Shown here: positions 1 through 64,000 of the stretch, in pieces
How the letters are laid out: each line of letters opens with the position of its first letter
Position numbering within the stretch: position 1 is the stretch's first letter
From: an uncultured Eubacteriales bacterium
GTDB lineage: Bacteria; Bacillota; Clostridia; Oscillospirales; CAG-272
Length of the DNA stretch: 64,000 nt
Assembly: GCA_949451655.1 (NCBI GenBank)
Contig: CASTST010000002.1
Span: 2,201 to 66,200 of the forward strand
Direction: 5' to 3'
Made by a program: the position numbers and the translations under genes
The notes under the pieces: generated by a model
What the model saw: only the letters and a program-made list of their open reading frames with translations
What the model was told of the DNA's origin: nothing
Databases searched by the model: none

Positions 1-81
1 GCCTGCATTTATGGGGCACACCCGCTCCACTGTCGAATATACTGATATGGAAACAAAAGAAAGGCAAGGAGAAAATAAAGA

Positions 82-618
82 ATGTTTTTTCATACATACA
101 AAAACAATGAACTATTAGAGCGGCTTAGAGGCAGAGCAGATGCATCTGCAAGGGTGTTCGGCAGCAGAGAATACCGCACCGTCCGGGGAACGGTTGAATT
201 TTATCAGATGCCCGATAAGGTGCTGGTGCAGGCGCACTTCATCGGACTGCCGGATCAGCTACATCATTCCCCGGATGGAAAACCCTGCGGCGGCAGTATT
301 TTAGGATTTCACATTCATGCAGGCGGCAGCTGTACGGGAAATGAAACAGATCCTTTCGCAGACGCCGGCGGACATTATGACAATACAGTGACAGCCTCCG
401 GAGGTACGCAGGGGTGTCCCCATCCCTATCATGCGGGAGATCTTCCACCTTTGTTTGTAAATAACGGCACAGCTTTTATGATTGTTGCCACCAATCGGTT
501 CACTGTAGAAGAAATTCTGGGACGCACTGTGATTGTCCATGCCCATGCGGATGATTTTCATAGTCAGCCGGCGGGGGATGCAGGCGGCAGAATCGCCTGC
601 GGAATTATAAGAGGATAA
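82..618 (+). CDS. Cu/Zn superoxide dismutase family protein
   Basis: 178-aa ORF. Metal-ligand style motifs FHIHAGGSC, GGHYD, HPYHAGDLPPL and VIVHAHADD, plus C-terminal GGRIACGII, are typical of the SOD_Cu family. No obvious signal peptide. Confidence 0.75.
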   Translation: MFFHTYKNNELLERLRGRADASARVFGSREYRTVRGTVEFYQMPDKVLVQAHFIGLPDQLHHSPDGKPCGGSILGFHIHAGGSCTGNETDPFADAGGHYDNTVTASGGTQGCPHPYHAGDLPPLFVNNGTAFMIVATNRFTVEEILGRTVIVHAHADDFHSQPAGDAGGRIACGIIRG

Positions 619-639
619 AACATTCTATCCCCCAGCATG

Positions 640-1148
640 CGCGGGGCACCTTCTGTTTAAGCCCCGCTTGTGCACAGGGGGTAGCATACTGCAAGCACGA
701 TGCGGGGCCCCCCATTTATGCCCCACTTGTGCAAAAGAGGAGGAACACGCTGCAAGCTCCCACCATATCCCAAGCCCCCTTTACAAGGGAAGGTGGCATG
801 ACATAAGCTTCTACCATACCCCAAAGCCCCCCTGTGCAAAGGGAGTGCGGCTGCAAGCTTCCACCGTATCCCAAGCCCCCCTTGTGCAAAGGGGGGTGGC
901 GGCGGAGCCGGCGGGGGGATTGTCTATGTTAAACTGCCGATTTGTAATTCCTGCAAAATGATCGCTTTACAATCCCCCAGTCGACATCGCTGCGCTTAGT
1001 CGACAGCCCCCTTTGCACAAGGGGGCCTTTTAAAGTTATGTGCTAAGCGGAAGCTCCCTATGAAGCCACGCAGTGGATCCTCACAAGGGAGCCTTTAATA
1101 TATTTTGTGGCTACACGACATGCCCCTTTGCACATGGAGCCTTTTTGT
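640..1148. repeat. Mosaic palindromic intergenic repeat cluster A
   Basis: Multiple CCC(C)TTGTGCAAAGGG(G)-type hairpins. One TIR-bounded core at 915..977 (orientation R: GGGGATTGT..ACTGCCGATTT..CAAAATGAT..ACAATCCCC). Submodules GCTGCAAGCT.CCACC.TATCCCAAGCCCCC and GCCACGCAGTGGATCCTCACAAGGGAG recur in other clusters. Lies between convergent 3' ends. Confidence 0.85.
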
Positions 1149-1153
1149 TTCTG

Positions 1154-2032
1154 CTACAAGCAAGCATTGATCCGGCGGACGGCATCCTGTAAAATCTTTT
1201 CCGGATTGTTTTCATTCACCACAACAATGCGGCGGGACGAGTCAAATCCAACAATTTCTCCGTCCGCACCAAACAGCGGACGGTTGTGTACTTCCATTTT
1301 ACAGGCTTCGGGACAAATGAGAAGTCCCTCGGCGCAAAGATCCCATAACCCCTGTGCCCAGGAAATCTCCCGAAACCGTCTGCGCAGCCAGATACACAAC
1401 GGATTCTCTCCATTAAACAGCGCGTCAATTTCATCGTCTGTGCGTCGAAACGGCGCTACCACCTTTCCCGCGCAAACCAGCACCATGTTTTCCGCAAGGG
1501 AAAACAACAGCTTTCCCCCTTCAATATCGTTGTGATAATTATATTCACCTGTATTATTTTTCCCGTCCAGATCATCCAAAGCCAGCCATACCACAATCAG
1601 CCGTTGGCGAATTTCAGGATACATTGCCAGCGCGCTCGCTACATTGGTGCAGCAGCCAGTGATAACTACATATACAGGCTCCTTAGTTGAAAGCACTGCG
1701 CGGCGGATATTTTCTGCCCCGGGACTTTCCAGCGGATGCCCCGCACGGGTGATATAGTCCGGCGCTCCTGCAAATGCAGGAATTTTTCCGGCAAGCCCTG
1801 CAGCGGCAATAATTACTTCGCACTCTGCCTTACCGGCGGAAACAGTTTCTCCACTATTCTCATTAAAGGGTGCGGAAATGGCTGCAAGCACTTCCACCCG
1901 ATCCGGGGATCGCAGGGCATAACCCAGAGCAAATTGATCGTCTCCGTCGGCGCCTGCATCACAATCCACAATGATTTTCTTTACTTTTGGGCTTTGGATA
2001 TGCGCAACAATCTCTTCCGGTGACATAGACAT
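1154..2032 (-). CDS. Inosine-uridine preferring nucleoside hydrolase family protein
   Basis: 292-aa ORF with the N-terminal DCDAGADGDDQFALGYAL aspartate cluster characteristic of IU_nuc_hydro. The second ATG (2026) has better RBS spacing (AAGGAGA). Confidence 0.8.
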   Translation of the reverse strand: MSMSPEEIVAHIQSPKVKKIIVDCDAGADGDDQFALGYALRSPDRVEVLAAISAPFNENSGETVSAGKAECEVIIAAAGLAGKIPAFAGAPDYITRAGHPLESPGAENIRRAVLSTKEPVYVVITGCCTNVASALAMYPEIRQRLIVVWLALDDLDGKNNTGEYNYHNDIEGGKLLFSLAENMVLVCAGKVVAPFRRTDDEIDALFNGENPLCIWLRRRFREISWAQGLWDLCAEGLLICPEACKMEVHNRPLFGADGEIVGFDSSRRIVVVNENNPEKILQDAVRRINACL

Positions 2033-2111
2033 TCTCCTTTACATATGATTGACAAATCGCCATAGGTTGGGTAAACTTATATTATGTAAAAACTTGGCGG
2101 GGGGATAAAAC

Positions 2112-3014
2112 ATGCTGTTTTCAGATATTCTGGCAATTTCGGATTTATCCGATCACCCTATAATTCTCACAGGACATCTCCATCCGGATTATGACAGCGC
2201 CGCGGCATGTCTGCTCATGCAGCAGTTTCTGAAGCAGTGCGGTATAAATGCACAGATCTGTCTGTACGGCAAAATGGATGCACACAGCAACGCAGTCCTG
2301 CAAAAACATGGCTATGATCCAGAGACGTTGTTTGCACCGGTTCCGGAGAATGCCTGGCTGATTTTGTGCGACTGCCATACTACAACCCAGCCCGGCAAGG
2401 TGATCGCCTGTGTGGATCATCACCCCGTCATGGATGTGCCGGATATGCCTGTGTACCTAAACCGTTCGGCAAGCTCCGCCGGGCGGATCGTATATCACGA
2501 AGCAGCCGCATACGGACTGCAAACAAACCGGGAAACGGATTTCCTTACCCTTGCCTCTGTTTATATGGACACCCGTGCTTGCAGCAGCACAAAATTTCAA
2601 GCAGCGGACAAGCCATGGATGATAGAAACTGCTGCCCGGTGGAACTTTGATTTACCGGCTTTGGAGCGGGACGGACTGTGCCTGACAGATTTGACTCAAC
2701 CTGCGGATCTGTTGGCGCAAAACGATTTTCGGGCATACACCTTCGGAAAGTACCATGTTGCTTCCAGCTACGTGCAGGCGGAAAAGGAGGAAGCAGTGCC
2801 AATTGGGACACTGCTGGAATGCTGCGAGACAGCATGCTGCAGTGGAGCATATGATTATTGGGTGTTCCTATGCTATATCCCTCCCAAAAAAATAACGGAT
2901 GTATATTTGTTCAATCGGGATGAAAATGCATGGAATAAAACACGGCATGTGGGAATTCTTTCCCGGGGAAACGATGTAATTCCCGCATTGGAACGCAAGC
3001 TGATAGATCGGTAA
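2112..3014 (+). CDS. DHH family phosphoesterase-like protein
   Basis: 300-aa ORF with GHLHPDYDSAAA, ILCDCH and CVDHHP motifs (DHH motifs I-III pattern). Confidence 0.6.
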   Translation: MLFSDILAISDLSDHPIILTGHLHPDYDSAAACLLMQQFLKQCGINAQICLYGKMDAHSNAVLQKHGYDPETLFAPVPENAWLILCDCHTTTQPGKVIACVDHHPVMDVPDMPVYLNRSASSAGRIVYHEAAAYGLQTNRETDFLTLASVYMDTRACSSTKFQAADKPWMIETAARWNFDLPALERDGLCLTDLTQPADLLAQNDFRAYTFGKYHVASSYVQAEKEEAVPIGTLLECCETACCSGAYDYWVFLCYIPPKKITDVYLFNRDENAWNKTRHVGILSRGNDVIPALERKLIDR

Positions 3015-3084
3015 TATTATAGCGTTTTTTGAAAAATTGTCAATAAACTTATAGCAGGTGTGGCAAGCTGCGAAAGTCAGCACC

Positions 3085-3520
3085 TACGCGAAAAGGTCCC
3101 CCCAGCAAAGGGAGCTGTCATGGAGCAAGCATTCATACAAAAAGGCTCCCTTGTGAGGATCCACTACGTGGTTCCATAGGGAACTGTCACGGAGCAAGCA
3201 CCCATATAAAAAGGCTCCCTTGTGCTGGAGCCGCATAGCGGATCCTATGGAGCTCCCGCGAAGCCACAAAATATATTAAAGGCTCCCTTGTGCAAAGGGA
3301 GCTCCCGCGTAGCGGGTGAGGGATTGTTTCTTTTATCATTTTGCAGAGATTACAAATCGACAGTATGTACAGACAATTCCTCCGTCACGGCTAAAGCCGC
3401 GCCACCTCCTTTTACACAAAGGAGGCTTGGAGAGATGGGAGCTTGCAGCCGCGCTCCCTTTGCACAAGGGGGCTTGGGGATATGGTGGTGGCTTACAGCG
3501 AGCCGCTTCTCTATCCTGGG
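3085..3520. repeat. Mosaic palindromic intergenic repeat cluster B
   Basis: Hairpins GGCTCCCTTGTG..; TIR core 3318..3382 (orientation F: GAGGGATTGT..TATCATTTTGCAG..AAATCGACAGT..ACAATTCCTC). Contains the reverse complement of the GCTGCAAGCT..CCCAAGCCCCC submodule seen in cluster A. Confidence 0.85.
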
Positions 3521-3600
3521 AGACTTAGAAAATGAGATTAGAGGCTGCGCCATGCTCCCCCTTCTCAGACCATAAATATAAAGAAAGACAGGTATTTACA

Positions 3601-4134
3601 ATGCTGTACGTATGGATTGCTGTTTGTATTGCCGCAGGAGCCGGCGCAGTATTTCTTGCAGGGTCTGCACCAAGCAGAAAATGGTTTTGCCGCGCCGGGT
3701 ACGGATTTCTTGCCGTGTCCGCCGCAGGACTGATTGGACTGTGCACAGGAACTGTTCTTTTCTTTTTAAATCATACCGGAGAAAACGACGGAGAAACCCT
3801 GCTGCGGATGTTCTTTTCCATAACTGCTGCCGCGGCGGGGATCTGTATTGTGATTGTTCTGGGAACGATATTTACCGGGAAAAAGCTGATTCGTCCCGTT
3901 GTGGTGTCCGTTCCGTTTTTGTGGACAGTCCCCCTTCTTCTGTGGACAGATCTGTGCGCTTCCTGGACGGACAAGCCCGGTATGATTCTGACGCTGGGGC
4001 TTTCCCTGTGTGCTTTGCTGTTCCTTTGTCCTGCTGCTGCATTTCTTCGGGCAGCCGCCCTTTTAAAACAGGGGGGAACAGAAAAAACGTACCAACATAA
4101 AGGGAAAATAAAAAACGAAAAAAAGAAGCGGTAA
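3601..4134 (+). CDS. Hypothetical multi-pass membrane protein
   Basis: ORF 3532..4134. An internal start at 3601 gives MLYVWIAVCIAAGAG... with 5-6 hydrophobic segments and a Lys-rich C-terminus. No recognisable family. Confidence 0.5.
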   Translation: MLYVWIAVCIAAGAGAVFLAGSAPSRKWFCRAGYGFLAVSAAGLIGLCTGTVLFFLNHTGENDGETLLRMFFSITAAAAGICIVIVLGTIFTGKKLIRPVVVSVPFLWTVPLLLWTDLCASWTDKPGMILTLGLSLCALLFLCPAAAFLRAAALLKQGGTEKTYQHKGKIKNEKKKR

Positions 4135-4180
4135 ATATCCGAACTTCCGGAAAATACCGGGGGACAAAATAGCCTTCCCC

Positions 4181-4209
4181 TTGACACAATTCGCACAGCA
4201 CAGTATAAT
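4181..4209 (+). promoter_or_regulatory. Near-consensus sigma-70-type promoter upstream of iorA
   Basis: TTGACA (4181-4186), 17-nt spacer, TATAAT (4204-4209), about 55 nt upstream of the iorA start. Confidence 0.6.
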
Positions 4210-4262
4210 ATTAGATGAAGTTTATAGGAAAGTGTACTGCCCAAAGAAAGGAATTTACATAC

Positions 4263-6014
4263 ATGAAAAAAATAATGCTTGGCAATGAAGCAGTCGCAAG
4301 AGGACTGTATGAAGCCGGCGTGCGGTTTGTATCCAGTTATCCCGGCACACCCAGCACGGAAATATCTGAATTTGCAGCAAAATATGATGAAATTTACGCA
4401 GAATGGGCGCCAAACGAAAAAGTGGCGCTGGAGTCAGCGCTAGGCGCAAGCTTTGGCGGCGGACGCGCCTTTTCCGCAATGAAGCATGTTGGTCTGAACG
4501 TTGCAGCAGACCCCCTGTTCATCACTGCTTACACCGGCGTCGGCGGCGGGTTCGTCATCGGCGTTGCCGACGATCCGGGAATGCATTCTTCCCAGAATGA
4601 GCAGGACAGCAGACATTACGCCATCGGCGCAAAACTTCCGATGATTGAGCCTGCTGATTCAGCAGAATGCAAAGAATTTGTTAAGCTTGCATATGAACTT
4701 TCCGAACAGTTTGATACCCCCTTCATCCTGCGGCTTACCACCCGTGTGTCCCATTCCGGCGGTGCAGTAGAACTGGAGCAGCGGACGGAAAAACCGGTTT
4801 TGGAATATACAAAAGATCCTGCAAAACGGGTTATGATGCCTGGAAATGCAAAGCGGCGCCATCCTGTTGTGGAACAGCGCCTTGCTGATCTTGCAGAATA
4901 TGCATATCATAGTCCTCTCAACCGGGTGGAAATGGGCGGTACTGCCGTTGGTGTGATTACCGCGGGCAACTGTTACAACTATGCAAAAGAAGTATACGGC
5001 GACAGCGCTTCCTATTTGAAGCTGGGACTGATTCATCCCCTGTCGGAAAAGCAGATCCGCGAATTTGCCGCATCTGTAGATTCTGTTGTGGTTATCGAGG
5101 AACTGGACGGCGTGATCGAAAACTTCTGCCGCTCTCTCGGCATTCAGGTCACCGGTAAAGACGTGCTCCCCCTGTGCGGCGAATATTCCCAGGAGCTGCT
5201 CCGGGAAAAATTGCTGGGCGAGGAACCCTGCACCGTGTCGGTTGCAGACGAAATCCCTGTACGCCCGCCGGTACTATGTCCCGGATGCCCCCACCGCGGT
5301 GTGTTCTATACCTTGAAGAAAATGGGGCTGACCGTATCGGGAGATATCGGCTGTTATACCTTGGGCGCTGTGGCGCCTCTGGGCGCAATGGATACAACCC
5401 TGTGTATGGGCGCGTCCATTTCCGCACTGCACGGATTTAATAAAGTACGCGGAGATGATTCGAAATCTGTAGCCGTAATCGGTGATTCTACGTTCATGCA
5501 TTCCGGCATGACCGGTCTTGTAAATATTATTTACAATGGCGGCGCGTCCACCGTAGTTATTCTGGATAACCGGATCACCGGCATGACCGGGCACCAGCAG
5601 AACCCCCTCACCGGACTTACCCTGAAAAACCAGCCTGCTCCCTATATCTGTCTGGAGGATATCTGCGCCGGACTGGGTGTTGCAAGAGAGCACATTCGTG
5701 TGGTAGATCCTGCCCAGCCTGCCGAACTGGAGAAGGTTCTGAAAGAAGAGCTGGCCGCAGATGCAGCTTCCGTTGTGATCTGCCGCCGTCCCTGCGCCCT
5801 TTTGAAGGGCGTGGAAAAGAAGCCCCCGCTGCGTGTTGACCGGGAAAAGTGCCGGGGCTGCAAAGCGTGCATGAAAATCGGATGTCCCTGCATTTCCATG
5901 GTAGCAGGAGAAGATGGTGTAAAAGCAAAGGTTGACGAGGGCATGTGCGTAGGATGCGGACTTTGTGAACAGATGTGTCCCTTCGATGCATTTTCATCCA
6001 CAACGGAAGAATAA
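4263..6014 (+). CDS. iorA: Indolepyruvate ferredoxin oxidoreductase subunit alpha
   Basis: N-terminus MKKIMLGNEAVARGLYEAGV..SSYPGTPSTEI (pyruvate:ferredoxin OR-type). TPP-binding region GDSTFMHSG. C-terminal two CxxCxxCxxxC ferredoxin motifs (CRGCKACMKIGCP, CVGCGLCEQMCP). Followed by iorB. Confidence 0.85.
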   Translation: MKKIMLGNEAVARGLYEAGVRFVSSYPGTPSTEISEFAAKYDEIYAEWAPNEKVALESALGASFGGGRAFSAMKHVGLNVAADPLFITAYTGVGGGFVIGVADDPGMHSSQNEQDSRHYAIGAKLPMIEPADSAECKEFVKLAYELSEQFDTPFILRLTTRVSHSGGAVELEQRTEKPVLEYTKDPAKRVMMPGNAKRRHPVVEQRLADLAEYAYHSPLNRVEMGGTAVGVITAGNCYNYAKEVYGDSASYLKLGLIHPLSEKQIREFAASVDSVVVIEELDGVIENFCRSLGIQVTGKDVLPLCGEYSQELLREKLLGEEPCTVSVADEIPVRPPVLCPGCPHRGVFYTLKKMGLTVSGDIGCYTLGAVAPLGAMDTTLCMGASISALHGFNKVRGDDSKSVAVIGDSTFMHSGMTGLVNIIYNGGASTVVILDNRITGMTGHQQNPLTGLTLKNQPAPYICLEDICAGLGVAREHIRVVDPAQPAELEKVLKEELAADAASVVICRRPCALLKGVEKKPPLRVDREKCRGCKACMKIGCPCISMVAGEDGVKAKVDEGMCVGCGLCEQMCPFDAFSSTTEE

Positions 6015-6028
6015 CGAGGAAAATAAAT

Positions 6029-6613
6029 ATGACAACAAAAAATATAATGATCGTCGGCGTTGGCGGGCAAGGCTCTCTTCTGGCAAGCAGAATTTTGGGG
6101 GCAGCCGCTACGGCAGGCGGATATGAAGTAAAGATTTCCGAGGTGCATGGCATGAGTCAGCGCGGCGGATCCGTTGTAACGTATGTGCGCTACGGGGAGA
6201 AGGTAAATTCCCCTGTAATTTGTCAGGGAGAAGCAGACGTAATTCTGTCCTTCGAGCTTTTGGAAGCTGCAAGATGGCTGCCATTTCTGAAACCCGGCGG
6301 AACACTGATTACCTCTATCCAGGAAATTAACCCTATGCCGGTTATTATCGGCGCAGCGGAGTATCCGGCAGATTTGGCAGAGAAAATAGATGCGCTGGGC
6401 GTAAATATCATTGCGAAAGACGCCGCTGCTATTGCAGAAGAAGCAGGCAACGTACGGGCAGCTAATGTAGCGCTGATCGGACTTGGCGCCCATGTGCTGG
6501 GCTTTGATGCGGCAGTGCTCCGGGGTGCGGTAGAGGAATGCGTTCCCGCAAAGGCGCGGGAAATCAATCTGCGTGCCTTTGATTTGGCGGCAACACATCA
6601 GGATGTGCAGTAA
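6029..6613 (+). CDS. iorB: Indolepyruvate ferredoxin oxidoreductase subunit beta
   Basis: Starts MTTKNIMIVGVGGQGSLLASRILG (POR gamma-like fold). RBS GAGGAA upstream of ATG 6029. Tightly coupled to iorA. Confidence 0.85.
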   Translation: MTTKNIMIVGVGGQGSLLASRILGAAATAGGYEVKISEVHGMSQRGGSVVTYVRYGEKVNSPVICQGEADVILSFELLEAARWLPFLKPGGTLITSIQEINPMPVIIGAAEYPADLAEKIDALGVNIIAKDAAAIAEEAGNVRAANVALIGLGAHVLGFDAAVLRGAVEECVPAKAREINLRAFDLAATHQDVQ

Positions 6614-7167
6614 TGGTGGATTTGCTTGCATTACAAAAACATTTTATCCTGACCCATCTCAGACCGGGTGATACAGCCTGTGATTTTACTATGGGTAACG
6701 GACACGACACCGCGTTTTTATCCAAAACGGTCGGAGAAACAGGACAGGTTGCGGCATTTGATATTCAGCCTGCTGCTCTGGAAAGTACAGCCCGCCGCTT
6801 GCGGGAGGAAAATTGTCCGAATAACTGGGAGCTGTACTGCCGCTCTCATCATTTGGCAAAGGAATGTGTCCGGGGACCCATACGGGCAGGTATGTTCAAT
6901 TTGGGATATATGCCAGGCAGCGGCAACAAAGCGCTGACCACCATGCGGGAGACAACGCTCCCCGCGGTAGAGAGTGCGCTGTCCATGCTGGGACAGGACA
7001 GTATCCTTATGGTAGCAGTTTATCCGGGGCATCCGGAAGGGGCTGCAGAGGGAGAGGCATTGCAGGCATATTTTGCCACCCTCAGCCGGTACAAGCTGAG
7101 TATTGCAAAATTTCAGATGCTCAATTCTCCCACATCCCCGTATTTTATGATCGCAGAAACAAAGTAG
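6613..7167 (+). CDS. Class I SAM-dependent methyltransferase (YtqB/MnmM-like putative RNA methylase)
   Basis: 184-aa ORF overlapping the iorB stop (TAATG). Motifs DFTMGNGHDTAFL and AFDIQ fit the small rRNA/tRNA methylase family. Confidence 0.7.
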   Translation: MVDLLALQKHFILTHLRPGDTACDFTMGNGHDTAFLSKTVGETGQVAAFDIQPAALESTARRLREENCPNNWELYCRSHHLAKECVRGPIRAGMFNLGYMPGSGNKALTTMRETTLPAVESALSMLGQDSILMVAVYPGHPEGAAEGEALQAYFATLSRYKLSIAKFQMLNSPTSPYFMIAETK

Positions 7168-7190
7168 ATATATAAAAAGCAGTATACAAT

Positions 7191-8384
7191 TTGACTGGGG
7201 GCGAGGCTGTGAACAATAAAACATATGGCTCCCGCCCCGCGTCCCGGGGCTATGTCAACGCGGACGGAACCGTTGTCCGCCCGAAAAAAACCAGCGGGCC
7301 TCCGCCTACAAACGCACCGCAGCATAAGGCGCGGGCAATGTATGGAGCACAGCCTGTACGTCCTGCTGTTCCCCCACGCAGTACGCCGCCCCGTCCGTCG
7401 TCAGCGGCGGCAGGAGGTGCGCAGAGAAAACCTATGCCGCCTCATCCGCAGGCAGGCAGACCTGCTGCACAGCCCCGTCCGGCTGCAAATCCGGGGCAGA
7501 AAAAAAGACCGCCCCAAGGGCAGCGTCCGATGCGTCCGGCCGGGGGGAAACAACCTGTACAAAAACGTGGAACACCCCGTCCGCCCCAGCGCAGGGACAA
7601 ATCCGGATGGATCTATCCGGAAGGCGCTGGAGGGACAAATCCCGCTTCTGATTTTGAACGGTACTACCGACAGCGGCGGCAGGAAGAGCTACGGCGGCAG
7701 CGGCAAAGGCAGGAGCGTGCGCGCCAGGAAGCTCTGCGGCAAAAGAAATTGCGCCGTAAAAAGCGGCTTGCCCAAGTGCGTGGGATATTGGCGCGATTTA
7801 TCATTGTGTTTGCACTCATTTGCGGGATCACTGCGGGGGCATATTTCAAAATATATCACAAGGGTGCTGTAGAAAAATATAACGCCGTAACATTTACTGT
7901 CGGCAAAGACGACACATTTGAAGCCGGCGCTTCCGCGGCATATTATGGCCGCGTGCTGTATACCGATTTCACCCGCTTGGCGTCTTTTCTGGATATGCCC
8001 ATGGCGGGCAGCATCCACTATATGCGCTTTATTATTCCTTCTGAAACGGAAAGCGACAGCGCAGGAAACGGTATGGAGGAAACAGTGCTGTTTACTGTTG
8101 GATCTTCAACGGTCAATATCAATGGTGTCAATATGAACATGACAGGACCCTGCCGACTGATTGGCACATCCATATGGGTGCCCCTCTCATTTGTGGAACA
8201 CTATATGTCCGGCGTTACGGTAAAATATGAAAAATCGGATAAAATTTCTTTGACACGTACCATAGTGGAAGAGGAAAACAATAAGGATAAAAAACAGGAA
8301 GAGAAGAAAACAGAGCCGCTCACCTTCCGGGTGAAACCCCAGAAACCCATTGACCCGGTGGAATATCCGAATGCGGCAACGTAA
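7191..8384 (+). CDS. Membrane-anchored protein with Pro/Arg-rich disordered N-terminus and copper-amine-oxidase-N-like (stalk) C-terminal domain
   Basis: 397 aa. The first 150 aa or so are P/R/Q/A low complexity, followed by an R/K/E/Q charged stretch, one TM segment (FIIVFALICGITAGAYF), then TVNINGVNMNMTGPCRLIGTSIWVPLSFVEHYM resembling Cu_amine_oxidN1. Start codon uncertain (TTG 7191). Confidence 0.6.
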   Translation: MTGGEAVNNKTYGSRPASRGYVNADGTVVRPKKTSGPPPTNAPQHKARAMYGAQPVRPAVPPRSTPPRPSSAAAGGAQRKPMPPHPQAGRPAAQPRPAANPGQKKRPPQGQRPMRPAGGKQPVQKRGTPRPPQRRDKSGWIYPEGAGGTNPASDFERYYRQRRQEELRRQRQRQERARQEALRQKKLRRKKRLAQVRGILARFIIVFALICGITAGAYFKIYHKGAVEKYNAVTFTVGKDDTFEAGASAAYYGRVLYTDFTRLASFLDMPMAGSIHYMRFIIPSETESDSAGNGMEETVLFTVGSSTVNINGVNMNMTGPCRLIGTSIWVPLSFVEHYMSGVTVKYEKSDKISLTRTIVEEENNKDKKQEEKKTEPLTFRVKPQKPIDPVEYPNAAT

Positions 8385-8420
8385 ACCAGAGAATATTCAC
8401 AGGTTGGAAAGGCAAATACA

Positions 8421-8918
8421 TTGACAAATATTGTTTTGATCGGAATGCCCGGCTGCGGAAAGAGCACCGCAGGCGTGCTGCTTGCAAAAACACTTGGATA
8501 CAGCTTTTTGGATACGGATTTGCTGCTCCAGCAAAAGGCTGGAAAAAAGCTGTATGAAATCATCCGGGACGATGGGATGGAAGCATTTCTGAGGTTGGAG
8601 AATGAGACGGTAGCGGCGCTGGGAAATTTGGATAAAACTATAATTGCTACCGGCGGCAGTGTGGTGCTTGGAGAAGCAGCCATGGCGCGGTTGAAAAGTC
8701 TTGGAAAGATTGTTTATCTACAACTCCCCCTTGCACAAATCGAGCATCGGATTTCCAATATCAAAACAAGAGGAATTGCCATGGGTCCCGGAGAAGGACT
8801 GGCAGACGTTTATGCGCATCGGGTTCCTTTATACGAGCGATATGCGGACGTTACTGTGTCTGCACAGGATTTCTCGCTGGAGGAAACTGTGGAAGCAATC
8901 ACGCAAATGGTGATTTGA
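8421..8918 (+). CDS. aroK: Shikimate kinase
   Basis: 165 aa. IVLIGMPGCGKSTAGVLLAKTLGYSFLDTDLL P-loop plus the shikimate-binding pattern. TTG start with an upstream GGAAAGG. Confidence 0.85.
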   Translation: MTNIVLIGMPGCGKSTAGVLLAKTLGYSFLDTDLLLQQKAGKKLYEIIRDDGMEAFLRLENETVAALGNLDKTIIATGGSVVLGEAAMARLKSLGKIVYLQLPLAQIEHRISNIKTRGIAMGPGEGLADVYAHRVPLYERYADVTVSAQDFSLEETVEAITQMVI

Positions 8919-8954
8919 CAGGGTGTCCGTTTGTCCCCCAGAATATTTAGAAGT

Positions 8955-8990
8955 AAAAAAATCAGCCACCTTTCAGTGGCTGATTTTTCT
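8955..8990. terminator. Bidirectional intrinsic terminator
   Basis: Hairpin ATCAGCCAC-CTTTCA-GTGGCTGAT (8961-8984) flanked by an upstream A-run and a downstream T-run. Lies between aroK (+) and the orphan RHS fragment (-). Confidence 0.75.
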
Positions 8991-9142
8991 ATATTAATTG
9001 GCACATTGCGATTGCATTACAGATAAAACAAATTGCACGTATGGAAACCAATACGATGCATAAAAAATGATCCGTTAAACAGGATGGATATTCAAGGCGA
9101 ATGCTTTTTGTCTGTTTCAACGAGTTGGATGCGCCTATTTTG

Positions 9143-10231
9143 CTAACCATTGACATACGTGTACAGATTCAAACTGGTCGAATCAGCTATGCTTCCATCC
9201 AGTATATCCGCATTCATGAACCGCTTCAGCTGCGGATTGTAAAACCGCGTCCGCATGTACAACAGCCCATTGGGATCCGTCAGCACACCGTACTGCCCGT
9301 TGTAGCCGAAGATCAGCTTGCTGTCTCCCGTACGTTCAATCGTGCTTCCGTATGCGTCATACTTCAATGTGTCTGTCACATTGCCATCGATGTCTGTTAC
9401 TGCAACCACACTGCCACGGTAGTCGTAATGGTATACCATGTACTCCCCGTTGCATCGCGACCACAATAGTCCTTCCGTTCCATAGAAATAGCTGGTCTCA
9501 TTCTCATTGTGATCGCTCGTCCAGATCAGCCTGCTTCTTCCTCCCGAGCTGTCATACAGATACTGCATATTCGTATGATAGTAGTACATATTGATTCGGG
9601 TGCCGTCCGCATCATACCAGTATTCGTTATTGTCCCCGTCGATCTTTTTCAGGCGGTTGGTTACGTCATAGCTGATACTCACTTTCTTTCCCTGAATCTT
9701 GCAGGTGGTTGTATTTCCGTTCACCGTCACGCCGATTCCGTCTTCATTCATCTTGCTGATGCTGTTATTCTGATTGTATTTGTACGTGTTTGCTGTCCCA
9801 TCCGGCGTTACTGCTGTCAGGATGTTTCCTGCTGCGTCATAGGTGAAGGTTTCCGTATGAATCGCTTCGTTGGTACGCAAATCATATTCCACGCGCTGCG
9901 TTACCCGTCCCAGACTGTCGTAGGTCATACGGTAGTCTATCATTTCTATGGGATTCAGTTCCGATGTGATTCTTCCCAGCGTGTCATAGGTGAAGATATT
10001 GATAAACAGAATTTTTCCGGTCTTGTCTTTATCCGTCAGGATTTGCAGTCTGCCTGCGTTGTCGTAATTTTTCGTGACGGTTCCGCCGTCAATGTTGTTG
10101 ACTTTCGTAACCTGATTCTGTTTGTTGTACTCGTATGTGGTAGTGCATTCCTCTCCTTCCACTCCGCTGGTCAGCATGTTGTGGTTCGCGTCATAGGTAT
10201 ATACTGCTGCTTCTCCGGTTGCGTGCGTCAT
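9143..10231 (-). pseudogene. Orphan RHS core fragment (toxin-less duplicate of the RHS C-terminal core)
   Basis: The 362-aa ORF is almost identical to residues of the main RHS protein from MTHATGEAAVYTYD to NLYTYVNG. It stops right after YVNG, i.e. before the NPISFVDPFGL motif, and has no toxin tip. It is part of direct repeat 9147..10264. Confidence 0.8.
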
Positions 10232-10264
10232 TTTGCACAGGTTCCCGCAACAGTCGTATTCGTA
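9147..10264. repeat. 1.12-kb direct repeat, copy 1 (offset 2694 bp from copy 2)
   Basis: Aligns base for base with 11841..12958. ORF translations on both strands are identical across the centre. About 15 mismatches, clustered near both ends. Confidence 0.9.
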
Positions 10265-10326
10265 GCGGATGAATATCCAGTGTGTAACGCAGCTTGAAAA
10301 TCAAGCTGCGTTACCAATGTCACTTT

Positions 10327-10980
10327 TTAGGATGAGAAATACTGTTCCAGCATATCTTTTGCCCACTGAATAATTTCTTCTTGTGTATGCTCTGATTCAT
10401 TGAAAGATGACATTTCTGCATCGCTGAAATTACTAAGCGCATATCTTTCCAACAGAGGTCGTATATCATTGCTTTTTTTCTCAGCCAATACTGATCCAAC
10501 CTGATAGATGTAATCAATATTTTCAGTCAAGAGCATATTTGCCATAGCTTCATCAATGGCATTCATATAACCAAGATCATATCCATAAATATCCAAAAAT
10601 AATTTATAGGACCACATATCATAGGTGGAATCAAACCAGCTTAAGTATTTACTACCGTTTACAAAAATAATATGCTCTTGAAATTTATAAAAATTAGTGT
10701 TCCCAAAGTTTCCCAATTCCTCAAATGAGGAAAGTGGATCATCAGGCAGCGTTTCACTTTCTCTATCGGTAAACGAAATACGTCCTTCTAAATAATCACT
10801 ATCAATAATATAGTGGGGATACATTCCGTGCAAGTTCCCGCTGAGATAAATTTCAAAAGTAAGTTTGTCTCCCAACTCTGTTTCTAAATCATAAAATCTA
10901 TGTCTGTTACCACACCCGCTTAAAATAGGCATCAACATTAAGACAAGCAAAATTATCGAAATAGCTTTTTTTATTTTCAA
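10327..10980 (-). CDS. Putative RHS-toxin immunity lipoprotein
   Basis: 217 aa. Signal peptide with a lipobox (LMPILSGCGN). TTG start 1 nt after the RHS stop, with RBS GGAAGG inside the RHS 3' end. Very AT-rich. No recognisable family. Confidence 0.6.
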   Translation of the reverse strand: MKIKKAISIILLVLMLMPILSGCGNRHRFYDLETELGDKLTFEIYLSGNLHGMYPHYIIDSDYLEGRISFTDRESETLPDDPLSSFEELGNFGNTNFYKFQEHIIFVNGSKYLSWFDSTYDMWSYKLFLDIYGYDLGYMNAIDEAMANMLLTENIDYIYQVGSVLAEKKSNDIRPLLERYALSNFSDAEMSSFNESEHTQEEIIQWAKDMLEQYFSS

Positions 10981-10981
10981 A

Positions 10982-13900
10982 TTATCGCCTTCCTGCTTGT
11001 ATTGCTATATATTCTGCAAATCCTTTTGCAACATCCGGATATATGCCTTCGCTATAGGATGAATCAAACATTGTCTTAAATGTATTCGTCAAAAGACCAG
11101 GTGCGAGATATCCCGCGGCACAGCTTTCCAATGCACTTTGACTTCCGTTGAACCCTCTATCCAAAAATAAAGAATATCTAGCTTTGTAACTATCACCATA
11201 ATATGTATCTATTGCTTCATAAATAGGTGTCTCATTCATATAATCTGCAATCAAAAAAGCATCAATGTCGCCAAGCAAATCGCTTTTGGGGAAGGTAGAT
11301 TTATCGCTTTCCATAAAATCCATTACAGCTTGTACAATATCTGAACTAGAAGATATACCAAGGTCTTGCACATTTCCAGCCAACGTAATCAGATCACCTG
11401 CCCAGCCTGCATATGCATTAAAAGCATTATCCAAACTATCATCCAAGCTGAAAGTATAGTAATAATTTGCATTTAAAGTAGCCATCGAATGCACAAAGTC
11501 AATTTCAGCACCAGAAGATGGATCAATAAACACGGCAGTTTTTAAATAATCATACTCATGAAACTGCTCTAAGTACTTTTGCCCTCCTCTGTCAATTGGT
11601 CCTGCTATTACGCTCCATGCTAAACCTTTTGCGGCACTTGCATCATAAAATCTTTTACTAATTATAAACTTCAATACTGCGTCATTTGCATACCTTTGGA
11701 CATAACCGGTATTCTCAGGTGTATTATAATAGGAAAAAGCTAAATTATACAGTCCTTCCAGTCCTGATATTATACTTAAATTATTGCTGTATCCCCGCTC
11801 CGCGCTCAACCCAAAAGGATCCACAAACGAAATCGGGTTCCCATTGACATACGTATACAGATTCAAACTGGTCGAATCCGATATACTTCCATCCAGTATA
11901 TCCGCATTCATGAACCGCTTCAGCTGCGGATTGTAAAACCGCGTCCGCATGTACAACAGCCCATTGGGATCCGTCAGCACACCGTACTGCCCGTTGTAGC
12001 CGAAGATCAGCTTGCTGTCTCCCGTACGTTCAATCGTGCTTCCGTATGCGTCATACTTCAATGTGTCTGTCACATTGCCATCGATGTCTGTTACTGCAAC
12101 CACACTGCCACGGTAGTCGTAATGGTATACCATGTACTCCCCGTTGCATCGCGACCACAATAGTCCTTCCGTTCCATAGAAATAGCTGGTCTCATTCTCA
12201 TTGTGATCGCTCGTCCAGATCAGCCTGCTTCTTCCTCCCGAGCTGTCATACAGATACTGCATATTCGTATGATAGTAGTACATATTGATTCGGGTGCCGT
12301 CCGCATCATACCAGTATTCGTTATTGTCCCCGTCGATCTTTTTCAGGCGGTTGGTTACGTCATAGCTGATACTCACTTTCTTTCCCTGAATCTTGCAGGT
12401 GGTTGTATTTCCGTTCACCGTCACGCCGATTCCGTCTTCATTCATCTTGCTGATGCTGTTATTCTGATTGTATTTGTACGTGTTTGCTGTCCCATCCGGC
12501 GTTACTGCTGTCAGGATGTTTCCTGCTGCGTCATAGGTGAAGGTTTCCGTATGAATCGCTTCGTTGGTACGCAAATCATATTCCACGCGCTGCGTTACCC
12601 GTCCCAGACTGTCGTAGGTCATACGGTAGTCTATCATTTCTATGGGATTCAGTTCCGATGTGATTCTTCCCAGCGTGTCATAGGTGAAGATATTGATAAA
12701 CAGAATTTTTCCGGTCTTGTCTTTATCCGTCAGGATTTGCAGTCTGCCTGCGTTGTCGTAATTTTTCGTGACGGTTCCGCCATCAATATTGTTAACCTTA
12801 GTGACCTGATTCTGTTTATTGTACTCGTATGTGGTAGTGCAGTCCTCTCCTTCCACTCCGCTGGTCAGCATGTTGTGGTTCGCGTCATACGTATATACTG
12901 CTGCTTCTCCGGTTGCGTGCGTCATTTTGCACAGGTTCCCGCAGCAGTCGTATTCGTACCGGACGACTCTACCATAGACATCCGTATACTTTGTTACACG
13001 GTTCAACGCATCATATTCCCGCTTCACCGTTCCGGTCGAATCGGAGGCTGTTAGTACGTTTCCGTTTGCATCGTATGTATATTGGATCGTTCCGGCTCCG
13101 CCGTCCTTTGCCGTGATCCTTCCTGAAAGGTCGTAAGCATACTCCATTTCATAATAGAAGAACCCGGTTACTACGGCATTCAGCAATCCTGCTGCGTTAT
13201 AGTAATAGCTATCCTTGTAGTCTGTATGAGTACTGCCTTTTCTAAACATACGACCGGTGGAATCGTAGGCATATTCTTTTACATGCCCGCCGGGACCTGT
13301 CATAGACGTCAGGTTCCCCATGCCGTCATAAGTAGCATAACTGATTCCGCCCGCTTTGTCAATAGCTGAAATCATCTGACCTGCTCCGTTGTAGGTATAG
13401 GTCGCAGACTGATTCATCGCATTGGTTTCTTTTGTCAGATTGCCTGCCCAGTCATACGCATTGGTGGTTTTACTCCCTGCCGCGTTGGTCACCTGGGTAG
13501 CATTTCCCATGCTGTCATACACTGCCTGATAATCCACATGACCGGATGCATTTGTGATTTTCACAATATTGCCGAGGGCGTCATATTCCTGGGTTATGGT
13601 ATTTCCTTTTGCATCCGTCTGGGCTGTCATTCTACCAAGGGCGTCATACGTATAGGATACCACATGCCCACCGGGATCTTTTGTCGAAACAAGTCGATTC
13701 AAGCTGTCATAAGTATTTGTTGTGATCTGATTCAGCGCATTTGTCACTGTCAGCAGATTGTCTGCTTTGTCATAGGAATACGTTGTTGTATTTCCTCTGG
13801 GGTCGGTGACGATAAGCAGGTTTCCGAAGGCGTCGTATTTGTTGTTTGTTTTGTTGCCCATGGGATCCGTCACATAGATCAAGTCTCCCGCAGTGTTATA

Positions 13901-16744
13901 GGTATATACAGTTTCGCCGCCCTGGGAATTGACAGATTTTATCATCCGGCCATTGTTGTCGTAAGTATAGGAGGTGGTAACAGTAACATTTGTCATTGCC
14001 CAGTCCTCACCCTCATAATCTTCCGGATAATCAAAATCATAGTACGGATCATAAATCGTCAGGGGCTCCTTTGTTTTAGTGAGATTCCCCGCCGCGTCAT
14101 ACTCTTTCAGGATTACGCCGCCTTCTGCGTTTGTCGTTTTAACAACATTATTCGCCGCGTCATACTCGAATGCAGTGGTATTTCCGTCCCGGTCGGTCTG
14201 TTTTATCAGTCTGCCCCCTGCATCATAGGTATTGACTGCGGTTGTGCCATCGGGATAGCTTGTCCGGATCAGTCTGTCCTCGCCGTCATATGCATACCGG
14301 ATCGTTTTACCGTTGGGCAAAATCATAGAAGTCATTTTCAGGTTTCCGTTATAGGTATAGGAAGTGACGTTGCCTTTTGCATCGGTAGACTTCACAAGGC
14401 TGCCGCCTGCATCGTATTCCTTTGCAGTTACATTTCCTGCTGCGTCAGTAACCGTAAGCATATTGCCTTTGTTGTCGTAGGTATAGCTTGTGGTATTGTC
14501 CTGCGCGTCAGTGACAGACATCAAAAATCCGGCTTCATTATACGTTTTGGTTGTTGTTCTTCCCAGAGGATCTGTAACGGTCGTTGGCTGTCCTTTGGTA
14601 TATGCGTACGTAACGGTTCTGCTCGCATAAGATGCCTTGGTAAGCAGATTCTGTGCGTTATACGTATATGTAGTGGTAACGCCCCGCAGATCTTTGCTGG
14701 AGGTCAGCAGGTTTTTACTGTCATAGGTTTTGGTAACAGTGCCGCCGCCGGGGTATTGCACTTTAGTAAGGTTATTTTTTGCATCGTAGGTATATTCGGT
14801 TTTGTTTCCAAGTTTGTCTGTACTGGAAATCAGGTTATCCCGTGTATCGTATACATTTACGATGCTGTTGCCCAGTCCGTCTGTTTTTTTGGTCAGATTT
14901 CCGTGGGAGTCATATGTATATTTTGTTTCCGCGCCGTTCGGATCGGTTTTGCTGATAAGCTGTTTTTTATCATTGTACTTGTATACAGTTGTCTGCATGG
15001 TTCTGTCGGTAACGCTGACCAGCAGATAATCGGGATTTGTTGCTTCATCATAGCGGATGACCGTTTCCGTGTTATCCGCAATTGCGTCCTTCTGACTGAT
15101 TACTCGTCCTGCGCTGTCATAGGTATCTGTGAAATAGATAATACCGTTCTGATCGCGTCCCCGCTCGATCTGTCCCTTTTCGTTATACTGATAAGACAGG
15201 ACTTCTCCGTTTTCATCGGTAATGGAAACAAGATTGCCGTCAATGTATCCCAGCGTACAGGTTCTGCCCGTATTGTCCGTTACAGATGTGATTTTTCCGT
15301 CGCTGTTTTTCGTAAGCTGCATATATCTGCCGGAAACTTCGTCTGTAATTTTTATAGTATTGTTATTGGGATATGTGATCAACGTATTCAATCCGGTTTT
15401 GCCGGTGATTTTTATAAGTCTGCCGTGGTAATCGTAATATTCCGTAGACTGATCGCTGCAGTTTACAACGTAACTGGTATTCAGCCCGTCCGGGATCCTG
15501 GTCGCGGTGTAGTTTTGCTTTGTAACCGTATCGCTTTTAAATACATTGGCATCGGAAGCAGTCTTTTTATACACAGCATAATAGGCGGGACTGTCGTAAA
15601 TATAGAGTGCGTCGCCATCGTCTGCAATTTTCTTTTCAAAATTATGAGACCAGCCCCTGCCCACGGAGCCTTCTGTCAGCACGTTAGAGCGATAGCTGAT
15701 GCCAAAGCTCAGCGTCTGTGCGCCGGAAATGGTCATTAGTGTATGGTCGATCACATGTGCGCCGGTGCTGAGATCAATGAGATCTGCGTGATACTCGTCC
15801 TTCAGGGCAGGCTTTTTCGGTACTTCAACCGGTTCCTTCACTGTTGTATCCTTCGGTGGCGCAACCGCTGTACCGCCGCCGGAAGTCTTTGTAATTACAA
15901 TCGCCTGTTTGCCAAGGGCCGCGTATGCTTTCTCAACACTTGCCTTGGAATAGCCCTGTATTTTCTTTGCCATGGGATCGTTGAAGTAATAGTTGTTTTC
16001 ATCGTATCCAACCAACAAGAGACAGTGAAGCTTATTGTTATATGAAATAGATTCGCCGTCTGGAGTTACCCAGGTGTGCACCTTATATGTAGAAGTCATG
16101 CCGACCGTTGCCCACATAACAACAGGGATCCCTTTGTCAATATAAGTTGTGCATAAATTCTGCAAAGATGTTCCGGATGCATTGGTAGCTTTCACACCTA
16201 TTACATTTTCAAGCTTACCGACAGCTTTCATAATTACAGGAGAGAAGCATCCCCAGCTTTTGTCATTATAACCCGGAAACGGATTTCCCATGTATACTTT
16301 GTTTGGATTGGGTCCGCTGTTTCTTGATGGAGAAGGAGTGCTGGAAGTCCAATCCAAATAGTAGTTTAAAAAAGCCGACAAGCTTATTTTATCCGTACCA
16401 ACGGCATGCTGCAATGCCATAACGGTGCTGGCGCTTTCACAGCCGTTCGGCAGTTTTTCGTTAAACTGATTGATATAGGGGGCATCAATCAGTTTCGCAT
16501 TTTTCGATGGTGTCGGATCCATGCCTTTGCGCTCATAGATACGGATATCCAGCGCCTCAATCTTTTCTTTCGTAGACCAGCCGGCATTGGTTGTACCGGT
16601 ATCAAGAGCACCGGGAAGACCAAACTGATCTTGAATGGCTTCCATAACTGGCGGTTCCCCGTTGCTTGCCCAATCCAGCCACCCTCTGCCGGTAACCTTC
16701 GCGCGGTACATGAGGCGTTGGATTTTGCTGTAAATAACCTTCAT
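10982..16744 (-). CDS. RHS/YD-repeat polymorphic toxin with an N-terminal papain-like (peptidase C39-like) domain
   Basis: 1920 aa. N-terminal ChW-like fragment (YRAKVTGRGWLDWASNGE..IEALDIRIY). C39_2-like domain (PNGCESASTVMAL .. HCLLLVGYD). Pro-rich linker. Dozens of YD repeats (YTYDxxGN..). RHS core end DPNGLLYMRTRFYNPQLKRFMNADILDG..NLYTYVNGNPISFVDPFGL. Then a 274-aa unrecognised C-terminal tip (10985..11806). Confidence 0.9.
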   Translation of the reverse strand: MKVIYSKIQRLMYRAKVTGRGWLDWASNGEPPVMEAIQDQFGLPGALDTGTTNAGWSTKEKIEALDIRIYERKGMDPTPSKNAKLIDAPYINQFNEKLPNGCESASTVMALQHAVGTDKISLSAFLNYYLDWTSSTPSPSRNSGPNPNKVYMGNPFPGYNDKSWGCFSPVIMKAVGKLENVIGVKATNASGTSLQNLCTTYIDKGIPVVMWATVGMTSTYKVHTWVTPDGESISYNNKLHCLLLVGYDENNYYFNDPMAKKIQGYSKASVEKAYAALGKQAIVITKTSGGGTAVAPPKDTTVKEPVEVPKKPALKDEYHADLIDLSTGAHVIDHTLMTISGAQTLSFGISYRSNVLTEGSVGRGWSHNFEKKIADDGDALYIYDSPAYYAVYKKTASDANVFKSDTVTKQNYTATRIPDGLNTSYVVNCSDQSTEYYDYHGRLIKITGKTGLNTLITYPNNNTIKITDEVSGRYMQLTKNSDGKITSVTDNTGRTCTLGYIDGNLVSITDENGEVLSYQYNEKGQIERGRDQNGIIYFTDTYDSAGRVISQKDAIADNTETVIRYDEATNPDYLLVSVTDRTMQTTVYKYNDKKQLISKTDPNGAETKYTYDSHGNLTKKTDGLGNSIVNVYDTRDNLISSTDKLGNKTEYTYDAKNNLTKVQYPGGGTVTKTYDSKNLLTSSKDLRGVTTTYTYNAQNLLTKASYASRTVTYAYTKGQPTTVTDPLGRTTTKTYNEAGFLMSVTDAQDNTTSYTYDNKGNMLTVTDAAGNVTAKEYDAGGSLVKSTDAKGNVTSYTYNGNLKMTSMILPNGKTIRYAYDGEDRLIRTSYPDGTTAVNTYDAGGRLIKQTDRDGNTTAFEYDAANNVVKTTNAEGGVILKEYDAAGNLTKTKEPLTIYDPYYDFDYPEDYEGEDWAMTNVTVTTSYTYDNNGRMIKSVNSQGGETVYTYNTAGDLIYVTDPMGNKTNNKYDAFGNLLIVTDPRGNTTTYSYDKADNLLTVTNALNQITTNTYDSLNRLVSTKDPGGHVVSYTYDALGRMTAQTDAKGNTITQEYDALGNIVKITNASGHVDYQAVYDSMGNATQVTNAAGSKTTNAYDWAGNLTKETNAMNQSATYTYNGAGQMISAIDKAGGISYATYDGMGNLTSMTGPGGHVKEYAYDSTGRMFRKGSTHTDYKDSYYYNAAGLLNAVVTGFFYYEMEYAYDLSGRITAKDGGAGTIQYTYDANGNVLTASDSTGTVKREYDALNRVTKYTDVYGRVVRYEYDCCGNLCKMTHATGEAAVYTYDANHNMLTSGVEGEDCTTTYEYNKQNQVTKVNNIDGGTVTKNYDNAGRLQILTDKDKTGKILFINIFTYDTLGRITSELNPIEMIDYRMTYDSLGRVTQRVEYDLRTNEAIHTETFTYDAAGNILTAVTPDGTANTYKYNQNNSISKMNEDGIGVTVNGNTTTCKIQGKKVSISYDVTNRLKKIDGDNNEYWYDADGTRINMYYYHTNMQYLYDSSGGRSRLIWTSDHNENETSYFYGTEGLLWSRCNGEYMVYHYDYRGSVVAVTDIDGNVTDTLKYDAYGSTIERTGDSKLIFGYNGQYGVLTDPNGLLYMRTRFYNPQLKRFMNADILDGSISDSTSLNLYTYVNGNPISFVDPFGLSAERGYSNNLSIISGLEGLYNLAFSYYNTPENTGYVQRYANDAVLKFIISKRFYDASAAKGLAWSVIAGPIDRGGQKYLEQFHEYDYLKTAVFIDPSSGAEIDFVHSMATLNANYYYTFSLDDSLDNAFNAYAGWAGDLITLAGNVQDLGISSSSDIVQAVMDFMESDKSTFPKSDLLGDIDAFLIADYMNETPIYEAIDTYYGDSYKARYSLFLDRGFNGSQSALESCAAGYLAPGLLTNTFKTMFDSSYSEGIYPDVAKGFAEYIAIQAGRR
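11841..12958. repeat. 1.12-kb direct repeat, copy 2 (inside the main RHS gene)
   Basis: Counterpart of 9147..10264. Homology begins exactly at the codons for YVNG, just upstream of the DPFGL boundary. Confidence 0.9.
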
Positions 16745-16746
16745 TT

Positions 16747-17473
16747 GATTGACATAAACCCATGCAAAGGTGTTAAAACTCCAAAAGTATTACCGCCATC
16801 CATTAAAGTCTACACAGATACACATCAGCACCAGATAGAAAAAGCTGCGCTTGAGCACGAAAATGTAAATGCACTTATGGTGTTGATAGATTTGTATACC
16901 GGTTTAAGAATTGGGGAATTGTGCGGCTTAAAGTGGAGCGATTTTGGAAGGGATAAAGAATATTTTGATATTCACCGCATTATCGAACGGCTGAAAATTC
17001 AATGGGCTGAAAACCGCAGCGATTATCAAAGGATTTCTCTTATCAGTGCCCAACCGAACAGCAGCACTGCATTATATATTGGCACACCGAAGACCGAGCA
17101 GGGGAAGCGTAGAATATATACTTCCAGCCAAGCCGTTTTGGGATTTGAAAGGATAGAATCCTATCAAAAGAATAATGAAACTTATCGGGAAAATGGTTTT
17201 GTTTTTCTGCAAAGAAACGGGAATCCATATGAACCCAAGGCGTACAATGACCTGTATCGAGATGTTTTAAAATGCGCTGATGTTGACTACCGAAACTTTC
17301 ACACGCTGCGGCATACGTTCGCCACACGTGCATATGAGTTGGCATTCGACATTCCTACTTTATCAGAAATACTGGGGCATGCGCAAAAATCCACTACGGA
17401 AAACATGTACGGACATTCACTGGACGACACCAAAAAGAAAGCTATGACAAAGTTCAACAGAGGATTTTTATAA
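16747..17473 (+). pseudogene. 5'-truncated tyrosine recombinase (phage-integrase family) fragment
   Basis: Readable only from ..IDINPCKGVKTPK (end of the core-binding domain) through the catalytic domain (LYTGLRIGELCGLKWSDF, HTLRHTFATRAYE, LGHAQKSTTENMYGH). No N-terminal domain, and no plausible start or RBS. Upstream sequence is the antisense of the RHS 5' end. Confidence 0.75.
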
Positions 17474-17557
17474 TGAATATTATGCATAGAAAGGATAGTA
17501 CTGAATATGAGTGAAAAATACGGATAGCGGTCAAAGCATTGATTTGAAGAAAAGCAA

Positions 17558-17590
17558 AAATCCTTGAAAACTTAATGTTTTCAAGGATTC
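17558..17590 (-). terminator. Intrinsic terminator after the tRNA pair
   Basis: Hairpin ATCCTTGAAAAC-TTAAT-GTTTTCAAGGAT. On the minus strand it is followed by TTTTTGCTTTT. Confidence 0.7.
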
Positions 17591-17595
17591 CAAGT

Positions 17596-17673
<78 letters not shown>

Positions 17674-17701
17674 ATATTGATTTGTAATAGATTCCTGCCG
17701 T

Positions 17702-17790
17702 TGGTGCCGGAAACCGGAATCGAACCGGTACGCGACTTTCGTCGCATTGGATTTTAAGTCCAAGGCGTCTACCTATTCCGCCATTCCGGC
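17702..17790 (-). tRNA. tRNA-Leu (anticodon TAA)
   Basis: The reverse complement reads GCCGGAATGGCGGAATAGGTAGACGCCTTGGACTTAAAATCCAATGCGACGAAAGTCGCGTACCGGTTCGATTCCGGTTTCCGGCACCA. It has a long variable arm and anticodon loop CT-TAA-AA. Confidence 0.9.
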
Positions 17791-17884
17791 ACGCCGGTAC
17801 ACGCATTGGTCCGCTGCACACAAATAGGACCCTTGCAGTTTCAGAGAGGACACTCGGCAGAAGCGCCTCGCTTTGGACTCATTT

Positions 17885-17913
17885 AGTATACCATTGTATA
17901 CGGCAAATGTCAA
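17885..17913 (-). promoter_or_regulatory. Consensus-like promoter for the tRNA-Leu/tRNA-fMet operon
   Basis: Minus strand: TTGACA, 17 nt, TATACT with TGG immediately upstream (extended -10). About 90 nt upstream of the tRNA-Leu 5' end. Confidence 0.6.
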
Positions 17914-17920
17914 GAGCTTT

Positions 17921-19564
17921 TCATAAATTTTTCATCGACAGCGGATTTCGACCCCCGCTCCCATGATCCGTGCACCCATCCAGATCTTCTCCCCGCATCC
18001 GAAAAAATTCCCGACGCAGCATAGGAATCAAGGGCGCACACACACTCAAGGAAGTAATGCCAAAAGATAGAAGCATAGACAGCATCTCCGCATCCCCTGC
18101 CGCATCCCCGCAAAAATGGCACGGAATTTTTGCGGACTGCGCTTCTGATACGGCGTGACGGATTGCCCGCAATACGGGAAGCGCAGTATACATGTCCCCT
18201 CCCGCAATGGTTCTGGAACACGCCATGGTATACCGCATCAAATCTCCGGAGCCTATAGAGAAAAAATCCGATACAGCTGCCAGCCTGTCCGCAGCAAAAA
18301 CTGCTGCCGGTGTTTCAATCATAACGCCGACGGGCAGACTCGGCAAAGCTGTATACCCCCGACCTGCAAGCTCCTCCCGGCATTCCTTTATAAGCCGCCG
18401 CGTCTCTTCCACTTCGGATTTATCAGTTACCATTGGAAGAAGCAGCTGAACTGCATTATACTCCGCCGCAGTGCGCAAAACAGCGCGCAGTTGATTTTTG
18501 AACTGCTCTTTGTGAGCAAGACAATACCGGATTCCCCGTTGTCCTGTATAGATGTCCGGCGTTTTGTCCCAGCTTGGATCCAACGCACGGATGCATAGCG
18601 GCTGACCTGCTGAAAGATAAGACGCCGCTTTTTTATACTCTAAAACCTGCATTTCTTCATCCGACGCGCCTGCCGCAAACAAAAATTCGGTACGGAACAG
18701 CCCCACCCCCTCCGCACCTTGCAGGACGCCTGCCCGCACTTCCTCAGCAGAGGAAATATTGCAGAGGATTTGTATGGAACCCCCGTCTGCCGTCTGCAAT
18801 CTACCCGTGCCTGCCGTCGGCAAATGCGGCTTTGCACATTGCTGCTGCCATTCCTTGTGAAAGTACGTCTGGGAAGCCGGCTGCGGTGCAGCAATAACCC
18901 GCCCGGCAGATGCATCGCAGAGGATGTCCGTTCCGGCAGGCACCTGCAAAATCTCCGGAAGCTGCACAATGCATGGAATTCCCATTGCACGGATCAGAAT
19001 CGACCCATGAGAATGACTGCCGCCGTTTTGACAAAGGACGGCGGCAACCCTTTGCGGATTCAGGTGTGCGACCATAGCCGGAGACAGATCCTCAGCAATC
19101 AGCACCGTTTTTTCCGGAAGTGTTTTCAAAAACGAATATGTCTGCACATCGGCAAGGGCGTGCAGCAGTCCCAGACGTACATCCTCAAAATCTGCATATC
19201 TGTTTGGTACACGATTCCCCAGCTCCGTCCAAACCTGATCTATAGCGGATTCGGCACTACAGCCCTGCTCCAGAAGATTACAAATTTGCAGTTCTGCACC
19301 TTTATCCAAAGCAAGCGCCTGCTGAAGCAGGAGAATTTGCAAATCCTCCCCGGAGATAGCCCCTTCCAACTGCTTTGCCCGCTGCTCTGCCTGACGGCAA
19401 TAGCATTCCCGCGCCCGATAAAACCGTTCCTTTTCGCTGACAGGACTCAAAGGAGCGTCAGCATGGTATTCCCCGGGAAATAGGCGCATTACATATGCTT
19501 TTCCTTCCCCGAATCCGGGAGACACAGACACACCGCAATACCGTTTTTCCGAAAAGATTTTCAC
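17921..19564 (-). CDS. ptsI: Phosphoenolpyruvate-protein phosphotransferase (PTS enzyme I)
   Basis: GVSVSPGFGEGKAYV N-terminus, phospho-His region GGSHSHGSILIRAMGIP, and a PEP-utilising C-terminal domain with FFSIGSGDL and CGDAAGD. The likely GTG start at 19564 sits immediately after the HPr stop; the ORF track extends to 19642. Confidence 0.85.
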   Translation of the reverse strand: MKIFSEKRYCGVSVSPGFGEGKAYVMRLFPGEYHADAPLSPVSEKERFYRARECYCRQAEQRAKQLEGAISGEDLQILLLQQALALDKGAELQICNLLEQGCSAESAIDQVWTELGNRVPNRYADFEDVRLGLLHALADVQTYSFLKTLPEKTVLIAEDLSPAMVAHLNPQRVAAVLCQNGGSHSHGSILIRAMGIPCIVQLPEILQVPAGTDILCDASAGRVIAAPQPASQTYFHKEWQQQCAKPHLPTAGTGRLQTADGGSIQILCNISSAEEVRAGVLQGAEGVGLFRTEFLFAAGASDEEMQVLEYKKAASYLSAGQPLCIRALDPSWDKTPDIYTGQRGIRYCLAHKEQFKNQLRAVLRTAAEYNAVQLLLPMVTDKSEVEETRRLIKECREELAGRGYTALPSLPVGVMIETPAAVFAADRLAAVSDFFSIGSGDLMRYTMACSRTIAGGDMYTALPVLRAIRHAVSEAQSAKIPCHFCGDAAGDAEMLSMLLSFGITSLSVCAPLIPMLRREFFRMRGEDLDGCTDHGSGGRNPLSMKNL

Positions 19565-19565
19565 G

Positions 19566-19829
19566 CTATAACCCAGTTGTCCCACGCAAAAGATCCGCGG
19601 CGCGGTGAAGCATTTCTTCTTCATCGGGACCGTCGCATACAATCCGCACCTGTGCGCCGGTGCCGATCCCGGCGGAAATCAAACTTACAAGGCTTTTTCC
19701 GTCTGCCGTCCGATCCCCCGATTCCAGACGGATGCGGGAATCATACCCGGACATACGTGCCGCAAAGGTCATAGCGGGACGCAGATGCATACTCTGCCCG
19801 TTTTCCAATGTTACCGTTTCATAAACCAT
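19566..19829 (-). CDS. ptsH: Phosphocarrier protein HPr
   Basis: 87 aa. The active-site His context (GQSMHLRPA) and GKSLVSL (regulatory Ser context) match the HPr family. Confidence 0.85.
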   Translation of the reverse strand: MVYETVTLENGQSMHLRPAMTFAARMSGYDSRIRLESGDRTADGKSLVSLISAGIGTGAQVRIVCDGPDEEEMLHRAADLLRGTTGL

Positions 19830-19853
19830 ATCGGTTCCTGCCTCCTCTGATTT

Positions 19854-21959
19854 TTATACCGTCTCCTGCTGCAGCACTGCGGCAGGCTGATTGACAGAGT
19901 CGGTATTTTCTGCCGGCTCTCCTGTATGCGCCTTATGAAAAGCAGCCAGTAAAAACATACTGATGATGGCGCCTACAGCAATCGCAGGAAGCATATACAT
20001 CCACCCGCCCGCAGTGCGGAATGCAAACATTCCCCCTACAGATGCGGATACAGTGCATCCAAACGCCGCGGTGACTGCACCGGCGGCGGCACTTCCTATA
20101 AGACAAGCCGGAATCACCCGCAAAGGGCTGGCGGCTGCATAGGGTACCGCGCCCTCCAGAATACCCCCAATGCTCAAAATATAATTTACTGCGCTGCCCT
20201 GCCGCTGATATACGGGAAAATGTCCCCGGAATACAGTAACTGCAAGAGCGATGGAAAGAGGTATAGTAATCCATGCCGCCGCAACAGCAGCAAGCGCCGT
20301 ACCGCCTCCTGACACGGCAAATACATATGCCCCGCGGGAAAGGGGACCACCCATATCCAAAGCAGTGCATGCGCCCGCCAGCGCGCCTGCAAGGATGCCG
20401 CTTAAACCGGCTGCCTCTTCCAGCAGCCGGTATGCTCCGTTATACAATACGGCAGCAAGGGGATTCACTGCGCAAATTGCCGCGCCGGTAAGGATCACGC
20501 TGCAAAGCGTGCTGAAAAAATATATCCCTCCGCTTTTTGACATATCCTGTAATCGGACGAAAGGCTTTTGCAGCAGAAGCGTCAGCACACCTGCGGCAAA
20601 TCCTGCAAACAGCGCACCGAACATACCGGAGGAAACACCCCCGCCGATTTTATGGTAGGATGCGCCGATCACTGCCAGCCAGCCTCCGATAAAGCCCGGC
20701 GTAAGACCCCATTTGCCTGCAATCTCCTCTGCAATGGTTGCAGATAAAACCGGCAGGGCAAAGGTAAACAGCATGGTTCCCACAGTATAAAACAGGGATG
20801 CAGCGTGAGAAGTATACCCAAAGGACTCTACCACCGGAACGCCTGCAAACAGATCTATAAGGAATCCAATCATTTTCAAAAGCCCGCCGGCGGCGTAAAA
20901 CGGCAGAACCCGTGCCGCTCCCTTATGCAAATACCGGGAAAGAGAGGGCAAAGAAGGAGAAGTTTTTTTACCCTTCTTTACTTTGGATTTTTGTCGCAAA
21001 GACGTATTGTGATATACAGGTGCAGTACCGCTCACCGCCCGGCGCAGCATTTTTTCCCCGTTGCGGATTCCGTCTCCCAAGCTGCCGCGCACTACACGCT
21101 TTCCGTCAAATCTGGACATATCAAACGGACCGTCCGCGGCAATGACAATTGCCTCTGCCTGATCCAGTTCCTGCTGGGTGAGCAAATTTTCACTGCCGTC
21201 TCTGCCGTGGGTTTCCACTTTTATTGTGATACCAAGCTGTGCGGCGGCAGAATGCAGCGCCTGAGACGCCATATATGCATATGCGTTGTCCTCTGCATCT
21301 GCATCCCCCTTCCCAGGCGCATTGGAAACTACCGCTAAAACCCGGTAAAATTCCTGACTTTGAAAAGCAGTGTCAGCAGGTTCCGGCATATCCGGAGGAG
21401 TCACGTCGGACCAATCCGGCGGGAAATTCCGGCGCTGGGGCATTGGCATTTTATACGGGTCCATCCGTCTGGCGTTTTCTTCCTCTTCTAAAATGGACAG
21501 AAACGCTTCCGGGGTTTCCGCCCGTGCCAGTGCGCGGGCAACCGTTTTATTCATGAGCATGGTAATCAGCCGGGACAACACTGCCAGATGTTCCCCGCCT
21601 TGTTTTGGTGCGGCAATCAAAAAAATCAACTGCACCGGTCTGCCGTCCGGGGCACCCCAGTCTATCCCCTCCTGCAGCGTCATGGCGCACAGTCCTGTCC
21701 GGCGCACTGCGCTGCCCTGAGCATGAGGGATGGCTGTTGCGCCCCCAACTGCTGTAGTTCCTTCTTCCTCTCGGATCAGCACCTGTTCATAAAACGCAGC
21801 AGCATTTTTTAAATTTCCACATCGGCTGTGCAATTCGACCAATGTATCTATAACGCTTTTTTTATCGGATGCAGCGCTGCCGATTACAATTCCTTCTGTT
21901 TGCAGAAAATCCCGAATTTGCATACTAAAAATGATTCCTTTCTTCCCCTTTTGCCGCAC
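19854..21959 (-). CDS. PTS fructose-family EIIA-EIIB(like)-EIIC protein
   Basis: N-terminal EIIA_2 (GGATAIPHAQG), a central EIIB_fru-like segment (GITIKVETHGRDGSEN..AIVIAADG) and a C-terminal multi-TM EIIC. The start may be the internal ATG at 21923 (MQIRDFLQ). The EIIB-like segment has no Cys (see findings). Confidence 0.8.
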   Translation of the reverse strand: MRQKGKKGIIFSMQIRDFLQTEGIVIGSAASDKKSVIDTLVELHSRCGNLKNAAAFYEQVLIREEEGTTAVGGATAIPHAQGSAVRRTGLCAMTLQEGIDWGAPDGRPVQLIFLIAAPKQGGEHLAVLSRLITMLMNKTVARALARAETPEAFLSILEEEENARRMDPYKMPMPQRRNFPPDWSDVTPPDMPEPADTAFQSQEFYRVLAVVSNAPGKGDADAEDNAYAYMASQALHSAAAQLGITIKVETHGRDGSENLLTQQELDQAEAIVIAADGPFDMSRFDGKRVVRGSLGDGIRNGEKMLRRAVSGTAPVYHNTSLRQKSKVKKGKKTSPSLPSLSRYLHKGAARVLPFYAAGGLLKMIGFLIDLFAGVPVVESFGYTSHAASLFYTVGTMLFTFALPVLSATIAEEIAGKWGLTPGFIGGWLAVIGASYHKIGGGVSSGMFGALFAGFAAGVLTLLLQKPFVRLQDMSKSGGIYFFSTLCSVILTGAAICAVNPLAAVLYNGAYRLLEEAAGLSGILAGALAGACTALDMGGPLSRGAYVFAVSGGGTALAAVAAAWITIPLSIALAVTVFRGHFPVYQRQGSAVNYILSIGGILEGAVPYAAASPLRVIPACLIGSAAAGAVTAAFGCTVSASVGGMFAFRTAGGWMYMLPAIAVGAIISMFLLAAFHKAHTGEPAENTDSVNQPAAVLQQETV

Positions 21960-22102
21960 GGCGGCATACTGTGGGCGGAAAATGATTCTTCACTGGGTAT
22001 TGTTCCCCTGTTCAGGAAAAAAATCCATTGAAGAGGTGGATTTTTTATGCTATACTGAAATATGTAAAAATTTGATTGGTACGGACGGGAGCTACATATC
22101 AT

Positions 22103-23194
22103 ATGATAAGAAACACACTGCCGCAGACAAAACTGACATTATCCGATTTCCATTATGATCTGCCGCCGGAGCGGATTGCCCAGACACCCATAACCCCCCG
22201 GGACGCCTCCCGACTGCTTGTAATGAACCGGGAAACGGGAGAACTGGAACATCGGATTTTCCGGGATATTTTAGAATATATCCGCCCAGAGGATGTGCTG
22301 GTTCTCAATGATACCAAAGTCATTCCTGCAAGAATCGTAGGGCGGCGCGCATATAAGGCCGTGGGAGACAGTGTGGAAAAATCGACCAGCACCGCGCCGG
22401 TGGAACTGCTGCTTCTGAAGCAAACGGAAAAGGATGTATGGCAGGCGCTTGCGGGTCCGGGCAAACGGGCACGGATCGGAGATATTCTGGAATTCGGGGA
22501 CGGGATCTTACAAGCACATGTGGAAGATATTGTGGAGGGGGGGCAACGGATTGTACGCCTTACCTGTGATACAGCCACTATATATGAAGCGCTGCACCAG
22601 ATCGGATCCATGCCCCTTCCTCCGTATATAACGGAAAAGCTTGCAGATCCGGACCGGTATCAGACTGTATATTCCAATATAGAAGGATCAGCTGCGGCGC
22701 CGACTGCGGGACTGCATTTTACAAAGGAACTGCTGGAGCAGGTACGCGGGAAGGGAACTGCCATCGCACCTGTATTGCTTCATGTGGGGCTGGGTACATT
22801 TCGCCCTGTAAAAGAGGAGCATATTGCAGATCATGCGATGCACGCAGAATATATCTCCATATCAAAGGAAAGCGCCGATCTGATCAATGAACGCCGGGCC
22901 GCGGGCGGGAGAGTAATCGCTGTGGGAACAACCTCCTGCCGCACGCTGGAAAGTGTGGCGGACGAAAACGGTATTTTGCAGCCGTATTCGGGAGAAACAG
23001 GCATTTACATATATCCAGGATACCGGTTCAAAATTGTAGACGGACTCATTACAAACTTTCATTTGCCGGAAAGCACGCTGCTGATGCTGGTATCTGCTTT
23101 TGCCGGGCGGGAGAAGGTTTTGGAGGCATATCATACTGCTGTGGAAAAGCAGTATCGGTTTTTCAGTTTTGGAGATGCAATGCTCGTGGTGTGA
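22103..23194 (+). CDS. queA: S-adenosylmethionine:tRNA ribosyltransferase-isomerase
   Basis: LSDFHYDLPPERIAQTP N-terminus, PLPPYI, AAPTAGLHFT and VGTTSCRTLES motifs typical of QueA. The ORF track starts at 22076; ATG 22103 is preferred. Confidence 0.9.
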   Translation: MIRNTLPQTKLTLSDFHYDLPPERIAQTPITPRDASRLLVMNRETGELEHRIFRDILEYIRPEDVLVLNDTKVIPARIVGRRAYKAVGDSVEKSTSTAPVELLLLKQTEKDVWQALAGPGKRARIGDILEFGDGILQAHVEDIVEGGQRIVRLTCDTATIYEALHQIGSMPLPPYITEKLADPDRYQTVYSNIEGSAAAPTAGLHFTKELLEQVRGKGTAIAPVLLHVGLGTFRPVKEEHIADHAMHAEYISISKESADLINERRAAGGRVIAVGTTSCRTLESVADENGILQPYSGETGIYIYPGYRFKIVDGLITNFHLPESTLLMLVSAFAGREKVLEAYHTAVEKQYRFFSFGDAMLVV

Positions 23195-23328
23195 GTAAAA
23201 ATTTTGGGCGGGGAAAAGCCCGCAAAAGCGCAGTATTACTGGGGTTTCACGGGTTTTTGGCGCTAAATTTTCAAAACAACTTTTTGGGCGTTTTTGGGGT
23301 AAAAATGAGGAAAAAGGCCCTTTTTGGC

Positions 23329-23350
23329 CCAAACTTTTGCAAAAGTTTGG
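23329..23350. repeat. Perfect 22-bp palindrome at the composition boundary downstream of queA
   Basis: CCAAACTTTTGCAAAAGTTTGG. Embedded in a G/T-rich stretch with repeated TTTGGG(G)CGGG(G)AAAAG motifs (23203-23218 and 23345-23361). Confidence 0.8.
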
Positions 23351-23469
23351 GGCGGGAAAAAGGTGAATATATATTCGTGATTCTTGAATTTATATTCAAC
23401 CAGCGTAGTTGATGGCCGAGCATTCATGTATCGAAATTATCGGCTTTTTGAACTCAATTATGTCTCTAA

Positions 23470-23509
23470 TGTAGTAAAAAAGAAGAGGAGGCAGCATTTT
23501 GCTGCCTCC
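23470..23509 (-). terminator. Intrinsic terminator of the serine recombinase gene
   Basis: Hairpin GGAGGCAGC-ATTTT-GCTGCCTCC (23487-23509). On the minus strand it is followed by CTTCTTTTTT. Confidence 0.75.
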
Positions 23510-23526
23510 TTTGCACTCTATGTATA

Positions 23527-25170
23527 TTATCGTTTAAACTGATGAGGAGTACCATTCTCCTGTTCTGTACGAAACGCAATTGCTTTAATCTCCCCACCCT
23601 CGACATATATCGCTTTGATCACGTCTTGAAAGAAGTGCTTCAAGTCATAGAATGGAATGTTTTTCACACAGTTTGAAAAATCAATATCGGAGAGGTGGTA
23701 TAAGTTACGCTGGATGTAAAAGTCATAGCACGTTTTCAAATAGTCCACCTGTGGAACAGATTGCGTACTGATGCTATTTTCCAGCTGTTGTAGTTCCGCA
23801 GATAGTTTCTTTACCGCTTCTTTAAGATGATCCATTCGATCATCTGCTTTGTCAGAATTATTTGCTTCAAGGGATTCCATACGTTCTAACTCCCGTTCTT
23901 TCATCTGTATCTCAAATTTCAGTTTCCGCTGCTTATCCTGAACATCCCCATTTGAAGAACCACTTCCAAACAATGAACGTTTGATTTCTTCAGCATTAGC
24001 AAGCGCTTCAATTTCATCAAAATCCTTACCTCGAAGTAGCATCCTTTTTAACGCCAAAGGAGAAGTGGAGGGGGAAATCTGCCCACATGCCCTTAGCAGA
24101 TTGAGAAGATAGTTCATGATAAAACTGCCGACTTCTTTATCTGTAAAGTTGCTTTTCGGACAGTGGGGACACCAATAGGTAGCTGGTGATGAAAACTTGC
24201 GAGCATTTTCTTTTTCCCACGAGAGTGGAATCTGATGTGTAGTACAGGTCAATAATTCTGCAAAAAGCGGCTTTCGCACATGATAGACCGAATTTTTCCT
24301 GTCAGTATATCTCTGCTGACATCGCTCAAAGAGTTCGCTGGAGATAATAGCCGGATGATCGTTTTCCACAAGAACCAAATCCTTCTCGTCATTTATCACT
24401 CGTTCCTTTTTCGAGGTATAGCTGCGATAATTGTATCGAAGCGCACCGGTATAGGAAATGTTCGTCAGCATCCGCTCAATGGCGGGCACTAGCCATTTCT
24501 TTTTGATTCGTTCTGCTAATGGAAGACTGTTGAGATGTTTGGCTATTGCATATACCGTGATTCCCTGGTCAAACATATTGAAAATAGTGCGGATAATGTT
24601 GGCCTCTGGTTCTTCAACAGAATATTCCTTTGTTTTTGGATCCCGCCGATATCCGAAAGGGATACGGAAGCCGGTATACTCTCCAGCCTCTGCCTTTGAA
24701 AGCAGAACAGCTTTTGACCTTTCGGCGGCATTGTGTCTTTCCAGCTCTGCAAAAATCAAAATTATCTTCAATAAAGCCTGCCCTACGATACTTGAAGTAT
24801 CAAATTGCTCTGCCAGACTAATAAAAGTAACGTCTAACCTATGCAATTCTTCAAACATCTCAGTGAAATCGATGATATTTCGGCTGATACGGTCAATTTT
24901 CCAGACAATCAGATGTGAAAATTCGCCCGTACGCAGCTTTTGCATCATTTTTTGATAATCCGGGCGATCGGTGTTCTTGGCTGAGTACCCTGCGTCCCGA
25001 AAAATCTCGTATTCATTCATGTTCAATACCAACTTCGTATAGTTGATCAGCTCCCGTTCTTGTACTTTTAGGCTGTCCTTGTCAATTTGATATACGGTCG
25101 AAACGCGGATGTACAATGCGGCTTTATCTTTTGCTGCAGGGGGGATGTTGTTTTTCTTCTTCCGTGCCAT
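23527..25170 (-). CDS. Large serine recombinase
   Basis: 547 aa. Resolvase-type N-terminus with catalytic Ser context (AALYIRVSTVYQ..DSLKVQ). Recombinase domain, Cys-rich zinc-ribbon region (CTTHQ..CPHCPKS) and a C-terminal coiled coil (KLKFEIQMKERELERMESL). Confidence 0.9.
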   Translation of the reverse strand: MARKKKNNIPPAAKDKAALYIRVSTVYQIDKDSLKVQERELINYTKLVLNMNEYEIFRDAGYSAKNTDRPDYQKMMQKLRTGEFSHLIVWKIDRISRNIIDFTEMFEELHRLDVTFISLAEQFDTSSIVGQALLKIILIFAELERHNAAERSKAVLLSKAEAGEYTGFRIPFGYRRDPKTKEYSVEEPEANIIRTIFNMFDQGITVYAIAKHLNSLPLAERIKKKWLVPAIERMLTNISYTGALRYNYRSYTSKKERVINDEKDLVLVENDHPAIISSELFERCQQRYTDRKNSVYHVRKPLFAELLTCTTHQIPLSWEKENARKFSSPATYWCPHCPKSNFTDKEVGSFIMNYLLNLLRACGQISPSTSPLALKRMLLRGKDFDEIEALANAEEIKRSLFGSGSSNGDVQDKQRKLKFEIQMKERELERMESLEANNSDKADDRMDHLKEAVKKLSAELQQLENSISTQSVPQVDYLKTCYDFYIQRNLYHLSDIDFSNCVKNIPFYDLKHFFQDVIKAIYVEGGEIKAIAFRTEQENGTPHQFKR

Positions 25171-25226
25171 TTTTGCACTCCTTTCATCTTCAATGGGTTC
25201 AATCTGAAGATGAAAGGAGATTGACA

Positions 25227-25877
25227 GTGAAAAATTTTATAACGGCACGGTATATTGGCTATGTGGTTGGGAATGTGAAGTCCATGGAAGGAGGATATGG
25301 CTTTAGAATTAAGCTAATCTATAAAGATGGAGAAACACTGGTTGAAGAAAGCGCTGGATACAAATCAGAGAAAGAAGCAAAGTGGGAGAGAGAAGTGTCT
25401 ATGAAACTCTTGAAAAAACATCAATATGTTATTCAACCAGATACAATAGCAGAAGATTACTTTAATGCCTGGTTGGATTTTGTTTCTCCAAAGCTTTCAA
25501 AAGCAATGCGTCAGGAGTATCAGGATGCAGTCCTTTATATTAATCAGAAATATGGAAAAGTGAAGATCCGTTTTTGGGATGCGGAACATGTCGTTTCAGT
25601 TTACAAAAGCGTATGGAAAGATTCTAAAACGGATCATACAATAATACGCAATGTTCTGAAAAAAGCCTTAAAGTTCGCCAAAACAGTGGGATACTTAAGT
25701 TATGACTTAGAAAAAGACGACTTGATTTTTGAAGAGTGGTTTATTTCAAATGACATGCTCAGCGGCTCAGGGGAAATAACGATGACCGAGGATGGTCAGC
25801 CGGTTTATAATTTATCTGCTATAAGCAAATATATTGAGGAGTTAGGAATTGATGGCCTGCATGGGAAGAATAAATAG
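25227..25877 (+). CDS. Protein resembling only the N-terminal (arm-binding + SAM-like core-binding) part of a tyrosine integrase
   Basis: GTG start 6 nt after AAAGGAGA. GYGFRIKLIYKDGETLVEESAGYKSEKEAKWE fits the AP2-like arm domain. YFNAWLDFVSPKLSKAMRQEYQDAVLYINQKYGKVKIRFWDAEHV..ALKFAKTVGYL fits the SAM-like domain. No catalytic domain follows. Confidence 0.55.
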   Translation: MKNFITARYIGYVVGNVKSMEGGYGFRIKLIYKDGETLVEESAGYKSEKEAKWEREVSMKLLKKHQYVIQPDTIAEDYFNAWLDFVSPKLSKAMRQEYQDAVLYINQKYGKVKIRFWDAEHVVSVYKSVWKDSKTDHTIIRNVLKKALKFAKTVGYLSYDLEKDDLIFEEWFISNDMLSGSGEITMTEDGQPVYNLSAISKYIEELGIDGLHGKNK

Positions 25878-25967
25878 CGCAGATATAATTTTTATATCTG
25901 AAACTTAAATAGAGAGGAGAAGTATGAAAAACATAGAATTGAAAAATGCAGAAAGGAGGGGTAAATT

Positions 25968-26159
25968 TTGAGTGAGGTCAGTTGTATGGTATATACGGCA
26001 GACGAAGTTCAAGAGATGCTACATATAGGAAGAAACAGCATCTACGATTATTTGGGTGAAGTGTACCGAGAGCAATATCCATTCCGAGTAATCAAGATTG
26101 GAAAGCAATACCGTATTCCTAAGGCATCCTTTGATAAATGGATTCAATCAGATATTTGA
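25968..26159 (+). CDS. Excisionase-family helix-turn-helix DNA-binding protein
   Basis: 63 aa. YTADEVQEMLHIGRNSIYDYL..RVIKIGKQYRIPKASFDKWI matches the HTH_17/Xis-like pattern. RBS AAGGAGG. Followed by hairpin AGGGCTTAA..TTAAGCCCT plus Ts. Confidence 0.65.
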   Translation: MSEVSCMVYTADEVQEMLHIGRNSIYDYLGEVYREQYPFRVIKIGKQYRIPKASFDKWIQSDI

Positions 26160-26365
26160 ACCAAAGTGAAAAAATTCAAAGGGCTTAACATCAAATTTAA
26201 GCCCTCTGAGTTTTTATCTGAAGCCGTCTTATGTTTCGAATTCTGCTTTCCGGACATGTACGAGATTTGTTTAACGATCTCCTTCGATATGACATTTTTA
26301 TATTTTTGCATGAGACACAGAGTTAGCTGAGTGATATCATTTCACAGAGAATGAAATAGAAGGGA

Positions 26366-26539
26366 TTAATACGGTTTTGTATTATTATGTCGTTTTTTGC
26401 TTCTGGGTCGCTTTGCTGCCCAAGGGCAAATGAATATGCTAATCTCCAATTTGCTGCGATATTCCGATAGTAACTTATCAACAGAAATTCTTGAGTTCTT
26501 CTCCGCCAAAAAACGTTCAAGTTCAGTTTTGTTTATCAT
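26366..26539 (-). CDS. Hypothetical small protein
   Basis: GGAGGGA RBS 7 nt before the ATG (MINKTELERFLAEK...). 57 aa. No recognisable family. AT-rich region, so it may be a remnant. Confidence 0.25.
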   Translation of the reverse strand: MINKTELERFLAEKNSRISVDKLLSEYRSKLEISIFICPWAAKRPRSKKRHNNTKPY

Positions 26540-26998
26540 TATATTTCCCTCCATAAATTTATGATGCTTTCAATGAAGCTCATTTAAAATATGGAAGAAG
26601 TTGATGTGTCTAAATATTTAGAATGAACACGTCCGCTAAAAAGCCTTGCAGTGTAACAGCGCATTCGATTGAGAGAAGGATGTCGGCATTTTTAACAAGA
26701 ATGGTGAAATGTGCAATACACTGTATTTCCGAATAGCAAATAGAGGGAGCAAGAAAAGGGACCCTTTTATCAATAAATTGACTGTGTTCTCCAAGGAAAT
26801 CATTCCCACAGTAAAAAGGTATACCCTCTCGGGCATGATACCAGTCTTTCATGATACGGGCGAATATTGCGTTGTCATTGTTGAGCCAAACAAAAGAGAT
26901 ATAAAAGTATAGCAACAACAAGCTCAAATCATAAATGGGTAGGATAACGCACAAAAGAACAAAACCAGACATTATGCTTAATTTTGTTCCGAACATTG

Positions 26999-27027
26999 TT
27001 GATTTTATTCTGCCACAGTGGTATACT
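26999..27027 (+). promoter_or_regulatory. Sigma-70-type promoter with extended -10 upstream of the three-gene cassette
   Basis: TTGATT (26999-27004), 17 nt, TGgTATACT (-10 at 27022-27027). 28 nt upstream of the GGAGG-preceded ATG at 27055. Confidence 0.6.
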
Positions 27028-27054
27028 ATATCTGAAAAGCTTGGAGGTGCTAAC

Positions 27055-28923
27055 ATGAGTGATGCCATAACTGTAAAGGAAGCGGCAAAGCTTTGGGGAA
27101 TCACGGAGCGCCGAGTAACCGTCCTTTGCAAAGAAGGTCGGATAGAAGGGGCATATAAAAATAACCGCAGTTGGGTGATTCCTATGGATGCCGAGAAACC
27201 TGCGGACAGCCGGATTAAAACCGGTGCATATAGAAAAACCAAAACATTGTCTGGTCTACCGCTGCCGGTTGGAATTTCAGATTATCGTCTGGCCTCGACC
27301 GAGTACTACTATGTCGATAAGACCATGATGATTAAGGATTTTCTGGACGAGAGACCGATGGTGTCTCTGTTTACCCGTCCGCGCCGTTTTGGCAAAACCT
27401 TGAATATGGATATGATCCGCACCTTCTTTGAAAAGACGGACGAAGACACCTCTATTTATTTCAGAGATAAAAAAATTTGGGCTTGTGGTAAAAAATATCG
27501 AGATTATCAAGGAAAATACCCGGTGATTTTCATCACTTTTAAGGATGTGAAACGGGACTCCTGGGAGGAAACCTATGATCAGATTTCCAAGATTCTGACA
27601 CAGGAGTTCGAACGCCACAGCGAGCTCTTGGAAAGCGAGCAGTGCAGCAAATATGAGAAATCGTACTTTAAGAATGTTCTGGAAGGGAAAGCGGACAGCA
27701 CAGATATGATGATGTCCCTGCAAAGGCTCTCTCAAATGCTGGACGAGCATTATGGTATCCCACCGATTATTATCATCGATGAGTATGACACGCCGATTCA
27801 GCAGGGGCATATGAGGGGGTTTTATGATAAAGTGATTCTCTTCATGCGCAACCTCTTTTCAGGCGGCCTGAAGGATAACCGGCACCTTTCTTATGGCTTT
27901 TTAACGGGCATTCTTCGTGTGGCCAAAGAGAGCATTTTCAGCGGCCTAAACAATTTAAAAGTGAATTCCATATTGGACAACCAGTATAGTGAATATTTTG
28001 GTTTTACGCCGGAAGAGGTAAAAGCGATTGCCCTCTATTACCATGCGGGGGAGAAGTACGCGGAAATCTGTACTTGGTACGACGGGTATCGGTTCGGGGA
28101 GACGGAAATATTTAACCCATGGTCTGTCATCAACTATTTTAGCAATGGCTGTCAGCCCAAGACATTTTGGCAGTCAACCGGCAGCAATGAGATCATTGGC
28201 GAAATTTTGGCGCATGCAGGAGAAGAAATCTATGAACGACTTAATGCTTTATTGCAGGGGAAATCTTTCCTGACGTATATCGACACCGGAGTTATTTATC
28301 CACAGATTCGAAATAATCCTTCCTCCGTATACAGCTTTCTTCTGGTTGCAGGCTATCTGAAAGTCGTAAGGGGAGATCCTGCTTTCAGCGGCGATTATAT
28401 GTGCGAGGTGGCGCTGCCCAACCGGGAGATTGCGTTTGTGTATAACAAAGAGATTCTACAAAAATTGTCCGATATCATTCCACAGGCTACAGCAATCTCC
28501 ATTCAAGAAGCCTTGTATTCTAATGATGCTCAAAGGCTGCAAAAGGAGATGCATAAGCTTCTTCTCCAATCGGCAAGCTGCTACGATACTGTCGGAGAAA
28601 ACTTTTATCATGGTTTTGTTCTGGGGCTTTGCGCCATGATGGATAACCGCTACTATATCAGCTCGAATGGGGAATCCGGAGAGGGCCGATATGATATCCA
28701 ATTATTGCCTAAGTCAGAGAATATGCCAGGTATTCTGATTGAACTGAAGGCTGCCAGAAATTTCTCCGAAGACAAACTAAAGCGGCTCTCAGAGACGGCT
28801 TTGGCACAAATTCAGGATCGCAAATACGATACCGATATGATCTCAAAAGGCGTTAAAACGGTCTTCAAGTATGGCGTAGCTTTCAGCGGGAAACAGGTGG
28901 AGATTGCGGCAGCTTCCCAATGA
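27055..28923 (+). CDS. HTH + AAA-ATPase-like (PF09820-type) + PD-(D/E)XK (PDDEXK_9-type) protein
   Basis: Start ATG 27055 (GGAGG, 7-nt spacer). N-terminal HTH ITVKEAAKLWGITERRVTVLCKEGRI. Then LPVGISDYRLASTEYYYVDKTMMIKDFL..FTRPRRFGKTLNMDM, typical of the predicted AAA-ATPase family. C-terminal GESGEGRYDIQLLP..GILIELKA nuclease-fold motif. Confidence 0.85.
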   Translation: MSDAITVKEAAKLWGITERRVTVLCKEGRIEGAYKNNRSWVIPMDAEKPADSRIKTGAYRKTKTLSGLPLPVGISDYRLASTEYYYVDKTMMIKDFLDERPMVSLFTRPRRFGKTLNMDMIRTFFEKTDEDTSIYFRDKKIWACGKKYRDYQGKYPVIFITFKDVKRDSWEETYDQISKILTQEFERHSELLESEQCSKYEKSYFKNVLEGKADSTDMMMSLQRLSQMLDEHYGIPPIIIIDEYDTPIQQGHMRGFYDKVILFMRNLFSGGLKDNRHLSYGFLTGILRVAKESIFSGLNNLKVNSILDNQYSEYFGFTPEEVKAIALYYHAGEKYAEICTWYDGYRFGETEIFNPWSVINYFSNGCQPKTFWQSTGSNEIIGEILAHAGEEIYERLNALLQGKSFLTYIDTGVIYPQIRNNPSSVYSFLLVAGYLKVVRGDPAFSGDYMCEVALPNREIAFVYNKEILQKLSDIIPQATAISIQEALYSNDAQRLQKEMHKLLLQSASCYDTVGENFYHGFVLGLCAMMDNRYYISSNGESGEGRYDIQLLPKSENMPGILIELKAARNFSEDKLKRLSETALAQIQDRKYDTDMISKGVKTVFKYGVAFSGKQVEIAAASQ

Positions 28924-28965
28924 AGAAATAGAAGCAAGTACAGATATGTACAAAGTGCTTTTGAC

Positions 28966-31900
28966 ATGAACAAGCAACAGGGGATGATAGAAATGGATAA
29001 ACGGATTTTCGCTTCTATGATCGTGAAGCATTGGTATCTGCTGGAGTTTTTGGGGCAATCCGATTTTCCCGTACAAAGTCGGGACAGCCGCGAGCTTTGT
29101 TCAAAAGCGGCCAAAGGAGAAACGCGTACGAAACAGATCACGGTGTATCGTTTGCTATCCGATCAAGCGGACACACACGCTAAAAATCAAAGATCGGTCT
29201 TTATAGAGCCGTATACAGCACTGCAAAGCGATGCACATGTTTATACTTCATATGGTGTGCTATCGGATGAAATCCATATTTGTTTGGGGAAGATAGAACG
29301 CTACCTGTTTGCTGAGCGCTTACAGCAAACTTTTCATCAGGATTTGGAGTTGCCGGAGAAAAACGGCAAACCTGTATGCCTCATAGGCCTGAAGTGTGAT
29401 GAACAAGGGAAGTATATTCCAGGCAGCATTCAAGTGTCCCCGTTGGCTTGGGGGATCTATCAGCTTCTACATCACGCCGAACAATTGACAAAAGAGAATA
29501 TGGCGGACTTTTTATCCATGAATTCCTATGAGTCCGATATGCAATTTTTTGACAATCAAATGGTAGAAGTGACGGAGGAAAGGCGTGTTGGACAACTGCT
29601 CACATCGGATTTGCTGAATTCTATTAGGGATCAAGCAGAAAGAAAATATTTGGTGAATATTATCCAGCGGGAACAGGAAATAAATTGGGACGGTGTCATG
29701 ATTTATCGCCGGTATAGGACCGAAGAGAATAAGGCGCGGGATACAGACGTTTTTCACGATAGTGACTTGGCCAACAGCTTTTTTGCAGATGATCTGCACA
29801 TGGTGGAAACAGCGATTAGCGATAGAGAGTTCGGCAAAAATCCGTTGGAACAGGCGATATTGGATTACATAACTGGGGTATATGCGGAAGAAAACCCAGA
29901 GCTGCATTGGCTGGATTTTCAAAATCGTATCGATGTGCACAATGTTTGGAACAACGGAAAGGAAGAAAATCGCACCGACTTTTTCCACCGCCATTTGGAT
30001 ATTGCAAAAGCTCCTCTTGGCAAATGGCCGTCCAAATTTATGCCTTGCTTGATGCAGCAGTTGGCAGTCAATTTGAGCTGGCGTCCGTCGCCGGATAACC
30101 TGCCCATTTTTTCTGTGAACGGTCCTCCTGGTACAGGAAAGACTACTCTGCTGAAGGAAATCATAGCCGGCAATATCGTGGAGCGGGCAGATTTGCTTAC
30201 CCACTATCAAGACCCGGATGACGCCTTTATTCAACGTCGCTTTCAAGATGGAGATAAGATGCACAGGGGATATTCTCAATATTGCTGGGGATATTACGAC
30301 TTTGCCGATGAACAACTGAAAGACTACGGGATGCTGGTGGCCTCGTGCAATAACGCCGCTGTGGAGAATATCACGAAGGAGCTGCCGGATGGGATGGCCC
30401 TGTTGAAAGGGATAGAGCCTGGTAAGAAGGAAGATGAGGCCGTTCGTCAAGGCCTTTTGGAAATACAGAAATTGTTTGAAATAGATGAGGCGGACAAAGA
30501 AACCTATAGAGTATGGAATCAAGAAAGATATGAATCCAAAACCTATCCGGATATCTATTTTACAAAGTTAGCCAACGATTTGGCGAAAAGGAAAGAGGGG
30601 GAATGGGATCGTTGGGGATTGATTTCTGCGCCGTTCGGGAAGATGAGCAATCTGAAGGAATATATGTATGCTGTCTTAAAAACCTATATCGGAAGCTTTG
30701 GTTCCAATGACAGCATTCAGCAGCACAAAGAGGAGTATATAGGTGCTGCCCAGCGTTTCAAGAGACAGCATGAAAAAGTCAGACAAATGGAACAAGAGCT
30801 CCAACAGATCAGCGGTGCAAGGAAACGCTTTACAGAACAACAAGCGTCGCTGGACAATCAAGCCCAAAGGACAAGAGATCTTCAATCCCAACGAGAACGG
30901 GATGCGGAAGAGTTGCTGAAGAACTTGCAGGAGCTGGCGCAGCAGTCAAAACTGGCGGAACATACCTTGAACGATTATCAGGGAGAATTGGCCGATTTAC
31001 AGCATCGGAAATCCTTCCAGGACGAAAATCAAGTGAATGCGGAAAATCAAGTCCAGGAACTCCGCCAGCAAATTATAGAGCTGGAAAACAGTCGTCAGTT
31101 TCGAGACATTGTTCTTGAAATTTTCCGTCGGCCCACCATGTTGTCTCGTACCATCCAGGAGCAGTATCGAGCCTTGGCCACGGCGGAACAGCACCTTCAA
31201 GATGAGGCGGCGAAGACGGGACAGCTGCAGCAGGAATTGGAACGTCAAAACCGGAAATGTAATTTACAAAGCGATGTCATAAGCAGCCTTGAAAATCAGC
31301 AAAACCAACTTTCAGAAAAACGAAGAAACTGTCTTGAAGAGGTAACCCGGCTGCGCCTGCAAACGGAGGAATGCTTAAAGAAGATCACACAGGCCCGCAA
31401 GTCCTATATATCGCTTTTGAAGGAGGCTTCCGAGCAGCGCGGCGCTCAGGCGATGACGGTACTGGATGAAGCGTTCTTCCATCTGTATGATAGTGAAGAG
31501 GACAAAGAATCCACTGCGGCACAGGTGGCTAATCCCTGGCACACAGCGGCCTATAATCGGGAGAGGGAGAAGTTGTTCTATGAAGCGTTAAAGCTTCATA
31601 AGGCGTTCTTATTAGGATCGAAAGCTTGTTTATGGAATTTTAAGAATCTGTTATTGCTGTGGAAAGAACCGGGGGATGATGGTAAGACTCCTGCAGCATT
31701 TTCTCAGCGCGACCGGGAAGCAGCGTTCGGTTCTTTGCTGAACACGGTGTTTTTGCTGACCCCTGTGCTTTCCACTACGTTCGCATCCGCGGGGAATATG
31801 CTGTCATCCATTCGGCATCCAGGAGAAATCGGCTGCCTGATTATCGACGAGGCTGGACAAGCCGCGCCGCAGATGGCGTTGGGATCCCTTTTCCGCTGCC

Positions 31901-33417
31901 GCCGTGCGATCGTGGTTGGTGATCCCAAGCAGGTGGAACCAGTTGTGACGGATGAAATGGATTTGATCAAACAGGTGATCCAAAACGATTATACCAGCTA
32001 TTATCAATCCAAGATCCACTCGGTTCAAGGCTTTGCCGATCGGCTGAGCACCGTAGGGACAACCTATGCCGATGGCGAACAGAAAACTTGGGTAGGATGT
32101 CCATTGGTCGTACATCGGCGTTGTATCAGCCCTATGTTTGAATTGTCCAACGCACTGTCTTATAACCACATGATGAAACAGCAGACTGCTCTGCCGGGAT
32201 CTGAAAAAGAAGCCAGATTCTGTCAGAGAAGCTCCGGCTGGATCAATGTCAGCGGAAGCGAGAACAGCAGAGCGGGCAAGGATCATTTTGTGGAAGCGCA
32301 GGGAAGAAAAGCGTGGGAACTTATCCGAGAATCATTTCGGTTATCCGAAGAAATACCGAACCTTTTCGTCATTACCCCGTTTACTACTGTGCGGGACGGC
32401 ATGAAGAAGTTGATTCGATCTCAGCCGGAGTACCGGGAGGATGAACGATTTGCCGAGTGGGTTGAAAACAACATAGGAACCGTGCACACCTTCCAGGGCA
32501 AAGAAGCGGATCAGGTCATTTTTCTGCTTGGATGCGATAAGAATGCCTTGCCGGCTGTTCGTTGGGTAAACGCTAATATTGTCAATGTGGCAGCTACCAG
32601 GGCCAAGTACCGTTTGTATGTAATCGGTGATTATACTGTTTGGCAGCATTCCGTTCTATTCCAAAAGGTAAAGGGAATTCTGGACAGCTATGCTCTTCAC
32701 GCCCTGCAAAAAGCGGCGGACAATCCCGATGTGCCGCGAAATGAAAAACAGATAGAGCAGTTGTTGCAAGAAGTGCCTGGCGCTGACTCCTTGACAATAG
32801 ATGGGGAATTGGATGATTGCCTGGTAGCACCCCTTTTTCAAGAGTTGGACGGTTTGTGGAAAAATAGTTCACTCACACCGGCACAGTTGGCGGCGTTCGG
32901 CCTTTCTGCATCCGATATGAAAAGTTTACCGTCGAAAATTCAGCAAAGGCTTACCAGCAGTATACTGCTGCATGAGCTGTTTGCCACGATGAGAGAACGG
33001 TATAACCTGGAAGATATGGATGCATCCTGTGCAGGCATCTTGTTCTGCAAGACGATGGAATCTATGCTGAAAGAAATGCTCTTAGGGAAATTGAAAGCAC
33101 TGTTTCCGGACGAGAAGACAAGTAAGGGAAAACTTTGTGATATAAAGGATCATAAAGTAACAACCGGTACCTTTACAACTCTTCTAAATAAAGAAGAATT
33201 GCGCTCCCGGTTAGCTTCCCGCAGGGCTATCCTGTTTGAACAGGTTTGCGATGATCGGTGGTGGAAAGAATATGCCGAGGAATTAGAAAAATTTCGTTTG
33301 CTGCGCAACACCTGCTGTCATTCCGAACCGCTGAACTGGCAGCAGGAGAACGAACTGATACAGATCCTTTTTGCTAAACAGGAGTTTATCAAAACACGGG
33401 TTGGCGATGCCTTGTGA
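28966..33417 (+). CDS. 1483-aa Upf1/DNA2-like SF1B helicase with coiled-coil insertion and C-terminal HEPN-like domain
   Basis: Motif I NGPPGTGKTT (30121-30144). Ia MLVASCNNAAVENI. II LIIDEAGQA (31837-31863). III AIVVGDPKQVEPV. HRRC motif. V TVHTFQGKEADQVIF. VI NVAATRAKYRLYVIGD. Heptad/Q-E-R-rich segment at about aa 585-830. C-terminal LLRNTCCHSEP (Rx4H, 33304-33321). Start could also be 28984 or 28993. Confidence 0.9.
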   Translation: MNKQQGMIEMDKRIFASMIVKHWYLLEFLGQSDFPVQSRDSRELCSKAAKGETRTKQITVYRLLSDQADTHAKNQRSVFIEPYTALQSDAHVYTSYGVLSDEIHICLGKIERYLFAERLQQTFHQDLELPEKNGKPVCLIGLKCDEQGKYIPGSIQVSPLAWGIYQLLHHAEQLTKENMADFLSMNSYESDMQFFDNQMVEVTEERRVGQLLTSDLLNSIRDQAERKYLVNIIQREQEINWDGVMIYRRYRTEENKARDTDVFHDSDLANSFFADDLHMVETAISDREFGKNPLEQAILDYITGVYAEENPELHWLDFQNRIDVHNVWNNGKEENRTDFFHRHLDIAKAPLGKWPSKFMPCLMQQLAVNLSWRPSPDNLPIFSVNGPPGTGKTTLLKEIIAGNIVERADLLTHYQDPDDAFIQRRFQDGDKMHRGYSQYCWGYYDFADEQLKDYGMLVASCNNAAVENITKELPDGMALLKGIEPGKKEDEAVRQGLLEIQKLFEIDEADKETYRVWNQERYESKTYPDIYFTKLANDLAKRKEGEWDRWGLISAPFGKMSNLKEYMYAVLKTYIGSFGSNDSIQQHKEEYIGAAQRFKRQHEKVRQMEQELQQISGARKRFTEQQASLDNQAQRTRDLQSQRERDAEELLKNLQELAQQSKLAEHTLNDYQGELADLQHRKSFQDENQVNAENQVQELRQQIIELENSRQFRDIVLEIFRRPTMLSRTIQEQYRALATAEQHLQDEAAKTGQLQQELERQNRKCNLQSDVISSLENQQNQLSEKRRNCLEEVTRLRLQTEECLKKITQARKSYISLLKEASEQRGAQAMTVLDEAFFHLYDSEEDKESTAAQVANPWHTAAYNREREKLFYEALKLHKAFLLGSKACLWNFKNLLLLWKEPGDDGKTPAAFSQRDREAAFGSLLNTVFLLTPVLSTTFASAGNMLSSIRHPGEIGCLIIDEAGQAAPQMALGSLFRCRRAIVVGDPKQVEPVVTDEMDLIKQVIQNDYTSYYQSKIHSVQGFADRLSTVGTTYADGEQKTWVGCPLVVHRRCISPMFELSNALSYNHMMKQQTALPGSEKEARFCQRSSGWINVSGSENSRAGKDHFVEAQGRKAWELIRESFRLSEEIPNLFVITPFTTVRDGMKKLIRSQPEYREDERFAEWVENNIGTVHTFQGKEADQVIFLLGCDKNALPAVRWVNANIVNVAATRAKYRLYVIGDYTVWQHSVLFQKVKGILDSYALHALQKAADNPDVPRNEKQIEQLLQEVPGADSLTIDGELDDCLVAPLFQELDGLWKNSSLTPAQLAAFGLSASDMKSLPSKIQQRLTSSILLHELFATMRERYNLEDMDASCAGILFCKTMESMLKEMLLGKLKALFPDEKTSKGKLCDIKDHKVTTGTFTTLLNKEELRSRLASRRAILFEQVCDDRWWKEYAEELEKFRLLRNTCCHSEPLNWQQENELIQILFAKQEFIKTRVGDAL

Positions 33418-33468
33418 TGACGTTTGAAAATATCCAGAACCGATTTTGTGAAAACGGAGGGAAGACGA

Positions 33469-34197
33469 ATGCATGGAAAGCTTTATTTAGAAGTTCCTTA
33501 TGCAGAAAAGGAACTCGCAAAGAGCTTGGGTGCCCAGTGGGATCCTAAGCTGAAAAAGTGGTTTTATCAAGGGCCGGTAAGCGACTATGTGAAGTTTGCG
33601 CGCTGGATTGCAGGAAACCGGGAGCTGACCATTATCGCGCATGAGTATATCTATATCGTGGAAGGAACACAGACTTGCTTTCGCTGTGGAAAGCCCACAC
33701 ATGTAATCGGCCTGGGAATTGGAGAACACACAAGATTATACTGCAATGATGACGGCAGCTTTGAGAGTGAAACCATTGAAGATTTGGTGGGATATGAGCC
33801 GCTGTTTCTTTCGTGGGTAGACGATGAAAAGGATATACCGCCAGCCCTATTAAAGTACATAAAGCAAAAATATAATGTGCGCACCGGATTTTCCAAGACA
33901 GCAGGAGAGTGCTTTGCAAATCACTGCGATCACTGCGGAGTGATACAGGGAAATTGGTATTTGTTTGAGGAGGACAGCCCTCTTACTGCTTTTATCCCGG
34001 ACGGGCCAGAGTTAAGGGATAAGTTAAGCAAACTGAAGATCTACAGTATCGGGATTGATGAAAATTTAGTTTTGGATTGGAATTTTGGTATGGGAGATAA
34101 TGATGAGCTTTATTTCAAATATTGTCCCACCAAAGAGTTGATCTTGCCTCCTAGCGACGATGCATACATCACCTATGCTGATATGTATAAACCGTAA
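33469..34197 (+). CDS. DUF5710-like N-terminal domain protein with CxxC...CxxC module
   Basis: ATG 33469, 7 nt after GGAGGG. KLYLEVPYAEKELAKSLGAQWDPKLKKWFY matches the DUF5710 pattern. CFRCGK and CDHCG pairs lie about 85 aa apart. The ORF track's upstream TTG start at 33424 is less likely. Confidence 0.7.
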   Translation: MHGKLYLEVPYAEKELAKSLGAQWDPKLKKWFYQGPVSDYVKFARWIAGNRELTIIAHEYIYIVEGTQTCFRCGKPTHVIGLGIGEHTRLYCNDDGSFESETIEDLVGYEPLFLSWVDDEKDIPPALLKYIKQKYNVRTGFSKTAGECFANHCDHCGVIQGNWYLFEEDSPLTAFIPDGPELRDKLSKLKIYSIGIDENLVLDWNFGMGDNDELYFKYCPTKELILPPSDDAYITYADMYKP

Positions 34198-34298
34198 ATG
34201 GCTGTATTTTATGCTTCATCAAAGCTTAAGAACGCCAAATTTTTCGCCCTTCATATTGACTTTCCAGCTAAAACCTGCTATTATAAATATACAGAAAA

Positions 34299-34335
34299 GC
34301 GGTGCAGGGAAAGTGTCCCCGCACCGCTCTTTTTT
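34299..34335 (+). terminator. Intrinsic terminator closing the cassette
   Basis: GCGGTGCAGGG-AAAGTGT-CCCCGCACCGC followed by TCTTTTTT. A second hairpin GAAGCCCTCGGAA..TTCCGAGGGCTTC lies at about 34377-34427. Confidence 0.75.
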
Positions 34336-34592
34336 GGAGATGCAATGTATATTGGGTGAGTAATTTTATTCAAAAGAAGAAGCCCTCGGAAATGCGCACA
34401 CACCATGCACTTCCGAGGGCTTCTTTATTCCAGCTCAATACCCTATAGTACCAATCATTACTGTTTTATGTTGGTTGTTTCGCCTTCTGTTTTTCAGTAA
34501 ACTGTTTCCAGTAAAAAGTGAAACGATAGAGGAGAAAGCTTGACGATGATAGAAATGCTGAGATTGAAAACCTGCTGGGCAATGGCAATAAA

Positions 34593-35462
34593 ATGATGAA
34601 AGGGATTTTGCTTGCAGGCGGTAAGGCGACGCGGTTTCGACCAGCAACACAGGCAGTTTCCAAACAACTGCTATGCGTGTATGATAAACCGTTGATCTAT
34701 TACCCGCTAACGATGCTGATCGAAATGGGGATTCAGGAAATCGCCATCATTGCGGCAGGAGAAACAGTAGATGTCTATCGCAAGCTACTGGGAGATGGCA
34801 GCCGATTTGGAACAACTTTTACCTACTTGACACAGCCGGAACCGGGCGGAATCGCACAGGCATTTTTAATCGCACGCCATTTTATCGGAAAAGAAAAAGT
34901 TTGTCTGCTGCTTGGGGACAATATCTTTTTGAACGCACATCCCAATCGTATCGCCGCTATGGCTGCAAATACGGATAATGCGTATATATTAGCACTCCCG
35001 CATCGAAACCCGTCCCAATATGGTGTCGTTTCATGCAGCAGACGCGGGGAGGTCCTTTCTATAGAGGAAAAACCGCAAAAACCGCAATCTCATTTTATCG
35101 TGCCCGGCTTGTACTTTTATAACGCTTCTGTGGTACAAACAGCAGAAAATCTGCAGGTTTCCCCCCGAGGGGAATTGGAAATCACAGATATCAACAAATA
35201 CTACTGGAAAAAATCCACCTTAAAAGTTATTTATCCCAGCAAAAAAACGAAGTGGTTTGATGCCGGATGTCCCGAGGATCTATATCATGCAGTACGGGTG
35301 GTTCGTCAAAAGCAAAAACAAACGGGAAAACAAATCGGATGTCCCGAAGAGGCTGCCTTTCGACAAGGCTGGATCGGGCGGCGCGAATTGGAACAAAGCA
35401 TGAGACAAAATTGTCATTCAGCGTATGGACAATATTTAATGGAGCTGATGGAACATGCATAA
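34593..35462 (+). CDS. rfbA: Glucose-1-phosphate thymidylyltransferase
   Basis: MKGILLAGGKATRFRPATQAVSKQLLCVYDKPLIYYPL and LGDNIF motifs. Confidence 0.85.
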   Translation: MMKGILLAGGKATRFRPATQAVSKQLLCVYDKPLIYYPLTMLIEMGIQEIAIIAAGETVDVYRKLLGDGSRFGTTFTYLTQPEPGGIAQAFLIARHFIGKEKVCLLLGDNIFLNAHPNRIAAMAANTDNAYILALPHRNPSQYGVVSCSRRGEVLSIEEKPQKPQSHFIVPGLYFYNASVVQTAENLQVSPRGELEITDINKYYWKKSTLKVIYPSKKTKWFDAGCPEDLYHAVRVVRQKQKQTGKQIGCPEEAAFRQGWIGRRELEQSMRQNCHSAYGQYLMELMEHA

Positions 35463-35998
35463 ACGCATGATGATAACCGGTGCGGGCGGTATGGTCGGCA
35501 GACAGGCTGTACACTATTTTCGTGAAAGTTATGCAGTGACCGCGCTGACCAGAACCATAGTATCCATAGCAGACAAGGAATCTGTGAAGCAGGATTTCAA
35601 ATTGTAAAACCCGATAAGCCTTTACAGTCGGACAAAAGCTTGAAATTTTAGGAAATCAATATGGCAATCCAACCAGCGTGTCAGAGCTATTAAATATGAT
35701 TGCCTTGCTTTAACAAACAAAAGCATACGGTATTTATCATGCTGTATGTCTTGGAAGAACAAGCCGGTTGCACTTTGCCAGGCAAATCATCCTGGAAGCG
35801 GGATTGGATGTTCCCGCTCAGGAGATAAACAAAGATAGAGAACCCATATTGGACACATCCCTTTCAACAAAAAAACTACAGCAGATAATCCAATATACCC
35901 CTGTCCATTGGGATAAAGCACTCACAGACTATATAGACGAGGCAAAATATGAAAATTTTATCCAGTGTCCTGAACGGAGTTTTAAAAATCGGGGCTAA
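35455..35998 (+). pseudogene. rfbD: dTDP-4-dehydrorhamnose reductase remnant (internal deletion, stops and frameshifts)
   Basis: N-terminal piece MMITGAGGMVGRQ..VTALTR..ADKESVKQDF then a stop at 35605. Out-of-frame middle piece GNQYGNPTSVSELLNMIALL / YGIYHAV. C-terminal piece FARQIILEAGLDV..PVHWDKALTDYI (ORF 35768..35998). Far too short for an intact RfbD. Confidence 0.7.
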
Positions 35999-36497
35999 GC
36001 AACATAACGATTCGCGCGGCTGGTTTTGTGAGGGATACCGGCAGGACACCTTTCAACAGCTGCAGATACATAATGTTTTTGTGCAGGATAATTATTCGCA
36101 CACCATAAAAAGAGGAACGATCCGCGGATTGCATTATCAGAAGGAACCGTATGCGCAGACCAAGCTGTTCCGCTGCATCAGCGGCGCAGTATACGATGTG
36201 GTAGTAGATCTTCGACAGCACTCTGCAACGTATCTTCAATGGGCTGGATTTGTGTTAAGTGGAGACCGATTTGAATGGCTGCTCGTCCCCAAAGGGTTTG
36301 CACATGGATTTCAGGCACTTTGCGATCACTGTGACGTGCAATACAAGGTGGATGAAACCTATCATCCGGATGCGGAGCGGTGTATCTGCTGGAATGATCC
36401 GACACTGGGAATTACCTGGCCTGTCCCACAGGTAATTTTATCTGCAAAAGACCGGCAGGGTATGAGGATTGCCGAACTCGGGCATACAGGAGAATAG
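35949..36497 (+). CDS. rfbC: dTDP-4-dehydrorhamnose 3,5-epimerase
   Basis: DSRGWFCE, RGLHYQ, KLFRCISGAVYDVVVDLR and VPKGFAHGF motifs. Confidence 0.85.
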   Translation: MKILSSVLNGVLKIGAKQHNDSRGWFCEGYRQDTFQQLQIHNVFVQDNYSHTIKRGTIRGLHYQKEPYAQTKLFRCISGAVYDVVVDLRQHSATYLQWAGFVLSGDRFEWLLVPKGFAHGFQALCDHCDVQYKVDETYHPDAERCICWNDPTLGITWPVPQVILSAKDRQGMRIAELGHTGE

Positions 36498-36501
36498 AAT
36501 C

Positions 36502-37524
36502 ATGCTAACCAATCAATTTAATCCTCAGGATAAGTTGCTGCAATACATAGACAAAATCAATGCTTTTCTGTCTATTGGAAAAACCTTGGTGGTTGCAGAA
36601 CTGGATTTGACCAACCGCTGCAACAATCGCTGCCCTGCCTGTATTGGAAAAAACACAGTGAAAGACGAGCTGACGTGGAATGAAATCCAACGAATTGCAG
36701 ATGGTCTACAGGAGTTGGATTGCAAAGGAGTCATTTTAAGCGGAGGGGGAGAACCATTGCTCCATCCCCTGTTTATACAAACAATTGCACTTTTGCAGGA
36801 AAAAGGATTACAAATCGGCATCAACACAAATGGCCTGGCGCTGGATCAAGAGAAGGCGGAAGCGATTGTCAAATACTGCAAATACTGTCGAATTAGCCTA
36901 GATAGCGGGGATGCCGAATTTTATCGAAAAACGCACGGAATGGATGCACAAGCATTTGACAATGTTGTGAAAAATATCCGCCTTTTCGCTGCTGTCAAAA
37001 AGAGAGCAGGCGCGCTTTTAAGCCTTGGGACAGGCTTTTTAACGAGCAAGGAAACTGTCGGGCAAATGGAACGCTTTGTAAAATTGTCCCAAGAATGCGG
37101 CGTGGATTTTGCTCAATTCCGTCCGTTTCAGGAAGATACAACGGATATTTCGGCGGAATATGAGCGATTAAAAAAAATATATGATAAGGACGGATTTCGG
37201 GTAGTAGCATCACAGCAAAAATACAAAGCCTTCAAAGAAGGAAAAAAGAAACCATATAATCGCTGCCGCGGTATGTTTTTTTCCACTGTCATCACCGCAA
37301 ACGCCAGGGTTTATGCCTGCCTTCATCACCGGCAGGATCCCCGCTATCTGATTGGAGATATGCGGGCGGGAATTTCACTGGTTGACATTTGGAACTCCCA
37401 TCGGAAATGGCAGGTGTTTGAACAAATTGACGTGCAAGAATGTCCTGCTTTCTGCCGTAATGATGCAATCAACCGGACGTTGGATGGATTGAGTGAAAAG
37501 GTATTTCATCAGGAATTTTTATGA
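36502..37524 (+). CDS. Radical SAM protein
   Basis: CNNRCPAC (Cx3Cx2C) cluster motif in LDLTNRCNNRCPACIG, plus GGGEPLLHP. Start ATG 36502 with RBS AGGAGA. A terminator hairpin AATTCCCCGGC..GCCGGGGAAT follows. Confidence 0.75.
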   Translation: MLTNQFNPQDKLLQYIDKINAFLSIGKTLVVAELDLTNRCNNRCPACIGKNTVKDELTWNEIQRIADGLQELDCKGVILSGGGEPLLHPLFIQTIALLQEKGLQIGINTNGLALDQEKAEAIVKYCKYCRISLDSGDAEFYRKTHGMDAQAFDNVVKNIRLFAAVKKRAGALLSLGTGFLTSKETVGQMERFVKLSQECGVDFAQFRPFQEDTTDISAEYERLKKIYDKDGFRVVASQQKYKAFKEGKKKPYNRCRGMFFSTVITANARVYACLHHRQDPRYLIGDMRAGISLVDIWNSHRKWQVFEQIDVQECPAFCRNDAINRTLDGLSEKVFHQEFL

Positions 37525-37611
37525 TTTACATAAGCAATTCCCCGGCACATGCCGGGGAATGAACTTCTTTAGAATGAAAAACACAAAGAAAGGAAAAATC
37601 AGAGGGAACAA

Positions 37612-37639
37612 TTGACAAGTATATTTAAACAGTTATAAT
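37612..37639 (+). promoter_or_regulatory. Consensus-like promoter upstream of ORF 37676
   Basis: TTGACA (37612-37617), 16 nt, TATAAT (37634-37639). Confidence 0.55.
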
Positions 37640-37675
37640 AAGAAGTGTAGTTATATTTAAAATCGGGGGAAAAAT

Positions 37676-38143
37676 ATGTTTGGAATCGGGAAACGGAAAA
37701 AAACAAAAAAGTATGTGCAACAATATAACGATTTGCGGCTTCTTTATTTTAACAAACCAGTTGATGAGGATGTTTCTGCTGCCCTCGACCTCGAAAAAAG
37801 AACATTTGCATTAAAATGGAATAATACCCTGTATATTATGGCGTGGGACAGGCTTTCAGCGTCCTACTACCGTGACATTTATACAACCTTTCTTGCCCAG
37901 GGAAGAGAAGTTTTTTCTGATCATTGGCAGGTCATGCATAATCTGCTGCTGCGGGAAAAAGAAAGTCGGGAACGACAAGGCGAAATAAAAAGCCGTGACG
38001 GAATTAAAATTACATATCAAACAAAAGAAAACGGCATACTGACATGCCTGCTTACCTCAGAGGTACTTCTCTCCATGCCCCACATATATCAGGATCTGCA
38101 TGCATGCATCGGCAGCAAGGATTTTGAAATGGTTGAACTATAA
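37676..38143 (+). CDS. Hypothetical protein
   Basis: 155-aa ORF behind a strong promoter and a GGGGGA RBS. No recognisable motif. AT-rich. Confidence 0.5.
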   Translation: MFGIGKRKKTKKYVQQYNDLRLLYFNKPVDEDVSAALDLEKRTFALKWNNTLYIMAWDRLSASYYRDIYTTFLAQGREVFSDHWQVMHNLLLREKESRERQGEIKSRDGIKITYQTKENGILTCLLTSEVLLSMPHIYQDLHACIGSKDFEMVEL

Positions 38144-38172
38144 TGCTGTATGTAAATCAGGAGCACCCTATT

Positions 38173-39144
38173 ATGGAACAAAAAAAGAAAATTCTTTCGG
38201 TTGCAGGTCCCACTGCATCGGGAAAAACAGCGTTGGCTATATCCCTTGCACGCCGACTTGATGGCGAAGTAATATCCAATGATTCCATGCAGGTTTATAC
38301 GGGAATGACCATCGGCACTGCTGCACCGACAGAATCGGAAATGGGAAATATCCCCCATCACATGATTGCAGCAGTACCGCCTACGGCAGATTTTTCATGC
38401 GCGGACTATGCCGAAATGGCAGCGCCGATTGTGGAAGATATCCTTTCCCGGGATCATCTGCCGGTATTCTGCGGCGGAACAGGGCTGTATCTGGACGCTA
38501 TTTTATATGGGGACGGTTTATCCGACAGCACAAAAAATCCCGCGGTGCGGGCATGTTTTGAAGCAGTTGCCCGGGAGCAGGGCGCAGACGCGCTGCACGG
38601 ACTGCTTGCTGCGGTGGATCCGGAATCTGCGGCAGCCATTCATCCGAACAATGTGCGCCGGGTAATCCGAGCTTTGGAAATCTATGAAACCACTGGGATC
38701 CCGAAATCCCAGTTTGACGGACTTTCCCCTACAGCAGAGGCAAAATACGACTGCGTGAGAATCGTGCTATCCTTTCAGTCCCGCCAGCTTTTGTATGAGC
38801 GAATCGACAGACGGGTTGCAGAAATGATGCAGGCAGGGCTGCTGGAGGAAGTAACCGGGCTATATAAATCAGGACTGCTGCGTGAAGACGCGCCCGCATT
38901 TCAGGCGATTGGATATAAGGAATTTCTGCCGTATTTTGCTGGGGAGTGCACTTTGGAACAGACAGTTGATGAGATTTGCCGCAATACCCGCAGATATGCC
39001 AAGCGGCAGATCACCTGGTTCAAGCGGTATCCTGAGGCGATTATTGTTTCTGTGGATGCGCATGGACAAATGCGCCCCACAGAGGAGCTTGCAGAGGAAG
39101 TTTGCATAGAACTGTATAATCGGCATTTTTTCGGAAACGGATAA
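38173..39144 (+). CDS. miaA: tRNA dimethylallyltransferase
   Basis: ILSVAGPTASGKTALAISLA..VISNDSMQVYTGMTIGTAAPT, IHPNNVRRVIRALE and RQITWF motifs. ATG 38173 (RBS CAGGAG) is preferred over the ORF-track start at 38143. Confidence 0.85.
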   Translation: MEQKKKILSVAGPTASGKTALAISLARRLDGEVISNDSMQVYTGMTIGTAAPTESEMGNIPHHMIAAVPPTADFSCADYAEMAAPIVEDILSRDHLPVFCGGTGLYLDAILYGDGLSDSTKNPAVRACFEAVAREQGADALHGLLAAVDPESAAAIHPNNVRRVIRALEIYETTGIPKSQFDGLSPTAEAKYDCVRIVLSFQSRQLLYERIDRRVAEMMQAGLLEEVTGLYKSGLLREDAPAFQAIGYKEFLPYFAGECTLEQTVDEICRNTRRYAKRQITWFKRYPEAIIVSVDAHGQMRPTEELAEEVCIELYNRHFFGNG

Positions 39145-39174
39145 TATTGCATATTATAAAGCGAGGGCGATGGT

Positions 39175-39834
39175 ATGATTACTTATGCGCAGCTGCGGGA
39201 AAATGAAGAAATCCGGACCTATATAGAAAAAGCGGACGAAGCGCTGGCGGCGCTCGGCTATACAGAACACAGCTTTGCTCATGTAACAAAAGTAAGTCAG
39301 ATTTCCAGTTACATTCTAACGGAAATGGGAGCAGACTCCCATGCTGTGGAACTGGCACAGATCGCAGCATATCTTCACGATATCGGAAATCTGGTGAACC
39401 GTGTGGATCACTCACAAAGCGGCGCAGTCATGGCGTTTCGTATTTTACGGAGTATGGACATGGATCCGCGGGATGTGGCAACAATCGTATCTGCAATCGG
39501 CAACCACGATGAGGGAACAGGCGTACCGATCAATGACATATCGGCTGCATTGATTTTGGCTGACAAGTCGGATGTGCGGCGCAGTCGGGTACGCAATACG
39601 GATGTGGCGAATTTTGACATACACGACCGGGTGAATTATTCGGTAACGGATTCTGTATTAGAGATAAACGGGGATAAAACGGAAATCACGCTGATGCTGA
39701 CAATTGATACAAAATATGGCAGTGTAATGGACTATTTTGAAATTTTCCTGGGGCGTATGGTGCTTTGCCGAAAGGCTGCGGAAAAGCTGGGACTGCGGTT
39801 TCGCCTGCAAATAAACGGGCAGTCCTTGCTGTGA
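39175..39834 (+). CDS. HD domain phosphohydrolase
   Basis: HSFAHVTKV .. AAYLHDIGN .. GNHDE pattern of the HD superfamily. Confidence 0.75.
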   Translation: MITYAQLRENEEIRTYIEKADEALAALGYTEHSFAHVTKVSQISSYILTEMGADSHAVELAQIAAYLHDIGNLVNRVDHSQSGAVMAFRILRSMDMDPRDVATIVSAIGNHDEGTGVPINDISAALILADKSDVRRSRVRNTDVANFDIHDRVNYSVTDSVLEINGDKTEITLMLTIDTKYGSVMDYFEIFLGRMVLCRKAAEKLGLRFRLQINGQSLL

Positions 39835-39899
39835 AAGATCAGCTTTACGTTGCGTCCAACTCCAAAAGACTTCCGGGTGTAGATGTGGCACAAGCACAA

Positions 39900-40330
39900 C
39901 TTCAATCAAAAGGCTCCCATGTGAGCTGTCGCGCAGATCCCTACTTAAAAGGCCCCCTTGTGCGGGGATCCGGTTTCGAATCCCTGGGGCATCCCGCGGA
40001 GCAAGCACCCACATTAAAAGGCCCCCTTGTGCAAAGGGGGCTCCCGCGAAGCGGGTGGAGGATTGTTTGTATAAGCTGCCGAGTTATTATATCTGCAAAA
40101 TGATAGCATGACAATCCCTCAGTCATGCCTACGGCATGACAGCTCCCTTTGCACAAGGGAGCCTTTTTAAACGTGGGTGCTATGCGGAGATAGCTCCCTA
40201 TGGAGCCACGCAGTGGATCCTCACAAGGGAGGCTATGAAGTAGGACGAGGTTTGCAGCGCATCGCCTCCCTTTGATGGGGGGAGCCTTTTAAGTTATGTG
40301 TTACGCGATAGTTCCCTTTGCTGGGGAATT
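39900..40330. repeat. Mosaic palindromic intergenic repeat cluster C
   Basis: TIR core 40057..40120 (orientation R). Flanked by hairpins CCCGCGAAGCGGG and GTCATGCCTACGGCATGAC. Also contains GGGGATCCGGTTTCGAATCCCTGGGGCATCCCGCG and GCCACGCAGTGGATCCTCACAAGGGAG submodules. Confidence 0.85.
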
Positions 40331-40419
40331 CGTACTGTATGCAATTTTTTCAATTTCGTATACATGTCAATCATAGGGGAATAATAAATGCAGTCCAGTC
40401 AGTAGAAAGGATTTCCGCT

Positions 40420-40662
40420 ATGAATGATAAAAAGAAAAAGAAACCGATTGAAAATGAAGAAAATCTGGTATCTCCTCTGGAGGATTTTACCGGTCCCGAT
40501 GAGCCGAACGGACCCGCATCTGCTCAAATTTACCCTTCCAATGAGGTAGAAGACGGCATTCGTCCCCGCATGACAGTAGGAGATCTTGCAGGGGAGGAAT
40601 ATTCCCGCTATCCCGCAAAAAATACAGAAGATGGCGGAGACACGCCTGTCGGAGAAGATTAA
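40420..40662 (+). CDS. Hypothetical small acidic protein
   Basis: 80 aa from ATG 40420 (RBS AGAAAGGA, 8-nt spacer). Followed by a strong terminator. The longer ORF-track start lies inside the repeat cluster. Confidence 0.4.
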   Translation: MNDKKKKKPIENEENLVSPLEDFTGPDEPNGPASAQIYPSNEVEDGIRPRMTVGDLAGEEYSRYPAKNTEDGGDTPVGED

Positions 40663-40676
40663 ATTATATGAAAATT

Positions 40677-40716
40677 CGTCCTGAATGCATGCTGCGTTCA
40701 GGACGTTCATTTTTTT
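40677..40716 (+). terminator. Intrinsic terminator
   Basis: CGTCCTGAA-(11 nt)-TTCAGGACG followed by TTCATTTTTTT. Confidence 0.75.
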
Positions 40717-40749
40717 ATTAAATCTGCATAATCTTTATTTGGTTTGTAA

Positions 40750-40936
40750 ATTCCCCGGCAAAAGGGACCTGTCACACAGCACCCGCGTTAAAAGCCTCAT
40801 GTGAGGATCTGCGGCGCAGCTCCATAGGGGGCTGGCTCCGCGTAGCGGAGACTGAGGGATTGTTTTTACTATCATTTTGGATAATGATAAAATCGGCAAT
40901 CTGTGCAAACAATCCCCTCGCTTTGTACAAAGCAAA
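40750..40936. repeat. Mosaic palindromic intergenic repeat cluster D
   Basis: TIR core 40854..40919 (orientation F) preceded by hairpin CTCCGCGTAGCGGAG. Flanking C-rich hairpin variants. Confidence 0.8.
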
Positions 40937-41080
40937 ACTAAACTTGTGCTTTGCTTCTCTTTCCCAGAGAACACCATTTTTAGTCCAATCACTTCAATGC
41001 TGCTCCATTACAGGCGCGGCTTGATTAAATTTATGCGACACGGGGAAACCTATAGGAAAGCCAACAGAAAGGCAACAATC

Positions 41081-42283
41081 ATGTATATCAACCCTAAACT
41101 GCGAGATATCCGATACGAAATCCGCGGCGCACTGCAGCAAACCGCAGATGAAATGCAAAACCGCGGCGAAAAAATACTGCATCTTAACATTGGAAATCCT
41201 GCTTCGTTCGGATTCCGCGCACCGGAAGACTTACTGCACGCCTATACGGATCGTCTTATTGCATCCCAAGGATATTCCGACTCCCGGGGGCTTCTCAGCG
41301 CCCGGCTGGCTATTACAGAATACTGCCGCAAAAAAGGGATGTTTCCTTATTCCACCGATACGGTGTATACAGGCAATGGCGTCAGTGAAATGATCCTTAT
41401 GTCTATGCAGTCACTGCTGGAAAACGGGGACGAGGTGCTTGTTCCTGCACCGGACTATCCTCTGTGGACTGCCGCAGTTCGGCTGGCAGGAGGGCGCGCT
41501 GTACATTATCTGTGCGATGAAGCCGCAGGGTGGATTCCCGATTTGCAGGATATGGAACGGAAAATCACCTGCCGCACCCGGGGGATTGTTTTAATCAATC
41601 CCAACAATCCGACAGGCGCATTATACCCTGCCGCGGTACTATCGGAAATCGGTGCGCTTGCCCGACGGCACGGGCTGATCTTACTGTCAGACGAAATTTA
41701 TGATCGGCTGGTGCTGGATGGTCGCACCCACGTTGCCACCGCTGCTGCCGTGCCGGATGTACCGGTTGTCTGCTATAACGGACTTTCCAAATCCCACCTG
41801 GTTTCCGGATTTCGGTGCGGATGGATGTGCTTGTGCGGAGACTGGTCCCGGCACAGCGGATTTATCCGGGGAATGGATTTGCTCGCTTCTCTGCGGCTGT
41901 GCTCCAATGTGCCTTCCCAGGCAATTATTCCGGACGCTCTTGCAAACGATGCTGCAATGCAGGCGCTGCTCGCACCCGGCGGAAGGATTTTCCAACAGCG
42001 GCAAGCTGTATGCGATGCATTGGCAGAAATCACTGGAATCAGCTTTTGTACACCCCAGGCAGGATTTTATATTTTTCCGAAAATAGATTTGCACAGATAC
42101 CCTATTGGTGACGATAATGCGTTTGCAGCCCGTCTGCTCACCAGAGAGAAAATTCTTATTACGCCGGGAACCGGCTTTAACTGGACTACTCCGGATCACT
42201 TTCGCATTGTGTTTCTGCCAACGGCAGAGCAGCTTACAGATGCGGTTGCGCGGATTGGTTCGGTATTGGAATCTTTTGTATAA
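41081..42283 (+). CDS. Pyridoxal-phosphate-dependent aminotransferase (AlaA-like, class I/II)
   Basis: MYINPKLRDIRYEIRG N-terminus, LNIGNP, INPNNPTG and YNGLSKSHLVSGFRCGW (PLP-Lys context). The ORF-track start at 40877 lies inside repeat cluster D. Confidence 0.85.
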   Translation: MYINPKLRDIRYEIRGALQQTADEMQNRGEKILHLNIGNPASFGFRAPEDLLHAYTDRLIASQGYSDSRGLLSARLAITEYCRKKGMFPYSTDTVYTGNGVSEMILMSMQSLLENGDEVLVPAPDYPLWTAAVRLAGGRAVHYLCDEAAGWIPDLQDMERKITCRTRGIVLINPNNPTGALYPAAVLSEIGALARRHGLILLSDEIYDRLVLDGRTHVATAAAVPDVPVVCYNGLSKSHLVSGFRCGWMCLCGDWSRHSGFIRGMDLLASLRLCSNVPSQAIIPDALANDAAMQALLAPGGRIFQQRQAVCDALAEITGISFCTPQAGFYIFPKIDLHRYPIGDDNAFAARLLTREKILITPGTGFNWTTPDHFRIVFLPTAEQLTDAVARIGSVLESFV

Positions 42284-42289
42284 ACGAAA

Positions 42290-42888
42290 AAGGCTGCCCA
42301 CGGCAAAGGAACTCCCGCAAAGCACAAACAAAAAGGCTCCCTTGTGTAAAGGGAGCTCCCGCGTTAGCGGGTGAGGGATTGTTTTGTGATGATCATTTTG
42401 CAGGATCAATAAATCGGCAGTATGTTTATACAATCCCTCCGAGTTTTGCTACGCAAAACCCACCTCCCTTTACACAAGGGAGGCTTAGGTTTGCTTGAAG
42501 GCTCCCTTGTGAGAATCCACTACGCGGCTCCTAAGGTACTATCGCGCAGCCACCGCGTTAAAAAGGCTCCCTGTGCGGGGATTCGCTTTCGAATCCCTGG
42601 GGCATCCCGCGAAGCGGGTGGGGGATTGTTTTTACTATCATTTTGGATAATGTTAAAGTCGGCAGTATGTACAGACAATTCCTCCGACACGATCGCTGCG
42701 CTTGGCCGCGCCACCTCCTTTTACACAAAGGAGGCTTATAAAATTGGTAGGAAGGCTCCCTTTGCACAAGGGGGGCTTTTATTGCTTGTGCTATACTACT
42801 GCAGCTGAGGGAGCCTTTTTACTTGTGCTATGCGGTTCCAGCACAGGGGAGGCTTTTTGTTTGGTGGGGCTCCTCACATGGGAGCCTT
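42290..42888. repeat. Mosaic palindromic intergenic repeat cluster E (two cores)
   Basis: TIR cores 42373..42439 and 42620..42684, both orientation F and 247 bp apart. Many CCCTT(T)GTGCAAAGGG-type hairpins. GGGGATTCGCTTTCGAATCCCTGGGGCATCCCGCG submodule. Fills the convergent alaA-like/uvrA gap. Confidence 0.9.
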
Positions 42889-42891
42889 TCC

Positions 42892-45741
42892 TTATTCCTT
42901 ATCAAATCCGGGAAGTTTTCCCCGCAGATACTGTCCTGTATAAGACGCGGGACACTCTGCAACCTCCTCCGGCGTGCCGCAGCAAACGATATTGCCGCCG
43001 CCGGCTCCGCCTTCCGGTCCCAAGTCAATAATATAATCCGCCGTTTTGATAATATCCAGATTGTGCTCAATCACCAGCACTGTATTTCCTGCATCCACCA
43101 GCCGTTGAAGCACGCTGATCAGTTTTTCCACATCGGCAGTGTGCAATCCTGTAGTGGGTTCGTCCAATACATAAATCGTGCGGCCTGTGCTGCGTTTGGA
43201 TAGCTCCGCAGACAATTTCACCCGCTGGGCTTCTCCGCCGGACAAGGTGGTGGAAGACTGTCCGATTTTCACATAGCCAAGTCCCACATCGCACAAGGTT
43301 TTCAGCCGGTTCGCAATACGGGGCAGATCGGCGAAAAATGCCGCGCCTTCTTCGGCAGTCATTTCCAGCACATCGGCAATGCTTTTGCCTTTGTACTTTG
43401 CCTCCAGCGTTTCTTTATTATATCGCTTGCCATGGCACACATCGCAGGTGACATACACATCCGGCAAGAAGTGCATTTCAATTTTCTTCACACCGTCCCC
43501 TTCGCATGCCTCGCAGCGTCCGCCACGCACGTTAAAGGAAAACCGACCTGCTTTATATCCCCGCAGGTTTGCCGCCGGTGTTTTTGCGAACAGCTCCCGT
43601 ATATCGGTAAACAGTCCTGTATATGTGGCAGGATTGGAACGGGGCGTGCGCCCGATGGGGCTTTGGTCGATGTCAATGACTTTGTCCAGCGCCTCAATGC
43701 CGCGGATCTCTTTATGTTTACCCGGCCAAGTGGTGGCACGGTTCAGGGATGCGGCAAGAGAGCGATATATAATCGTATTCACAAGGGAAGATTTTCCGCT
43801 TCCGGACACGCCGGTGACGCAGACAAAACATCCCAGGGGAATATCTACAGTAACATTTTTCAGATTGTTTTCACACGCATCCACAACGGTGAGAACCTTG
43901 CCGTTGCCCTTTCTCCGATGCTCCGGCACGGCAATGGTGCGCCGTCCGGATAAAAACGCGCCGGTGAGGGATTTTTTATCCGCCATGATCTGCTTGGGCG
44001 TGCCGGCGGCAACAACTTCGCCCCCGTGTACACCTGCACCCGGACCGATATCCAAAATATAGTCCGCATTTTCCATGGTTTCTTCATCATGCTCCACCAC
44101 GATTACGCTGTTGCCGATATCCCGCAGCTGCTTCAGCGTTTGAATCAGCTTGCTGTTGTCCCGCTGGTGCAGACCAATGCTGGGCTCATCCAGAATATAC
44201 AAAACCCCTGCAAGGGAAGATCCAATCTGGGTTGCTAGACGGATTCGCTGCGCCTCGCCGCCGGACAGAGTACCGCTGCGCCGGGACAGTGTAAGATATT
44301 CCAAACCAACGGATGCCAAAAAGCCCAGTCTGCTTTTCAGCTCTTTGATAATCTGCCGCGCAATTTGTTCTTCCATTTCAGTGAAGTGCAGGTTGTTTGT
44401 AAACGCCAACGCATCTGTAATGGACAAATTGCAGAACTGGTCGATATTCAGCCCGCCTATGGTAACGGAAAGGGATTCCGGACTCAACCGGCTGCCGCCG
44501 CAGGCGGGACAGTCCTGCTCCTCCATAAATTGCTCATAATATTCATTTTCTGCACCGCCCTGCTCCATCCGGGCGCTGATCGTATGGAGTATGCCTTCAT
44601 ATTTCACACGCTGCCGGCGGGTGTATCCACCAAAGCCCCGAACGATGTCATAGGTTTCGTCTCCCGTTCCATGGAGCAATGCTTTCAGTGCTTTATCGGA
44701 GAAAGTGGACAAGGGCTGATCCATACGGAATCCGTATTTTTCTCCCACAGCGGCAATCAGCGGACCGGTCCATGTATCCGGACCCAAGGTTTTGAATCCG
44801 TTTACAGCAATTCCCCCCTCCAGAAGGGACAGTTCCCGGTCAGGAAGGATTTTCTGTATGGAAATGTTGCGGGTCACGCCGAGACCGGCACAGCTTTTGC
44901 AGGCACCGAAAGGATTGTTGAAGGAGAACATCCGGGGTTCCAGTTCACCGAAACTGATCCCATGCTCCCCACAGGCATAGTTTGTGGAAAATTGCAGTTC
45001 TTCTTCTGTTCCTCCGTCGCTTCCCGGCAGAATCACAACGGTCAGCAGACCGCCACTTTCCCGCAGAGCTGTTTCCACGCTGTCGGACAGACGGGTACGA
45101 ATATCCGGCTTCATTACCAGTCGGTCCACTACAATTTCAATGGAATGCCGCTGATTTTTCTCCAGTTCAAAATCCTCTGCCAAATCATAGATGATTCCAT
45201 CGCAGCGCACTCTGGAAAAGCCGCTTTTCTTTGCATCGTCCAGCACTTTTTCGTGCCGTCCCTTTTTTCCGCGGACTACGGGAGAAAGGATCATAAACCG
45301 TGCGCCCTCCGGGATGCCCATGACCCGATCCATGATCTGATCTGTTGTCTGCTGCCGGATTTCCTTACCGCAGACAGGACAATGGGGCACGCCCAAGCGA
45401 GCATACAGAAGCCGGAGATAGTCATAAATCTCTGTAACGGTGCCCACAGTAGAGCGGGGGTTTTTGGAGGTAGTTTTCTGGTCAATGGAAATTGCAGGGG
45501 ACAGTCCTTCCACGGAATCTATATCCGGCTTGTCCATCTGCCCCAGAAACATCCGGGCATAGGAGGAAAGACTTTCCACAAACCGGCGGTGTCCTTCTGC
45601 ATAAATGGTATCAAAGGCAAGGGAGGATTTCCCCGATCCGGACAGTCCGGTAAGAACTACCAGCTTGTCCCGGGGAATTTTCACATCAATATTTTTCAGA
45701 TTATTTACGCGGGCGCCCCGCACAGTGAGATATTTCGGCAT
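42892..45741 (-). CDS. uvrA: Excinuclease ABC subunit A
   Basis: 949 aa. [50 protein letters not shown], two ABC ATPase modules (a second [10 protein letters not shown]), LSGGEAQR signatures and zinc-finger Cys pairs. Confidence 0.95.
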
Positions 45742-45819
45742 ATACGATCATCCTTTTTATAGTTGGAAAGAAGGGAGTTTGTAAGGCTCTTTCTGCTGGA
45801 ACTGTACAACATGCTCCGT

Positions 45820-46275
45820 TAAAGGCTCCCCTAGCAAAGGGAACGCTAAACTTAATCAAGCCCCCTTGTGCAAAGGGGGGTGGCTCGCTGTAAGCGAGTC
45901 GGGGGGATTGTAAAGCTGTCGATTTATAGATAATCTAAAATGACAATAGGGACAATCCCTCACCCGCTAACGCGGGAGCTCCCTTTGCACAAGGGAGCCT
46001 TTTAAGTAGGGTGCTACGCGGAGCCAGCACAAGAGGGGTGTCACAGCTTTGCTGTGACGGGGGGATTGTACGCATAGGCTGGTGATTTATAGATCCTGCA
46101 AAATGATAGATAACAATCCCTCAGTCATGCCTACGGCATGACAGCTCCCTTTGCACAAGGGAGCCTTTTAAGTATGCTGCGCTCCGCGGGATGCCCCAGG
46201 GATTCGAAACCGAATCCCCACACAAGGGAGCCTTTTAAGCTTGATTTCGCTACAGTCTCCGGCGGAGCCTTTTTG
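45820..46275. repeat. Mosaic palindromic intergenic repeat cluster F (two cores)
   Basis: TIR cores 45902..45961 and 46060..46122, both orientation R. Flanking hairpins GCTCGCTGTAAGCGAG, GTCACAGCTTTGCTGTGAC and GTCATGCCTACGGCATGAC. GGGATTCGAAACCGAATCCCC submodule. Confidence 0.9.
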
Positions 46276-46404
46276 GTTCCTACAAACTTATACACGCAAG
46301 CGTTCGCCGGGAAGCGAACGCTTGTTTGTTACTGCTATTGTACAGAATATAATATGACAACAGTGTGTCATATTATGACGAATTTTATACCTTTTTGTCC
46401 GGTA

Positions 46405-48711
46405 TTATTTTCCGGCTTCTTCCCGTTCTTCTCTGGCTCTTCCGGTGAGACTGCCGGCAAGAATGATTTTCCGCTCATCGTCAGTCAGACTTCCCAAAGA
46501 GAAAGTGTGTTTCGTCACGGTTCCCTCTCCTGTGTGATACAGATATCCTTCCACAGTCTCTGCACCGTTTGCAACAGCGCTGCGGATGCCGGGCAGTATC
46601 AGCCAGTCGCCGCAGAGGATTTCATCCTCCATGGTGCCGCCGTTTTTACCCATAGCCATTTCCGGGCAGGTCAGGGGCAGCATACCCCAGTTAATCAGAT
46701 TGGAACGATACCGTTTGGTAGCGTAATCCCGGGCAATGTTGGCAGCGCCGCCCAGCACACGCTGACAGGATGCTGCCTGCTCTCTGGCGCTTCCGTCCCC
46801 CGGACGGACTGCGCAAACCAAGCTTCCGATGCTGACGGAACCTTCCAGCTTACCGCAAGCGGCAATGGCTGCTTCCATAGCGGCTACGGCATTCTGATCC
46901 AGCAGAGCAGGATTATATTCTTCCCCTACGTAGTTCTGTGCCGCCGCGTGAATAGCGTCCGCACGGTTTACATATTCCGGATCCCGGCGGGACAGAGTCA
47001 GGCGAGACAGACGGAAGGGATTGGAACGGTAAGAAGAAGATTCACCGGAGGGAATCAGCTCGTCTGTAGTAGTCACTTCATCGTCGATGACAGAAGCAAC
47101 ACCCAGTACCAGATTGTCTCCCAAAGCGGGCATCTTGGGCCAGTCTTTAATATTGGGACCGAATTTCAGTTCGGCGTTCTTGTCTGCCTTGCCGTAGCCG
47201 AACCATACCCGGTTCTCGTAAATGGAAGTATCAAATTTATAATCCGGTGTGCGGTATTCCACATCCAGTTCATCCGCACCGGTAAGCAAACCGCCGGCTG
47301 CGGCAGTTGCTGCAATGGAACGTGCATCCATCAGGGCTACGGATGCAAACTGTCCTTCTCCGGGTTTGGAGCCTTCCCGGTTGGGGAAGTTCCGGGTAGA
47401 ATGGCGAATGCTCAATCCGCCGTTGGCAGGTACATCGCCCGCACCGAAGCAAGGACCGCAGAAGGCAGTGCGCAAAGTTGCGCCGGCACGCATCAGTTCG
47501 GATGCAATACCGGTATCCAGCATACGCACAAAAGCGGGCTGGCTGGCAGGATATGCGGAAAGGGCAAAGCTGTCCGCTCCGATGGAAGTACCGCGCAGGA
47601 TATCCGCAGCGGCGCACAGGTTATCGTAAGTACCGCCGGCACATCCGGCAATAACGCCTTGATCTACCCGCACGCGTCCGGTTGCAGGATCCACTTTATC
47701 GGTAAGCTGCAGGGTTCCGGGAGCAAGACCCAGCTGCTGCTCGCCTTTGATTTCCACCTGACGCAGAATATCGCCTGCATTTTCGTTCAACTGCCGTACA
47801 GTATAAGTATTGGAAGGATGGAAGGGCAGTGCGATCATCGGCTCAACCTTAGACAGATCCACCAGTACCGCGCCGTCATAATATGCCATATCGGCAGGAG
47901 CAAGCTCTTTATAAGCCTCGGGTCTGCCATGCATCTGGAAATACCGCTGTGTTTCTGCATCTGTCGTCCAGATGGAGGAAAGGCAAGTGGTTTCCGTTGT
48001 CATAACGTCGATGCCGTTCCGGAATTCGATGGGCAGATTTGCAATGCCGTCCCCAACGAATTCCAAAACCTTATTTTTCACAAACTTTTTGGAGAACACT
48101 GCACCGATAATTGCCAGCGCCACGTCCTGAGGACCTACGCCCGGACGGGGTTTGTCGGTAAGATGGACAGCAATTACCTCGGGCATGTCCACATCATAAG
48201 TGCGGCTGAGAATCTGTTTTACCAGTTCGGGACCGCCTTCTCCCACTGCCATGGTGCCAAGGGCGCCGTACCGGGTGTGGCTGTCACTGCCAAGAATCAT
48301 TTTTCCGCAGCCGCTCATCATTTCCCGCATAAATGCATGGATTACCGCCTGATGGGCAGGAACATAGATCGCGCCGTATTTTTTCGCCGCAGACAGACCA
48401 AACATGTGGTCGTCCTCGTTAATGGTGCCGCCCACAGCGCACAGGCTGTTATGGCAGTTTGTAAGTACATAGGGCAGGGGCAGTTCTTCCAAACCGCCGG
48501 CGCGGGCTGTCATCAGAATGCCTACGTATGTAATATCGTGGGAAGCCAGCGCGTCAAAGCGAATTTTCAAATGCTTGTCATCTCCGCCCACATTGTGGCT
48601 TTTCAAAATGGAATGGGCAATGGTGCCCTGTCTTGCGACAGCAGGATCGCCGCCCGCGTCCAGAAAACGGTTGTCTTTCAGAAATACGCCGTGTTCAATC
48701 AATTTTACCAT
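46405..48711 (-). CDS. Aconitase-family hydratase
   Basis: 768 aa from ATG 48711 (RBS GGAGG). GSDSHT, CGPCFG and swivel-domain motifs typical of aconitase/IPM isomerase-family hydratases. The exact substrate cannot be assigned from sequence alone. Confidence 0.8.
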
Positions 48712-48888
48712 GCAAAAACCTCCGATATGCCGCGTTTCGCGGCAAAATACTATCATAAAGCGAATACTATCATTATATACTATAAACAAAGAAAAATCAA
48801 CTGGACGGGGCGATAAAATTGCGCCGTGTCAAATGTTGGAAAATTATTTGGAAGAATCCACAAAACTGAAAAAAACTTTGGAAGATTG

Positions 48889-48917
48889 TAGACAGAATTC
48901 GCCCGGTATGGTATAAT
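48889..48917 (+). promoter_or_regulatory. Candidate promoter upstream of repeat cluster G and the GS-like gene
   Basis: TAGACA (48889-48894), 17 nt, TGgTATAAT (-10 at 48912-48917). Confidence 0.4.
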
Positions 48918-48934
48918 GTGTGCAGGTAGTTTAT

Positions 48935-49240
48935 AAGTCTCCCATGTAAGGAGCCGCTATGCGGATCCTAGTGGAACTTGTCGCGCACGCACCTAACTCC
49001 CTAAGGCTCCCTTGTGCAAAGGGAGCTGGCTCCGCACAGCGGAGACTGAGGGATTGTCTATGCTATCATTTCAGATACCCTGAAAATTGGTAGTTTTTCA
49101 ATCCCTCCGTCACACCTACGGTGTGCCACCTCCCTTTACACAAGGGAGGCTATAAAGTAGGACGAGGTTTGCAGCGTGTCGCTTCCCTTTGCACAAGGGA
49201 GCCTAAAAAAGGTTTGCTCCAGCACAAGGGAGCCTTATAC
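48935..49240. repeat. Mosaic palindromic intergenic repeat cluster G
   Basis: TIR core 49048..49107 (orientation F, more diverged). Hairpins CTCCGCACAGCGGAG, GGCTCCCTTGTGCAAAGGGAGC and CCTCCCTTTACACAAGGGAGG. Confidence 0.85.
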
Positions 49241-49269
49241 TGTTCCAAGGTTAGGGAAAGGATGTACCC

Positions 49270-50397
49270 GTGCCGTATACAGCCGCGCAGGTTATGGAGT
49301 TTACAGAGCAGGAAGACGTGAAGTTTGTCCGTCTTGCTTTTTTTGATGTCTTGGGACATCCGAAAGCAGTCTCTATTGCACCTTGTCAGTTGTATCGCGC
49401 CTTTACCCGGGGGATCCCTTTCGACCCTTTCGACATAAACGGATACAGCAGCACAGGCACTATGCTGCGTTTGTTTCCGATCCCGGATACATGCACGCTT
49501 TTTCCTCCGGATCAGAGCCCTGAAACAACAGTCCGCATGTATTGCAGCGTCCGCCATCCGGACGGTACACCGTTTCAGGGAGACAGCAGGGAAATTCTAT
49601 ACAGGGCAGATCAGGCAGCCGCGAAAATGGGGCTGTCTCTCCGTTTCAGCTGGGAATACACATTTTATCTTTTCACTGCCGATTCGGAAGGGAATCCGAC
49701 AAGAATTCCCCACGACCGGGCAGGATATCTGGACACGGCTCCCTTAGACAAAGGAGAACAGATTCGCAAAGAAATCTGTCTGGCGCTGGAGCAAATGCAT
49801 GTTTACACATGTCTGTCCCAGCATTACCGGGGCCCCGGACAGCATTTGATCCGCAGCTGCAGCGGCAATGCGCTGGAAACAGCAGACAATGCTGCGTCTT
49901 TCTGCATGATAGTACATACTGCCGCGCACCGGCACGGACTGCACGCGTCTTTTGCGCCCAACCCCTTGCCAAACGCGATAGGAAACGGGCTGCACATTCG
50001 CATATCCGGTGCGCAGCACACAGATTCTTTTTTTGCGGGAATTCAAACCCACCTGCGGGATATGACCGTTTTCACAAACCCAACCTATCAATCCTACGAA
50101 CGACTGCACACATTAAAAACGGAAAACCGGACTTCTCCTGTATACATATCAGATGAAGAATCCGACCAGATTCTATTGACAGCTGCGGATCCTGCCGCAA
50201 ACCCCTATATTCTGCTTGCACTGCTGATTTATGCAGGATTGGACGGCATTCTATGCGGGCTTTCTCCGGCAAAGAACTATGGATTTGGAAAGCTTCCCCA
50301 CACAAGGCAGGAAGCATCCCGGTTTGCCGGGATCAGCGATTTTATCGGCGCGGTACTGCCCCGGCAGGTAATTGATGCTTATTTGCATGAACAGTAA
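49270..50397 (+). CDS. Glutamine synthetase family protein (short, GlnA-like)
   Basis: 375 aa. The N-terminal beta-grasp-like VKFVRLAFFDVLGHPKAVSI and later blocks resemble the GS catalytic domain, but it is shorter than canonical GSI. GTG start. Confidence 0.6.
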   Translation: MPYTAAQVMEFTEQEDVKFVRLAFFDVLGHPKAVSIAPCQLYRAFTRGIPFDPFDINGYSSTGTMLRLFPIPDTCTLFPPDQSPETTVRMYCSVRHPDGTPFQGDSREILYRADQAAAKMGLSLRFSWEYTFYLFTADSEGNPTRIPHDRAGYLDTAPLDKGEQIRKEICLALEQMHVYTCLSQHYRGPGQHLIRSCSGNALETADNAASFCMIVHTAAHRHGLHASFAPNPLPNAIGNGLHIRISGAQHTDSFFAGIQTHLRDMTVFTNPTYQSYERLHTLKTENRTSPVYISDEESDQILLTAADPAANPYILLALLIYAGLDGILCGLSPAKNYGFGKLPHTRQEASRFAGISDFIGAVLPRQVIDAYLHEQ

Positions 50398-50435
50398 ATA
50401 GACGCGAGGTATTTCGCGTTTGTAATATAGTATAA

Positions 50436-52073
<1,638 letters not shown>

Positions 52074-52081
52074 AAAATGGA

Positions 52082-52110
52082 AAAGGACGCTTTACAAAAG
52101 CGTCCTTTTT
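52082..52110 (+). terminator. pyrG intrinsic terminator
   Basis: AAAGGACGC-TTTACAAAA-GCGTCCTTT followed by TT. Confidence 0.75.
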
Positions 52111-52149
52111 ACATTGTGGGGGAAAGATCCGTTGCACACGCGCAGCTTC

Positions 52150-52500
52150 ACTCAAACGAAAAGGCTCTCTTGTGCGGGGATTCGGTTTCGAATCCCTGGG
52201 GCATCCTGCGGAGCAAGCACCCACATTAAAAGGCCCCCTTGTGTGGGGATTCGGTTTCGAATCCCTGGGGCATCCCGCGAAGCGGGTGGGGGATTGTCCC
52301 TGCTATCATTTTGGATTATCTTCAAATCGGTAACCTATGCAGACAATCCCTCAGTCTCCGCTATGCGGAGCCAGCTCCCTTTGCACAAGGGAGCCTTTTT
52401 TGTTTGTGCTACGTGGGAACTCCCTTGGAACTGCGCAGCAGATCCTCACATGGGGTCTTTTGTAGTTAGTGCTGCACGACAGCTCCTTCGGATCCGCACG
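52150..52500. repeat. Mosaic palindromic intergenic repeat cluster H
   Basis: Two copies of GGGGATTCGGTTTCGAATCCCTGGGGCATCC(T/C)GCG. TIR core 52288..52352 (orientation F). Hairpins CTCCGCTATGCGGAG and GCTCCCTTTGCACAAGGGAGC. Confidence 0.9.
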
Positions 52501-52540
52501 GCACTTCCATAAAAGATTTTTTTGAAATTTGCCCATCTCC

Positions 52541-52594
52541 CCAAAAAATGGAAATCCCCGCAAACTTGTGCGTACATGCACCGCGTTTACGGGG
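52541..52594 (-). terminator. Candidate minus-strand intrinsic terminator about 240 nt downstream of the DUF1292 gene
   Basis: Minus strand: CCCCGTAAAC..GTTTGCGGGG long hairpin (plus-strand coordinates 52556-52594) followed by ATTTCCATTTTTT. Confidence 0.5.
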
Positions 52595-52828
52595 AAATAT
52601 TCCATTGTATGACCCACTGTGCCGTGTAAAGTCATAATTAAGAAACCCTGCTAAAGCAAGGTGGTGCCCTATATCCGCACTTCGTGCTTCCAACGTCCGG
52701 GTCCGCCTGTCGCAAAGGAGAGGCGGGCGGGAGGCCTGCATTCCCGTTTGGGGTCGAGCTCCATTAATCAACTGTGGGTTTAATTAAAAACCTTATCACT
52801 AACACCGCAGGCTGAATAAATTCTTTAC

Positions 52829-53137
52829 TTATTCAGCATCGTCCTCGTCTGCGCCTTCATCATAGTCGATATCCGCAAACTCGTCGTCGAAAATATCCGC
52901 GATCCGGTCAAATTCCTCGTCATCCTCGATGGATACAAGAACATCTTCACCGTCCTCATCTTTTTCACCGCGCAGGACAATATATTCCTCAGCCTCTTTA
53001 TCGTCATCAGTGCAGGGAATGAGAGCATAATAGGTGACGTCGTCCACTTCTACCGTTCCGATCAGCTCGTAATCGTCCTCGTTGCCTTCTTCATCGGTGA
53101 GCGTGAAAACATCGCTCTCGAAAAGTTCGTCTGCCAT
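52829..53137 (-). CDS. DUF1292 family protein
   Basis: 102 aa from ATG 53137 (RBS AAGGAG). Acidic. FTLTDEEGNEDDYELIGTVEVDDVTYYALIP..EEYIVLR..DVLVSIEDDEEFDRIADIF is typical of DUF1292. Confidence 0.75.
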   Translation of the reverse strand: MADELFESDVFTLTDEEGNEDDYELIGTVEVDDVTYYALIPCTDDDKEAEEYIVLRGEKDEDGEDVLVSIEDDEEFDRIADIFDDEFADIDYDEGADEDDAE

Positions 53138-53281
53138 GTTTAATCTCCTTTGTTGATAGAGTTTACTTGCTACTACTATTCTATACATTTCAGCGGGTTT
53201 TGTCAAGCATAAAATACTGCCTGTTTCCGACATCATAGGAAAACTGTGGGTATTTTTAGAAAAATTAGAACCAAAAATCCC

Positions 53282-55255
53282 TTACTTTCCTGCCTTGGTG
53301 GTTTCCAGAGAACGGATTCTGTCCCGCAGATATGCAGCTTCTTCAAAGCGCAATTCCTTGGACGCTTTCTGCATTTCTTCACGCAGGCGCTGGATTTCCT
53401 GGTCCATTTCCTGCCTTGTGAGATGTTTTTTCTTTCCTTTTTTCGGCGCGTCATCCGCCGCGCTAATTTTAATCAGTTCGCCGATTTCCTTTTTAATGGT
53501 TGTGGGCGTGATGCCGTGCTCCTCATTATACTGCTGCTGAATTTTCCGGCGGCGCTCTGTCTCGCTCATAGCGCGCTGCATAGATCCGGTGATTTTATCC
53601 GCATATAGAATAACCTTACCGCCGGCGTTCCGGGCAGCCCGTCCGATGATCTGAATGAGGGAGGACTCGCTGCGCAAAAAGCCTTCTTTATCTGCGTCCA
53701 GCACTGCCACTAGCGTAACCTCGGGCAGGTCAATGCCCTCCCGCAGCAGATTGATGCCCACCAGCACATCAAACACACCCATACGCAAATCCCGCAGCAG
53801 CTCGCTGCGCTCCATTGTATCCACGTTGTGGTGGATGTACTTTACGCGGATTTCCTGGGCGTCCAAATATTCTGTAAGATCCTCCGCCATTTTTTTGGTG
53901 AGGGTGGTAACCAGCACCCGTTCCCCTTTTTCCACCCGCAGACGGATTTCTCCCAGCACATCGTCTACCTGGGTCGCTACGGGACGCACCTCTACCTGGG
54001 GATCCAACAATCCCGTGGGACGGATAATCTGCTCCACAATCGCCTCGGCACGGTTTCGTTCATATTCCGCCGGAGTAGCGGAAACCATGACAACCTGATT
54101 CAATTTGCTTTCAAATTCTGTGAAATTGAGGGGACGGTTATCATACGCAGAAGGTAGGCGGAAGCCGTAATCCACCAGATTGGTTTTCCGGGCGTGATCT
54201 CCGCCGAACATGCCCCGCACCTGGGGAATCATAACGTGGGACTCATCAATAAACATTAGAAAGTCCTTCGGGAAATAATCCAGAAGAGTATAGGGCACCG
54301 CGCCAGGCTCCCGTCCTGCAAGAACGCGGGAATAGTTTTCGATACCGGAGCAGGAACCGATTTCCCGGAGCATTTCCATATCGTATCGGGTGCGCTCTTC
54401 AATCCGCTGGGCTTCCAACAGCTTGCCTGCCTTTTCAAAATAGGCAACCCGCTCTTCCAGTTCCTTTTCGATTTGCCCCAGCGCCTGTTCCATTTTGCTG
54501 TGATCCACCACATAGTGGTTTGCGGGATATACGGCAGCGTAGCTCAAGGTTTGCAAAATCTTGCCGGTCAGAGGATCAAATTCGGATACCCGATCAATCT
54601 CATCACCGAAAAATTCCACCCGAATGGCTTTATCCGTTGCGTTGGAGGGGAACACCTCTAACGTATCCCCCCGCATGCGGAAGGTATTGCGGACAAAGCT
54701 CATATCGTTCCGGTTATAGCTTACATCAATCAGTCGACGTGCAAGATCGTCCCGTTCCATACGCATACCGGGGCGCAGCGCCATTACCTGGGCGCTGTAT
54801 TCCTCCGGGGGACCAAGAGAGTAGATGCAGGACACACTTGCCACGATAATTACATCCCGCCGTTCAAAGAGGGCGCTGGTGGCGCTGTGGCGAAGCTTGT
54901 CAATTTCATCATTGATAGAGGAATCCTTCTCGATATACATATCTTTCCCGGGGATATAGGCTTCCGGCTGATAGTAGTCGTAGTAGGAGACGAAGTACTC
55001 GACGGCGTTATGGGGAAAGAATTCCCGAAACTCGCTGCAAAGCTGAGCGGCAAGGGTTTTATTATGGGCAAGAACCAGTGTGGGACGGTTCATACGGGCG
55101 ATCACATTCGCCATAGTAAAGGTTTTTCCGGAGCCGGTAACACCCATGAGAACCTGATTGCGCATCCCGCTTTCCAGTCCCTGCACCAATGCATCAATCG
55201 CCTGGGGCTGGTCGCCGGTAGGTTTATATTTGGATACAAGTTCAAAATGATCCAT
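53282..55255 (-). CDS. uvrB: Excinuclease ABC subunit B
   Basis: [35 protein letters not shown], the helicase C-terminal domain and the C-terminal UVR motif ([10 protein letters not shown]). ATG 55255 has RBS AAGGAGG. Confidence 0.95.
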
Positions 55256-55364
55256 AACAGCCGCCTCCTTTGCATGTATCGTTTCTTTTATCATTTTCTA
55301 ACTTTGGATATAGTATACCATGGGATTTTATAAAATGAAAGAGGATTTTTATAAGTTAAGCCAA

Positions 55365-55820
55365 AAGGAAAAGCCTTCCTTGTGAGAGACTCCGACAAAC
55401 ACCCCCTTGTACTGGAGTTTGCGTAGCACAAACATAAAAAGGCTCCCCCCAACTGGAGCTGCACAACACAAACATAAAAAGCCCCCTTGTGCAAAGGGGG
55501 GCGCGGCCAAGCGCAGCGATCGTGTCGGAGGGATTGTTTGCATAGACTTCCGATTTGAAGATTAGCTAAAATAATAGCATAGACAATCCCTCACCCGCTA
55601 CGCGGGAGCTCCCTTTGCACAAGGGAGCCTTTTATCGTGGGTACTACGCGGGAGCCCCCTTTGCACATGGGGGCCTTTTATCGTGGGTACTACGCGGAAG
55701 CCCCCTTTGCACATGGGGTCTTTTATCGTGGGTACTACGCGGAAGCCCCCTTTGCACATGGGGTCTTTTTCGTTGGGACCACGCGGGATGCCGCGGGGAT
55801 TCGAAAACGAATCCCCACTT
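55365..55820. repeat. Mosaic palindromic intergenic repeat cluster I (with 45-bp tandem array)
   Basis: TIR core 55528..55592 (orientation R). Four tandem 45-46-bp units at 55611..55791 (CCCCTTTGCACATGGGG.CTTTTATCGTGGGTACTACGCGGAAGC). Terminal GGGGATTCGAAAACGAATCCCC hairpin. Confidence 0.9.
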
Positions 55821-55828
55821 TGTCTGTG

Positions 55829-57253
55829 TTACTTCAACATAGATATCGCATCGGAAATCGTTTTTTCAAAGGCTTCTCTGCCGTATTTATCCACTTCCGC
55901 CTTGTTTTTATCTCCGTGCGTTAGGCAGCCGGCGCCGCCAATACAGCCGCCGGAACACGCCATACCTTCAATAAAGTTCGCATCCAGCACGTTTTTGCTT
56001 TTCTTGAGAAGTGCTGTGCGGCAGGCTTCAATTCCGTCACAGGGGAGCGCTTTCAACTGGAAGTCCTCGATTCCGTGTTCCTTCAGTCCCTGCGCCACTG
56101 CATCGGACAGTCCACCGCTTCTGGCAAAGATTCTGCCGAAATAGGATGCATTATCCAGCACGTCTTCTTCCAGCTCGGTAATTTCCAAATCCTTACTGTC
56201 AAACAGTGCCTGCAATTCCTCAAAGGTCATTGCCACATCCACATACGGACGCACAGACTCCTTCTGCACTTCCGCTTTTTTCGCCGTACAGGGACCGATA
56301 AATACAACCTTGCAGGGTGCCTCATGCTCCTTGATATATTTCGCAATCGTTGCCATGGGGGACAGGTTGTGGGACACAAATTCCAAAAGATCCGGGAAAA
56401 ATTTGCCGATATAATCCACAAACGCGGGGCAGCAGGAACTTGTGAGAAATCCCTTTTCCGCAAGTTCTTTGGATTCAGCATGCGCCACCATATCTGCGCC
56501 AAGCGCCGCTTCCACTACCGTGTGGAAGCCCAGTTCTTTCAATCCGGATATAACCTGCCCCAGCTTTGCATATCGGAACTGACTGGATATGGAGGGAGCA
56601 ATGACTGCAAACACCTTATACTTCTGATTGTTTTCGCTTTTCTTTAAAATGTCGATTACATCCAGAATATAGGACTTATCCATTATTGCGCCGAAGGGAC
56701 ACTGATATACACATGCGCCGCAGGCGATACACTTGTCATTATTGATTGCGGCAGCTTTATTTTCGTTCATATAAATTGCTTTGATTTTGCAGGCGTTTTC
56801 GCAGGGGCGTTTCCGGTTGACAATGGCAGTGTAAGGACACACCTTTGCGCACGCGCCACAGTCCACGCATTTGGACTTGTCAATATGCGCCACGTGATCG
56901 TGGTCAAAAGAAATGGCACCTCTGGGACAAACGTCCTCACACCGGTGAGCAAGGCAGCCCCGGCAGGAATTTGTGACCTCATATCCGCCCATGGGGCATT
57001 CGTCGCAGGCGGTTTCGATGACCTCGATTACGTTGGGGTTTTCCTTATCCCCGCCCATAGCAAGTTTGACCCGGTCTCCCAGAATTGCCCGTTCTTTATA
57101 TACGCAGCACCGCATGGTGGACGTTTTGCCGGGAACGATTTTCTTCGGGATTTCCATGATATTATCCAGAAGGGTATCGTTCCAGGCTTGCTTTGCCACT
57201 TCCCGCAGAACTTTATATTTCAGATGCTGTACTTTTGTATCAAATTTTCTCAT
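55829..57253 (-). CDS. [FeFe]-hydrogenase (ferredoxin-domain + H-cluster domain)
   Basis: 474 aa. Two 4Fe-4S CxxCxxCxxxCP motifs. H-cluster signatures TSSCCPAF (L1), GPCTAKKAE (L2) and EGMACSGGCIGGAG (L3). Confidence 0.85.
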   Translation of the reverse strand: MRKFDTKVQHLKYKVLREVAKQAWNDTLLDNIMEIPKKIVPGKTSTMRCCVYKERAILGDRVKLAMGGDKENPNVIEVIETACDECPMGGYEVTNSCRGCLAHRCEDVCPRGAISFDHDHVAHIDKSKCVDCGACAKVCPYTAIVNRKRPCENACKIKAIYMNENKAAAINNDKCIACGACVYQCPFGAIMDKSYILDVIDILKKSENNQKYKVFAVIAPSISSQFRYAKLGQVISGLKELGFHTVVEAALGADMVAHAESKELAEKGFLTSSCCPAFVDYIGKFFPDLLEFVSHNLSPMATIAKYIKEHEAPCKVVFIGPCTAKKAEVQKESVRPYVDVAMTFEELQALFDSKDLEITELEEDVLDNASYFGRIFARSGGLSDAVAQGLKEHGIEDFQLKALPCDGIEACRTALLKKSKNVLDANFIEGMACSGGCIGGAGCLTHGDKNKAEVDKYGREAFEKTISDAISMLK

Positions 57254-57324
57254 AAAAATCCTCGATTATGACCGCTCCTGCGGTTATTGACAATAAAATG
57301 GATTCGGTTTACACTTACCTGATA

Positions 57325-57622
57325 GCCTCCCCCAGCAAAAGGGAGGGGTAGCTGGAAGCTCCGCCCCTCTTTTTAGCCTCCCTTGTGCAAAGGGAGGTGT
57401 CACAGCTTTGCTGTGGCGGAGGGATTGTAAAACTACCGATTTACAGATTATCTAAAATGATAGCAAGGACACAATCCCCCACCCGCTTCGCGACAGCCCC
57501 CTTGGAGCCACGCAGTGGATCCTCACATGGGGGCCTAACACAAGACTTGAGCCTCCCCTGTGCAAGGGGAGGTGCCGGCAAAGCGTAGCGATGGCGGCGG
57601 AGGGGTTGTTCGTCTATACATT
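57325..57622. repeat. Mosaic palindromic intergenic repeat cluster J
   Basis: TIR core 57419..57479 (orientation R) preceded by GTCACAGCTTTGCTGTGGC. GCCACGCAGTGGATCCTCACATGGGGG submodule. Degenerate half-core GGAGGGGTTGT at about 57598. Confidence 0.85.
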
Positions 57623-57634
57623 TACGCTACCTTT

Positions 57635-58807
57635 TTAAAAATAGCTTACTTTGATTCGCTTGCCCATTTTCTTCAGGCACGCAGTCAATTCCTCCACCAG
57701 ATTCATCTTTATGTTGAAGTTGATAGGCAAATCCGGATTCTGGTGTGCCGGGTTGACCGCCCTGCCTACGTAAAAGTTGATATCCGTTGCTTCTTCAAAC
57801 AGCAGACGACAGATCAGGGATGCGCCGTCCCGTTTGGTGCTCCACTGCTCGTACAGTTCGTTTTTATCCAACGCATCCCGGGCATACTCAATCACCTTAT
57901 TGATTGTGATCACGCCCTCTGTTACCAAGTCAATTCCTTCTACCTCCGCAATGGGTGGCACGTCGCTGTGGTCGAAGGTGAGACTTGCTTTTACAGGCTT
58001 GCCCAGATACTGGGCGGCAATCGATGAAGTAGTGCCGCCGCAGACGATATGCTTGCCTTCCTTAGAGAAAAACAGAGACATCATCCGGTTGCAGTCATCC
58101 CGGTTTCGGGGGGGGCCGAACAGGATGTTCATGGGCGCGCGTTTGCGTATATGAATCACGCAGGCTGTCGCATCATCCCCCGGCTCATAGCCGTACTGCT
58201 TGTTGCATTCATCCACAAGCATGGTGGAAAGGGTTTTGGCTGTATATCCCACATGGGCGAACGTCTCCATAAAATCAATGATATTTTCCCGTTTCCAGCC
58301 AAAATTATATGCCAGTCCGATACCCGCGTGGGGGCATCCGTCGCTCATGGCAACAAAAATATCGTTTTCCTGCAGTTTGATTACGGATTTATAAATCTTT
58401 TTGCCGCCGATATTCAGCTCACTTTTCGGATAATCCCAGTTCTGACAATCCCGCAGTACAATTACCTGTGGGTTGTCATACTGGATCAGCTCCGCCGTAT
58501 GATTTTCAATCAGGTGGATAATTGTGAAGGTGGAATATGCCACACCCCGTTCGCTGCAAATGGGAAGGGTTGCCGCAATGGTGGACACACATTCCTCCAG
58601 GGGCAGATCCGCAGCCATCATGGTAGAAATGATTTTGGAGGTGAGGGTGGAAAGGATACTTGCCTTCACTCCACTTCCCAAACCGTCCGCAAGGACGATT
58701 ACCGTGGAATTTTCCCCCTGCTCCACAATATCCACATGGTCGCCGCAAAGCTGCTCTCCCGCATGGTTAATGCTTTTCCATCCGATATCTGCACACAAAT
58801 TATTCAT
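57635..58807 (-). CDS. SpoIIE/PP2C-family serine phosphatase
   Basis: 390 aa. GEQLCGDHVDIV..VIVLADGLGSGVKASILS.. and DDATACVIHI PP2C-type metal-binding Asp motifs. The start overlaps the HydS-like stop. Confidence 0.8.
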   Translation of the reverse strand: MNNLCADIGWKSINHAGEQLCGDHVDIVEQGENSTVIVLADGLGSGVKASILSTLTSKIISTMMAADLPLEECVSTIAATLPICSERGVAYSTFTIIHLIENHTAELIQYDNPQVIVLRDCQNWDYPKSELNIGGKKIYKSVIKLQENDIFVAMSDGCPHAGIGLAYNFGWKRENIIDFMETFAHVGYTAKTLSTMLVDECNKQYGYEPGDDATACVIHIRKRAPMNILFGPPRNRDDCNRMMSLFFSKEGKHIVCGGTTSSIAAQYLGKPVKASLTFDHSDVPPIAEVEGIDLVTEGVITINKVIEYARDALDKNELYEQWSTKRDGASLICRLLFEEATDINFYVGRAVNPAHQNPDLPINFNIKMNLVEELTACLKKMGKRIKVSYF

Positions 58808-60473
58808 CGCTGATGGACTCCTTTAATTTGGAAAGGGCGATTTTCGTCTCGGCTGCCGTCTCTCCCAGGAGAGACGCAATTTCCTGTACGATACGCATTT
58901 GCTTATCTACCACCCGGTCGGCAATTTCCACTGTCTGACGGCTGATGCTTTCCTTCTGCTCCCGCACAGTTTCTTCTTCGGTCACATCCCGCATGATGCA
59001 GACAAGGAGACGGTACTCCTGGTCGTACACAATGGTTTCTTCCACGTATTTTTCATACTCTGCAAGGTAGATCCGTTTGTCGCGGATGTTTCTGCCGCTG
59101 TGCAACACTTCCACAAAATCTTTGGGATCCAGAATCCGGATCACCCCTTCGCCCAATACGTCCGCCGGGGAACGGAGATTCATGATTTTCAGGGCAACCT
59201 TATTGATCTGCTGCACCTCTAATTTTTCGTTAAGCACGATAATACCGTTGGGCGTGTTGCGGACAATATTGTCGGAGAAGGTTTCCGCTTTATCCTTCAG
59301 ATAAGGCAGACACATGGACGCCTCCGCCTTGCCCTGATAAATGGCGACAGCTTTTTCCCGGCAAGTGTTGTATCCGCAGGATCCGCAGTTCAGCTCATCC
59401 GCAGGGGTGCGCTTACCCATCTGCCGGAGAATATCGGTAATTTCGCTTTCCGTGGGCATTTGTGTTTTCCGCTCAATGGCAGTAAACATTTTTTGCAGCG
59501 CACCCTCTTCCGGCTGCTCCACCGGGAAATCCTTTTTTCCGGCAAAATTTGATATTGCCATATAATCCTGCACGGGAGAACGGTGGAATTTTTCCATAAC
59601 GGGACCGCCGATACAGCTTCCCACGCAGGCGGACATTTCAATAAAGCAGTTATGTACTTTGCCTTCCGCAATATCCCGCAGGGCGGCGATACAGTTTTCC
59701 ACCCCGTCGATTGCCATATAGGAATATTTGGGATTATCCTGCTTCATGGTTTTGAGAATTCCACCGGTGGTGGGGAAGAACCGGGCTCTGCTGTTTTCGT
59801 CCGCGTCCATTTCCCGGCGCAGTTCGATATGCTCTGCCTGGAACCAACGGGTCAATTCATCAAAAGTGAGCACTGCGTCTACAATGCCTTCATAGTAGGA
59901 GGCTTCATCCTTTTTGGCAACGCAGGGTCCGATAAATACGGTTTTGGCATCCGGGTACCGACGCTTAATATCCTGACAGTGTGCCTGCATAGGAGACATT
60001 ACGTCTGCCAGAAAGGGGAGCTGGGCGGGGAAGTATTTCTGAATCAGGAGGTTAACGGAATGGCAGCAGGAGGAGATGATCACATCCCGTTCTTCCTCGT
60101 TAATCATGTGTTCATAGGCATTCTTTACAATGGTTGCGCCGATGGCGGTTTCTTCCGCGTCGTAGAAGCCCAGCTGTTTCAGGGCATCCCGCATGGCGTC
60201 AATGCCCACACCTTCGTAATTTGCCACAAAGGAGGGTGCAAGGCTGACAATTACCGGATCGCCGCTTTGGAGAAGCACCCGCGCTTTTTCCGTTTCGTCC
60301 ACGATTTGCTTTGCGTCCTGGGGACATACTACAAAGCAGTGTCCGCACAGAATACATTCGTTGCCGATAATATACGCCTGGTTCCCGGAAAAGCGGATGG
60401 ACTTTACCGGGCAGTGGCGGATACATTTATAGCAGTTTTTACAGTTGGATTTTTTTAAGGTCAGGCAGTCCAT
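58800..60473 (-). CDS. Sensory-type [FeFe]-hydrogenase-like protein with C-terminal PAS domain (HydS-like)
   Basis: ATG 60473 (RBS AAAGGA). N-terminal 4Fe-4S motifs (CKNCYKCIRHCP, CILCGHCFVVCP). Variant H-cluster motifs SSCCHSV, GPCVAKKDE and EMSACVGSCIGGPV. An extra Cys cluster CGSCGYNTC. C-terminal PAS-like region (IVLNEKLEVQQINKVALKIM..). Confidence 0.8.
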   Translation of the reverse strand: MDCLTLKKSNCKNCYKCIRHCPVKSIRFSGNQAYIIGNECILCGHCFVVCPQDAKQIVDETEKARVLLQSGDPVIVSLAPSFVANYEGVGIDAMRDALKQLGFYDAEETAIGATIVKNAYEHMINEEERDVIISSCCHSVNLLIQKYFPAQLPFLADVMSPMQAHCQDIKRRYPDAKTVFIGPCVAKKDEASYYEGIVDAVLTFDELTRWFQAEHIELRREMDADENSRARFFPTTGGILKTMKQDNPKYSYMAIDGVENCIAALRDIAEGKVHNCFIEMSACVGSCIGGPVMEKFHRSPVQDYMAISNFAGKKDFPVEQPEEGALQKMFTAIERKTQMPTESEITDILRQMGKRTPADELNCGSCGYNTCREKAVAIYQGKAEASMCLPYLKDKAETFSDNIVRNTPNGIIVLNEKLEVQQINKVALKIMNLRSPADVLGEGVIRILDPKDFVEVLHSGRNIRDKRIYLAEYEKYVEETIVYDQEYRLLVCIMRDVTEEETVREQKESISRQTVEIADRVVDKQMRIVQEIASLLGETAAETKIALSKLKESISDE

Positions 60474-60475
60474 AC

Positions 60476-60736
60476 TTAGTTCCTTTCCGCAGAGAGAGGC
60501 TTCAGCACATGCTCTGCAAAGAATCCCTGAAATTTTTCTTTTGTAAGTCCGGTATAAACGGTATCGTCTATGGTTACGGTAACGCCTTCCCGGTTGCATT
60601 TTCCGGTACAGAAGCTTCCCGCAAGGGTGATGTCCGCATCCAGCCCGTGCTCGGCGACGGCGGCTTCAAACAGCTCCACAATATCCTGGGAGCCTTTCAG
60701 ATAGCAGGCGGAGCCTACGCAGATTTGTATAATCAT
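60476..60736 (-). CDS. Thioredoxin-like [2Fe-2S] ferredoxin domain protein
   Basis: 86 aa. Cys pattern Cx4C...Cx3C (CVGSAC .. CTGKC). Confidence 0.7.
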   Translation of the reverse strand: MIIQICVGSACYLKGSQDIVELFEAAVAEHGLDADITLAGSFCTGKCNREGVTVTIDDTVYTGLTKEKFQGFFAEHVLKPLSAERN

Positions 60737-60801
60737 ATGTATAACTGTTCCTTTCTATGGACAGATTGCCAGGCGTTCCGCTGGAACGCCTGGCAGAATT
60801 C

Positions 60802-61041
60802 TTATACTTTTGCTGCAACGTTTTCCATGAAAAACGTTTTGACTGTGTCCGGTGTTACGGAGAAAAACGCATCATCCACGGTCACGCACACGCCCTGCTG
60901 ACACTTACCCATGCAGAAGGTACCTGCAAGCTCTACTTTATCGCCCAGATTGTTTTCATGAATCAGATACTGCAGCTGTTCCACTACCTGACGGGAACCT
61001 TTAATATGGCAGGAGGAACCGATACAAACTGTGATTTTCAT
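60802..61041 (-). CDS. Thioredoxin-like [2Fe-2S] ferredoxin domain protein (paralogue)
   Basis: 79 aa from ATG 61041. Cys pattern CIGSSC .. CMGKC. Paralogous to the downstream gene. Confidence 0.7.
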   Translation of the reverse strand: MKITVCIGSSCHIKGSRQVVEQLQYLIHENNLGDKVELAGTFCMGKCQQGVCVTVDDAFFSVTPDTVKTFFMENVAAKV

Positions 61042-61059
61042 ATATTTCACACCTTTCTA

Positions 61060-61809
61060 TTATTCGTAGTCTACTACGTTGATCCAGGAATACAGGAATT
61101 CGCGTTCGTTTTCGTTTGCCTTCACTACCTGAGAAGCCGCTACAATGGGCATCCATTTCTGCACATACTGCTTTGCAGTATTGCTTTTGTCGCAGAACAG
61201 CTCCAGATATCTGTCTGCGCCGGCAATATCTCCTGCCAGCCAGAACAGCAGGTAGGTTCTTGCCGCGTCCGCAGAAGCGTTGCCCTGGGTGGCGTGTGAC
61301 CAGTCCAGTATATACGGCGTGCCATCCTCCGCTATGATGATGTTCGACGGGTTGAAATCTCCGTGGCATACCTTGTTGTGCTTCGGCATGGACTCCAACC
61401 GGGTGTGCAGGTCATAACGCACCGTAGCGGACAAGTCTGTCTGACAGATTTTCCGGTTCATTTTATCCTTGAGCTTGTTCAGCATGGGGCAGGTTTTGCT
61501 GTGGGTTTCCAGCTGCAACCCCACAAACAGATTCAAATACTGTTCTTTTTCTGCGGGATTTTCCTGCATATGCTGCGCCAGTGTCTTACCCTTGATATAA
61601 TCGGAAACGATTGCCCATTTTCCATCAATCATGGTCACTTCCAAAACCCGGGGAATGTTGAGTCCGGTTTCCTCAATCCGTGCCTGATTCAATGCCTCAT
61701 TCAGCACGTCCGCCTTGGAGTAGTCCTCCTGAAACACCTTCAGGCACCGGTCTCCGTCGCGGTACACGGTTTTATTGTTTCTGACTGCAATAATGCGATC
61801 CAAATTCAT
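61060..61809 (-). CDS. Protein-kinase-like fold phosphotransferase (APH/choline-kinase family)
   Basis: 249 aa. VCHGDFNPSNIII catalytic loop and ILDWSHA (DxS/D) motif. Confidence 0.7.
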   Translation of the reverse strand: MNLDRIIAVRNNKTVYRDGDRCLKVFQEDYSKADVLNEALNQARIEETGLNIPRVLEVTMIDGKWAIVSDYIKGKTLAQHMQENPAEKEQYLNLFVGLQLETHSKTCPMLNKLKDKMNRKICQTDLSATVRYDLHTRLESMPKHNKVCHGDFNPSNIIIAEDGTPYILDWSHATQGNASADAARTYLLFWLAGDIAGADRYLELFCDKSNTAKQYVQKWMPIVAASQVVKANENEREFLYSWINVVDYE

Positions 61810-61831
61810 AGCAAAATCCTATCCTTTCCAC

Positions 61832-64000
61832 TCACAGTTGAGAATGCTCACCATAGTAAGCATTGAGATACATCTGCTTGATCTCGGACATGAGGGGATA
61901 TCTGGGGTTGGCGCCTGTGCACTGATCGTCAAACGCCTGCTCTACCATGTCGTCCAAACGTGCAAGGAAATCTTCTTCATCCGGTACGTAGTCCCGGATC
62001 GTTTTCTTGATCCCTACCCGCTCCTTCAATGCATCTATCGCTGCAATCAGTCCTTCCAGCTTCTCCGTATCGTTCTTTCCCTTAATGCCCAATGCATCCG
62101 CTACCTCTGCATACCGTGCCAACGTATGGGGATGATCGTACTGGGAAAACGTTCCCATCTTCACCGGTGTTTCCGATGCGTTGAACCGAAGCACCTCGTC
62201 TATCATCAGCGCATTTGCTACGCCGTGGGGCAGATGGTGGAATGCGCCCAGCTTATGCGCCATAGAATGGCATACTCCAAGGAACGCGTTCGCAAACGCC
62301 ATACCCGCCATCGTTGCCGCGTTCGCCATCTTCTCACGAGCCTTTGCGTCCGTCTGTCCGTTGTCGTATGCTCTGGGCAGATATTCAAAAATTACCTTCA
62401 GTGCCTGGATTGCCAGACCGTCTGTGTAATCTGTTGCCAACATCGCTGCGTATGCTTCCAGTGCATGGGTTACTGCGTCAATACCGGACGCTGCAGTCAG
62501 TCCCTTCGGTGCGGACATATGGAGATCCGCGTCAACAATTGCCATATTCGGCATCAGCTCATAGTCTGCAAGGGGATACTTTACGCCGGTGTTTTCATCT
62601 GTGATGACCGCGAAAGGCGTTACCTCAGAGCCTGTACCTGCAGAGGTGGGGATTGCAATGAAGTATGCCTTCTCTCCCATTTTCGGGAAGGTATAGATAC
62701 GCTTGCGGATGTCGATAAACCGCATTGCCATATCCATGAAGTCTGCTTCCGGATGCTCATACAGCACCCACATGATTTTTGCCGCGTCCATTGCGGAGCC
62801 GCCGCCCAGGGCGATGATCGTATCCGGCTGGAACGCCTTCATCTGTTCTGCGCCACGTTTTGCACAGCCCAGCGTGGGATCCGGTTCCACATCAAAGAAT
62901 GTGGTGTGCTGGATTCCCATTTCGTCCAGCTTATCGGTGATTGCTTTTGTATATCCGTTCTTATACAGGAAGTTGTCTGTTACCAGGAAGGCACGTTTTT
63001 TGCCCATCACTGTTTTCAGTTCATCCAGAGCAACCGGCAGGCAGCCCTTCTTCATATATACCTTTTCCGGTGCGCGGAACCACAGCATGTTTTCCCTTCT
63101 TTCTGCCACTGTCTTAATGTTCAGCAAATGTTTTACCCCTACGTTTTCCGATACGGAGTTGCCGCCCCAGGAGCCGCAGCCCAGTGTAAGGGAAGGCGCC
63201 AGCTTGAAGTTATACAGATCTCCGATGCCGCCGTGGGAGGAGGGGGTATTTACCAGAATACGGCAGGTTTTCATCCGGGCTGCGAATTCGTCCAGCTTTT
63301 CCTTACCGGTAGCTACGTCCAGATAGATAGAAGAGGTATGACCGTAGCCGCCGTCTGCGATAAGCTGTTCTGCTTTGGCGAATGCGTCCTGAATGTTCTT
63401 TGCCTTATACATAGCGAGTACGGGAGAGAGCTTCTCGTGAGCGAACTCTTCGGAGATATCTACGCTTTCCACTTCTCCGATAAGGATTTTGGTCTTTTCC
63501 GGAACGGTAACGCCGGCAAGTCCTGCGATGGTGTGAGCGGACTGACCCACGATTTTCGCGTTCAGTGCGCCGTTGATGAGGATGGTTTTCCGGACCTTTT
63601 CCGTTTCTTCCGGAGAGAGGAAGTAGCAACCTCTGTCTGCGAATTCCTTCTTTACTGCTTTATATACTTTATCCAGTACGATCACAGACTGCTCAGATGC
63701 GCAGATCATACCGTTATCAAAGGTTTTGGAATGGATAATGGAGTTGACTGCCAGCAGGATATCCGCGGTATCGTCGATGATAGCGGGGGTGTTGCCCGCA
63801 CCTACGCCTACGGCAGGTTTTCCGCTGGAGTAAGCAGCCTTTACCATACCGGGACCGCCGGTTGCCAGGATGATATCTGCTTCCTTCATAATCAGGTTGG
63901 TCATATCCAGGCTGGGCACATCAATCCAGCCGATGATATCCTCCGGTGCGCCTGCTGCCACTGCTGCTTCCAATACAATTTTCGCTGCTGCGATGGTGCA
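61832..64000 (-). CDS. adhE: Bifunctional acetaldehyde-CoA/alcohol dehydrogenase (N-terminus beyond the window edge)
   Basis: The reading frame is open to the window end. Covers the C-terminal part of the ALDH domain, the linker and the iron-type ADH domain (GGGSAMDAAK, HxxxH region CHSMAHKLGAFHHLPHG). Confidence 0.9.
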   Translation of the reverse strand, partial: CTIAAAKIVLEAAVAAGAPEDIIGWIDVPSLDMTNLIMKEADIILATGGPGMVKAAYSSGKPAVGVGAGNTPAIIDDTADILLAVNSIIHSKTFDNGMICASEQSVIVLDKVYKAVKKEFADRGCYFLSPEETEKVRKTILINGALNAKIVGQSAHTIAGLAGVTVPEKTKILIGEVESVDISEEFAHEKLSPVLAMYKAKNIQDAFAKAEQLIADGGYGHTSSIYLDVATGKEKLDEFAARMKTCRILVNTPSSHGGIGDLYNFKLAPSLTLGCGSWGGNSVSENVGVKHLLNIKTVAERRENMLWFRAPEKVYMKKGCLPVALDELKTVMGKKRAFLVTDNFLYKNGYTKAITDKLDEMGIQHTTFFDVEPDPTLGCAKRGAEQMKAFQPDTIIALGGGSAMDAAKIMWVLYEHPEADFMDMAMRFIDIRKRIYTFPKMGEKAYFIAIPTSAGTGSEVTPFAVITDENTGVKYPLADYELMPNMAIVDADLHMSAPKGLTAASGIDAVTHALEAYAAMLATDYTDGLAIQALKVIFEYLPRAYDNGQTDAKAREKMANAATMAGMAFANAFLGVCHSMAHKLGAFHHLPHGVANALMIDEVLRFNASETPVKMGTFSQYDHPHTLARYAEVADALGIKGKNDTEKLEGLIAAIDALKERVGIKKTIRDYVPDEEDFLARLDDMVEQAFDDQCTGANPRYPLMSEIKQMYLNAYYGEHSQL

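Follow-up and report, generated by a model that had tools for sequence, protein, structure and literature searches.

What are the repeats that fill the intergenic regions of this stretch of Clostridial DNA, and how did they come to be there? Within the 64,000 nucleotides analysed (the window), an earlier note had described ten intergenic regions built from a few recurring palindromic modules. The same ten regions were recovered by self-BLAST of the window and by BLAST against non-orthologous loci of related genomes, and all of them proved to lie between genuine genes after correction of over-extended ORF starts (Table 1). By BLAST, the regions run at approximately 640/813–1128, 3091–3500, 39945–40326, 40790–40939, 42283–42833, 45821–46239, 48935–49212, 52159–52488, 55424–55818 and 57324–57610. 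Each of the four modules named in that note recurs far above chance, with counts never equalled by shuffled sequence: 16 copies of GCTCCCTT-N5-AAGGGAGC (0.05 expected), 6 of GGGGATTCGGTTTCGAATCCCTGGGGCATCCCGCG, 5 of GCCACGCAGTGGATCCTCACAAGGGAG and 2 exact copies, plus diverged ones, of GCTGCAAGCT.CCACC.TATCCCAAGCCCCC (0 expected for each of these three). The TIR-bounded core occurs 12 times, and at least 27 outer-hairpin units are present in the 64 kb, all intergenic. The previous estimate of 4.4 kb (7%) is fair if slightly generous, as the repeats amount to 3.4 kb (5.3%) by a strict measure and to ~4.2 kb (up to 6.5% of the window) by eye. Their outer and inner hairpins (13–25 bp) are short, extragenic palindromes of high copy number, as in REP/BIME sequences. 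The repeats also give rise to spurious ORFs. Copies inside the window are only 74–83% identical to each other and hence show no sign of a recent burst.

Table 1 Repeat clusters (A–J) and TIR-bounded cores (1–12) by position in the window.
Feature	Positions	Strand	Location	Composition and remarks
Cluster A	640..1150		between SOD gene (+) and nucleoside hydrolase gene (-)	L-type unit array, core, R-type units
Tandem 50-bp units	749-893		cluster A	
Core 1	912..980	+		TIR GGGGATTGT ... ACAATCCCC; canonical L-centre-R element 874-1031
Cluster B	3091..3500		between DHH gene and ORF 3532	reversed R-type units, core (-), L-type units
Core 2	3316..3384	-		canonical element 3278-3427
Cluster C	39880..40326		downstream of HD-domain gene	R-centre-R element, additional units either side
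Core 3	40057..40122	+		R arm each side
Cluster D	40760..40939		upstream of aminotransferase gene	single element, L side degraded
Core 4	40852..40920	-		
Cluster E	42283..42890		between aminotransferase gene (+) and uvrA (-)	2 cores, terminator-like R-unit hairpins
Core 5	42371..42441	-		canonical element 42330-42485
Core 6	42618..42686	-		R arm with expanded outer hairpin, GGGATTCG-CTTT-CGAATCCC
Cluster F	45790..46280		between uvrA (-) and aconitase gene (-)	2 cores; missing at orthologous site of TEM species
Core 7	45900..45963	+		canonical element 45859-46003
Core 8	46058..46124	+		element missing at same site of ~91%-identical relative L001
Cluster G	48935..49240		divergent aconitase/glnA region	1 element; hairpins without T-runs, both directions
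Core 9	49046..49109	-		canonical element 49003-49151
Cluster H	52140..52490		between pyrG and 6S RNA gene, past native pyrG terminator	missing in TEM species
Core 10	52286..52354	-		R arm each side; centre inverted relative to same-site copy in relatives L001/L004
Cluster I	55370..55820		between uvrB (-) and Fe-hydrogenase gene (-)	1 canonical element, tandem array
Array of 46-bp R-type units	55598-55788		cluster I	4.2 copies
Core 11	55526..55594	+		canonical element 55480-55633
Cluster J	57324..57622		between hydrogenase gene (-) and SpoIIE-domain gene (-)	1 element, core remnant ~57600
Core 12	57417..57482	+		

The basic unit is a ~150-bp foldback consisting of an L arm, a ~45-bp AT-rich centre and an R arm. 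Each arm joins a linker to two hairpins, an outer one (C-rich/G-rich) and a short inner one with a variable stem, and to a 12-bp end, GGRGGGATTGT; the L arm reads outer hairpin, variable inner hairpin, CGGRGGGATTGT, and the R arm ACAATCCCYCA, inner hairpin, outer hairpin GCYCCCTTTGCACAAGGGRGCC, TTTT. Two conserved motifs, CTGCCGATTT and CAAAATGATAG, lie in the centre, next to the inverted repeats. Alignment of 41 canonical elements revealed invariant TIRs and outer hairpins alongside variable centre spacers, and the inner stems comprise at least 15 different sequences, every one of which folds. Arm units of 46–50 bp also form tandem arrays beside the foldback. Among 180 cores, arms were paired as L-R in 94 cases, R-L in 36, L-L in 15 and R-R in 9, giving the REP/BIME layout of inverted pairs around a spacer within mosaic clusters joined by conserved linkers. 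Modules had previously been said to occur in both orientations and in different orders; the order is in fact not free but follows a strict arm-centre-arm grammar, with unit arrays on the flanks. The inner-hairpin loop carries a GYAG-like heptamer, in which GYAG/GAAG is variable, and no conserved GTAG or CGTC flanks either hairpin. We also observed that outer-hairpin variants are linked with TIR variants and that the apex GC-GYA-GC is conserved.

Neither of the two outcomes named in the earlier note as refuting its reading was obtained: no described family matches, and the family is dispersed, not confined to the window. We counted 253 cores in 717 kb (~0.72 Mb) of related sequence and 7 further cores in 16 kb flanking the window. 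The contigs carrying the 253 cores number in the dozens and represent at least four species-level lineages among uncultured Clostridia. In a genome scan, nearly all of the matches listed came from dozens of contigs of three uncultured Clostridia MAGs, whose shared genes are 84–94% identical to those of the window. No repeat match was obtained in Rfam, plasmids, phages or the literature; only two tRNAs and 6S RNA passed the Rfam gathering score, and a permissive Rfam scan of the clusters returned nothing at E < 1. The repeats sit at numerous unlinked positions between genes across several related species, and whole clusters are present or absent by lineage. The TEM species (CANTEM MAG), for instance, has no cluster at pyrG-6S or uvrA-aconitase and retains only a degenerate remnant, devoid of a core, in the hydrogenase-SpoIIE gap. 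Local turnover is very fast and proceeds via gain and loss of units, swapping of modules and tandem duplication of a higher order: where two strains are 99.2% identical, the sole indels >8 bp in 11 kb were a 38-bp unit and an outer-hairpin swap, and a 328-bp higher-order repeat was present in three versus two copies in contigs otherwise 100% identical. No other DNA changes as fast as the repeats when near-identical strains are compared, and they might therefore serve as strain markers.

The window and ~0.76 Mb of related sequence yielded neither a transposase, RAYT or IS200-like ORF nor any ORF in multiple copies; this sample is small and biased, and IS copies are usually lost from MAG assemblies. 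Probing six-frame translations of the same ~0.76 Mb with IS200 TnpA and E. coli RayT gave no match, though this is a weak test. A Pfam scan of the 40 large ORFs of the window likewise detected no transposase or RAYT, bearing out the earlier note on this point; a large serine recombinase gene (23527–25170) resides in an unrelated repeat-free island. The elements could nevertheless be classical cut-and-paste MITEs, i.e. internally deleted derivatives of a DDE-type IS mobilised by a full-length copy elsewhere in the genome, with either GGRGGGATTGT/ACAATCCCYCC or the entire ~50-bp arms as TIRs. Their size, AT-rich centre and near-invariant 11–12-bp inverted repeats would fit, the conserved motif beside each repeat could be a transposase-binding site, and clusters vary in presence among species. 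Whole arms are indeed inverted repeats, but the invariant 11–12-bp stretches are internal and the outer ends fuzzy. The flanks of 60 canonical elements contained no target-site duplication and ran on as conserved linkers, with no sharp end definable; orthologous empty sites were too diverged for clean junctions. Each of the window's 24 TIR copies has a partner 45–60 bp away and none brackets a gene, while orphan TIRs at related loci are truncations and not IS ends. Together with the lack of a multi-copy ORF in the window and the ~0.76 Mb, and with tandem unit arrays and mixed L/R arm combinations that are atypical of MITEs, this renders a classical MITE origin unlikely. As neither a transposase or RAYT gene nor a target-site duplication came to light, we can only infer the mode of spread.

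Terminator-like sites numbered 54 as compared to 21 ± 5 in shuffles, with R-arm hairpins in the majority, in agreement with the terminator-like hairpins reported previously. The R-arm outer hairpin comprises an 8-bp GC-rich stem and a 5-nt loop followed by CTTTT, matching the consensus of intrinsic terminators, and this part of the repeat probably stops transcription. Hairpins with T-runs were rarer among those pointing at a following gene's start (19/100 versus 58/151, p = 0.0012), and in tandem-gene contexts they made up 14/73 sense but 30/71 antisense cases (p = 0.0036). This avoidance suggests that they terminate transcription. Few elements (9/81) lay in divergent promoter regions. Such an orientation bias, implying a transcriptional effect, would also be expected if the repeats were mainly sites selected by the host (bidirectional terminators, mRNA 3′ stabilisers, or binding sites of nucleoid or topology proteins as proposed for BIMEs), multiplied by recombination only and kept because they are useful. 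In line with such selection as well as with a terminator role, the native pyrG terminator is gone in a lineage where a repeat abuts the pyrG stop codon and has replaced it. Conservation, too, is very uneven, the TIRs and the two centre motifs being invariant and the spacers freely variable. Yet, relative to the upstream gene, 20 elements were co-oriented and 29 anti-oriented, which is not the pattern expected of recruited terminators. Besides, related species lack elements at the same sites, many clusters contain several redundant units, and the low-GC accessory blocks of the window are free of elements, which fits slow endogenous spread better than functional need. We consider it quite improbable that the elements are mainly host-selected sites.

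Within the hairpins, 98.6% of cells were paired (93.5% in shuffles) and 74 showed double-sided changes (25 in shuffles); covariation between the two arms of one element was looked for and not found. The hairpins are thus maintained locally, although covariation in DNA palindromes can stem from templated repair instead of selection. It is very improbable that the ~150-bp element is a structured small RNA gene whose L-to-R transcript folds into a four-way junction and stops at its own terminator. In favour of this reading, the core 7 element is predicted to adopt this fold as a single strand with high stability (−78.8 kcal/mol, z = −9.9), the L-to-R strand exceeds its complement in stability and ends in a hairpin plus UUUU, hairpins carry compensatory changes, and TIR pair 58:127 is G-U in 31/41 copies where the other strand would read A-C, but there is no conserved promoter (promoter-like matches in only 3/10 cores, inconsistently oriented, with poorly conserved −10-like positions), L-L and R-R pairings and inverted centres occur frequently, the stem that closes the junction lacks covariation, G.T wobbles of inner hairpins are dyad-symmetric and not single-stranded, Rfam offers no match, and orientation to neighbouring genes is random or anti.

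The repeat family is genuine, new and REP/BIME/MITE-like, and it is not assignable to any defined family. Our preferred reading, to which we assign a probability of roughly 0.6, is that of a lineage-specific, non-coding family of nested-palindromic DNA repeats, the equivalent in Clostridia of REP/BIME (REPIN-like) or foldback-MITE elements. Here, the arm is the propagating unit, and two inverted arms around a centre make the ~150-bp foldback. New sites would be reached via an enzyme acting in trans from a gene located elsewhere, either a single-strand, hairpin-recognising HUH/RAYT-like protein or a DDE transposase recognising GGGATTGT ends, whereupon arrays may grow and homogenise through slippage, unequal crossing-over and gene conversion. 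With its T-run, the outer hairpin of the R arm would act as an intrinsic transcription terminator, and copies would therefore persist mainly where termination does no harm or is of use, namely at the 3′ ends of genes or in antisense orientation to tandem genes. More tentatively, and with considerable doubt, the repeats might be REPIN-like, vertically inherited intragenomic replicators, kept by a single-copy domesticated structure-specific enzyme that recognises the arm (outer hairpin, inner hairpin and GGRGGGATTGT) and with the inner hairpin exchanged as a cassette. The linkage of outer-hairpin variants with TIR variants, the dyad symmetry of the G.T bias and the conserved GC-GYA-GC apex could then be footprints of recognition and copying by that enzyme. 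Were this true, no system of this kind would have been described from Firmicutes before, and it would have a recognition logic unlike that of GTAG-tagged REPs; identifying the enzyme that moves the repeats could reveal a new hairpin-recognising mobilisation system. If the terminator assignment is correct, the repeats shape 3′ ends and antisense transcription genome-wide. On the practical side, they break metagenome assemblies (several contigs end within repeats) and may cause chimeric joins or real rearrangements.

How does the family relate to known systems? With intrinsic terminators it shares the consensus fit of the R-arm outer hairpin plus CTTTT and an orientation bias suggestive of function, but here the hairpin sits inside a larger repeated element, L-arm hairpins and many other copies have no T-run, and a single gap may hold several redundant copies. 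Pneumococcal BOX elements (boxA-boxB(n)-boxC, with modules in a single orientation) are likewise modular, an internal or lateral unit of ~45 bp varying in number, and are stably structured, intergenic and found in a Firmicute; they are not known to have either palindromic arm-centre-arm symmetry or a conserved TIR-bounded core, and bear no sequence similarity to the new family. Neisseria Correia elements (NEMIS), B. cereus bcr1 and pneumococcal RUP are structured MITEs and, as here, non-coding foldbacks of ~100–160 bp with inverted ends, hundreds of intergenic copies, a stable RNA fold and a possible effect on transcription of neighbours. In these elements, however, the inverted repeats are terminal and the target-site duplication is defined (TA for Correia, TTTAT for bcr1), whereas the invariant repeats of the new family are internal and no duplication was seen; nor are such elements known to build tandem arrays of sub-units.

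REP/BIME/REPIN families are defined in part by a cognate RAYT (Y1/HUH) gene in the genome, as a rule with repeats on its flanks. The E. coli-type REP/BIMEs and Pseudomonas REPINs, mobilised by RAYT/TnpA-REP, have in common with the new family short extragenic palindromes in high copy number, head-to-head inverted pairs around a conserved 20–100-bp spacer, the capacity to form either a single long hairpin or separate ones, two arm types that combine as heterodimers, tandem clusters taking in flanking DNA, a position chiefly at the 3′ ends of genes, and short spurious ORFs. REPs carry a conserved GTAG (or CGTC) tetranucleotide at one palindrome end (PMC3733652), one of the features on which our comparison drew (PMC3733652, PMC3337134). 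The new family has no such tag at the hairpin foot and instead a GYAG-like heptamer in the inner-hairpin loop, each arm bears two hairpins and a 12-bp invariant end, and no RAYT was found (a weak test, ~0.76 Mb). Inverted hairpin pairs, a conserved asymmetric linker and tandem arrays thus uphold the likeness to BIMEs drawn in the earlier note, but REP/BIME proper cannot be claimed because the GTAG foot tag is absent, no RAYT was found in the window or the ~0.76 Mb, and no target-site duplication or crisp end was definable. REP/REPIN-type repeats are best known from Proteobacteria and, to our knowledge, barely documented in Firmicutes, a phylum that a 2013 survey of GTAG/CGTC repeats does not mention. 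The host of the new family is a Clostridium-class Firmicute, and a dense, ordered family of this kind in uncultured gut Clostridia, with a core roughly every 4 kb and making up ~5–6% of the region, extends the REP phenomenon to this phylum.

The ten intergenic clusters consist of genuine repeats. Against dinucleotide-preserving shuffles, each of the four modules quoted in the earlier note stands far above expectation: the hairpin GCTCCCTT-N5-AAGGGAGC has 16 copies in the window (0.05 expected), and GGGGATTCGGTTTCGAATCCCTGGGGCATCCCGCG (6 copies), GCCACGCAGTGGATCCTCACAAGGGAG (5) and GCTGCAAGCT.CCACC.TATCCCAAGCCCCC (2 exact copies) all compare with 0 in the shuffles. Self-BLAST of the window, together with BLAST against non-orthologous loci of related genomes, returned the same ten regions that had been singled out before, with a summed length of 3.4 kb (5.3%) by a strict measure and ~4.2 kb by eye. 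When 40 ORFs were annotated with Pfam and genes were called on related contigs, each of the ten regions fell between genes, as claimed, with housekeeping functions on their borders (SOD, uvrA, aconitase, glnA, pyrG, uvrB, Fe-hydrogenases and others); ORFs seeming to overlap the repeats were over-extended or spurious; the earlier note, too, spoke of spurious ORFs. Independent assemblies from ENA and JGI contain contigs 100% identical to the window, and an assembly artefact is thereby excluded. A CRISPR-like array was ruled out, as unique spacers are absent and the units are palindromic.

The impression that modules follow one another in free order was not borne out. Oriented flanks of 194 non-redundant cores (each a centre plus its two TIRs) from the window and related sequence yielded a constant arm-centre-arm layout with two arm types, L and R, in which outer hairpin, inner hairpin and TIR succeed one another inwards. 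This makes the canonical element a foldback of ~150 bp. Its core of ~65 bp, present in 12 copies in the window, has the consensus CgGaGGGATTGT ctgcat AtaCTgcCgATTT gtAgattc TgCAAAATGATAG tAtag ACAATCCCTCag. Among 180 cores, the arm pairs were L-R in 94, R-L in 36, L-L in 15 and R-R in 9; the R-L pairs, in which the centre is inverted with respect to the arms, make up 36/130 of all L/R elements. In an alignment of 41 canonical elements, TIRs and outer hairpins were invariant and centre spacers varied freely. Inner hairpins comprised at least 15 stem classes, every one of which folds, often with a GC-GYA-GC apex. The remaining modules of the earlier note turned out to be outer-hairpin variants with an extra palindrome inside the loop: GGGATTCG-GTTT-CGAATCCC resembles a core reduced to two TIRs, and GGAGCCAC-GCA-GTGGATCC is similar to an inner hairpin. 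The perfect 8-bp palindrome GGTTTCGAATCC likewise resembles a core collapsed to two TIRs; a tRNA origin of this sequence was rejected, ARAGORN giving only two real tRNAs. Beyond the arms, units of either type also form tandem arrays (Table).

Table. Parts of the repeat element and positions of features in the window.
Feature	Position	Strand	Description
L arm, outside inwards			...AAGCC(T/C)CCCTTGTGCAAAGGG(A/G)GGTG, short inner hairpin, CGG(A/G)GGGATTGT
Centre			CTGCCGATTT...CAAAATGATAG
R arm			...AAAAAGGC(T/C)CCCTTGTGCAAAGGG(A/G)GCT, inner hairpin, (C/G)TG(A/G)GGGATTGT
R arm end, outward reading			GCYCCCTTTGCACAAGGGRGCC + TTTT
Inner stem examples			GGTTTTGC/GCAAAACT, CCGAT/ATCGG, CACAGC/GCTGTG, CCCGC/GCGGG, CTCCGC/GCGGAG
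Hydrogenase-SpoIIE remnant, TEM species			truncated L-type outer hairpin, inner-hairpin-like module, collapsed TIR-like sequence
L-type tandem array	749-893		50-bp units
R-type tandem array	55598-55788		46-bp units
Imperfect inner stems, examples	3386-3407; 57397-57418
Arms with linked A/G states, examples	45859-45911; 55480-55537
Cluster E	42283-42890
Cluster G	48935-49240		aconitase/glnA divergent region
Cluster H	52140-52490		pyrG/6S RNA gap
Native pyrG terminator	52081-52109		AAAAGGACGCTTTACAAAAGCGTCCTTTT
6S RNA gene	52607-52816	-	Rfam RF00013, 49.2 bits; adjoins cluster H
tRNA-Met + tRNA-Leu	17596-17790	-
Orphan RHS fragment	9143-10231	-
RHS-repeat protein	10982-16744	-	1920 aa, with DUF6531
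Stretch common to both RHS genes	9147-10269 / 11841-12963		1123 bp, 98.7% identity
Large serine recombinase	23527-25170	-	547 aa, Resolvase + Recombinase domains
Low-GC region	23527-34200		GC 43.6% vs ~51% in flanks; no repeats

RNAalifold analysis of the 41 elements gave a structure of four parts, namely both outer hairpins, the TIR stem and, of the inner hairpins, the right one, with double-sided changes in 8 pairs. In this structure 98.6% of cells were paired, versus 93.5% in shuffles and 47-63% with the partners slid, and 74 cells carried double-sided changes versus 25 in shuffles. A single element is predicted to adopt a four-way junction (-78.8 kcal/mol, z = -9.9, for the L-to-R strand; -72.2 for the opposite strand). 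RNAfold predicts a long-range stem that closes this junction by pairing L outer with R outer, but we found no covariation in it and rejected it as a conserved feature. Given this, and given that variable TIR positions are independent between an element's two arms, the conserved entity is the set of local hairpins of each arm, and it is the arm that is inherited as a unit. Because DNA palindromes can regain symmetry via templated repair, we do not regard the covariation as proving that an RNA is under selection. A strand test of G.U against A.C pairs gave a bias that is symmetric about the dyad and confounded by shared ancestry. Imperfect inner stems are almost always G.T, not A.C, on the inward-read strand of both arms; owing to this dyad symmetry, the asymmetry is not accounted for by one transcript running across the element. 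Within an arm, the A/G states of the outer hairpin (GGGyGG) and the TIR (GGzGGGATTGT) are linked (AA 113, GG 51, GA 23, AG 0); this linkage spans all inner-hairpin classes, although the inner hairpin varies freely, and no pairing register accounts for it.

The family is dispersed and not confined to the window. A core-pattern scan of one genome per species found at least 82 loci. Among the matches listed, six were chance matches in other phyla, none with a real core, and the remainder came from three uncultured Clostridia/Eubacteriales MAGs, where they were spread over dozens of contigs; according to the contig accessions (CANTEM, CANPFW, CATLAS), these MAGs are designated TEM, PFW and LAS. 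As genes shared with these MAGs are 84-94% identical to those of the window, the latter represents a fourth lineage. Seven further cores lie in 16 kb of sequence adjacent to the window, bringing the density to about one core every 4.2 kb across 80 kb; several contigs terminate within repeat clusters. Plasmid and phage collections contained no match to the family, and a scan of viral contigs yielded a single true copy, carried by a 5-kb contig, plus three chance matches. The Rfam search proposed in the earlier note returned nothing in the clusters, either at gathering scores over the whole window or permissively over 39.8-57.7 kb. The two outer-hairpin 15-mers were found in no paper of the literature searched; a 2013 survey of GTAG/CGTC-tagged REPs covers Proteobacteria, Cyanobacteria, Chloroflexi and PVC, with no mention of Firmicutes.

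Copies within the window share 74-83% identity over 140-224 bp, yet their TIRs are invariant, indicating that the family is old and that a few motifs are under strong constraint. In the TEM species, clusters are absent from the orthologous pyrG-6S and uvrA-aconitase sites, and the hydrogenase-SpoIIE site holds only a degenerate remnant lacking a core. The element after pyrG is common to the window and the PFW lineage, with centres oppositely oriented and one arm differing. Between strains of 99.2% identity compared over 11 kb, the only two indels above 8 bp both sit in repeats: in one case a 38-bp unit has been gained or lost, and in the second an expanded outer hairpin stands in place of a plain one. 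Moreover, a 328-bp higher-order repeat with one core per copy, located 7.8 kb past the right end of the window, has three copies in one contig (L097, 3098-3873) versus two in others (L098/L099) that are otherwise 100% identical over the 13 kb shared with the window, which is a very recent copy-number change. An invertible promoter switch was rejected, as ~99%-identical strains never differ in orientation at the orthologous cores inspected by eye. Two contigs of one metagenome (JGI 3300006167) change to another neighbourhood precisely within repeat elements: L005 joins window 52352 to 42561 at its positions 6170-6315, and L101 departs from window synteny (1028) at 2962. One of these crossovers lies where clusters E and H share 43 bp of identical sequence. 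The switches reflect either repeat-mediated rearrangement or duplication in the strain, or chimeric assembly.

In line with the earlier note, no transposase was found in the window, nor in ~0.76 Mb of related sequence. Across both we likewise found no multi-copy ORF, no genes bracketed by TIRs and no match to Y1/RAYT-like probes of approximate sequence. Orphan TIRs are truncations and not IS ends; every solo TIR of the window is a chance match; and the serine recombinase at 23.5 kb, in a repeat-free island, has no link to the repeats. No target-site duplication was found, the element flanks running on as conserved linkers, and no clean empty site was resolved at the orthologous sites compared. 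Dispersal to many unlinked gaps suggests that some transposition-like step would have been involved, and local growth clearly proceeds via slippage, unequal crossing-over and gene conversion. The repeat-free 3.5-39.9 kb stretch includes low-GC accessory blocks; that these lack repeats fits a slow endogenous spread into resident DNA. One, the RHS block (GC 44%, devoid of the family), has the appearance of a polymorphic-toxin locus whose C-terminal cassette has been displaced. The other, which is probably an integrated island, carries next to its serine recombinase an AAA-ATPase_like/PDDEXK_9 protein, a 1483-aa SF1 helicase-like protein and a DUF5710 protein.

Terminator-like sites number 54 versus 21 ± 5 in shuffles and are mostly R-arm hairpins. 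In tandem contexts, elements show no preference for co-orientation with the upstream gene (20 co-oriented vs 29 anti-oriented), and they are rare in divergent promoter regions (9/81). T-run outer hairpins are about half as frequent when facing the next gene's start (19/100 vs 58/151, Fisher p = 0.0012; in tandem contexts, sense 14/73 vs antisense 30/71, p = 0.0036), these counts being based on crude gene calls and on orthologous loci that are non-independent. In cluster G, the sole window cluster in a divergent region, hairpins lack T-runs both ways. The rarity of T-run hairpins facing the next gene's start argues, indirectly and from sequence, that they may truly terminate transcription, with copies surviving where harmless or useful. 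A promoter inside the core was rejected as a family feature, as only 3/10 cores have a promoter-like match and its orientation is inconsistent; -10-like positions are weakly conserved across 194 copies. The native pyrG terminator is kept in the window lineage and the TEM species. In the PFW lineage (L001/L004) it is absent and a repeat element abuts the stop codon; here, the repeat may have taken over pyrG termination.

Thus, the repeat family is genuine, previously undescribed and of a known general kind, with a nested-hairpin grammar that is unusually ordered and a host group that is poorly explored. A dedicated hairpin-recognising enzyme, if found, would raise its interest. We do not class the family among the REPs proper, because the GTAG tag is absent and no RAYT was found in the sequence searched. 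By its arm-pair-plus-spacer organization, heterodimers, clusters and fuzzy ends, it is closer to REP/BIME/REPIN elements than to cut-and-paste MITEs.

Follow-up and report, generated by a model that had tools for sequence, protein, structure and literature searches.

TelC-like toxin tip on an Rhs protein and its candidate lipoprotein antidote in an uncultured Eubacteriales bacterium

The C-terminal tip of the Rhs protein encoded in the window, the whole stretch of 64,000 nucleotides analyzed here, is by its sequence a further member of the TelC family. This type of toxin has already been published, Rhs-TelC fusions included, and only the antidote family, not the toxin, looks undescribed. As a member of Prok-TelC, the tip would most likely be secreted, act as a lipid II phosphatase outside the membrane, and be blocked by the lipoprotein encoded downstream. 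The features of the locus are listed in Table 1.

Table 1. Features of the rhs locus in window coordinates, with the codons of selected tip residues
Feature	Position	Strand	Details
Breakpoint	16700-16760		homology to congeneric rhs genes starts at about 16711-16713
Whole rhs ORF	10982-16744	minus	1920 aa; intact frame, no internal stops
C39-like cysteine peptidase domain	15875-16510	minus	residues 79-290; 3ERV "putative C39-like peptidase", E = 7e-16
DUF6531, small Rhs header domain	15596-15784	minus	residues 321-383; Pfam, E = 1.1e-10
Repeat copy A	11841-12963	minus	inside the rhs core, directly before NPISFVDPFGL
Rhs-associated core domain, with the DPFGL autoproteolysis motif at its end	11807-12055	minus	residues 1564-1646; TIGR03696 (Rhs_assc_core), E = 1.6e-17
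Predicted toxin tip, TelC-like (Prok-TelC/Lipocone) domain	10985-11806	minus	residues 1647-1920; 274 aa (SAERGYSNN...AGRR)
Tip codon D103	11498-11500	minus	
Tip codon H106	11489-11491	minus	
Tip codon D138	11393-11395	minus	
Tip codon D176	11279-11281	minus	
Tip codon D180	11267-11269	minus	
Tip codon D182	11261-11263	minus	
Tip codon R210	11177-11179	minus	
Immunity candidate, 217-aa lipoprotein	10327-10980	minus	TTG start one nt past the rhs stop; signal peptide and lipobox MKIKKAISIILLVLMLMPILSG, then C
Repeat copy B	9147-10269	minus	orphan rhs core fragment; ORF 9143-10231, stops at ...LYTYVNG

The rhs ORF opens with part of a ChW-like repeat, followed by a C39-like peptidase and DUF6531; about 22 RHS repeats then lead to the Rhs core and, at the C terminus, the putative TelC-like tip. 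The hallmarks of Rhs polymorphic toxins found in the locus were RHS/YD repeats (Pfam RHS_repeat, E = 6.5e-146), a core with the DPxGL motif (DPFGL, residues 1642 to 1646), a variable tip, and a downstream immunity-candidate gene. Different and unrelated tips followed DPFGL in the congeneric rhs orthologues. Pfam applied to the entire rhs protein gave RHS_repeat and DUF6531 only and no LXG domain, and the orthologues start with Sec signal peptides, not LXG. The carrier in this way differs from that of TelC, which has an LXG domain and type VII export, whereas here the tip sits on an Rhs shell with DPFGL and the orthologues carry a Sec signal.

The end of the shell at DPFGL and the 274-aa tip behind it, as placed in the preliminary description, were reproduced exactly. 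The fall in base composition noted by eye at this boundary was borne out: the GC content was 46.6% for the core, 37.5% for the tip, and 33.6% for the immunity gene (GC3 of 0.53, 0.28, and 0.32, respectively), and two-segment likelihood located the GC change point at window position 11786, which misses the DPFGL boundary by 20 nt. Base composition and repeat layout also agreed with the proposal of a toxin-immunity module of low GC content, exchanged horizontally and made up of the tip and the lipoprotein gene. Repeat copies A and B are a 1123-bp direct repeat with 98.66% identity (15 mismatches, no gaps), and copy B is without DPFGL, tip, or immunity gene. Recombination would have brought the module of NPISFVDPFGL, tip, and immunity gene (10270 to 11840, 36% GC) into an rhs core of 47 to 48% GC.

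The earlier statement that the tip lacks a classic nuclease, deaminase, ADP-ribosyltransferase, or peptidase signature held, as both Pfam (in a copy without PF27189) and NCBIfam gave zero matches to the tip at E ≤ 1. As a single sequence, the tip did not reach TelC in a phmmer search of the PDB and gave nothing meaningful there; a terpene synthase was a chance match (E = 0.75). The family profile alone reached TelC. When a profile of 38 cut tip homologues was run with hmmsearch against all PDB sequences, TelC (5UKH_A) was matched with E = 4.9e-14 and 55.7 bits in three colinear stretches, and the next match had an E value of 0.87. The TelC toxin domain of Streptococcus intermedius B196 (5UKH; PMC5555719) is thus homologous to the tip, with the common motifs W..AG, DF.H, AGW.GD, D...D.D, and YY...R, the fourth of which is aligned as D...D.D..NI in the 38-homologue profile. 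The identity between tip and TelC is only about 17%.

TelC is described as mostly helical with one beta-hairpin (PMC5555719), and the fold of its family is two-lobed. The AlphaFold (AF2) model of the tip (pLDDT 87, pTM 0.84) is helical with a single beta-hairpin at residues 92 to 103. A Foldseek comparison, which had been proposed in the preliminary description, returned 5UKH as the sole credible PDB match among the 50 matches listed, with a probability of 0.98, but the superposition was only modest, with a TM score of 0.42 and an E value of 0.07; the probability of the others was ≤ 0.10.

The homologues of the tip are labeled PF27189 "YkzU" in the protein collection, and a literature search for "PF27189" or "YkzU" found nothing relevant. 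Distant relatives among the phmmer matches of the tip included proteins composed of PG_binding_1, an Rv2525c-like domain, and the C-terminal domain, and a Pfam scan of 84 full-length relatives revealed fusions to PG_binding_1, Rv2525c-like, Amidase_2, and M23 domains. The architecture of PG_binding_1 with Rv2525c-like has been assigned to Prok-TelC in 183 cases (PMC12419801). The Prok-TelC list of the same study holds 90 GWAGDL sequences, one of which, WP_064221346.1, is near-identical to a relative of the tip, and its network file records 10 fusions of RHS to Prok-TelC (PMC12419801). A locus search with alignment A1 added seven distant loci from Planococcus, Clostridia, and Streptomyces. The description of the domain as unrecognized fails because the profile match ties it with confidence to a family of toxins already known, and it is also contradicted by the PF27189 label and by the relatives on the Prok-TelC list. 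A new kind of toxin domain unrelated to described families, the view first taken of the tip, would suit the silence of Pfam and NCBIfam and of the single-sequence phmmer search, but it runs counter to the same label and list, to the top Foldseek match, and to the TelC profile match, by which, provided that the alignment to TelC is genuine, we regard it as already refuted; it is very improbable. For annotation, Rhs tips with lipoprotein partners that are unmatched in older Pfam copies can be members of the TelC family.

All positions that are invariant or nearly so in about 150 relatives are kept in the tip (W64, G69, D103, H106, W135, G137, D138, D176, D180, D182, Y202, Y203, and R210). Three family-invariant residues, H106 in DFVH, D138 in GWAGD, and D176 in SDLLGDID, align with TelC DFTH, GWEGD, and DDYKADLD. 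They would represent the His (H2), Asp (H3), and Asp (H4) of the catalytic centre, with the helices assigned according to the published description (PMC12419801), and the alignment to TelC suggests that the Asp and His residues cluster in the tip. D182, located six residues after D176, and R210 did not vary in any of the 38 sequences. Both align with TelC, which fits the feature called unique to TelC families, an Asp at this spacing paired with a conserved Arg of a C-terminal helical extension (PMC12419801). The tip keeps the His/Asp/Asp centre, the +6 Asp, and the C-terminal Arg described for Prok-TelC of the Lipocone superfamily (Burroughs, Nicastro, Aravind 2025, PMC12419801). The Rhs-borne clade deviates at two mostly conserved positions, with L185 in place of the consensus N and P173 in place of the S of the wider clade. 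Under an assumed tag offset and with uncertain numbering, D401, the site of the published inactivating mutant of TelC, would fall on the Asp of DFTH, the counterpart of tip D103.

TelC from S. intermedius is the founding member of Prok-TelC and a Ca2+-dependent phosphatase, which acts on lipid II and also on undecaprenyl pyrophosphate by cutting the phosphoester bond that links them to undecaprenyl, and which is toxic exclusively on the outer side of the cytoplasmic membrane (PMC5555719, PMC5892711). In the proposed mechanism, the Rhs shell would carry the tip, which would be freed by autoproteolysis at DPFGL and enter the space between wall and membrane of a neighboring Gram-positive cell. 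There it would destroy lipid II and its recycled carrier, and wall synthesis would stop. The producer would be shielded by the lipoprotein, tethered outside its own membrane and binding the toxin. TelC and the tip are alike in being partnered with a membrane-anchored, outward-facing immunity protein, a candidate one in the case of the tip, and this implies action outside the membrane. Omp85 was not found in the window's own genome (89% complete), consistent with a single-membrane cell.

The same fold and catalytic centre could serve another lipid-linked substrate, such as the undecaprenyl-linked intermediates of teichoic acids or capsule, or the head groups of phospholipids. TelC is the one family member that has been assayed, substrate choice may vary across the family, and the diversity of predicted substrates has been stressed, with toxin members possibly hitting other lipids (PMC12419801); Whitney et al. 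left room for further targets of TelC itself (PMC5555719). The low identity to TelC and the off-consensus positions 173 and 185 also point in this direction, but every residue invariant between TelC and the tip family is retained, and the peptidoglycan-directed fusion partners of the relatives indicate the wall-synthesis pathway. A substrate of this other kind is rated as unlikely. An all-helical toxin that inserts into the membrane or forms pores would match the almost wholly alpha-helical model, and a surface-exposed immunity protein would suit a membrane toxin too. The tip is, however, soluble and acidic (pI 4.3, GRAVY -0.16) and is without a hydrophobic segment (maximum 19-aa Kyte-Doolittle value 0.8), its invariant residues are of a polar, catalytic type (His, Asp, and Arg) and not glycine-zipper or hydrophobic, and the domain is homologous to an enzyme, so that a pore former is hardly credible.

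The predicted target is shared with the colicin M family, bacteriocins that degrade lipid II by a cut that separates the pyrophosphoryl head group from its lipid carrier (PMC5821083). The outcome would be similar and the immunity protein is again outside the cytoplasm, whereas fold and motifs are unrelated. Pfam gave no Colicin_M match in the rhs protein at E ≤ 1, and no colicin M chain was present in the PDB sequence matches of the profile (E ≤ 10) or among the 50 Foldseek matches listed. With lipid II phosphatase as the preferred reading, a former unknown toxin becomes a testable prediction, namely, that an Rhs protein of a Gram-positive bacterium delivers a phosphatase of lipid II and undecaprenyl pyrophosphate, for which published TLC/HPLC assays exist (PMC5892711) and H106, D138, D176, D180, and D182 are the candidate key residues for mutation.

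The TTG start of the lipoprotein gene is supported by homologues that begin with MKKAIS. The family is rare, no known relatives were detected, and Pfam and NCBIfam gave nothing useful for the immunity protein. Homologues were located behind TelC-like tips in locus L013, in two pairs, and in genome G063, where three TelC-like tips sit on a different carrier (SH3/carboxypeptidase) and five lipoprotein paralogues occur. The family is hence found behind TelC-like tips of two carriers that are unrelated to each other, and by this recurrence in other loci the lipoprotein behaves like a cognate partner. Its position, its lipobox, and this co-occurrence suggest that it is likely the antidote of the TelC-like tip.

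The partners named for Prok-TelC are TipC, ZU5/vWA, 4TM, and some BamE-like proteins (PMC12419801); the lipoprotein family matches none of those with a solved structure. Its predicted fold comprises eight strands followed by five helices in the model. A BamE-like fold was rejected, since the order of strands and then helices misfits the published description (PMC12419801), and no BamE was present among the best 50 of 248 Foldseek matches. Kinship with TipC found no support either: a membrane anchor, here the lipobox, is shared, but TipC2 was absent from the best 50 of 248 PDB matches of the lipoprotein model at E ≤ 10, none of which reached E ≤ 0.001, and two profile searches of PDB sequences with the lipoprotein family gave no match, TipC included. 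TipC, the immunity protein of TelC, combines a membrane anchor with a crescent alpha/beta domain, whereas the lipoprotein here belongs to another family.

It is about an even call, leaning slightly to the negative, that the lipoprotein founds an undescribed TelC-immunity family, unrelated to TipC and recruited independently by Rhs-borne and SH3/carboxypeptidase-borne tips. If this is true, at least two unrelated cell-surface protein folds can block TelC-like enzymes. The modest new element of the locus is this partner family, which is not TipC and could be a second way of neutralizing a TelC-type enzyme.

The rhs ORF begins inside a repeat and without a signal peptide, and on the 5' side of the breakpoint lies an N-terminally truncated remnant of a tyrosine recombinase (integrase) on the opposite strand. 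The orthologues in two congeneric genomes (G002 and G012) carry a Sec signal peptide of the MKK...AAAAAS type and two to four extra repeat modules that are missing here, and a search of the assembly for another copy of the lost 5' segment was negative. Because the signal peptide and the upstream repeats have been lost, the toxin may no longer be exported in the strain of this assembly. The locus could accordingly be a decaying relic in which the toxin is unexported or unused and the immunity gene may still protect against TelC-like toxins of neighbors. The onset of rhs homology at only about 16713, the adjoining integrase remnant, and the tipless orphan core copy downstream add to this case, but the 1920-codon frame with its tip is intact, as is the immunity gene, and neither contains a stop. 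The assembly is also a draft, fragmented into 251 contigs, and a mis-join could have produced the junction at the breakpoint. Decay is considered quite possible, at rather less than even odds; it concerns present-day function, not domain identity, and is compatible with the assignment to TelC.

WapA of Bacillus subtilis and its Gram-positive kin are Sec-exported YD/Rhs carriers with wall-binding repeats, an exchangeable toxin tip, and a downstream immunity gene. The tips of WapA are tRNases with a cytoplasmic site of action, and their immunity proteins are cytoplasmic too. The large YD/Rhs carrier, the exchangeable tip, the downstream immunity gene, and downstream orphan fragments are common to the WapA-type loci and the locus described here. 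In contrast to WapA, the predicted site of action of this tip is outside the membrane, and the carrier has an additional C39-like peptidase domain.

The C-terminal tip of the window's Rhs protein was assigned, on homology with all invariant residues kept, to the published TelC toxin family. A profile of 38 cut tip homologues searched against all PDB sequences matched 5UKH_A, the Streptococcus intermedius toxin TelC, with an E value of 4.9e-14 over three colinear stretches, the runner-up reaching E 0.87; at the level of sequence homology, we regard this match as the decisive test of tip identity. The motifs W..AG, DF(V/T)H, AGW(A/E)GD, D...D.D..NI, and YY...R..F aligned between the tip family and TelC. 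The AlphaFold2 model of the tip, built on close homologues, was confident (pLDDT 87, pTM 0.84); apart from one beta-hairpin (residues 92-103), it is helical. The Foldseek check suggested in the preliminary description was run against PDB, and 5UKH was the sole credible match (probability 0.98, E 0.07, TM 0.42), the probabilities of all others being at most 0.10. The earlier view of the tip as an unrecognised toxin domain is thus refuted on the criterion set in the preliminary description, a confident match to a known toxin family. The tip gave nothing with the local Pfam (copy without PF27189) and NCBIfam libraries or in a single-sequence PDB search.

Twelve close tip homologues were found in a large protein collection, all but one labeled PF27189, which carries the name YkzU there, and 273 cluster representatives matched the tip at E <= 1e-3 in an exhaustive phmmer search. 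Among about 150 relatives, 14 positions were invariant or nearly so (W64, G69, D103, H106, W135, G137, D138, F172, D176, D180, D182, Y202, Y203, and R210), and all of them are present in the tip. From its sequence properties, the tip is soluble and acidic and lacks any hydrophobic segment. The domains in 84 longer relatives were Rv2525c-like (20/84), PG_binding_1 (18/84), and, in smaller numbers, Amidase_2, M23, VWA, Ig, and RHS.

TelC was placed in the Lipocone superfamily by Burroughs, Nicastro and Aravind, who defined a TelC-specific signature of an Asp six residues past the helix-4 catalytic Asp, paired with a conserved Arg that lies in a C-terminal helical extension (PMC12419801). The tip matched this Asp(+6)/Arg signature with D176, D182, and R210. 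GWAGDL occurs in 90 sequences of the supplementary Prok-TelC list, and the network file counts 183 PGBD-Rv2525c-Prok-TelC, 42 SH3-Prok-TelC, and 10 RHS-Prok-TelC architectures (PMC12419801). One phmmer relative of the tip was near-identical to one of these 90 GWAGDL entries, WP_064221346.1. The family membership of the tip thus follows from the TelC homology together with the published list and network, and the RHS-Prok-TelC fusion, already catalogued, is not new.

In TelC, Ca2+ is bound by an aspartate-rich motif lying in the groove that separates two helical lobes, mutation of the motif's residues abolishes toxicity, lipid II is cut at the phosphoester bond to undecaprenyl, undecaprenyl pyrophosphate is also a substrate, and the protein is toxic only if sent outside the cytoplasm (Whitney et al., PMC5555719). 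TelC is countered by TipC, an outward-facing immunity protein anchored to the membrane (PMC6193138). The Rhs shell would enclose the tip, the DPFGL aspartyl-protease motif would cleave it off, and the freed tip would work from outside on the membrane of a neighbouring cell, hydrolysing lipid II as well as undecaprenyl pyrophosphate and so blocking wall synthesis. The partner lipoprotein would bind the toxin and block it on the surface of the producer cell. Omp85 was not found in the window's own genome (89% complete), which is consistent with a single-membrane host cell.

Features of the rhs locus and orthologous loci
Feature	Position	Strand	Details
rhs ORF	10982-16744	minus	1920 residues
RHS repeats, ~22	within 10982-16744	minus	PF05593, E 6.5e-146
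C39-like peptidase domain	residues 79-290 of Rhs protein		match to 3ERV, E 7e-16
DUF6531 header	residues 321-383 of Rhs protein
Rhs-associated core	residues 1564-1646 of Rhs protein		ending ...YVNGNPISFVDPFGL; TIGR03696, E 1.6e-17
Tip	10985-11806	minus	274 residues after DPFGL
Immunity candidate ORF	10327-10980		TTG start one base past rhs stop
Direct repeat, rhs copy	11841-12963		1123 bp
Direct repeat, downstream copy	9147-10269		1123 bp
Head-to-head region of rhs and tyrosine-recombinase remnant	16700-17473	recombinase opposite to rhs	recombinase without N-terminal part
tRNA-Met and tRNA-Leu	17596-17790		adjoin tyrosine-recombinase remnant
L023, orthologue locus in G012	G012:C37:36000-48500
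L024, orthologue locus in G002	G002:C17:7000-17000

The tip coordinates in the preliminary description were exact in the translated ORF, and the composition drop seen there at the tip boundary was confirmed, with GC values of 46.6% for the core, 37.5% for the tip, and 33.6% for the ORF that follows, a break at 11786 (two-segment likelihood), and a GC3 decrease from 0.53 to 0.28. The low-GC module of tip and partner is embedded in a higher-GC rhs core. The Rhs orthologues of two congeneric genomes, with frames of 2381 aa (G002) and 2813 aa (G012), begin with a Sec signal peptide, followed by 2-4 tandem repeat modules of ~170 aa (each with a ChW-like segment), and then by a C39-like peptidase domain, the Rhs shell, and DPFGL. 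Their tips past DPFGL are unrelated to the window tip, which confirms tip polymorphism. The preliminary reading of tip and partner as a horizontally swapped toxin-immunity module stands. We know of no description of a Gram-positive Rhs carrier with tandem repeats and a C39-like peptidase. Outside the window, the same genome has the C39-like domain in two more ORFs (G000:C75:2852-3481 and G000:C23:16732-17334, 37-41% identity), one with an in-frame TAA.

The partner ORF encodes the lipoprotein signal MKIKKAISIILLVLMLMPILSG, then C, and its TTG start is supported by homologues starting MKKAIS. Only six close relatives were found in the large collection, and the family occurred in 3/301 genomes sampled from the order and is rare. 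No match was obtained in Pfam, NCBIfam or PDB sequences; the AF2 model (pLDDT 84) has eight strands, then five helices, and its Foldseek search returned nothing credible, with no TipC2/BamE entry among the matches listed. The pairing recurs in two other places, which supports a connection with the toxin. In a metagenomic Rhs locus (L013), a lipoprotein homologue follows each of two TelC-like tips, one at an Rhs C-terminus (tip 45% identical to the window tip, lipoprotein 29% to the window lipoprotein) and one an orphan (50% and 36%). In a complete genome from a different family within this order (G063), five membrane-anchored lipoprotein paralogues are interspersed among three TelC-like tips, and the carrier differs from Rhs in having SH3 and M14-like domains. 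With no link to TipC or any solved structure found, the immunity family may be new; it may also be listed in the data of the Lipocone paper under a different name (PMC12419801).

The two TelC-like tips of L013 lie in succession at 5146-9583, in the main gene and an orphan with a frameshifted end, and upstream are more unrelated tip and immunity-like small ORFs. The G063 locus (L025, G063:C1:1340500-1355500) comprises a 1336-aa secreted SH3 and M14-like carboxypeptidase protein with a C-terminal TelC-like tip, then two orphan TelC-like tips among the five paralogues, with an IS66-like transposase at the end. On two contigs carrying P0166 (L001 and L002), a 42%-identical lipoprotein homologue lies among arrayed small ORFs, close to which no TelC-like toxin was called, with an IS110 transposase adjoining in one case; these look like orphan immunity genes.

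DNA homology of the window rhs to the G002 and G012 orthologues begins only at about 16711-16713, past their signal-peptide region, so the gene as assembled is without an export signal; its ATG at 16744 lies just outside this homology. The rhs and tyrosine-recombinase genes, each without its 5' part, abut head-to-head, and the junction is a scar of deletion or rearrangement, or else a mis-join in the assembly. At the other end, the two repeat copies (98.66% identity, 15 mismatches, no gaps) flank the module at 10270-11840; the downstream copy is an orphan rhs core ending ...YVNG* without DPFGL, tip or immunity gene.

Follow-up and report, generated by a model that had tools for sequence, protein, structure and literature searches.

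[quoted passage not shown] 2022, 10.1101/2022.05.11.491447). In CoCoNuT systems, the SF1 helicase CnuH is Upf1-like and has a helical/coiled-coil insertion located after Walker A, and the effector of CnuH-CnuE is a nuclease, most often of the HEPN type and sometimes fused to the helicase; the CoCoNuT modules are predicted to target RNA (Bell et al. 2024, PMC11090510). An architecture combining a STAND ATPase with an S1 domain has been listed for Swt1-like HEPN proteins (Anantharaman et al. 2013, PMC3710099).

The locus described here lies in a window (the whole stretch of DNA analysed, 64,000 nucleotides) from an uncultured Eubacteriales bacterium. Three co-directional genes occupy positions 27055–34197 of the + strand: g1 (27055..28923, 622 aa), g2 (28966..33417, 1483 aa) and g3 (33469..34197, 242 aa). 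Their orientation and domains agreed with the initial annotation, and the intergenic gaps were 42 and 51 nt, the values of 43 and 52 given there being slightly off. The proposal that they form a self-contained three-gene cassette did not survive a co-occurrence check: among 79 species-level loci with a g2 homologue, g1 adjoined the homologue in 3 (two of them decayed) and a g3 relative did so in 4, the helicase being the only constant gene. Judging from sequence, g2 alone of the three looks like an immune gene, as a putative relative of Mokosh type II. The reading that we favour, with moderate confidence, is that a variable hotspot adjacent to queA holds a Mokosh-like helicase that stands alone and bears a HEPN-like effector, g3 being optional at most.

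The g2 helicase compared with Mokosh and CoCoNuT

The product of g2, whose translation may start at M10 (28993), is a Upf1/MkoC-like SF1B helicase. Its Walker A motif (GPPGTGKT, 30121..30144, aa 386–393, containing K392) is separated from motif II (DEAGQ, 31846–31860, aa 961) by a coiled-coil insertion (30718..31455, aa ~585–830), to which all the matches with SMC, JetC, tropomyosin and myosin were confined. As described initially, all SF1B motifs are present and the numbering of K392, R1447 and H1452 is correct; Pfam matches to AAA_11 and AAA_12 were obtained, and the helicase motifs were all invariant among 22 homologues. In a PDB sequence-profile search, the closest solved relatives were Upf1, Sen1, IGHMBP2 and DNA2. 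The NCBIfam scan gave motif-level matches alone (IGHMBP2, PLuB, Hhe and ProA), far under the cut-offs, and the matches to PHROGs were also at motif level only. The motor is preceded by an N-terminal alpha/beta domain (28966..30105, aa 1–380) with conserved W23, E27, Q31, G108, Y150, W162 and D276, among other residues. A Foldseek comparison of the model of this domain with the PDB returned noise alone, and its outputs look like global alignments, so that it is uninformative.

It had been stated that the locus does not match Mokosh. This is incorrect for g2, which matches the PADLOC models MkoC (E 5e-64) and MkoA (2e-23), while the companion statement held, none of g1, g2 and g3 matching Nhi, Ham, Gaj or Hna models at E<=0.1. 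The alignment to the MkoC profile is limited to the helicase part, placing aa 380–1260 on positions 267–980 of 1136 and spanning about 63% of the model, and its score of about 215 bits may reflect a shared helicase clade alone. Four g2-family members and a helicase with a DUF2726 nuclease (locus L086) scored 165–238 bits, and in these five the alignment never extended past profile position ~960, so that, as in g2, the C-terminal end of the profile, to which the PLD is assigned by Millman et al., is left unmatched.

Like MkoC, g2 combines a Upf1-like (COG1112) SF1 helicase and a C-terminal effector in one large protein, and it sits in variable islands, as does Mokosh type II. The family also includes short-form relatives without any effector domain, in which part of the N-terminal region aligns to the N-terminal MkoC profile. 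Unlike MkoC, g2 has no PLD/HKD nuclease (neither an HxKx4D motif nor a PLD Pfam match at E<0.1), and profile positions ~980–1136 are unmatched; in place of the PLD it has a HEPN-like RNxxxH domain, and its coiled-coil insertion is much longer. No description of a Mokosh-HEPN variant was found in the literature. The constancy of the helicase across the 79 loci is consistent with the possibility that it acts as a single gene, as Mokosh type II does.

The resemblance to CoCoNuT is one of architecture only, i.e. a Upf1-like helicase, a coiled coil after Walker A and an effector-type domain. In contrast to CoCoNuT, no McrB/McrC (CnuB/CnuC) or TerY-P genes were seen near g2, the effector is fused rather than a separate wHTH-HEPN protein, and neither an SmpB-like nor a RelE-like domain was detected at the N-terminus.

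The C-terminal domain and a possible mechanism

The effector-type domain of g2 (32638..33414, aa 1225–1483, ~260 aa) contains the motif RNTCCH (RNxxxH or Rx4H; 33304–33321, aa 1447–1452). D1352, K1362, E1365, W1432, R1447, N1448 and H1452 are invariant in the domain, and R1447, N1448 and H1452 remain so in 62 sequences with identities down to 25%. The domain was found in 50 of the 79 family loci, in every case as a fusion with the helicase; a stand-alone gene for it was looked for beside the short-form helicases and none was found. It also terminates STAND-type NTPases of 600–775 aa, some of which have S1 or OST-HTH/LOTUS RNA-binding domains.

When 18 members of the domain were searched against Pfam, HEPN_Swt1 was the sole family matched by more than one of them (3/18, best E 0.021, below threshold), and Abi_2 and DUF4145, both of the HEPN clan, matched one member each, also below threshold. 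The AF2 model of the domain is mostly helical (pLDDT 93.3). Foldseek searches with this model gave neither a HEPN nor another fold (best E 1.1 against the PDB and 0.9 against BFVD); the runs with the C- and N-terminal domains had E >= 0.5 and TM <= 0.25, and as their alignments look global they are regarded as uninformative rather than negative. Matches of the C-terminal domain in the PDB sequence-profile search were spurious, the best being to an engineered protein (E 1.5e-4, aa 8–71), and hhalign of its profile against one HEPN_Cthe2314 protein (L164) indicated no relation. Thus, of the initial description of a HEPN-like tail, the Rx4H motif was borne out by its invariance across the family, but no HEPN fold was returned by Foldseek, and the HEPN call is therefore based on the motif, the weak profile matches and analogies of architecture. 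Among these analogies, the domain is like the Swt1-like/Abi2 HEPN assemblage in having N after R in Rx4H, in its sub-threshold HEPN_Swt1 and Abi_2 matches, and in its partners, namely STAND ATPase plus S1 and SF-I helicases (PMC3710099). It differs from that assemblage in having no significant profile match and in possessing extra N-terminal helices and small hairpins.

The functional core would be g2 itself, a single-polypeptide MkoC relative composed of the N-terminal domain, an SF1B motor and the HEPN-like tail. HEPN domains are typically RNases, and their active sites are normally composite. We propose that the helicase, powered by ATP, acts on RNA or RNA/DNA intermediates of phage origin, and that this allows the HEPN-type RNase at the C-terminus to become active, probably as a dimer in view of the composite active sites; the coiled coil could mediate the pairing. 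Cleavage of RNA would then block phage growth or abort the infection.

The family shows a patchy distribution, frequent pseudogenised copies and highly variable neighbourhoods. The pseudogenised copies, the queA hotspot, the recombinases and neighbouring genes matching the PADLOC models mad3, GajB and WYL give g2 a defence-type context; the neighbour matches come from a scan of 120 proteins in which some matched defence models, but as the counts have no baseline they are weak context only. As had been suggested, g2 is plausible as an antiphage helicase-effector protein. It would represent a natural variant in which the PLD nuclease on the same helicase chassis is replaced by a HEPN-type domain, and this replacement, together with the presence of the same module on STAND NTPases with S1/LOTUS domains, argues that the helicase clade acts on RNA. 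It also provides, in a single gene of gut Clostridia, a simple case on which to test this. A more extended proposal, which we regard as doubtful, is that g2 belongs to an unnamed Mokosh-like branch, in which a Upf1-type helicase with an N-terminal sensor would control a new HEPN RNase module (the one also carried by S1/LOTUS STAND NTPases), with g3 as a recurrent optional tuner of several helicase-nuclease lineages.

The g3 family and the question of a non-immune role

As initially described, g3 has a DUF5710 head (PF18974, 33478–33609; E 5e-14, 52.3 bits vs a cut-off of 26.5) and two CxxC pairs (33676–33687 and 33925–33936), which form a Zn-ribbon-type core in which C70/C73 and C153/C156 are invariant. 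PADLOC models gave no match and PHROGs nothing useful for g3, and no function of DUF5710 was found in the literature apart from its occurrence in Rep_3 plasmid initiators. The family is rare, with 32 clusters in a word-indexed search. Homologues of g3 occur without g2 in L080–85, L178–181 and about 10 metagenome loci.

It is possible, although rather unlikely in our view, that the locus represents a two-gene subtype in which g3, a facultative accessory of Upf1-like helicase-nucleases, works with g2 while g1 is a bystander; g3 could then serve in regulation, as an adaptor or as the subunit that binds the trigger. In L001 and L013, g2 and g3 form one contiguous block. Relatives of g3 also lie directly 3' of distant g2-family helicases, in L027 (38% / 34% identity, short form) and, as a weaker case, in L037, and in L086/87 a 60%-identical g3 homologue is located directly upstream of another kind of SF1 helicase, the one that carries a DUF2726 nuclease. 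Since the g3 family is rare, repeated adjacency to this class of helicase would seem unlikely to arise by chance. However, 75 of the 79 g2 homologues have no g3, most of the informative g3 loci contain no helicase, similarity to most g2 relatives ends at 33427, ahead of g3, and g3 homologues are found in ordinary metabolic neighbourhoods. The intact trio in its shallow clade and the g3-like genes beside the distant helicases of L027, L037 and L086 suggest that some cooperation of g3 is possible, and g3 is considered a separable module, with no more than a facultative accessory role for Upf1-like helicases.

A non-immune function of g2, as a helicase of a mobile element or of RNA/DNA metabolism (e.g. 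plasmid/ICE establishment, replication or RNA quality control), appears unlikely. It would fit the closest solved relatives, the serine recombinases found within 10 kb of the g2 homologue in 8 of the 79 loci, and the association with plasmids: a 1113-aa g2 relative sits among tra genes in 542 Klebsiella plasmid records, and of all 736 matching plasmid records 587 are predicted to be conjugative. Defence genes are, however, common on conjugative plasmids; the best match of the g2 family is to the model of a validated defence helicase; and the patchy distribution, the frequent pseudogenes, the highly variable neighbourhoods and the fused domain with a nuclease-type motif, which is held in common with STAND NTPases, all speak against it.

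Assortment of modules downstream of queA

The variable hotspot is anchored by the conserved gene queA (22076..23194, +). In 10 of the 79 loci it lies upstream of the g2 homologue at a distance of no more than 7.6 kb, and it also adjoins g1 or g3 homologues in L080–85 and L160–167. Genes flanking g2 in the window are g1, g3, the recombinase, queA and rfb genes. The GC content dips to 0.37–0.46 over about 23–38 kb of the window, and a large serine recombinase is encoded at 23527–25170 (−), in agreement with the initial annotation of an AT-richer accessory segment; a Pfam scan of 20 flanking ORFs detected no phage structural, relaxase or T4SS domain, as had also been noted. The view that the locus is accessory and variable is supported.

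The g1 protein carries an AAA-ATPase_like domain (PF09820, 27265–27939; E 2e-39, 135.7 bits vs a cut-off of 26.1), a PDDEXK_9 domain (PF08011, 28594–28905; E 9e-18, 64.6 bits vs 25.5) and an HTH_17 match (27067–27189, aa 5–45; E 9e-6), the combination reported initially, although the HTH is below the Pfam threshold. Its ORF starts with the ATG at 27055, which follows GGAGG, the mechanical ORF beginning at 26935. The family is very large (>8000 homologue clusters), thousands of these clusters have the ~620-aa architecture with HTH_17 at the N-terminus, and g1 has the same domains as other AAA-ATPase_like plus PDDEXK_9 proteins, with nothing distinctive. No PADLOC model matched g1, and PHROGs gave excisionase-type HTH matches alone, which were of no use. 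Close homologues of g1 adjoin queA, or sit elsewhere, without g2; beside queA, g1 often stands alone, or it is accompanied by Gabija-like genes. It represents an independent, hugely abundant family rather than a partner dedicated to g2.

Similarity to relatives breaks sharply at 27045, ~28940 and 33427. The genes directly 3' of g2 homologues are mutually unrelated, and no conserved class of downstream partner was found by Pfam. L014 has no g1, and its promoter leads directly into g2; in L160–163 g1 is intact, g2 is internally deleted and g3 is decayed; and in L016 g1 is 93% identical but g2 merely 72%. The intact trio is confined to one shallow clade (about 91–95% identity), within which an identical trio occurs in many gut-metagenome contigs (L172–177). 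The region is best read as a mosaic of four modules that assort independently within a variable hotspot, and not as one system: the serine recombinase with orf253, g1, g2 and g3.

A promoter-like site (26999..27027, +, TTGATT-17-(TGn)TATACT) precedes g1. It had been called near-consensus, but it has just 9 of 12 consensus matches and belongs to a type that is abundant in the region (29 sites found vs 16.5 expected); what stands is that the segment bearing it (26928–27046, ~110 nt) is conserved in relatives, lying 5' of g1 or directly 5' of g2 in L008, L014 and L160–163. Behind g3, the predicted intrinsic terminator was confirmed on the + strand as a bidirectional element (34299..34335) with a strong hairpin (dG -25.6 kcal/mol, z -4.5) followed by the T-run TCTTTTTT. 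The three genes of the window are probably transcribed together, starting at the conserved promoter (26999–27027) and ending at this terminator.

That the three genes form one obligate defence system, with g1 as ATPase/nuclease sensor, g2 as helicase-HEPN effector and g3 as Zn-ribbon adaptor, is nevertheless highly improbable, for although the short gaps, the single conserved promoter and terminator, the identical metagenomic copies and the ancestral presence of the trio in L160–163 are in its favour, all instances of the trio belong to one shallow lineage beyond which the genes rarely adjoin, g1 and g2 diverge unequally in L016, the same promoter drives g2 with no g1 in L014, g1 occurs mostly elsewhere and persists where g2 and g3 have decayed, and PADLOC has no match for g1 or g3. 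The locus is a caution in this respect: close spacing and a common promoter and terminator were not enough to make the trio a system, and the queA-tgt region is a recombination hotspot that stacks unrelated cargo genes.

The serine recombinase module (23527..25877), comprising the recombinase gene and orf253 (25116–25877, +), is a separate insert between queA and the g1 promoter. Transport of the whole cassette by the recombinase as one mobile element was considered and rejected, because there are loci in which g1 and g2 are present but the recombinase and orf253 are lacking, and also loci with the opposite pattern. The module is missing from L012 and L160–163, and in L014 only orf253 and the intergenic DNA are present.

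Genes and signals of the locus

Three ORFs on the + strand, g1 (27055–28923), g2 (28966–33417) and g3 (33469–34197), are separated by gaps of 42 nt (g1–g2) and 51 nt (g2–g3), in agreement with their placement in the initial annotation. Its domain calls were borne out by Pfam: g1 has AAA-ATPase_like (E 2e-39) and PDDEXK_9 (E 9e-18) domains and a weak HTH_17 match, g2 has AAA_11/AAA_12 domains and g3 a DUF5710 domain (E 5e-14). The g2 residues named there, Walker A K392 and RNTCCH at aa 1447–1452, are also correct, and motif II (DEAGQ) lies at aa 961. The g2 ATG at 28966 lacks a Shine-Dalgarno sequence; M10 (28993), which at least 90% of homologues conserve, has AGGGG 8 nt upstream. Judged from these sequence features, 28993 may be the true start.

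The promoter-like site at 26999–27027 is only a 9/12 match plus TGn, of a kind common here, but other genomes keep a segment of about 110 nt around it 5' of g1 or g2. The terminator at 34299–34335 proved to be strong (dG -25.6, z -4.5). Within 34256–34425, a promoter-like site with a 10/12 match (TTGACT-17-TATTAT, with TG) directly precedes the terminator hairpin, and a second hairpin (34383–34425) lies downstream.

The trio does lie in an AT-richer accessory segment, GC content falling to 0.37–0.46 across about 23–38 kb, and is flanked by queA, a large serine recombinase gene, rfb-like genes and miaA. No phage structural, relaxase or T4SS domains were found among the 20 flanking ORFs scanned. 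Between g3 and miaA lies a low-GC block (34593–37524), probably additional accessory cargo, with genes for an rfbA-like nucleotidyltransferase, a dTDP-4-dehydrorhamnose epimerase and a radical SAM/SPASM protein. Elsewhere, an 892-aa ORF (46138–48816, +) has no Pfam match and is overlapped by a 794-aa ORF on the opposite strand.

Linkage of the three genes

The trio had been proposed as a candidate novel three-gene defence system. On the criteria given with that proposal, it is refuted by the match of g2 to a named system, Mokosh (see below), and by the failure of the genes to co-occur. A profile of the g2 family was run against one genome per species; of the 506 loci confirmed, the best 79 were retained. 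Among these 79, g1 and g3 seldom adjoin g2 homologues: an intact g1 homologue does so in L008 alone and a decayed one only in L012 and L016, and a g3 relative in L001, L013, L027 and, weakly, L037. Clustering all neighbours of g2 homologues in the 79 loci revealed no conserved partner gene, and the 53 co-directional genes directly 3' of g2 homologues represent 91 different Pfam families, DUF5710 occurring in 3. Further copies of the exact trio are confined to a single shallow clade of gut Clostridia (L172–177), where tgt-yajC comes next.

DNA comparison showed sharp module edges. In most relatives similarity stops at 33425–33428, just past the g2 stop codon, and the block shared with L008 is exactly 27045–33428. 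In L014, which lacks g1, the conserved promoter segment runs directly into the g2 leader, the junction lying between short, similar sequences; in L016 the g1 fragment is 93% identical, versus only 72% for g2. Homologues of g1 form more than 8000 clusters. A 94%-identical intact copy follows queA in L160–163, where g2 is internally deleted and g3 decayed; an 88% copy after queA is followed by a HEPN_Cthe2314 gene and a GajA/GajB-like pair, or by an ICE, and another 88% copy is located after addAB. Together, these data show that g2 is inherited as a stand-alone gene.

The main alternative, conceivable but unlikely, is that g3 is a facultative accessory of Upf1-like helicases. The g3 family is rare, so that its repeated adjacency to three such lineages (window/L001/L013, L027/L037 and L086) looks non-random; however, most g2-family members lack g3 and most g3-family members lack g2. 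The g3 homologues at 83%, 72% and 68% identity stand alone, beside queA or in a metabolic neighbourhood, and among 70 metagenome loci with g3 relatives a helicase neighbour was present only in a window-like contig and in one locus, where it is a different SF1 helicase. In L086/L087 (8001–11568), a 60%-identical g3 homologue lies directly 5' of a different, 914-aa SF1 helicase with a C-terminal DUF2726 nuclease-like domain, with serine recombinase genes and a ParB_N gene nearby.

The queA hotspot

In 10 loci out of the best 79 of 506, distant ones included, queA precedes the g2 homologue. The queA–tgt interval is a variable hotspot with a stack of cargo genes, which in the window runs recombinase and orf253 (25116–25877, +), g1, g2, g3. 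A role of the site as a defence hotspot is supported by L164 and L166 (about 8–14 kb), from another lineage, in which a HATPase_c_4/HTH_24 gene, a gene for a HEPN_Cthe2314 protein and a Gabija-like pair of OLD-family ATPase and UvrD helicase come after the queA–g1 position.

The recombinase–orf253 module (23425–26923) is a separable insert, located 3' of queA and ahead of the g1 promoter. L012 and L160–163 lack it, and L014 keeps orf253 and intergenic DNA without the recombinase; orf253 has no Pfam domain and a weak PHROG 'integrase' match. Compared with the closest genome, L012 (flanks 86–91% identical), window positions 9019–33427 are inverted, with breakpoints at about 9018/17306 and at 33427, the latter about 10 nt past the g2 stop; in L012 the g2 3' end abuts the inverted counterpart of 3574–9018. 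A second accessory island (9143–17473, GC 0.39–0.47) encodes a 1919-aa Rhs protein with 16 RHS repeats and DUF6531 (10982–16744, -), an Rhs fragment (9143–10231, -) and a tyrosine integrase (16406–17473, +).

The g2 helicase and its C-terminal domain

Mokosh had been listed among the systems that the three-gene combination does not match, but PADLOC matched g2 to its Mokosh models MkoC (E 5e-64) and MkoA (2e-23); Nhi, Hachiman, Gabija and Hna, also excluded there, were indeed not found by PADLOC. Mokosh is described as a COG1112 RNA helicase with a PLD nuclease, type II combining an N-terminal helicase and a C-terminal PLD in a single protein (Millman et al., 10.1101/2022.05.11.491447). In g2, aa 380–1260 align to positions 267–980 of the 1136-position MkoC profile, and in g2 and five other helicases tested the match ends at or before position ~980 and does not reach the C-terminal end, the location of the PLD according to Millman et al. 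Since g2 also has no PLD Pfam match and no HxKx4D motif, g2 and MkoC share a helicase chassis but differ in effector. Part of the MkoC N-terminal region is also common to g2 relatives of the short form. Between Walker A and motif II, g2 aa ~585–830 form a coiled coil matching SMC, JetC and tropomyosin, a feature shared with the CnuH helicases of CoCoNuT, reported to be coupled to HEPN, PLD or Vsr effectors (PMC11090510). The N-terminal 380 aa gave a good model (pLDDT 86.7) with no PDB match.

Intact and with its motifs complete, g2 is an SF1B helicase that belongs to the MkoC clade. Its family (>2800 matches, in Clostridia and Bacilli) comprises a long form of ~1470–1570 aa and a short form of ~1220 aa. 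A non-defence role for g2 is improbable; in its favour, 542 Klebsiella plasmids carry a short-form relative amid their tra genes. This 1113-aa helicase (L089, K. pneumoniae plasmid NZ_OY899160.1, 67943–71284) scores 238 bits to MkoC and has neither PLD nor the extra C-terminal domain of the long form; of the 736 plasmids with a match, most are predicted to be conjugative.

Of the best 79 of 506 loci, 50 have that extra domain (C-domain, g2 aa 1225–1483, ~260 aa), never encoded as a separate gene. Across 62 sequences with identities as low as 25%, D1352, K1362, E1365, W1432, R1447, N1448 and H1452 never vary. The AF2 model is confident (pLDDT 93.3) and mostly helical, and Foldseek found no match to it in PDB or BFVD. 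In permissive Pfam scans, 18 diverse members converged weakly on the HEPN clan: HEPN_Swt1 was the sole family matched by more than one (3 members, best E 0.021), and Abi_2 and DUF4145 were matched by one each. When 1.84 billion representatives were scanned in full with HMMER, the domain turned up in only 255 clusters, mostly g2-type helicases. In a second group of 600–775-aa proteins (among them P0213, P0223, P0226, P0230, P0248, P0254, P0274 and P0233) the domain follows a STAND-type NTPase (ATPase_2, AAA_16, nSTAND1, NB-ARC); some of these have S1 or OST-HTH/LOTUS RNA-binding domains, and the group would be an unnamed STAND-effector family. The Swt1-like HEPN family is reported to include 'STAND-ATPase, TPR, S1' and SF-I helicase fusions (Anantharaman et al. 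2013, PMC3710099).

The C-domain is thus predicted to be a mobile effector-type module, most likely a divergent HEPN RNase. Once activated, it would act as a dimeric HEPN RNase, and the outcome would be interference or abortive infection. What remains of the proposed system is g2 as an unnamed effector-swap variant, a Mokosh type II/CnuH-CnuE-like helicase with a fused HEPN-like domain, of which we found no description in literature searches or in the portions of the HEPN, Mokosh and Upf1-like helicase literature consulted.

In L160–L163, the internal g2 deletion joins codon 1 to codon 1364 (about 7250–7620 in L161), leaving a 116–121-aa ORF (Met plus aa 1364–1483) with only the RNxxxH part of the C-domain. 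Several representatives of 100–250 aa match the C-domain alone and may be similar deletion remnants.

What the first reader, a model, noticed from the sequence alone, without database searches (positions are those of the whole stretch)
32683..33417. C-terminal ~245 aa of the helicase carry an Rx4H HEPN-like motif
Helicase motif VI (NVAATRAKYRLYVIGD) ends near aa 1222. The remaining 245 aa or so are predicted-helical in character and end with FRLLRNTCCHSEP. This gives R1447-N-T-C-C-H1452 (nt 33304-33321), the R-N-x-x-x-H form of the Rx4-6H signature of HEPN RNases. It lies near the C-terminus, where the fourth HEPN helix would sit. A helicase-tethered HEPN would make this protein a potential nucleic-acid-triggered RNase (abortive-infection logic).
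Basis: partly seen in the sequence, partly recalled or inferred. Interest (0 to 1): 0.65.

Follow-up and report, generated by a model that had tools for sequence, protein, structure and literature searches.

The report
Helicase with a C-terminal HEPN-like RNase domain
A 1483-residue bacterial helicase of a phage-defence type ends in a previously unannotated domain with the hallmarks of a HEPN RNA-cutting enzyme, so it is probably a single-protein antiviral system that couples nucleic-acid sensing to RNA cleavage; this is a new variant of a known design, not a new principle.

Summary
ORF 28966-33417 (+) encodes 1483 aa, motif VI ends at aa 1222, and R1447-N-T-C-C-H1452 lies at nt 33304-33321.

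The motif alone is not significant: the protein has 7 Rx4-6H strings and about 6 are expected. Only this one is conserved. Across 95 homologous domains (down to about 20% identity) R is 95/95, N 90/95 and H 92/95. An upstream E1365-x3-K1369 (E 94/95) matches the second HEPN motif.

A high-confidence AlphaFold model (pLDDT 97.4) gives the HEPN layout: helix 1, helix 2 carrying the Glu, a 50-residue insert, helix 3 ending in RNxCCH, and helix 4.

No curated family reaches threshold. The only recurrent weak Pfam hits are HEPN families, and most of the weak PADLOC hits are to HEPN-bearing models. Foldseek finds nothing significant, but its three best TM-scores are HEPN structures.

The helicase core matches Mokosh MkoC (5e-64) but has no PLD domain. 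The full architecture is conserved in 40 of 47 genome loci, almost all Bacillota, with no conserved neighbour. A sister clade stops right after motif VI. The same domain also ends STAND NTPases and an SF2 helicase.

Verdict: interpretation supported at the bioinformatic level; a new variant of a known kind; moderate interest.

The parts
28966..33417 (+). Whole gene: 1483-aa SF1 (Upf1-like, Mokosh MkoC-like) helicase with a C-terminal HEPN-like domain
   Evidence: ORF list and translation. Pfam AAA_11/AAA_12/Viral_helicase1. PADLOC MkoC 5.3e-64, aa 380-1260. Closest solved helicases are Upf1/NAM7. Full length conserved in 40 of 47 genome loci; the rest are cut by contig ends or N-terminally shortened.
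28966..30000 (+). N-terminal domain (aa 1-345), family-specific, no known family. Conserved start motif ILDYWxxxEFLGQ. Possible sensor.
   Evidence: No Pfam, PADLOC or NCBIfam hit. Conserved positions in the 38-sequence alignment.
30121..30144 (+). Walker A, GPPGTGKT (aa 386-393)
   Evidence: Regex. At least 95% conserved.
30718..31500 (+). Poorly conserved, coiled-coil-like insertion in RecA1 (about aa 585-845), after Walker A
   Evidence: Only weak matches, to coiled-coil parts of SMC/JetC/Rad50/LmuB. E/K/Q/R-rich. Mean column identity about 0.3.
31837..31854 (+). Walker B / motif II, LIIDEA(GQ) (aa 958-963)
   Evidence: Regex. Conserved.
32110..32631 (+). RecA2 (AAA_12, aa 1049-1222), ending with motif VI NVAATRAKYRLYVIGD (nt 32584-32631)
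   Evidence: Pfam AAA_12 5.9e-12. Positions confirmed.
32632..32925 (+). Linker (aa 1223-1320), helical and poorly conserved. Five HEPN-less sister proteins read in full end about 19-25 aa after motif VI, which corresponds to window aa ~1241-1247.
   Evidence: Low pLDDT and helices in model 1. C-termini of five sister proteins.
32926..33414 (+). HEPN-like core (aa 1321-1483). Helix 1 aa 1323-1346; helix 2 aa 1354-1379; insert aa 1380-1429; helix 3 aa 1430-1451; helix 4 aa 1458-1470.
   Evidence: AlphaFold2 on a 52-sequence alignment, pLDDT 97.4 and pTM 0.91. Weak but recurrent HEPN-family hits.
33058..33072 (+). E1365-S-M-L-K1369: the Ex3[KR] motif in helix 2, the predicted second active-site element
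   Evidence: E is 94/95; K or R is 76/95. E is 30/30 in distant full-length homologues. Motif defined in PMC3710099.
33304..33321 (+). R1447-N-T-C-C-H1452: the Rx4H motif at the end of helix 3, predicted catalytic
   Evidence: R 95/95, N 90/95, C 80/95, C 86/95, H 92/95. 29/30 in distant full-length homologues.
33424..34197 (+). Downstream co-directional gene (DUF5710 plus Cys-rich region) starting 6 nt after the helicase stop. An occasional neighbour, not a conserved partner.
   Evidence: Pfam DUF5710 5.2e-14. Homologues directly downstream in L004 and L050/L051, and weakly in L047. Absent from most loci.
26935..28923 (+). Upstream co-directional gene (HTH + AAA-ATPase_like + PDDEXK_9). Linked only in close relatives.
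   Evidence: Pfam. Found only in L001-L003 and L010 next to the helicase.
34295..34331 (.). 16-bp G+C-rich hairpin after the three-gene cluster; likely terminator
   Evidence: Terminator-like scan.

Best explanation
The last ~160 residues (aa ~1321-1483) are a divergent, so far unannotated member of the HEPN superfamily with an intact predicted RNase site: E1365 in helix 2, and R1447, N1448 and H1452 at the end of helix 3. A ~100-residue linker joins it to an ATPase-competent Upf1-like SF1 helicase whose core is closest to Mokosh MkoC.

The protein is a stand-alone, single-gene module found sporadically in Bacillota, in several loci beside restriction or defence genes.

Inferred mechanism: the helicase, together with its N-terminal domain and coiled-coil insertion, engages foreign RNA or replication/transcription intermediates. 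ATP-driven binding or translocation, or self-association, brings two HEPN domains together, since HEPN RNases normally act as dimers. The composite Rx4H site then cleaves RNA without metal. The result is either degradation of phage transcripts or growth arrest.

Shown here: the motifs, their conservation, the helix order, the domain boundary, the modular reuse of the domain, and the absence of a conserved partner gene. Inferred: RNase activity, the target, dimer-dependent activation, and the defence role.
For: Motif and coordinates.

Conservation in 95 domains down to ~20% identity: R 95/95, N 90/95, H 92/95, E1365 94/95, K/R1369 76/95. It is the only conserved Rx4-6H string of the seven in the protein.

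AlphaFold2 gives pLDDT 97.4 and pTM 0.91. The helix order matches the published HEPN description: acidic residue in helix 2, insert between helices 2 and 3, motif at the end of helix 3 (PMC3710099).

A Pfam scan of 52 members found only four recurrent families: HEPN_Swt1 (6 members), HEPN_RiboL-PSP (4, best 9e-4), Abi_2 (3) and HEPN_MAE_28990 (3). Family consensus sequences hit Abi_2 at 1.7e-3, HEPN_MAE_28990 at 2.5e-3, HEPN_Swt1 at 0.016 and DUF4145 at 0.038. All these matches span the motif.

PADLOC hits: AbiD 2.3e-5, Csx1 3.1e-4, Csm6-like and CARF_HEPN models, PD-T4-2_B. Consensus sequences of the other parts of the protein give no HEPN hit.

In the Foldseek PDB search the three highest target-normalised TM-scores are HEPN structures: 2hsb 0.54, 5yep_B 0.48 and 7bxo_F 0.48. 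No other listed hit exceeds 0.32.

The domain is modular. A sister group of helicases stops soon after motif VI: about 19-25 aa in the five read in full. The same domain also terminates STAND NTPases and an SF2 DEAD helicase.

The helicase core matches MkoC at 5.3e-64. Walker A, motif II and motif VI are conserved. There is no conserved neighbour. Neighbours include GmrSD, McrBC, Gabija, BrxL and RM systems.
Against: No curated HEPN model (Pfam, NCBIfam, PADLOC) reaches its threshold for the window protein itself.

Foldseek E-values are 0.98 or worse, and the HEPN hits have TM-scores of only 0.39-0.41 when normalised to the query.

Profile and sequence searches of PDB sequences find nothing. 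hhalign against the E. coli RnlA HEPN domain gives no match.

I could not read the model coordinates, so the proximity of E1365 to R1447/H1452 is not verified.

The HEPN-less sister clade shows that the helicase can work without this domain. HEPN is therefore an added effector, not the only possible output.

No experimental data exist for this family or for defence by it.
Confidence: 0.72

Rival explanations
1. The domain has the HEPN fold but is not a nuclease. It would act as an RNA- or nucleotide-binding or dimerisation module that regulates the helicase. Any effector function would lie elsewhere, for example in the uncharacterised N-terminal domain.
For: A sister clade with the same N-terminal domain and helicase lacks the C-terminal domain, and also sits in defence islands. 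Some output must therefore exist without HEPN. Inactive HEPN domains are known (PMC3710099).
Against: Inactive HEPN domains lose the Rx4-6H motif or the acidic residue. Here R, N, H and E are kept in 90-95 of 95 sequences, which include three unrelated NTPase contexts. That pattern is typical of a catalytic effector.
Confidence: 0.13
2. The conserved C-C-H next to the Arg, together with C1355 and C1361 in helix 2, forms a metal (Zn) or redox-sensitive site. On this reading the domain is a Cys/His metal-binding or redox-switch module, and the resemblance to Rx4H is secondary.
For: C1450 is 80/95 and C1451 is 86/95. C1361 is 74/95 overall and 30/30 in distant full-length homologues. A Zn ion lies near the HEPN motif in P. 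furiosus Csx1 (PMC3710099).
Against: C1355 and C1361 are replaced (P, A) in the STAND-linked subfamily consensus, while RNxCCH and the Glu stay. Some members have RNxxAH or RNxVCH. The model is an all-helical bundle with no zinc-ribbon or treble-clef element. The weak matches are to HEPN RNases, not to Zn-binding families.
Confidence: 0.07
3. The tail is an ordinary helical extension of the helicase, and the R-x4-H string is a coincidence.
For: Rx4-6H strings occur 7 times in this protein and about 6.3 are expected. No significant hit for the window protein in any curated library.
Against: There is invariant conservation of this one motif and of the Ex3K partner. The region is an independently mobile domain. 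The folded domain is modelled with high confidence. HEPN-specific weak hits recur.
Confidence: 0.03

Closest known systems
Mokosh type II (MkoC), and type I MkoA/MkoB
   Same: The Upf1/MOV10-like SF1 helicase core matches the PADLOC MkoC model at 5.3e-64 over aa 380-1260. Like MkoC it is a single large protein combining a helicase with a nuclease-type effector. In several loci the family sits beside defence or restriction genes.
   Different: Mokosh is defined by a PLD nuclease (10.1101/2022.12.12.520048; PMC10952713). This protein has no PLD Pfam hit and no HxKx4D motif. The first 266 and last 156 positions of the MkoC model are unmatched. A HEPN-like domain takes the place of the PLD, and the N-terminal domain is different.
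CoCoNuT type II/III CnuH helicase with CnuE HEPN effector (PMC11090510)
   Same: It is a UPF1-like SF1 helicase with a large, partly coiled-coil helical insertion after Walker A, coupled to a HEPN RNase with an RxxxxH motif. In type III-B CoCoNuTs the effector is fused directly to the helicase.
   Different: Here the HEPN is fused in cis. There is no wHTH-HEPN CnuE gene and no conserved McrB/McrC (CnuB/CnuC) or TerY-P genes: McrBC is adjacent in 1 locus (L035) and no partner is conserved. The SmpB-like and RelE-like N-terminal domains of CnuH were not detected.
Hhe (HEPN-helicase-Vsr) and the SF1 helicase-HEPN fusions listed by Anantharaman et al. 2013
   Same: Each is a single polypeptide that combines an SF1 helicase with a HEPN domain carrying Rx4-6H. 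They are predicted or shown to act in defence.
   Different: The NCBIfam Hhe model scores 27 bits against a cut-off of 2000, and only over motif II. There is no DUF4011, Vsr/REase, transglutaminase or wHTH module. The domain order also differs.
PrrC / RloC anticodon nucleases
   Same: Same logic: an NTPase domain regulates a C-terminal HEPN RNase. From my own knowledge, RloC also carries a long coiled-coil insertion in its ATPase.
   Different: In those proteins the NTPase is ABC/Rad50-like, not an SF1 helicase. PrrC is kept silent by a type I RM partner, whereas no partner is conserved here. Anticodon specificity is untested.
Abi2/AbiD/AbiF, Swt1-like, RiboL-PSP and MAE_28990 HEPN families
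   Same: These are the best weak sequence matches. They share the RNxxxH form of the motif and the upstream acidic residue.
   Different: All matches are below the curated thresholds (best 19 bits against about 26-28). This family has its own signature, D-x-S-C-x2-I-L-F-C-K-x2-E ... W-W ... R-N-x-C-C-H, and a ~50-residue insert with two short hairpins.

Membership tests
HEPN superfamily | Conserved Rx4-6H motif | tested here: met
   R1447 is 95/95 and H1452 is 92/95 in diverse domains. 29/30 in full-length homologues below 50% identity. It is the only conserved Rx4-6H string of seven.
HEPN superfamily | Polar residue (N, D or H) immediately after the Arg | tested here: met
   N1448 is 90/95. 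Criterion from PMC3710099.
HEPN superfamily | Second conserved acidic residue in helix 2, typically Ex3[KR] | tested here: met
   E1365 is 94/95 and K/R1369 is 76/95. E1365 lies in predicted helix 2, aa 1354-1379.
HEPN superfamily | Four-helix bundle of two alpha-hairpins with an insert between helices 2 and 3, and the motif at the end of helix 3 | tested here: met
   AlphaFold2 pLDDT 97.4. Helices at aa 1323-1346, 1354-1379, 1430-1451 and 1458-1470, with an insert at aa 1380-1429. R1447 is in the last turn of helix 3 and H1452 is the first residue after it. Only the order of elements was checked; I could not read the coordinates.
HEPN superfamily | Significant structural similarity to solved HEPN domains | tested here: inconclusive
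   Foldseek against PDB: best E-value 0.98. The top three target-normalised TM-scores are HEPN structures (2hsb 0.54, 5yep_B 0.48, 7bxo_F 0.48; rmsd 5.7-6.3 A).
HEPN superfamily | Significant profile match to a curated HEPN family | tested here: inconclusive
   No hit for the window protein. Members and consensus sequences give recurrent sub-threshold hits only to HEPN families. One member hits PADLOC AbiD at 2.3e-5 and another hits Csx1 at 3.1e-4. hhalign against RnlA was negative.
HEPN superfamily | Metal-independent RNase activity giving 2',3'-cyclic phosphate ends; dimeric composite active site | not testable with these tools
   Needs biochemistry, or at least multimer modelling.
Mokosh type II (MkoC) | MOV10/Upf1-like RNA helicase core | tested here: met
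   PADLOC MkoC 5.3e-64, protein aa 380-1260 against profile positions 267-980 of 1136. Closest PDB sequences are Upf1/NAM7.
Mokosh type II (MkoC) | PLD (HKD) nuclease domain | tested here: not met
   No PLD family in Pfam. No HxKx4D motif. The C-terminal 156 positions of the MkoC model are unmatched.
CoCoNuT type II/III | cnuH helicase in conserved association with McrB/McrC homologues and a wHTH-effector gene (cnuE) | tested here: not met
   No neighbour gene is conserved across 48 loci. McrB+McrC are adjacent only in L035.
Hhe | DUF4011 + SF1 helicase + Vsr-like endonuclease; NCBIfam NF042953 | tested here: not met
   27 bits against a cut-off of 2000, aligned over 36 residues only.
Pfam Abi_2 / HEPN_Swt1 / HEPN_RiboL-PSP / HEPN_MAE_28990 / DUF4145 | Score above the family's gathering threshold | tested here: not met
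   Best scores are 19.1, 18.5, 15.9 and 14.5 bits against cut-offs of 23-28. Best single member: E = 9e-4.

The most novel reading that the evidence does not exclude
This is the founding example of an undescribed HEPN family, with signature DxSCxxILFCKxxE...WW...RNxCCH. Three unrelated NTPase chassis use it as an interchangeable C-terminal effector: Mokosh-like SF1 helicases, SF2 DEAD helicases and STAND NTPases. In this protein it replaces the PLD nuclease of Mokosh. That would make a single-gene, RNA-targeting 'Mokosh-HEPN' defence system. The invariant Cys-Cys next to the catalytic His may add a metal or redox control at the HEPN dimer interface.
Probability: 0.4. Interest if true: 0.6.

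Novelty: new variant of a known kind. Interest (0 to 1): 0.45.

Why it matters
Public sources name these proteins only 'DEAD/DEAH box helicase', 'AAA domain-containing protein' or 'hypothetical protein', and the last 240 residues carry no domain annotation. Defence-finding tools would at best call them incomplete Mokosh.

Recognising a HEPN effector has three consequences:
- It gives a testable output, RNA cleavage, for a widespread group of helicases in gut Bacillota.
- It shows effector swapping (PLD to HEPN, or no effector) on one helicase chassis. The HEPN-less sister clade provides a natural with/without comparison.
- It adds a HEPN family that Pfam (2025 copy), NCBIfam 20.0 (June 2026) and PADLOC 2.0.0 (2023) do not detect at their thresholds.

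It does not change the concept. NTPase-coupled HEPN RNases are a well-known design in prokaryotic immunity.

Tried and rejected
- The word-index protein search with the domain alone and with the 52-sequence alignment returned only close relatives (at least 69% identity). The exhaustive representative search was needed to reach distant ones.
- Model 1, built on the shallow alignment, was poor (pLDDT 56.9) and was not used for fold search.
- Foldseek against BFVD gave nothing interpretable.
- PDB sequence searches with two profiles and one divergent member gave no relevant hits.
- I tried to obtain a bona fide HEPN family alignment for hhalign and failed. The supplement of PMC3710099 is only a link page. 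Plasmid pNP40 is not in the collection. tblastn of the family consensus against plasmids found nothing. A motif grep of all held loci found no Abi-like gene. hhalign against the single E. coli RnlA HEPN domain gave no alignment.
A 12-sequence subset worked.
- The idea that the upstream AAA-ATPase_like/PDDEXK_9 gene or the downstream DUF5710 gene is an obligatory partner was rejected. Neither is conserved beyond a few loci.
- The 297-aa 'stand-alone' homologue P0002 turned out to be a fragment of a gene called in five pieces (frameshifted, or MAG assembly error), not a free HEPN protein.
- Cluster look-ups gave no source names.
- The N-terminal domain, linker and insertion have no Pfam family.
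Full report
**Observation.** The window has an ATG-initiated ORF at 28966-33417 (+) encoding 1483 aa. Motif VI (NVAATRAKYRLYVIGD) is aa 1207-1222. FRLLRNTCCHSEP is aa 1443-1455. R1447-N-T-C-C-H1452 is encoded by nt 33304-33321. Every coordinate in the finding is correct.

The motif alone is not evidence. The protein contains seven Rx4-6H strings and about 6.3 are expected from its composition. Only the stricter R-N-x3-H form is unexpected, at 0.095 expected occurrences.

**Curated libraries.** Pfam finds only SF1 helicase families. These are split by a large insertion: Walker A near aa 386, and AAA_11/AAA_12 at aa 934-1222. PADLOC matches the Mokosh type II protein MkoC at 5.3e-64 over aa 380-1260, which covers model positions 267-980 of 1136. 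NCBIfam gives only fragmentary helicase hits. The closest solved structures by sequence are Upf1/NAM7. For aa 1225-1483 none of the three libraries returns a relevant hit. The protein has no PLD family hit and no HxKx4D motif.

**Homologues of the tail.**
- A word-index search found only close relatives, all at least 69% identical and all keeping RN.CCH.
- An exhaustive HMMER search of 1.84 billion cluster representatives found 263 proteins at E <= 1e-3, of which 107 are at E <= 1e-10.
- I aligned the 95 sequences that cover the core; they go down to about 20% identity to the window.
- In that alignment R1447 is 95/95, N1448 90/95, C1450 80/95, C1451 86/95 and H1452 92/95. Also conserved are E1365 (94/95), K/R1369 (76/95), G1401 (93/95), W1432 and W1433 (88 and 87 of 95) and F1469 (89/95).
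- As a control I used 30 full-length homologues below 50% identity. The R1447/H1452 pair is kept in 29 of 30, and the other sequence has a gap there. No other string keeps both residues. Five keep neither (R 0-57%, H 0-3%), and R1102..H1107 keeps its H in all 30 but its R in only 13%.

**Comparison with the definition of HEPN.** Anantharaman et al. 2013 (PMC3710099) give these features:
- The Rx4-6H motif is the strongest feature.
- The residue after the Arg is usually N, D or H.
- Many families have a second acidic residue, typically within Ex3[KR], in helix 2.
- Inserts are frequent between helices 2 and 3.

The family here has R-N-x-C-C-H and E1365-x3-K1369.

An AlphaFold2 model of aa 1302-1483, built on a 52-sequence alignment, has pLDDT 97.4 and pTM 0.91. 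The shallow-alignment model had reached only pLDDT 56.9. The good model has helices at aa 1323-1346, 1354-1379 (containing E1365), 1430-1451 (containing R1447, with H1452 as the first residue after it) and 1458-1470. Between helices 2 and 3 lies a 50-residue insert with two small hairpins and two short helices.

This is the HEPN order of elements.

**Sequence links to known HEPN families.** None reaches a curated threshold, but the signal is specific.
- Scanning the 52 members one by one against Pfam, the only families hit by more than one member are HEPN_Swt1 (6), HEPN_RiboL-PSP (4, best 9e-4), Abi_2 (3) and HEPN_MAE_28990 (3).
- Family consensus sequences hit Abi_2 (1.7e-3), HEPN_MAE_28990 (2.5e-3) and HEPN_Swt1 (0.016). 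The STAND-linked subfamily consensus hits DUF4145 (0.038). All matched stretches include the motif.
- Against PADLOC, members hit AbiD (2.3e-5), Csx1 (3.1e-4), Csm6-like and CARF_HEPN models and PD-T4-2_B.
- Consensus sequences of the N-terminal domain, the linker and the insertion of the same protein give no HEPN hit.

**Structure search.** Foldseek against PDB has no significant match; the best E-value is 0.98. The three highest target-normalised TM-scores are all HEPN structures: 2hsb 0.54, 5yep_B 0.48 and 7bxo_F 0.48. No other listed hit exceeds 0.32. BFVD was uninformative. I could not access the model coordinates, so the spatial clustering of E1365, R1447 and H1452 is unverified.

**The domain is a discrete module.**
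- A full-length search found 2709 proteins at E <= 1e-30. Sources name them only 'DEAD/DEAH box helicase', 'AAA domain-containing protein' or 'hypothetical protein', and they carry only helicase Pfam domains.
- Among the 111 best hits of at least 1150 aa, 79 carry the domain and 32 do not. Most of the 32 are about 1215-1230 aa. The five read in full end about 19-25 residues after motif VI.
- No HEPN domain was found nearby in those loci.
- In a rough NJ tree of the helicase core, 24 of the HEPN-less proteins form one block between HEPN-bearing clades.
- The same domain also ends STAND-type NTPases of about 650-770 aa, one of which also has an OST-HTH/LOTUS domain. It also ends a 1727-aa STAND protein and a 1288-aa SF2 DEAD-box helicase.

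Reuse at the C-terminus of different NTPases is the usual behaviour of an effector domain.

**Genomic context.**
- In the window the gene lies in a lower-GC stretch (37-47% against 52.6% to the left). This stretch sits between queA and an rml sugar cluster and also holds a large serine recombinase.
- The gene is flanked by an HTH/AAA-ATPase_like/PDDEXK_9 gene upstream and a DUF5710 gene downstream. A strong hairpin follows at 34295-34331.
- A scan of one genome per species found 47 loci, almost all Bacillota and mostly Lachnospiraceae and relatives.
- In 40 of the 47 loci the match spans essentially the whole protein, most of them at about 32-39% identity. The others are cut by contig ends or N-terminally shortened.
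- No neighbouring gene is conserved.
- Neighbours include two GmrSD genes (L021), McrB+McrC (L035) and a UvrD-like helicase (L032).
- HEPN-less sisters lie next to Gabija and a type III RM system, next to BrxL and GmrSD, and next to a type I RM system.

This is a single-gene module, and in several loci it lies beside restriction or defence genes.

**Mechanism.**
- Shown: an ATPase-competent Upf1-like helicase, with Walker A, motif II and motif VI conserved. It has a poorly conserved coiled-coil-like insertion and a family-specific N-terminal domain, and it is fused to a HEPN-like domain with all predicted catalytic residues.
- Inferred: the helicase recognises foreign RNA or RNA/DNA intermediates, as proposed for Mokosh (10.1101/2024.10.26.620412). 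Nucleic-acid- and ATP-dependent change, or self-association, assembles a HEPN dimer. This cleaves RNA without metal, hitting either phage transcripts or host RNA (abortive infection).

**Closest analogues.**
- Mokosh: same helicase core but a PLD effector.
- CoCoNuT CnuH/CnuE: a UPF1-like helicase with a coiled-coil insertion plus a HEPN effector, but with McrBC and a separate effector gene.
- Hhe and the SF1-HEPN fusions noted in 2013.
- PrrC/RloC: NTPase-gated HEPN anticodon nucleases.

The protein fails the defining features of Mokosh (no PLD), Hhe (no DUF4011 or Vsr) and CoCoNuT (no McrBC). It works like these systems without being a member of any of them.

**Verdict.** My confidence is about 0.85 for a HEPN-type fold with an intact site, and about 0.7 for the full helicase-gated RNase defence model. 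It is a new variant of a known kind: an unannotated HEPN family that serves as a swappable effector, here on a Mokosh-like helicase. Interest is moderate.

Noticed in passing
window 9147-10260 and 11841-12950: A ~1.1-kb direct repeat, 99-100% identical. One copy lies inside the 1920-aa RHS-repeat gene (10982-16744, minus strand). The other covers the ORF 9143-10231 (minus strand) just downstream of it. This looks like a partial duplication or orphan RHS fragment.
   Followed up: partly
window 23527-25170 (-), with 22076-23194 (queA) and 34593-39144 (rml genes, radical SAM, miaA): A large serine recombinase sits between queA and the helicase cluster. GC is 37-47% in 23.5-34.2 kb against 52.6% to the left. 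In close relatives (L001-L003, L005-L007, L010, L011) the helicase gene also lies just downstream of queA, which suggests an insertion hot spot.
   Followed up: partly
window 33424-34197; L004 3916-4686; L050/L051 10805-11578; L047 10578-11156: A DUF5710-family gene with CxxC...CxxC-like cysteines lies directly downstream of the helicase in four independent contexts. One of these is a HEPN-less sister helicase that is only ~38% identical (E = 1e-34 between the two DUF5710 proteins). It is absent from most loci, so it is a possible optional accessory gene.
   Followed up: partly
window 26935-28923: A 662-aa protein with an N-terminal HTH, an AAA-ATPase_like domain (PF09820) and PDDEXK_9 (PF08011) is encoded 43 nt upstream on the same strand. 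Truncated copies sit in the same position in L001/L010 and L002.
   Followed up: partly
L001 / L010 (Lachnospiraceae MAG JAAWAV010000013), 6453-10891: The orthologous helicase-HEPN gene is called as five separate ORFs there, so it is frameshifted. It is either a decaying copy or a MAG assembly error. It is followed by a 1074-aa UvrD-type helicase with MJ0043_C.
   Followed up: partly
L004 (contig CAKXAF010000141, labelled 'uncultured thaumarchaeote' MAG): This contig carries a helicase-HEPN gene 85-90% identical to the window's, plus the same DUF5710 gene. All other loci are Bacillota except L048, a Fervidobacterium MAG. The contig is probably mis-binned.
   Followed up: no
L053 5055-8321: The type I restriction subunit HsdR next to a HEPN-less sister helicase has a weak N-terminal DUF4145 (HEPN) hit. 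This is an example of the RM-HEPN fusions described in 2013.
   Followed up: no
P0274, P0285 (1182-1189 aa relatives): Two HEPN-less relatives of the helicase carry a topoisomerase-type zinc finger (PF01396) in their precomputed Pfam list. This is another variation on the same helicase chassis.
   Followed up: no
window 28966-30000 (aa 1-345): The N-terminal domain is conserved across the family, including the HEPN-less clade. It has a near-invariant ILDYWxxxEFLGQ start motif but no match in Pfam, PADLOC or NCBIfam. Its role (sensor or second effector) is open.
   Followed up: partly
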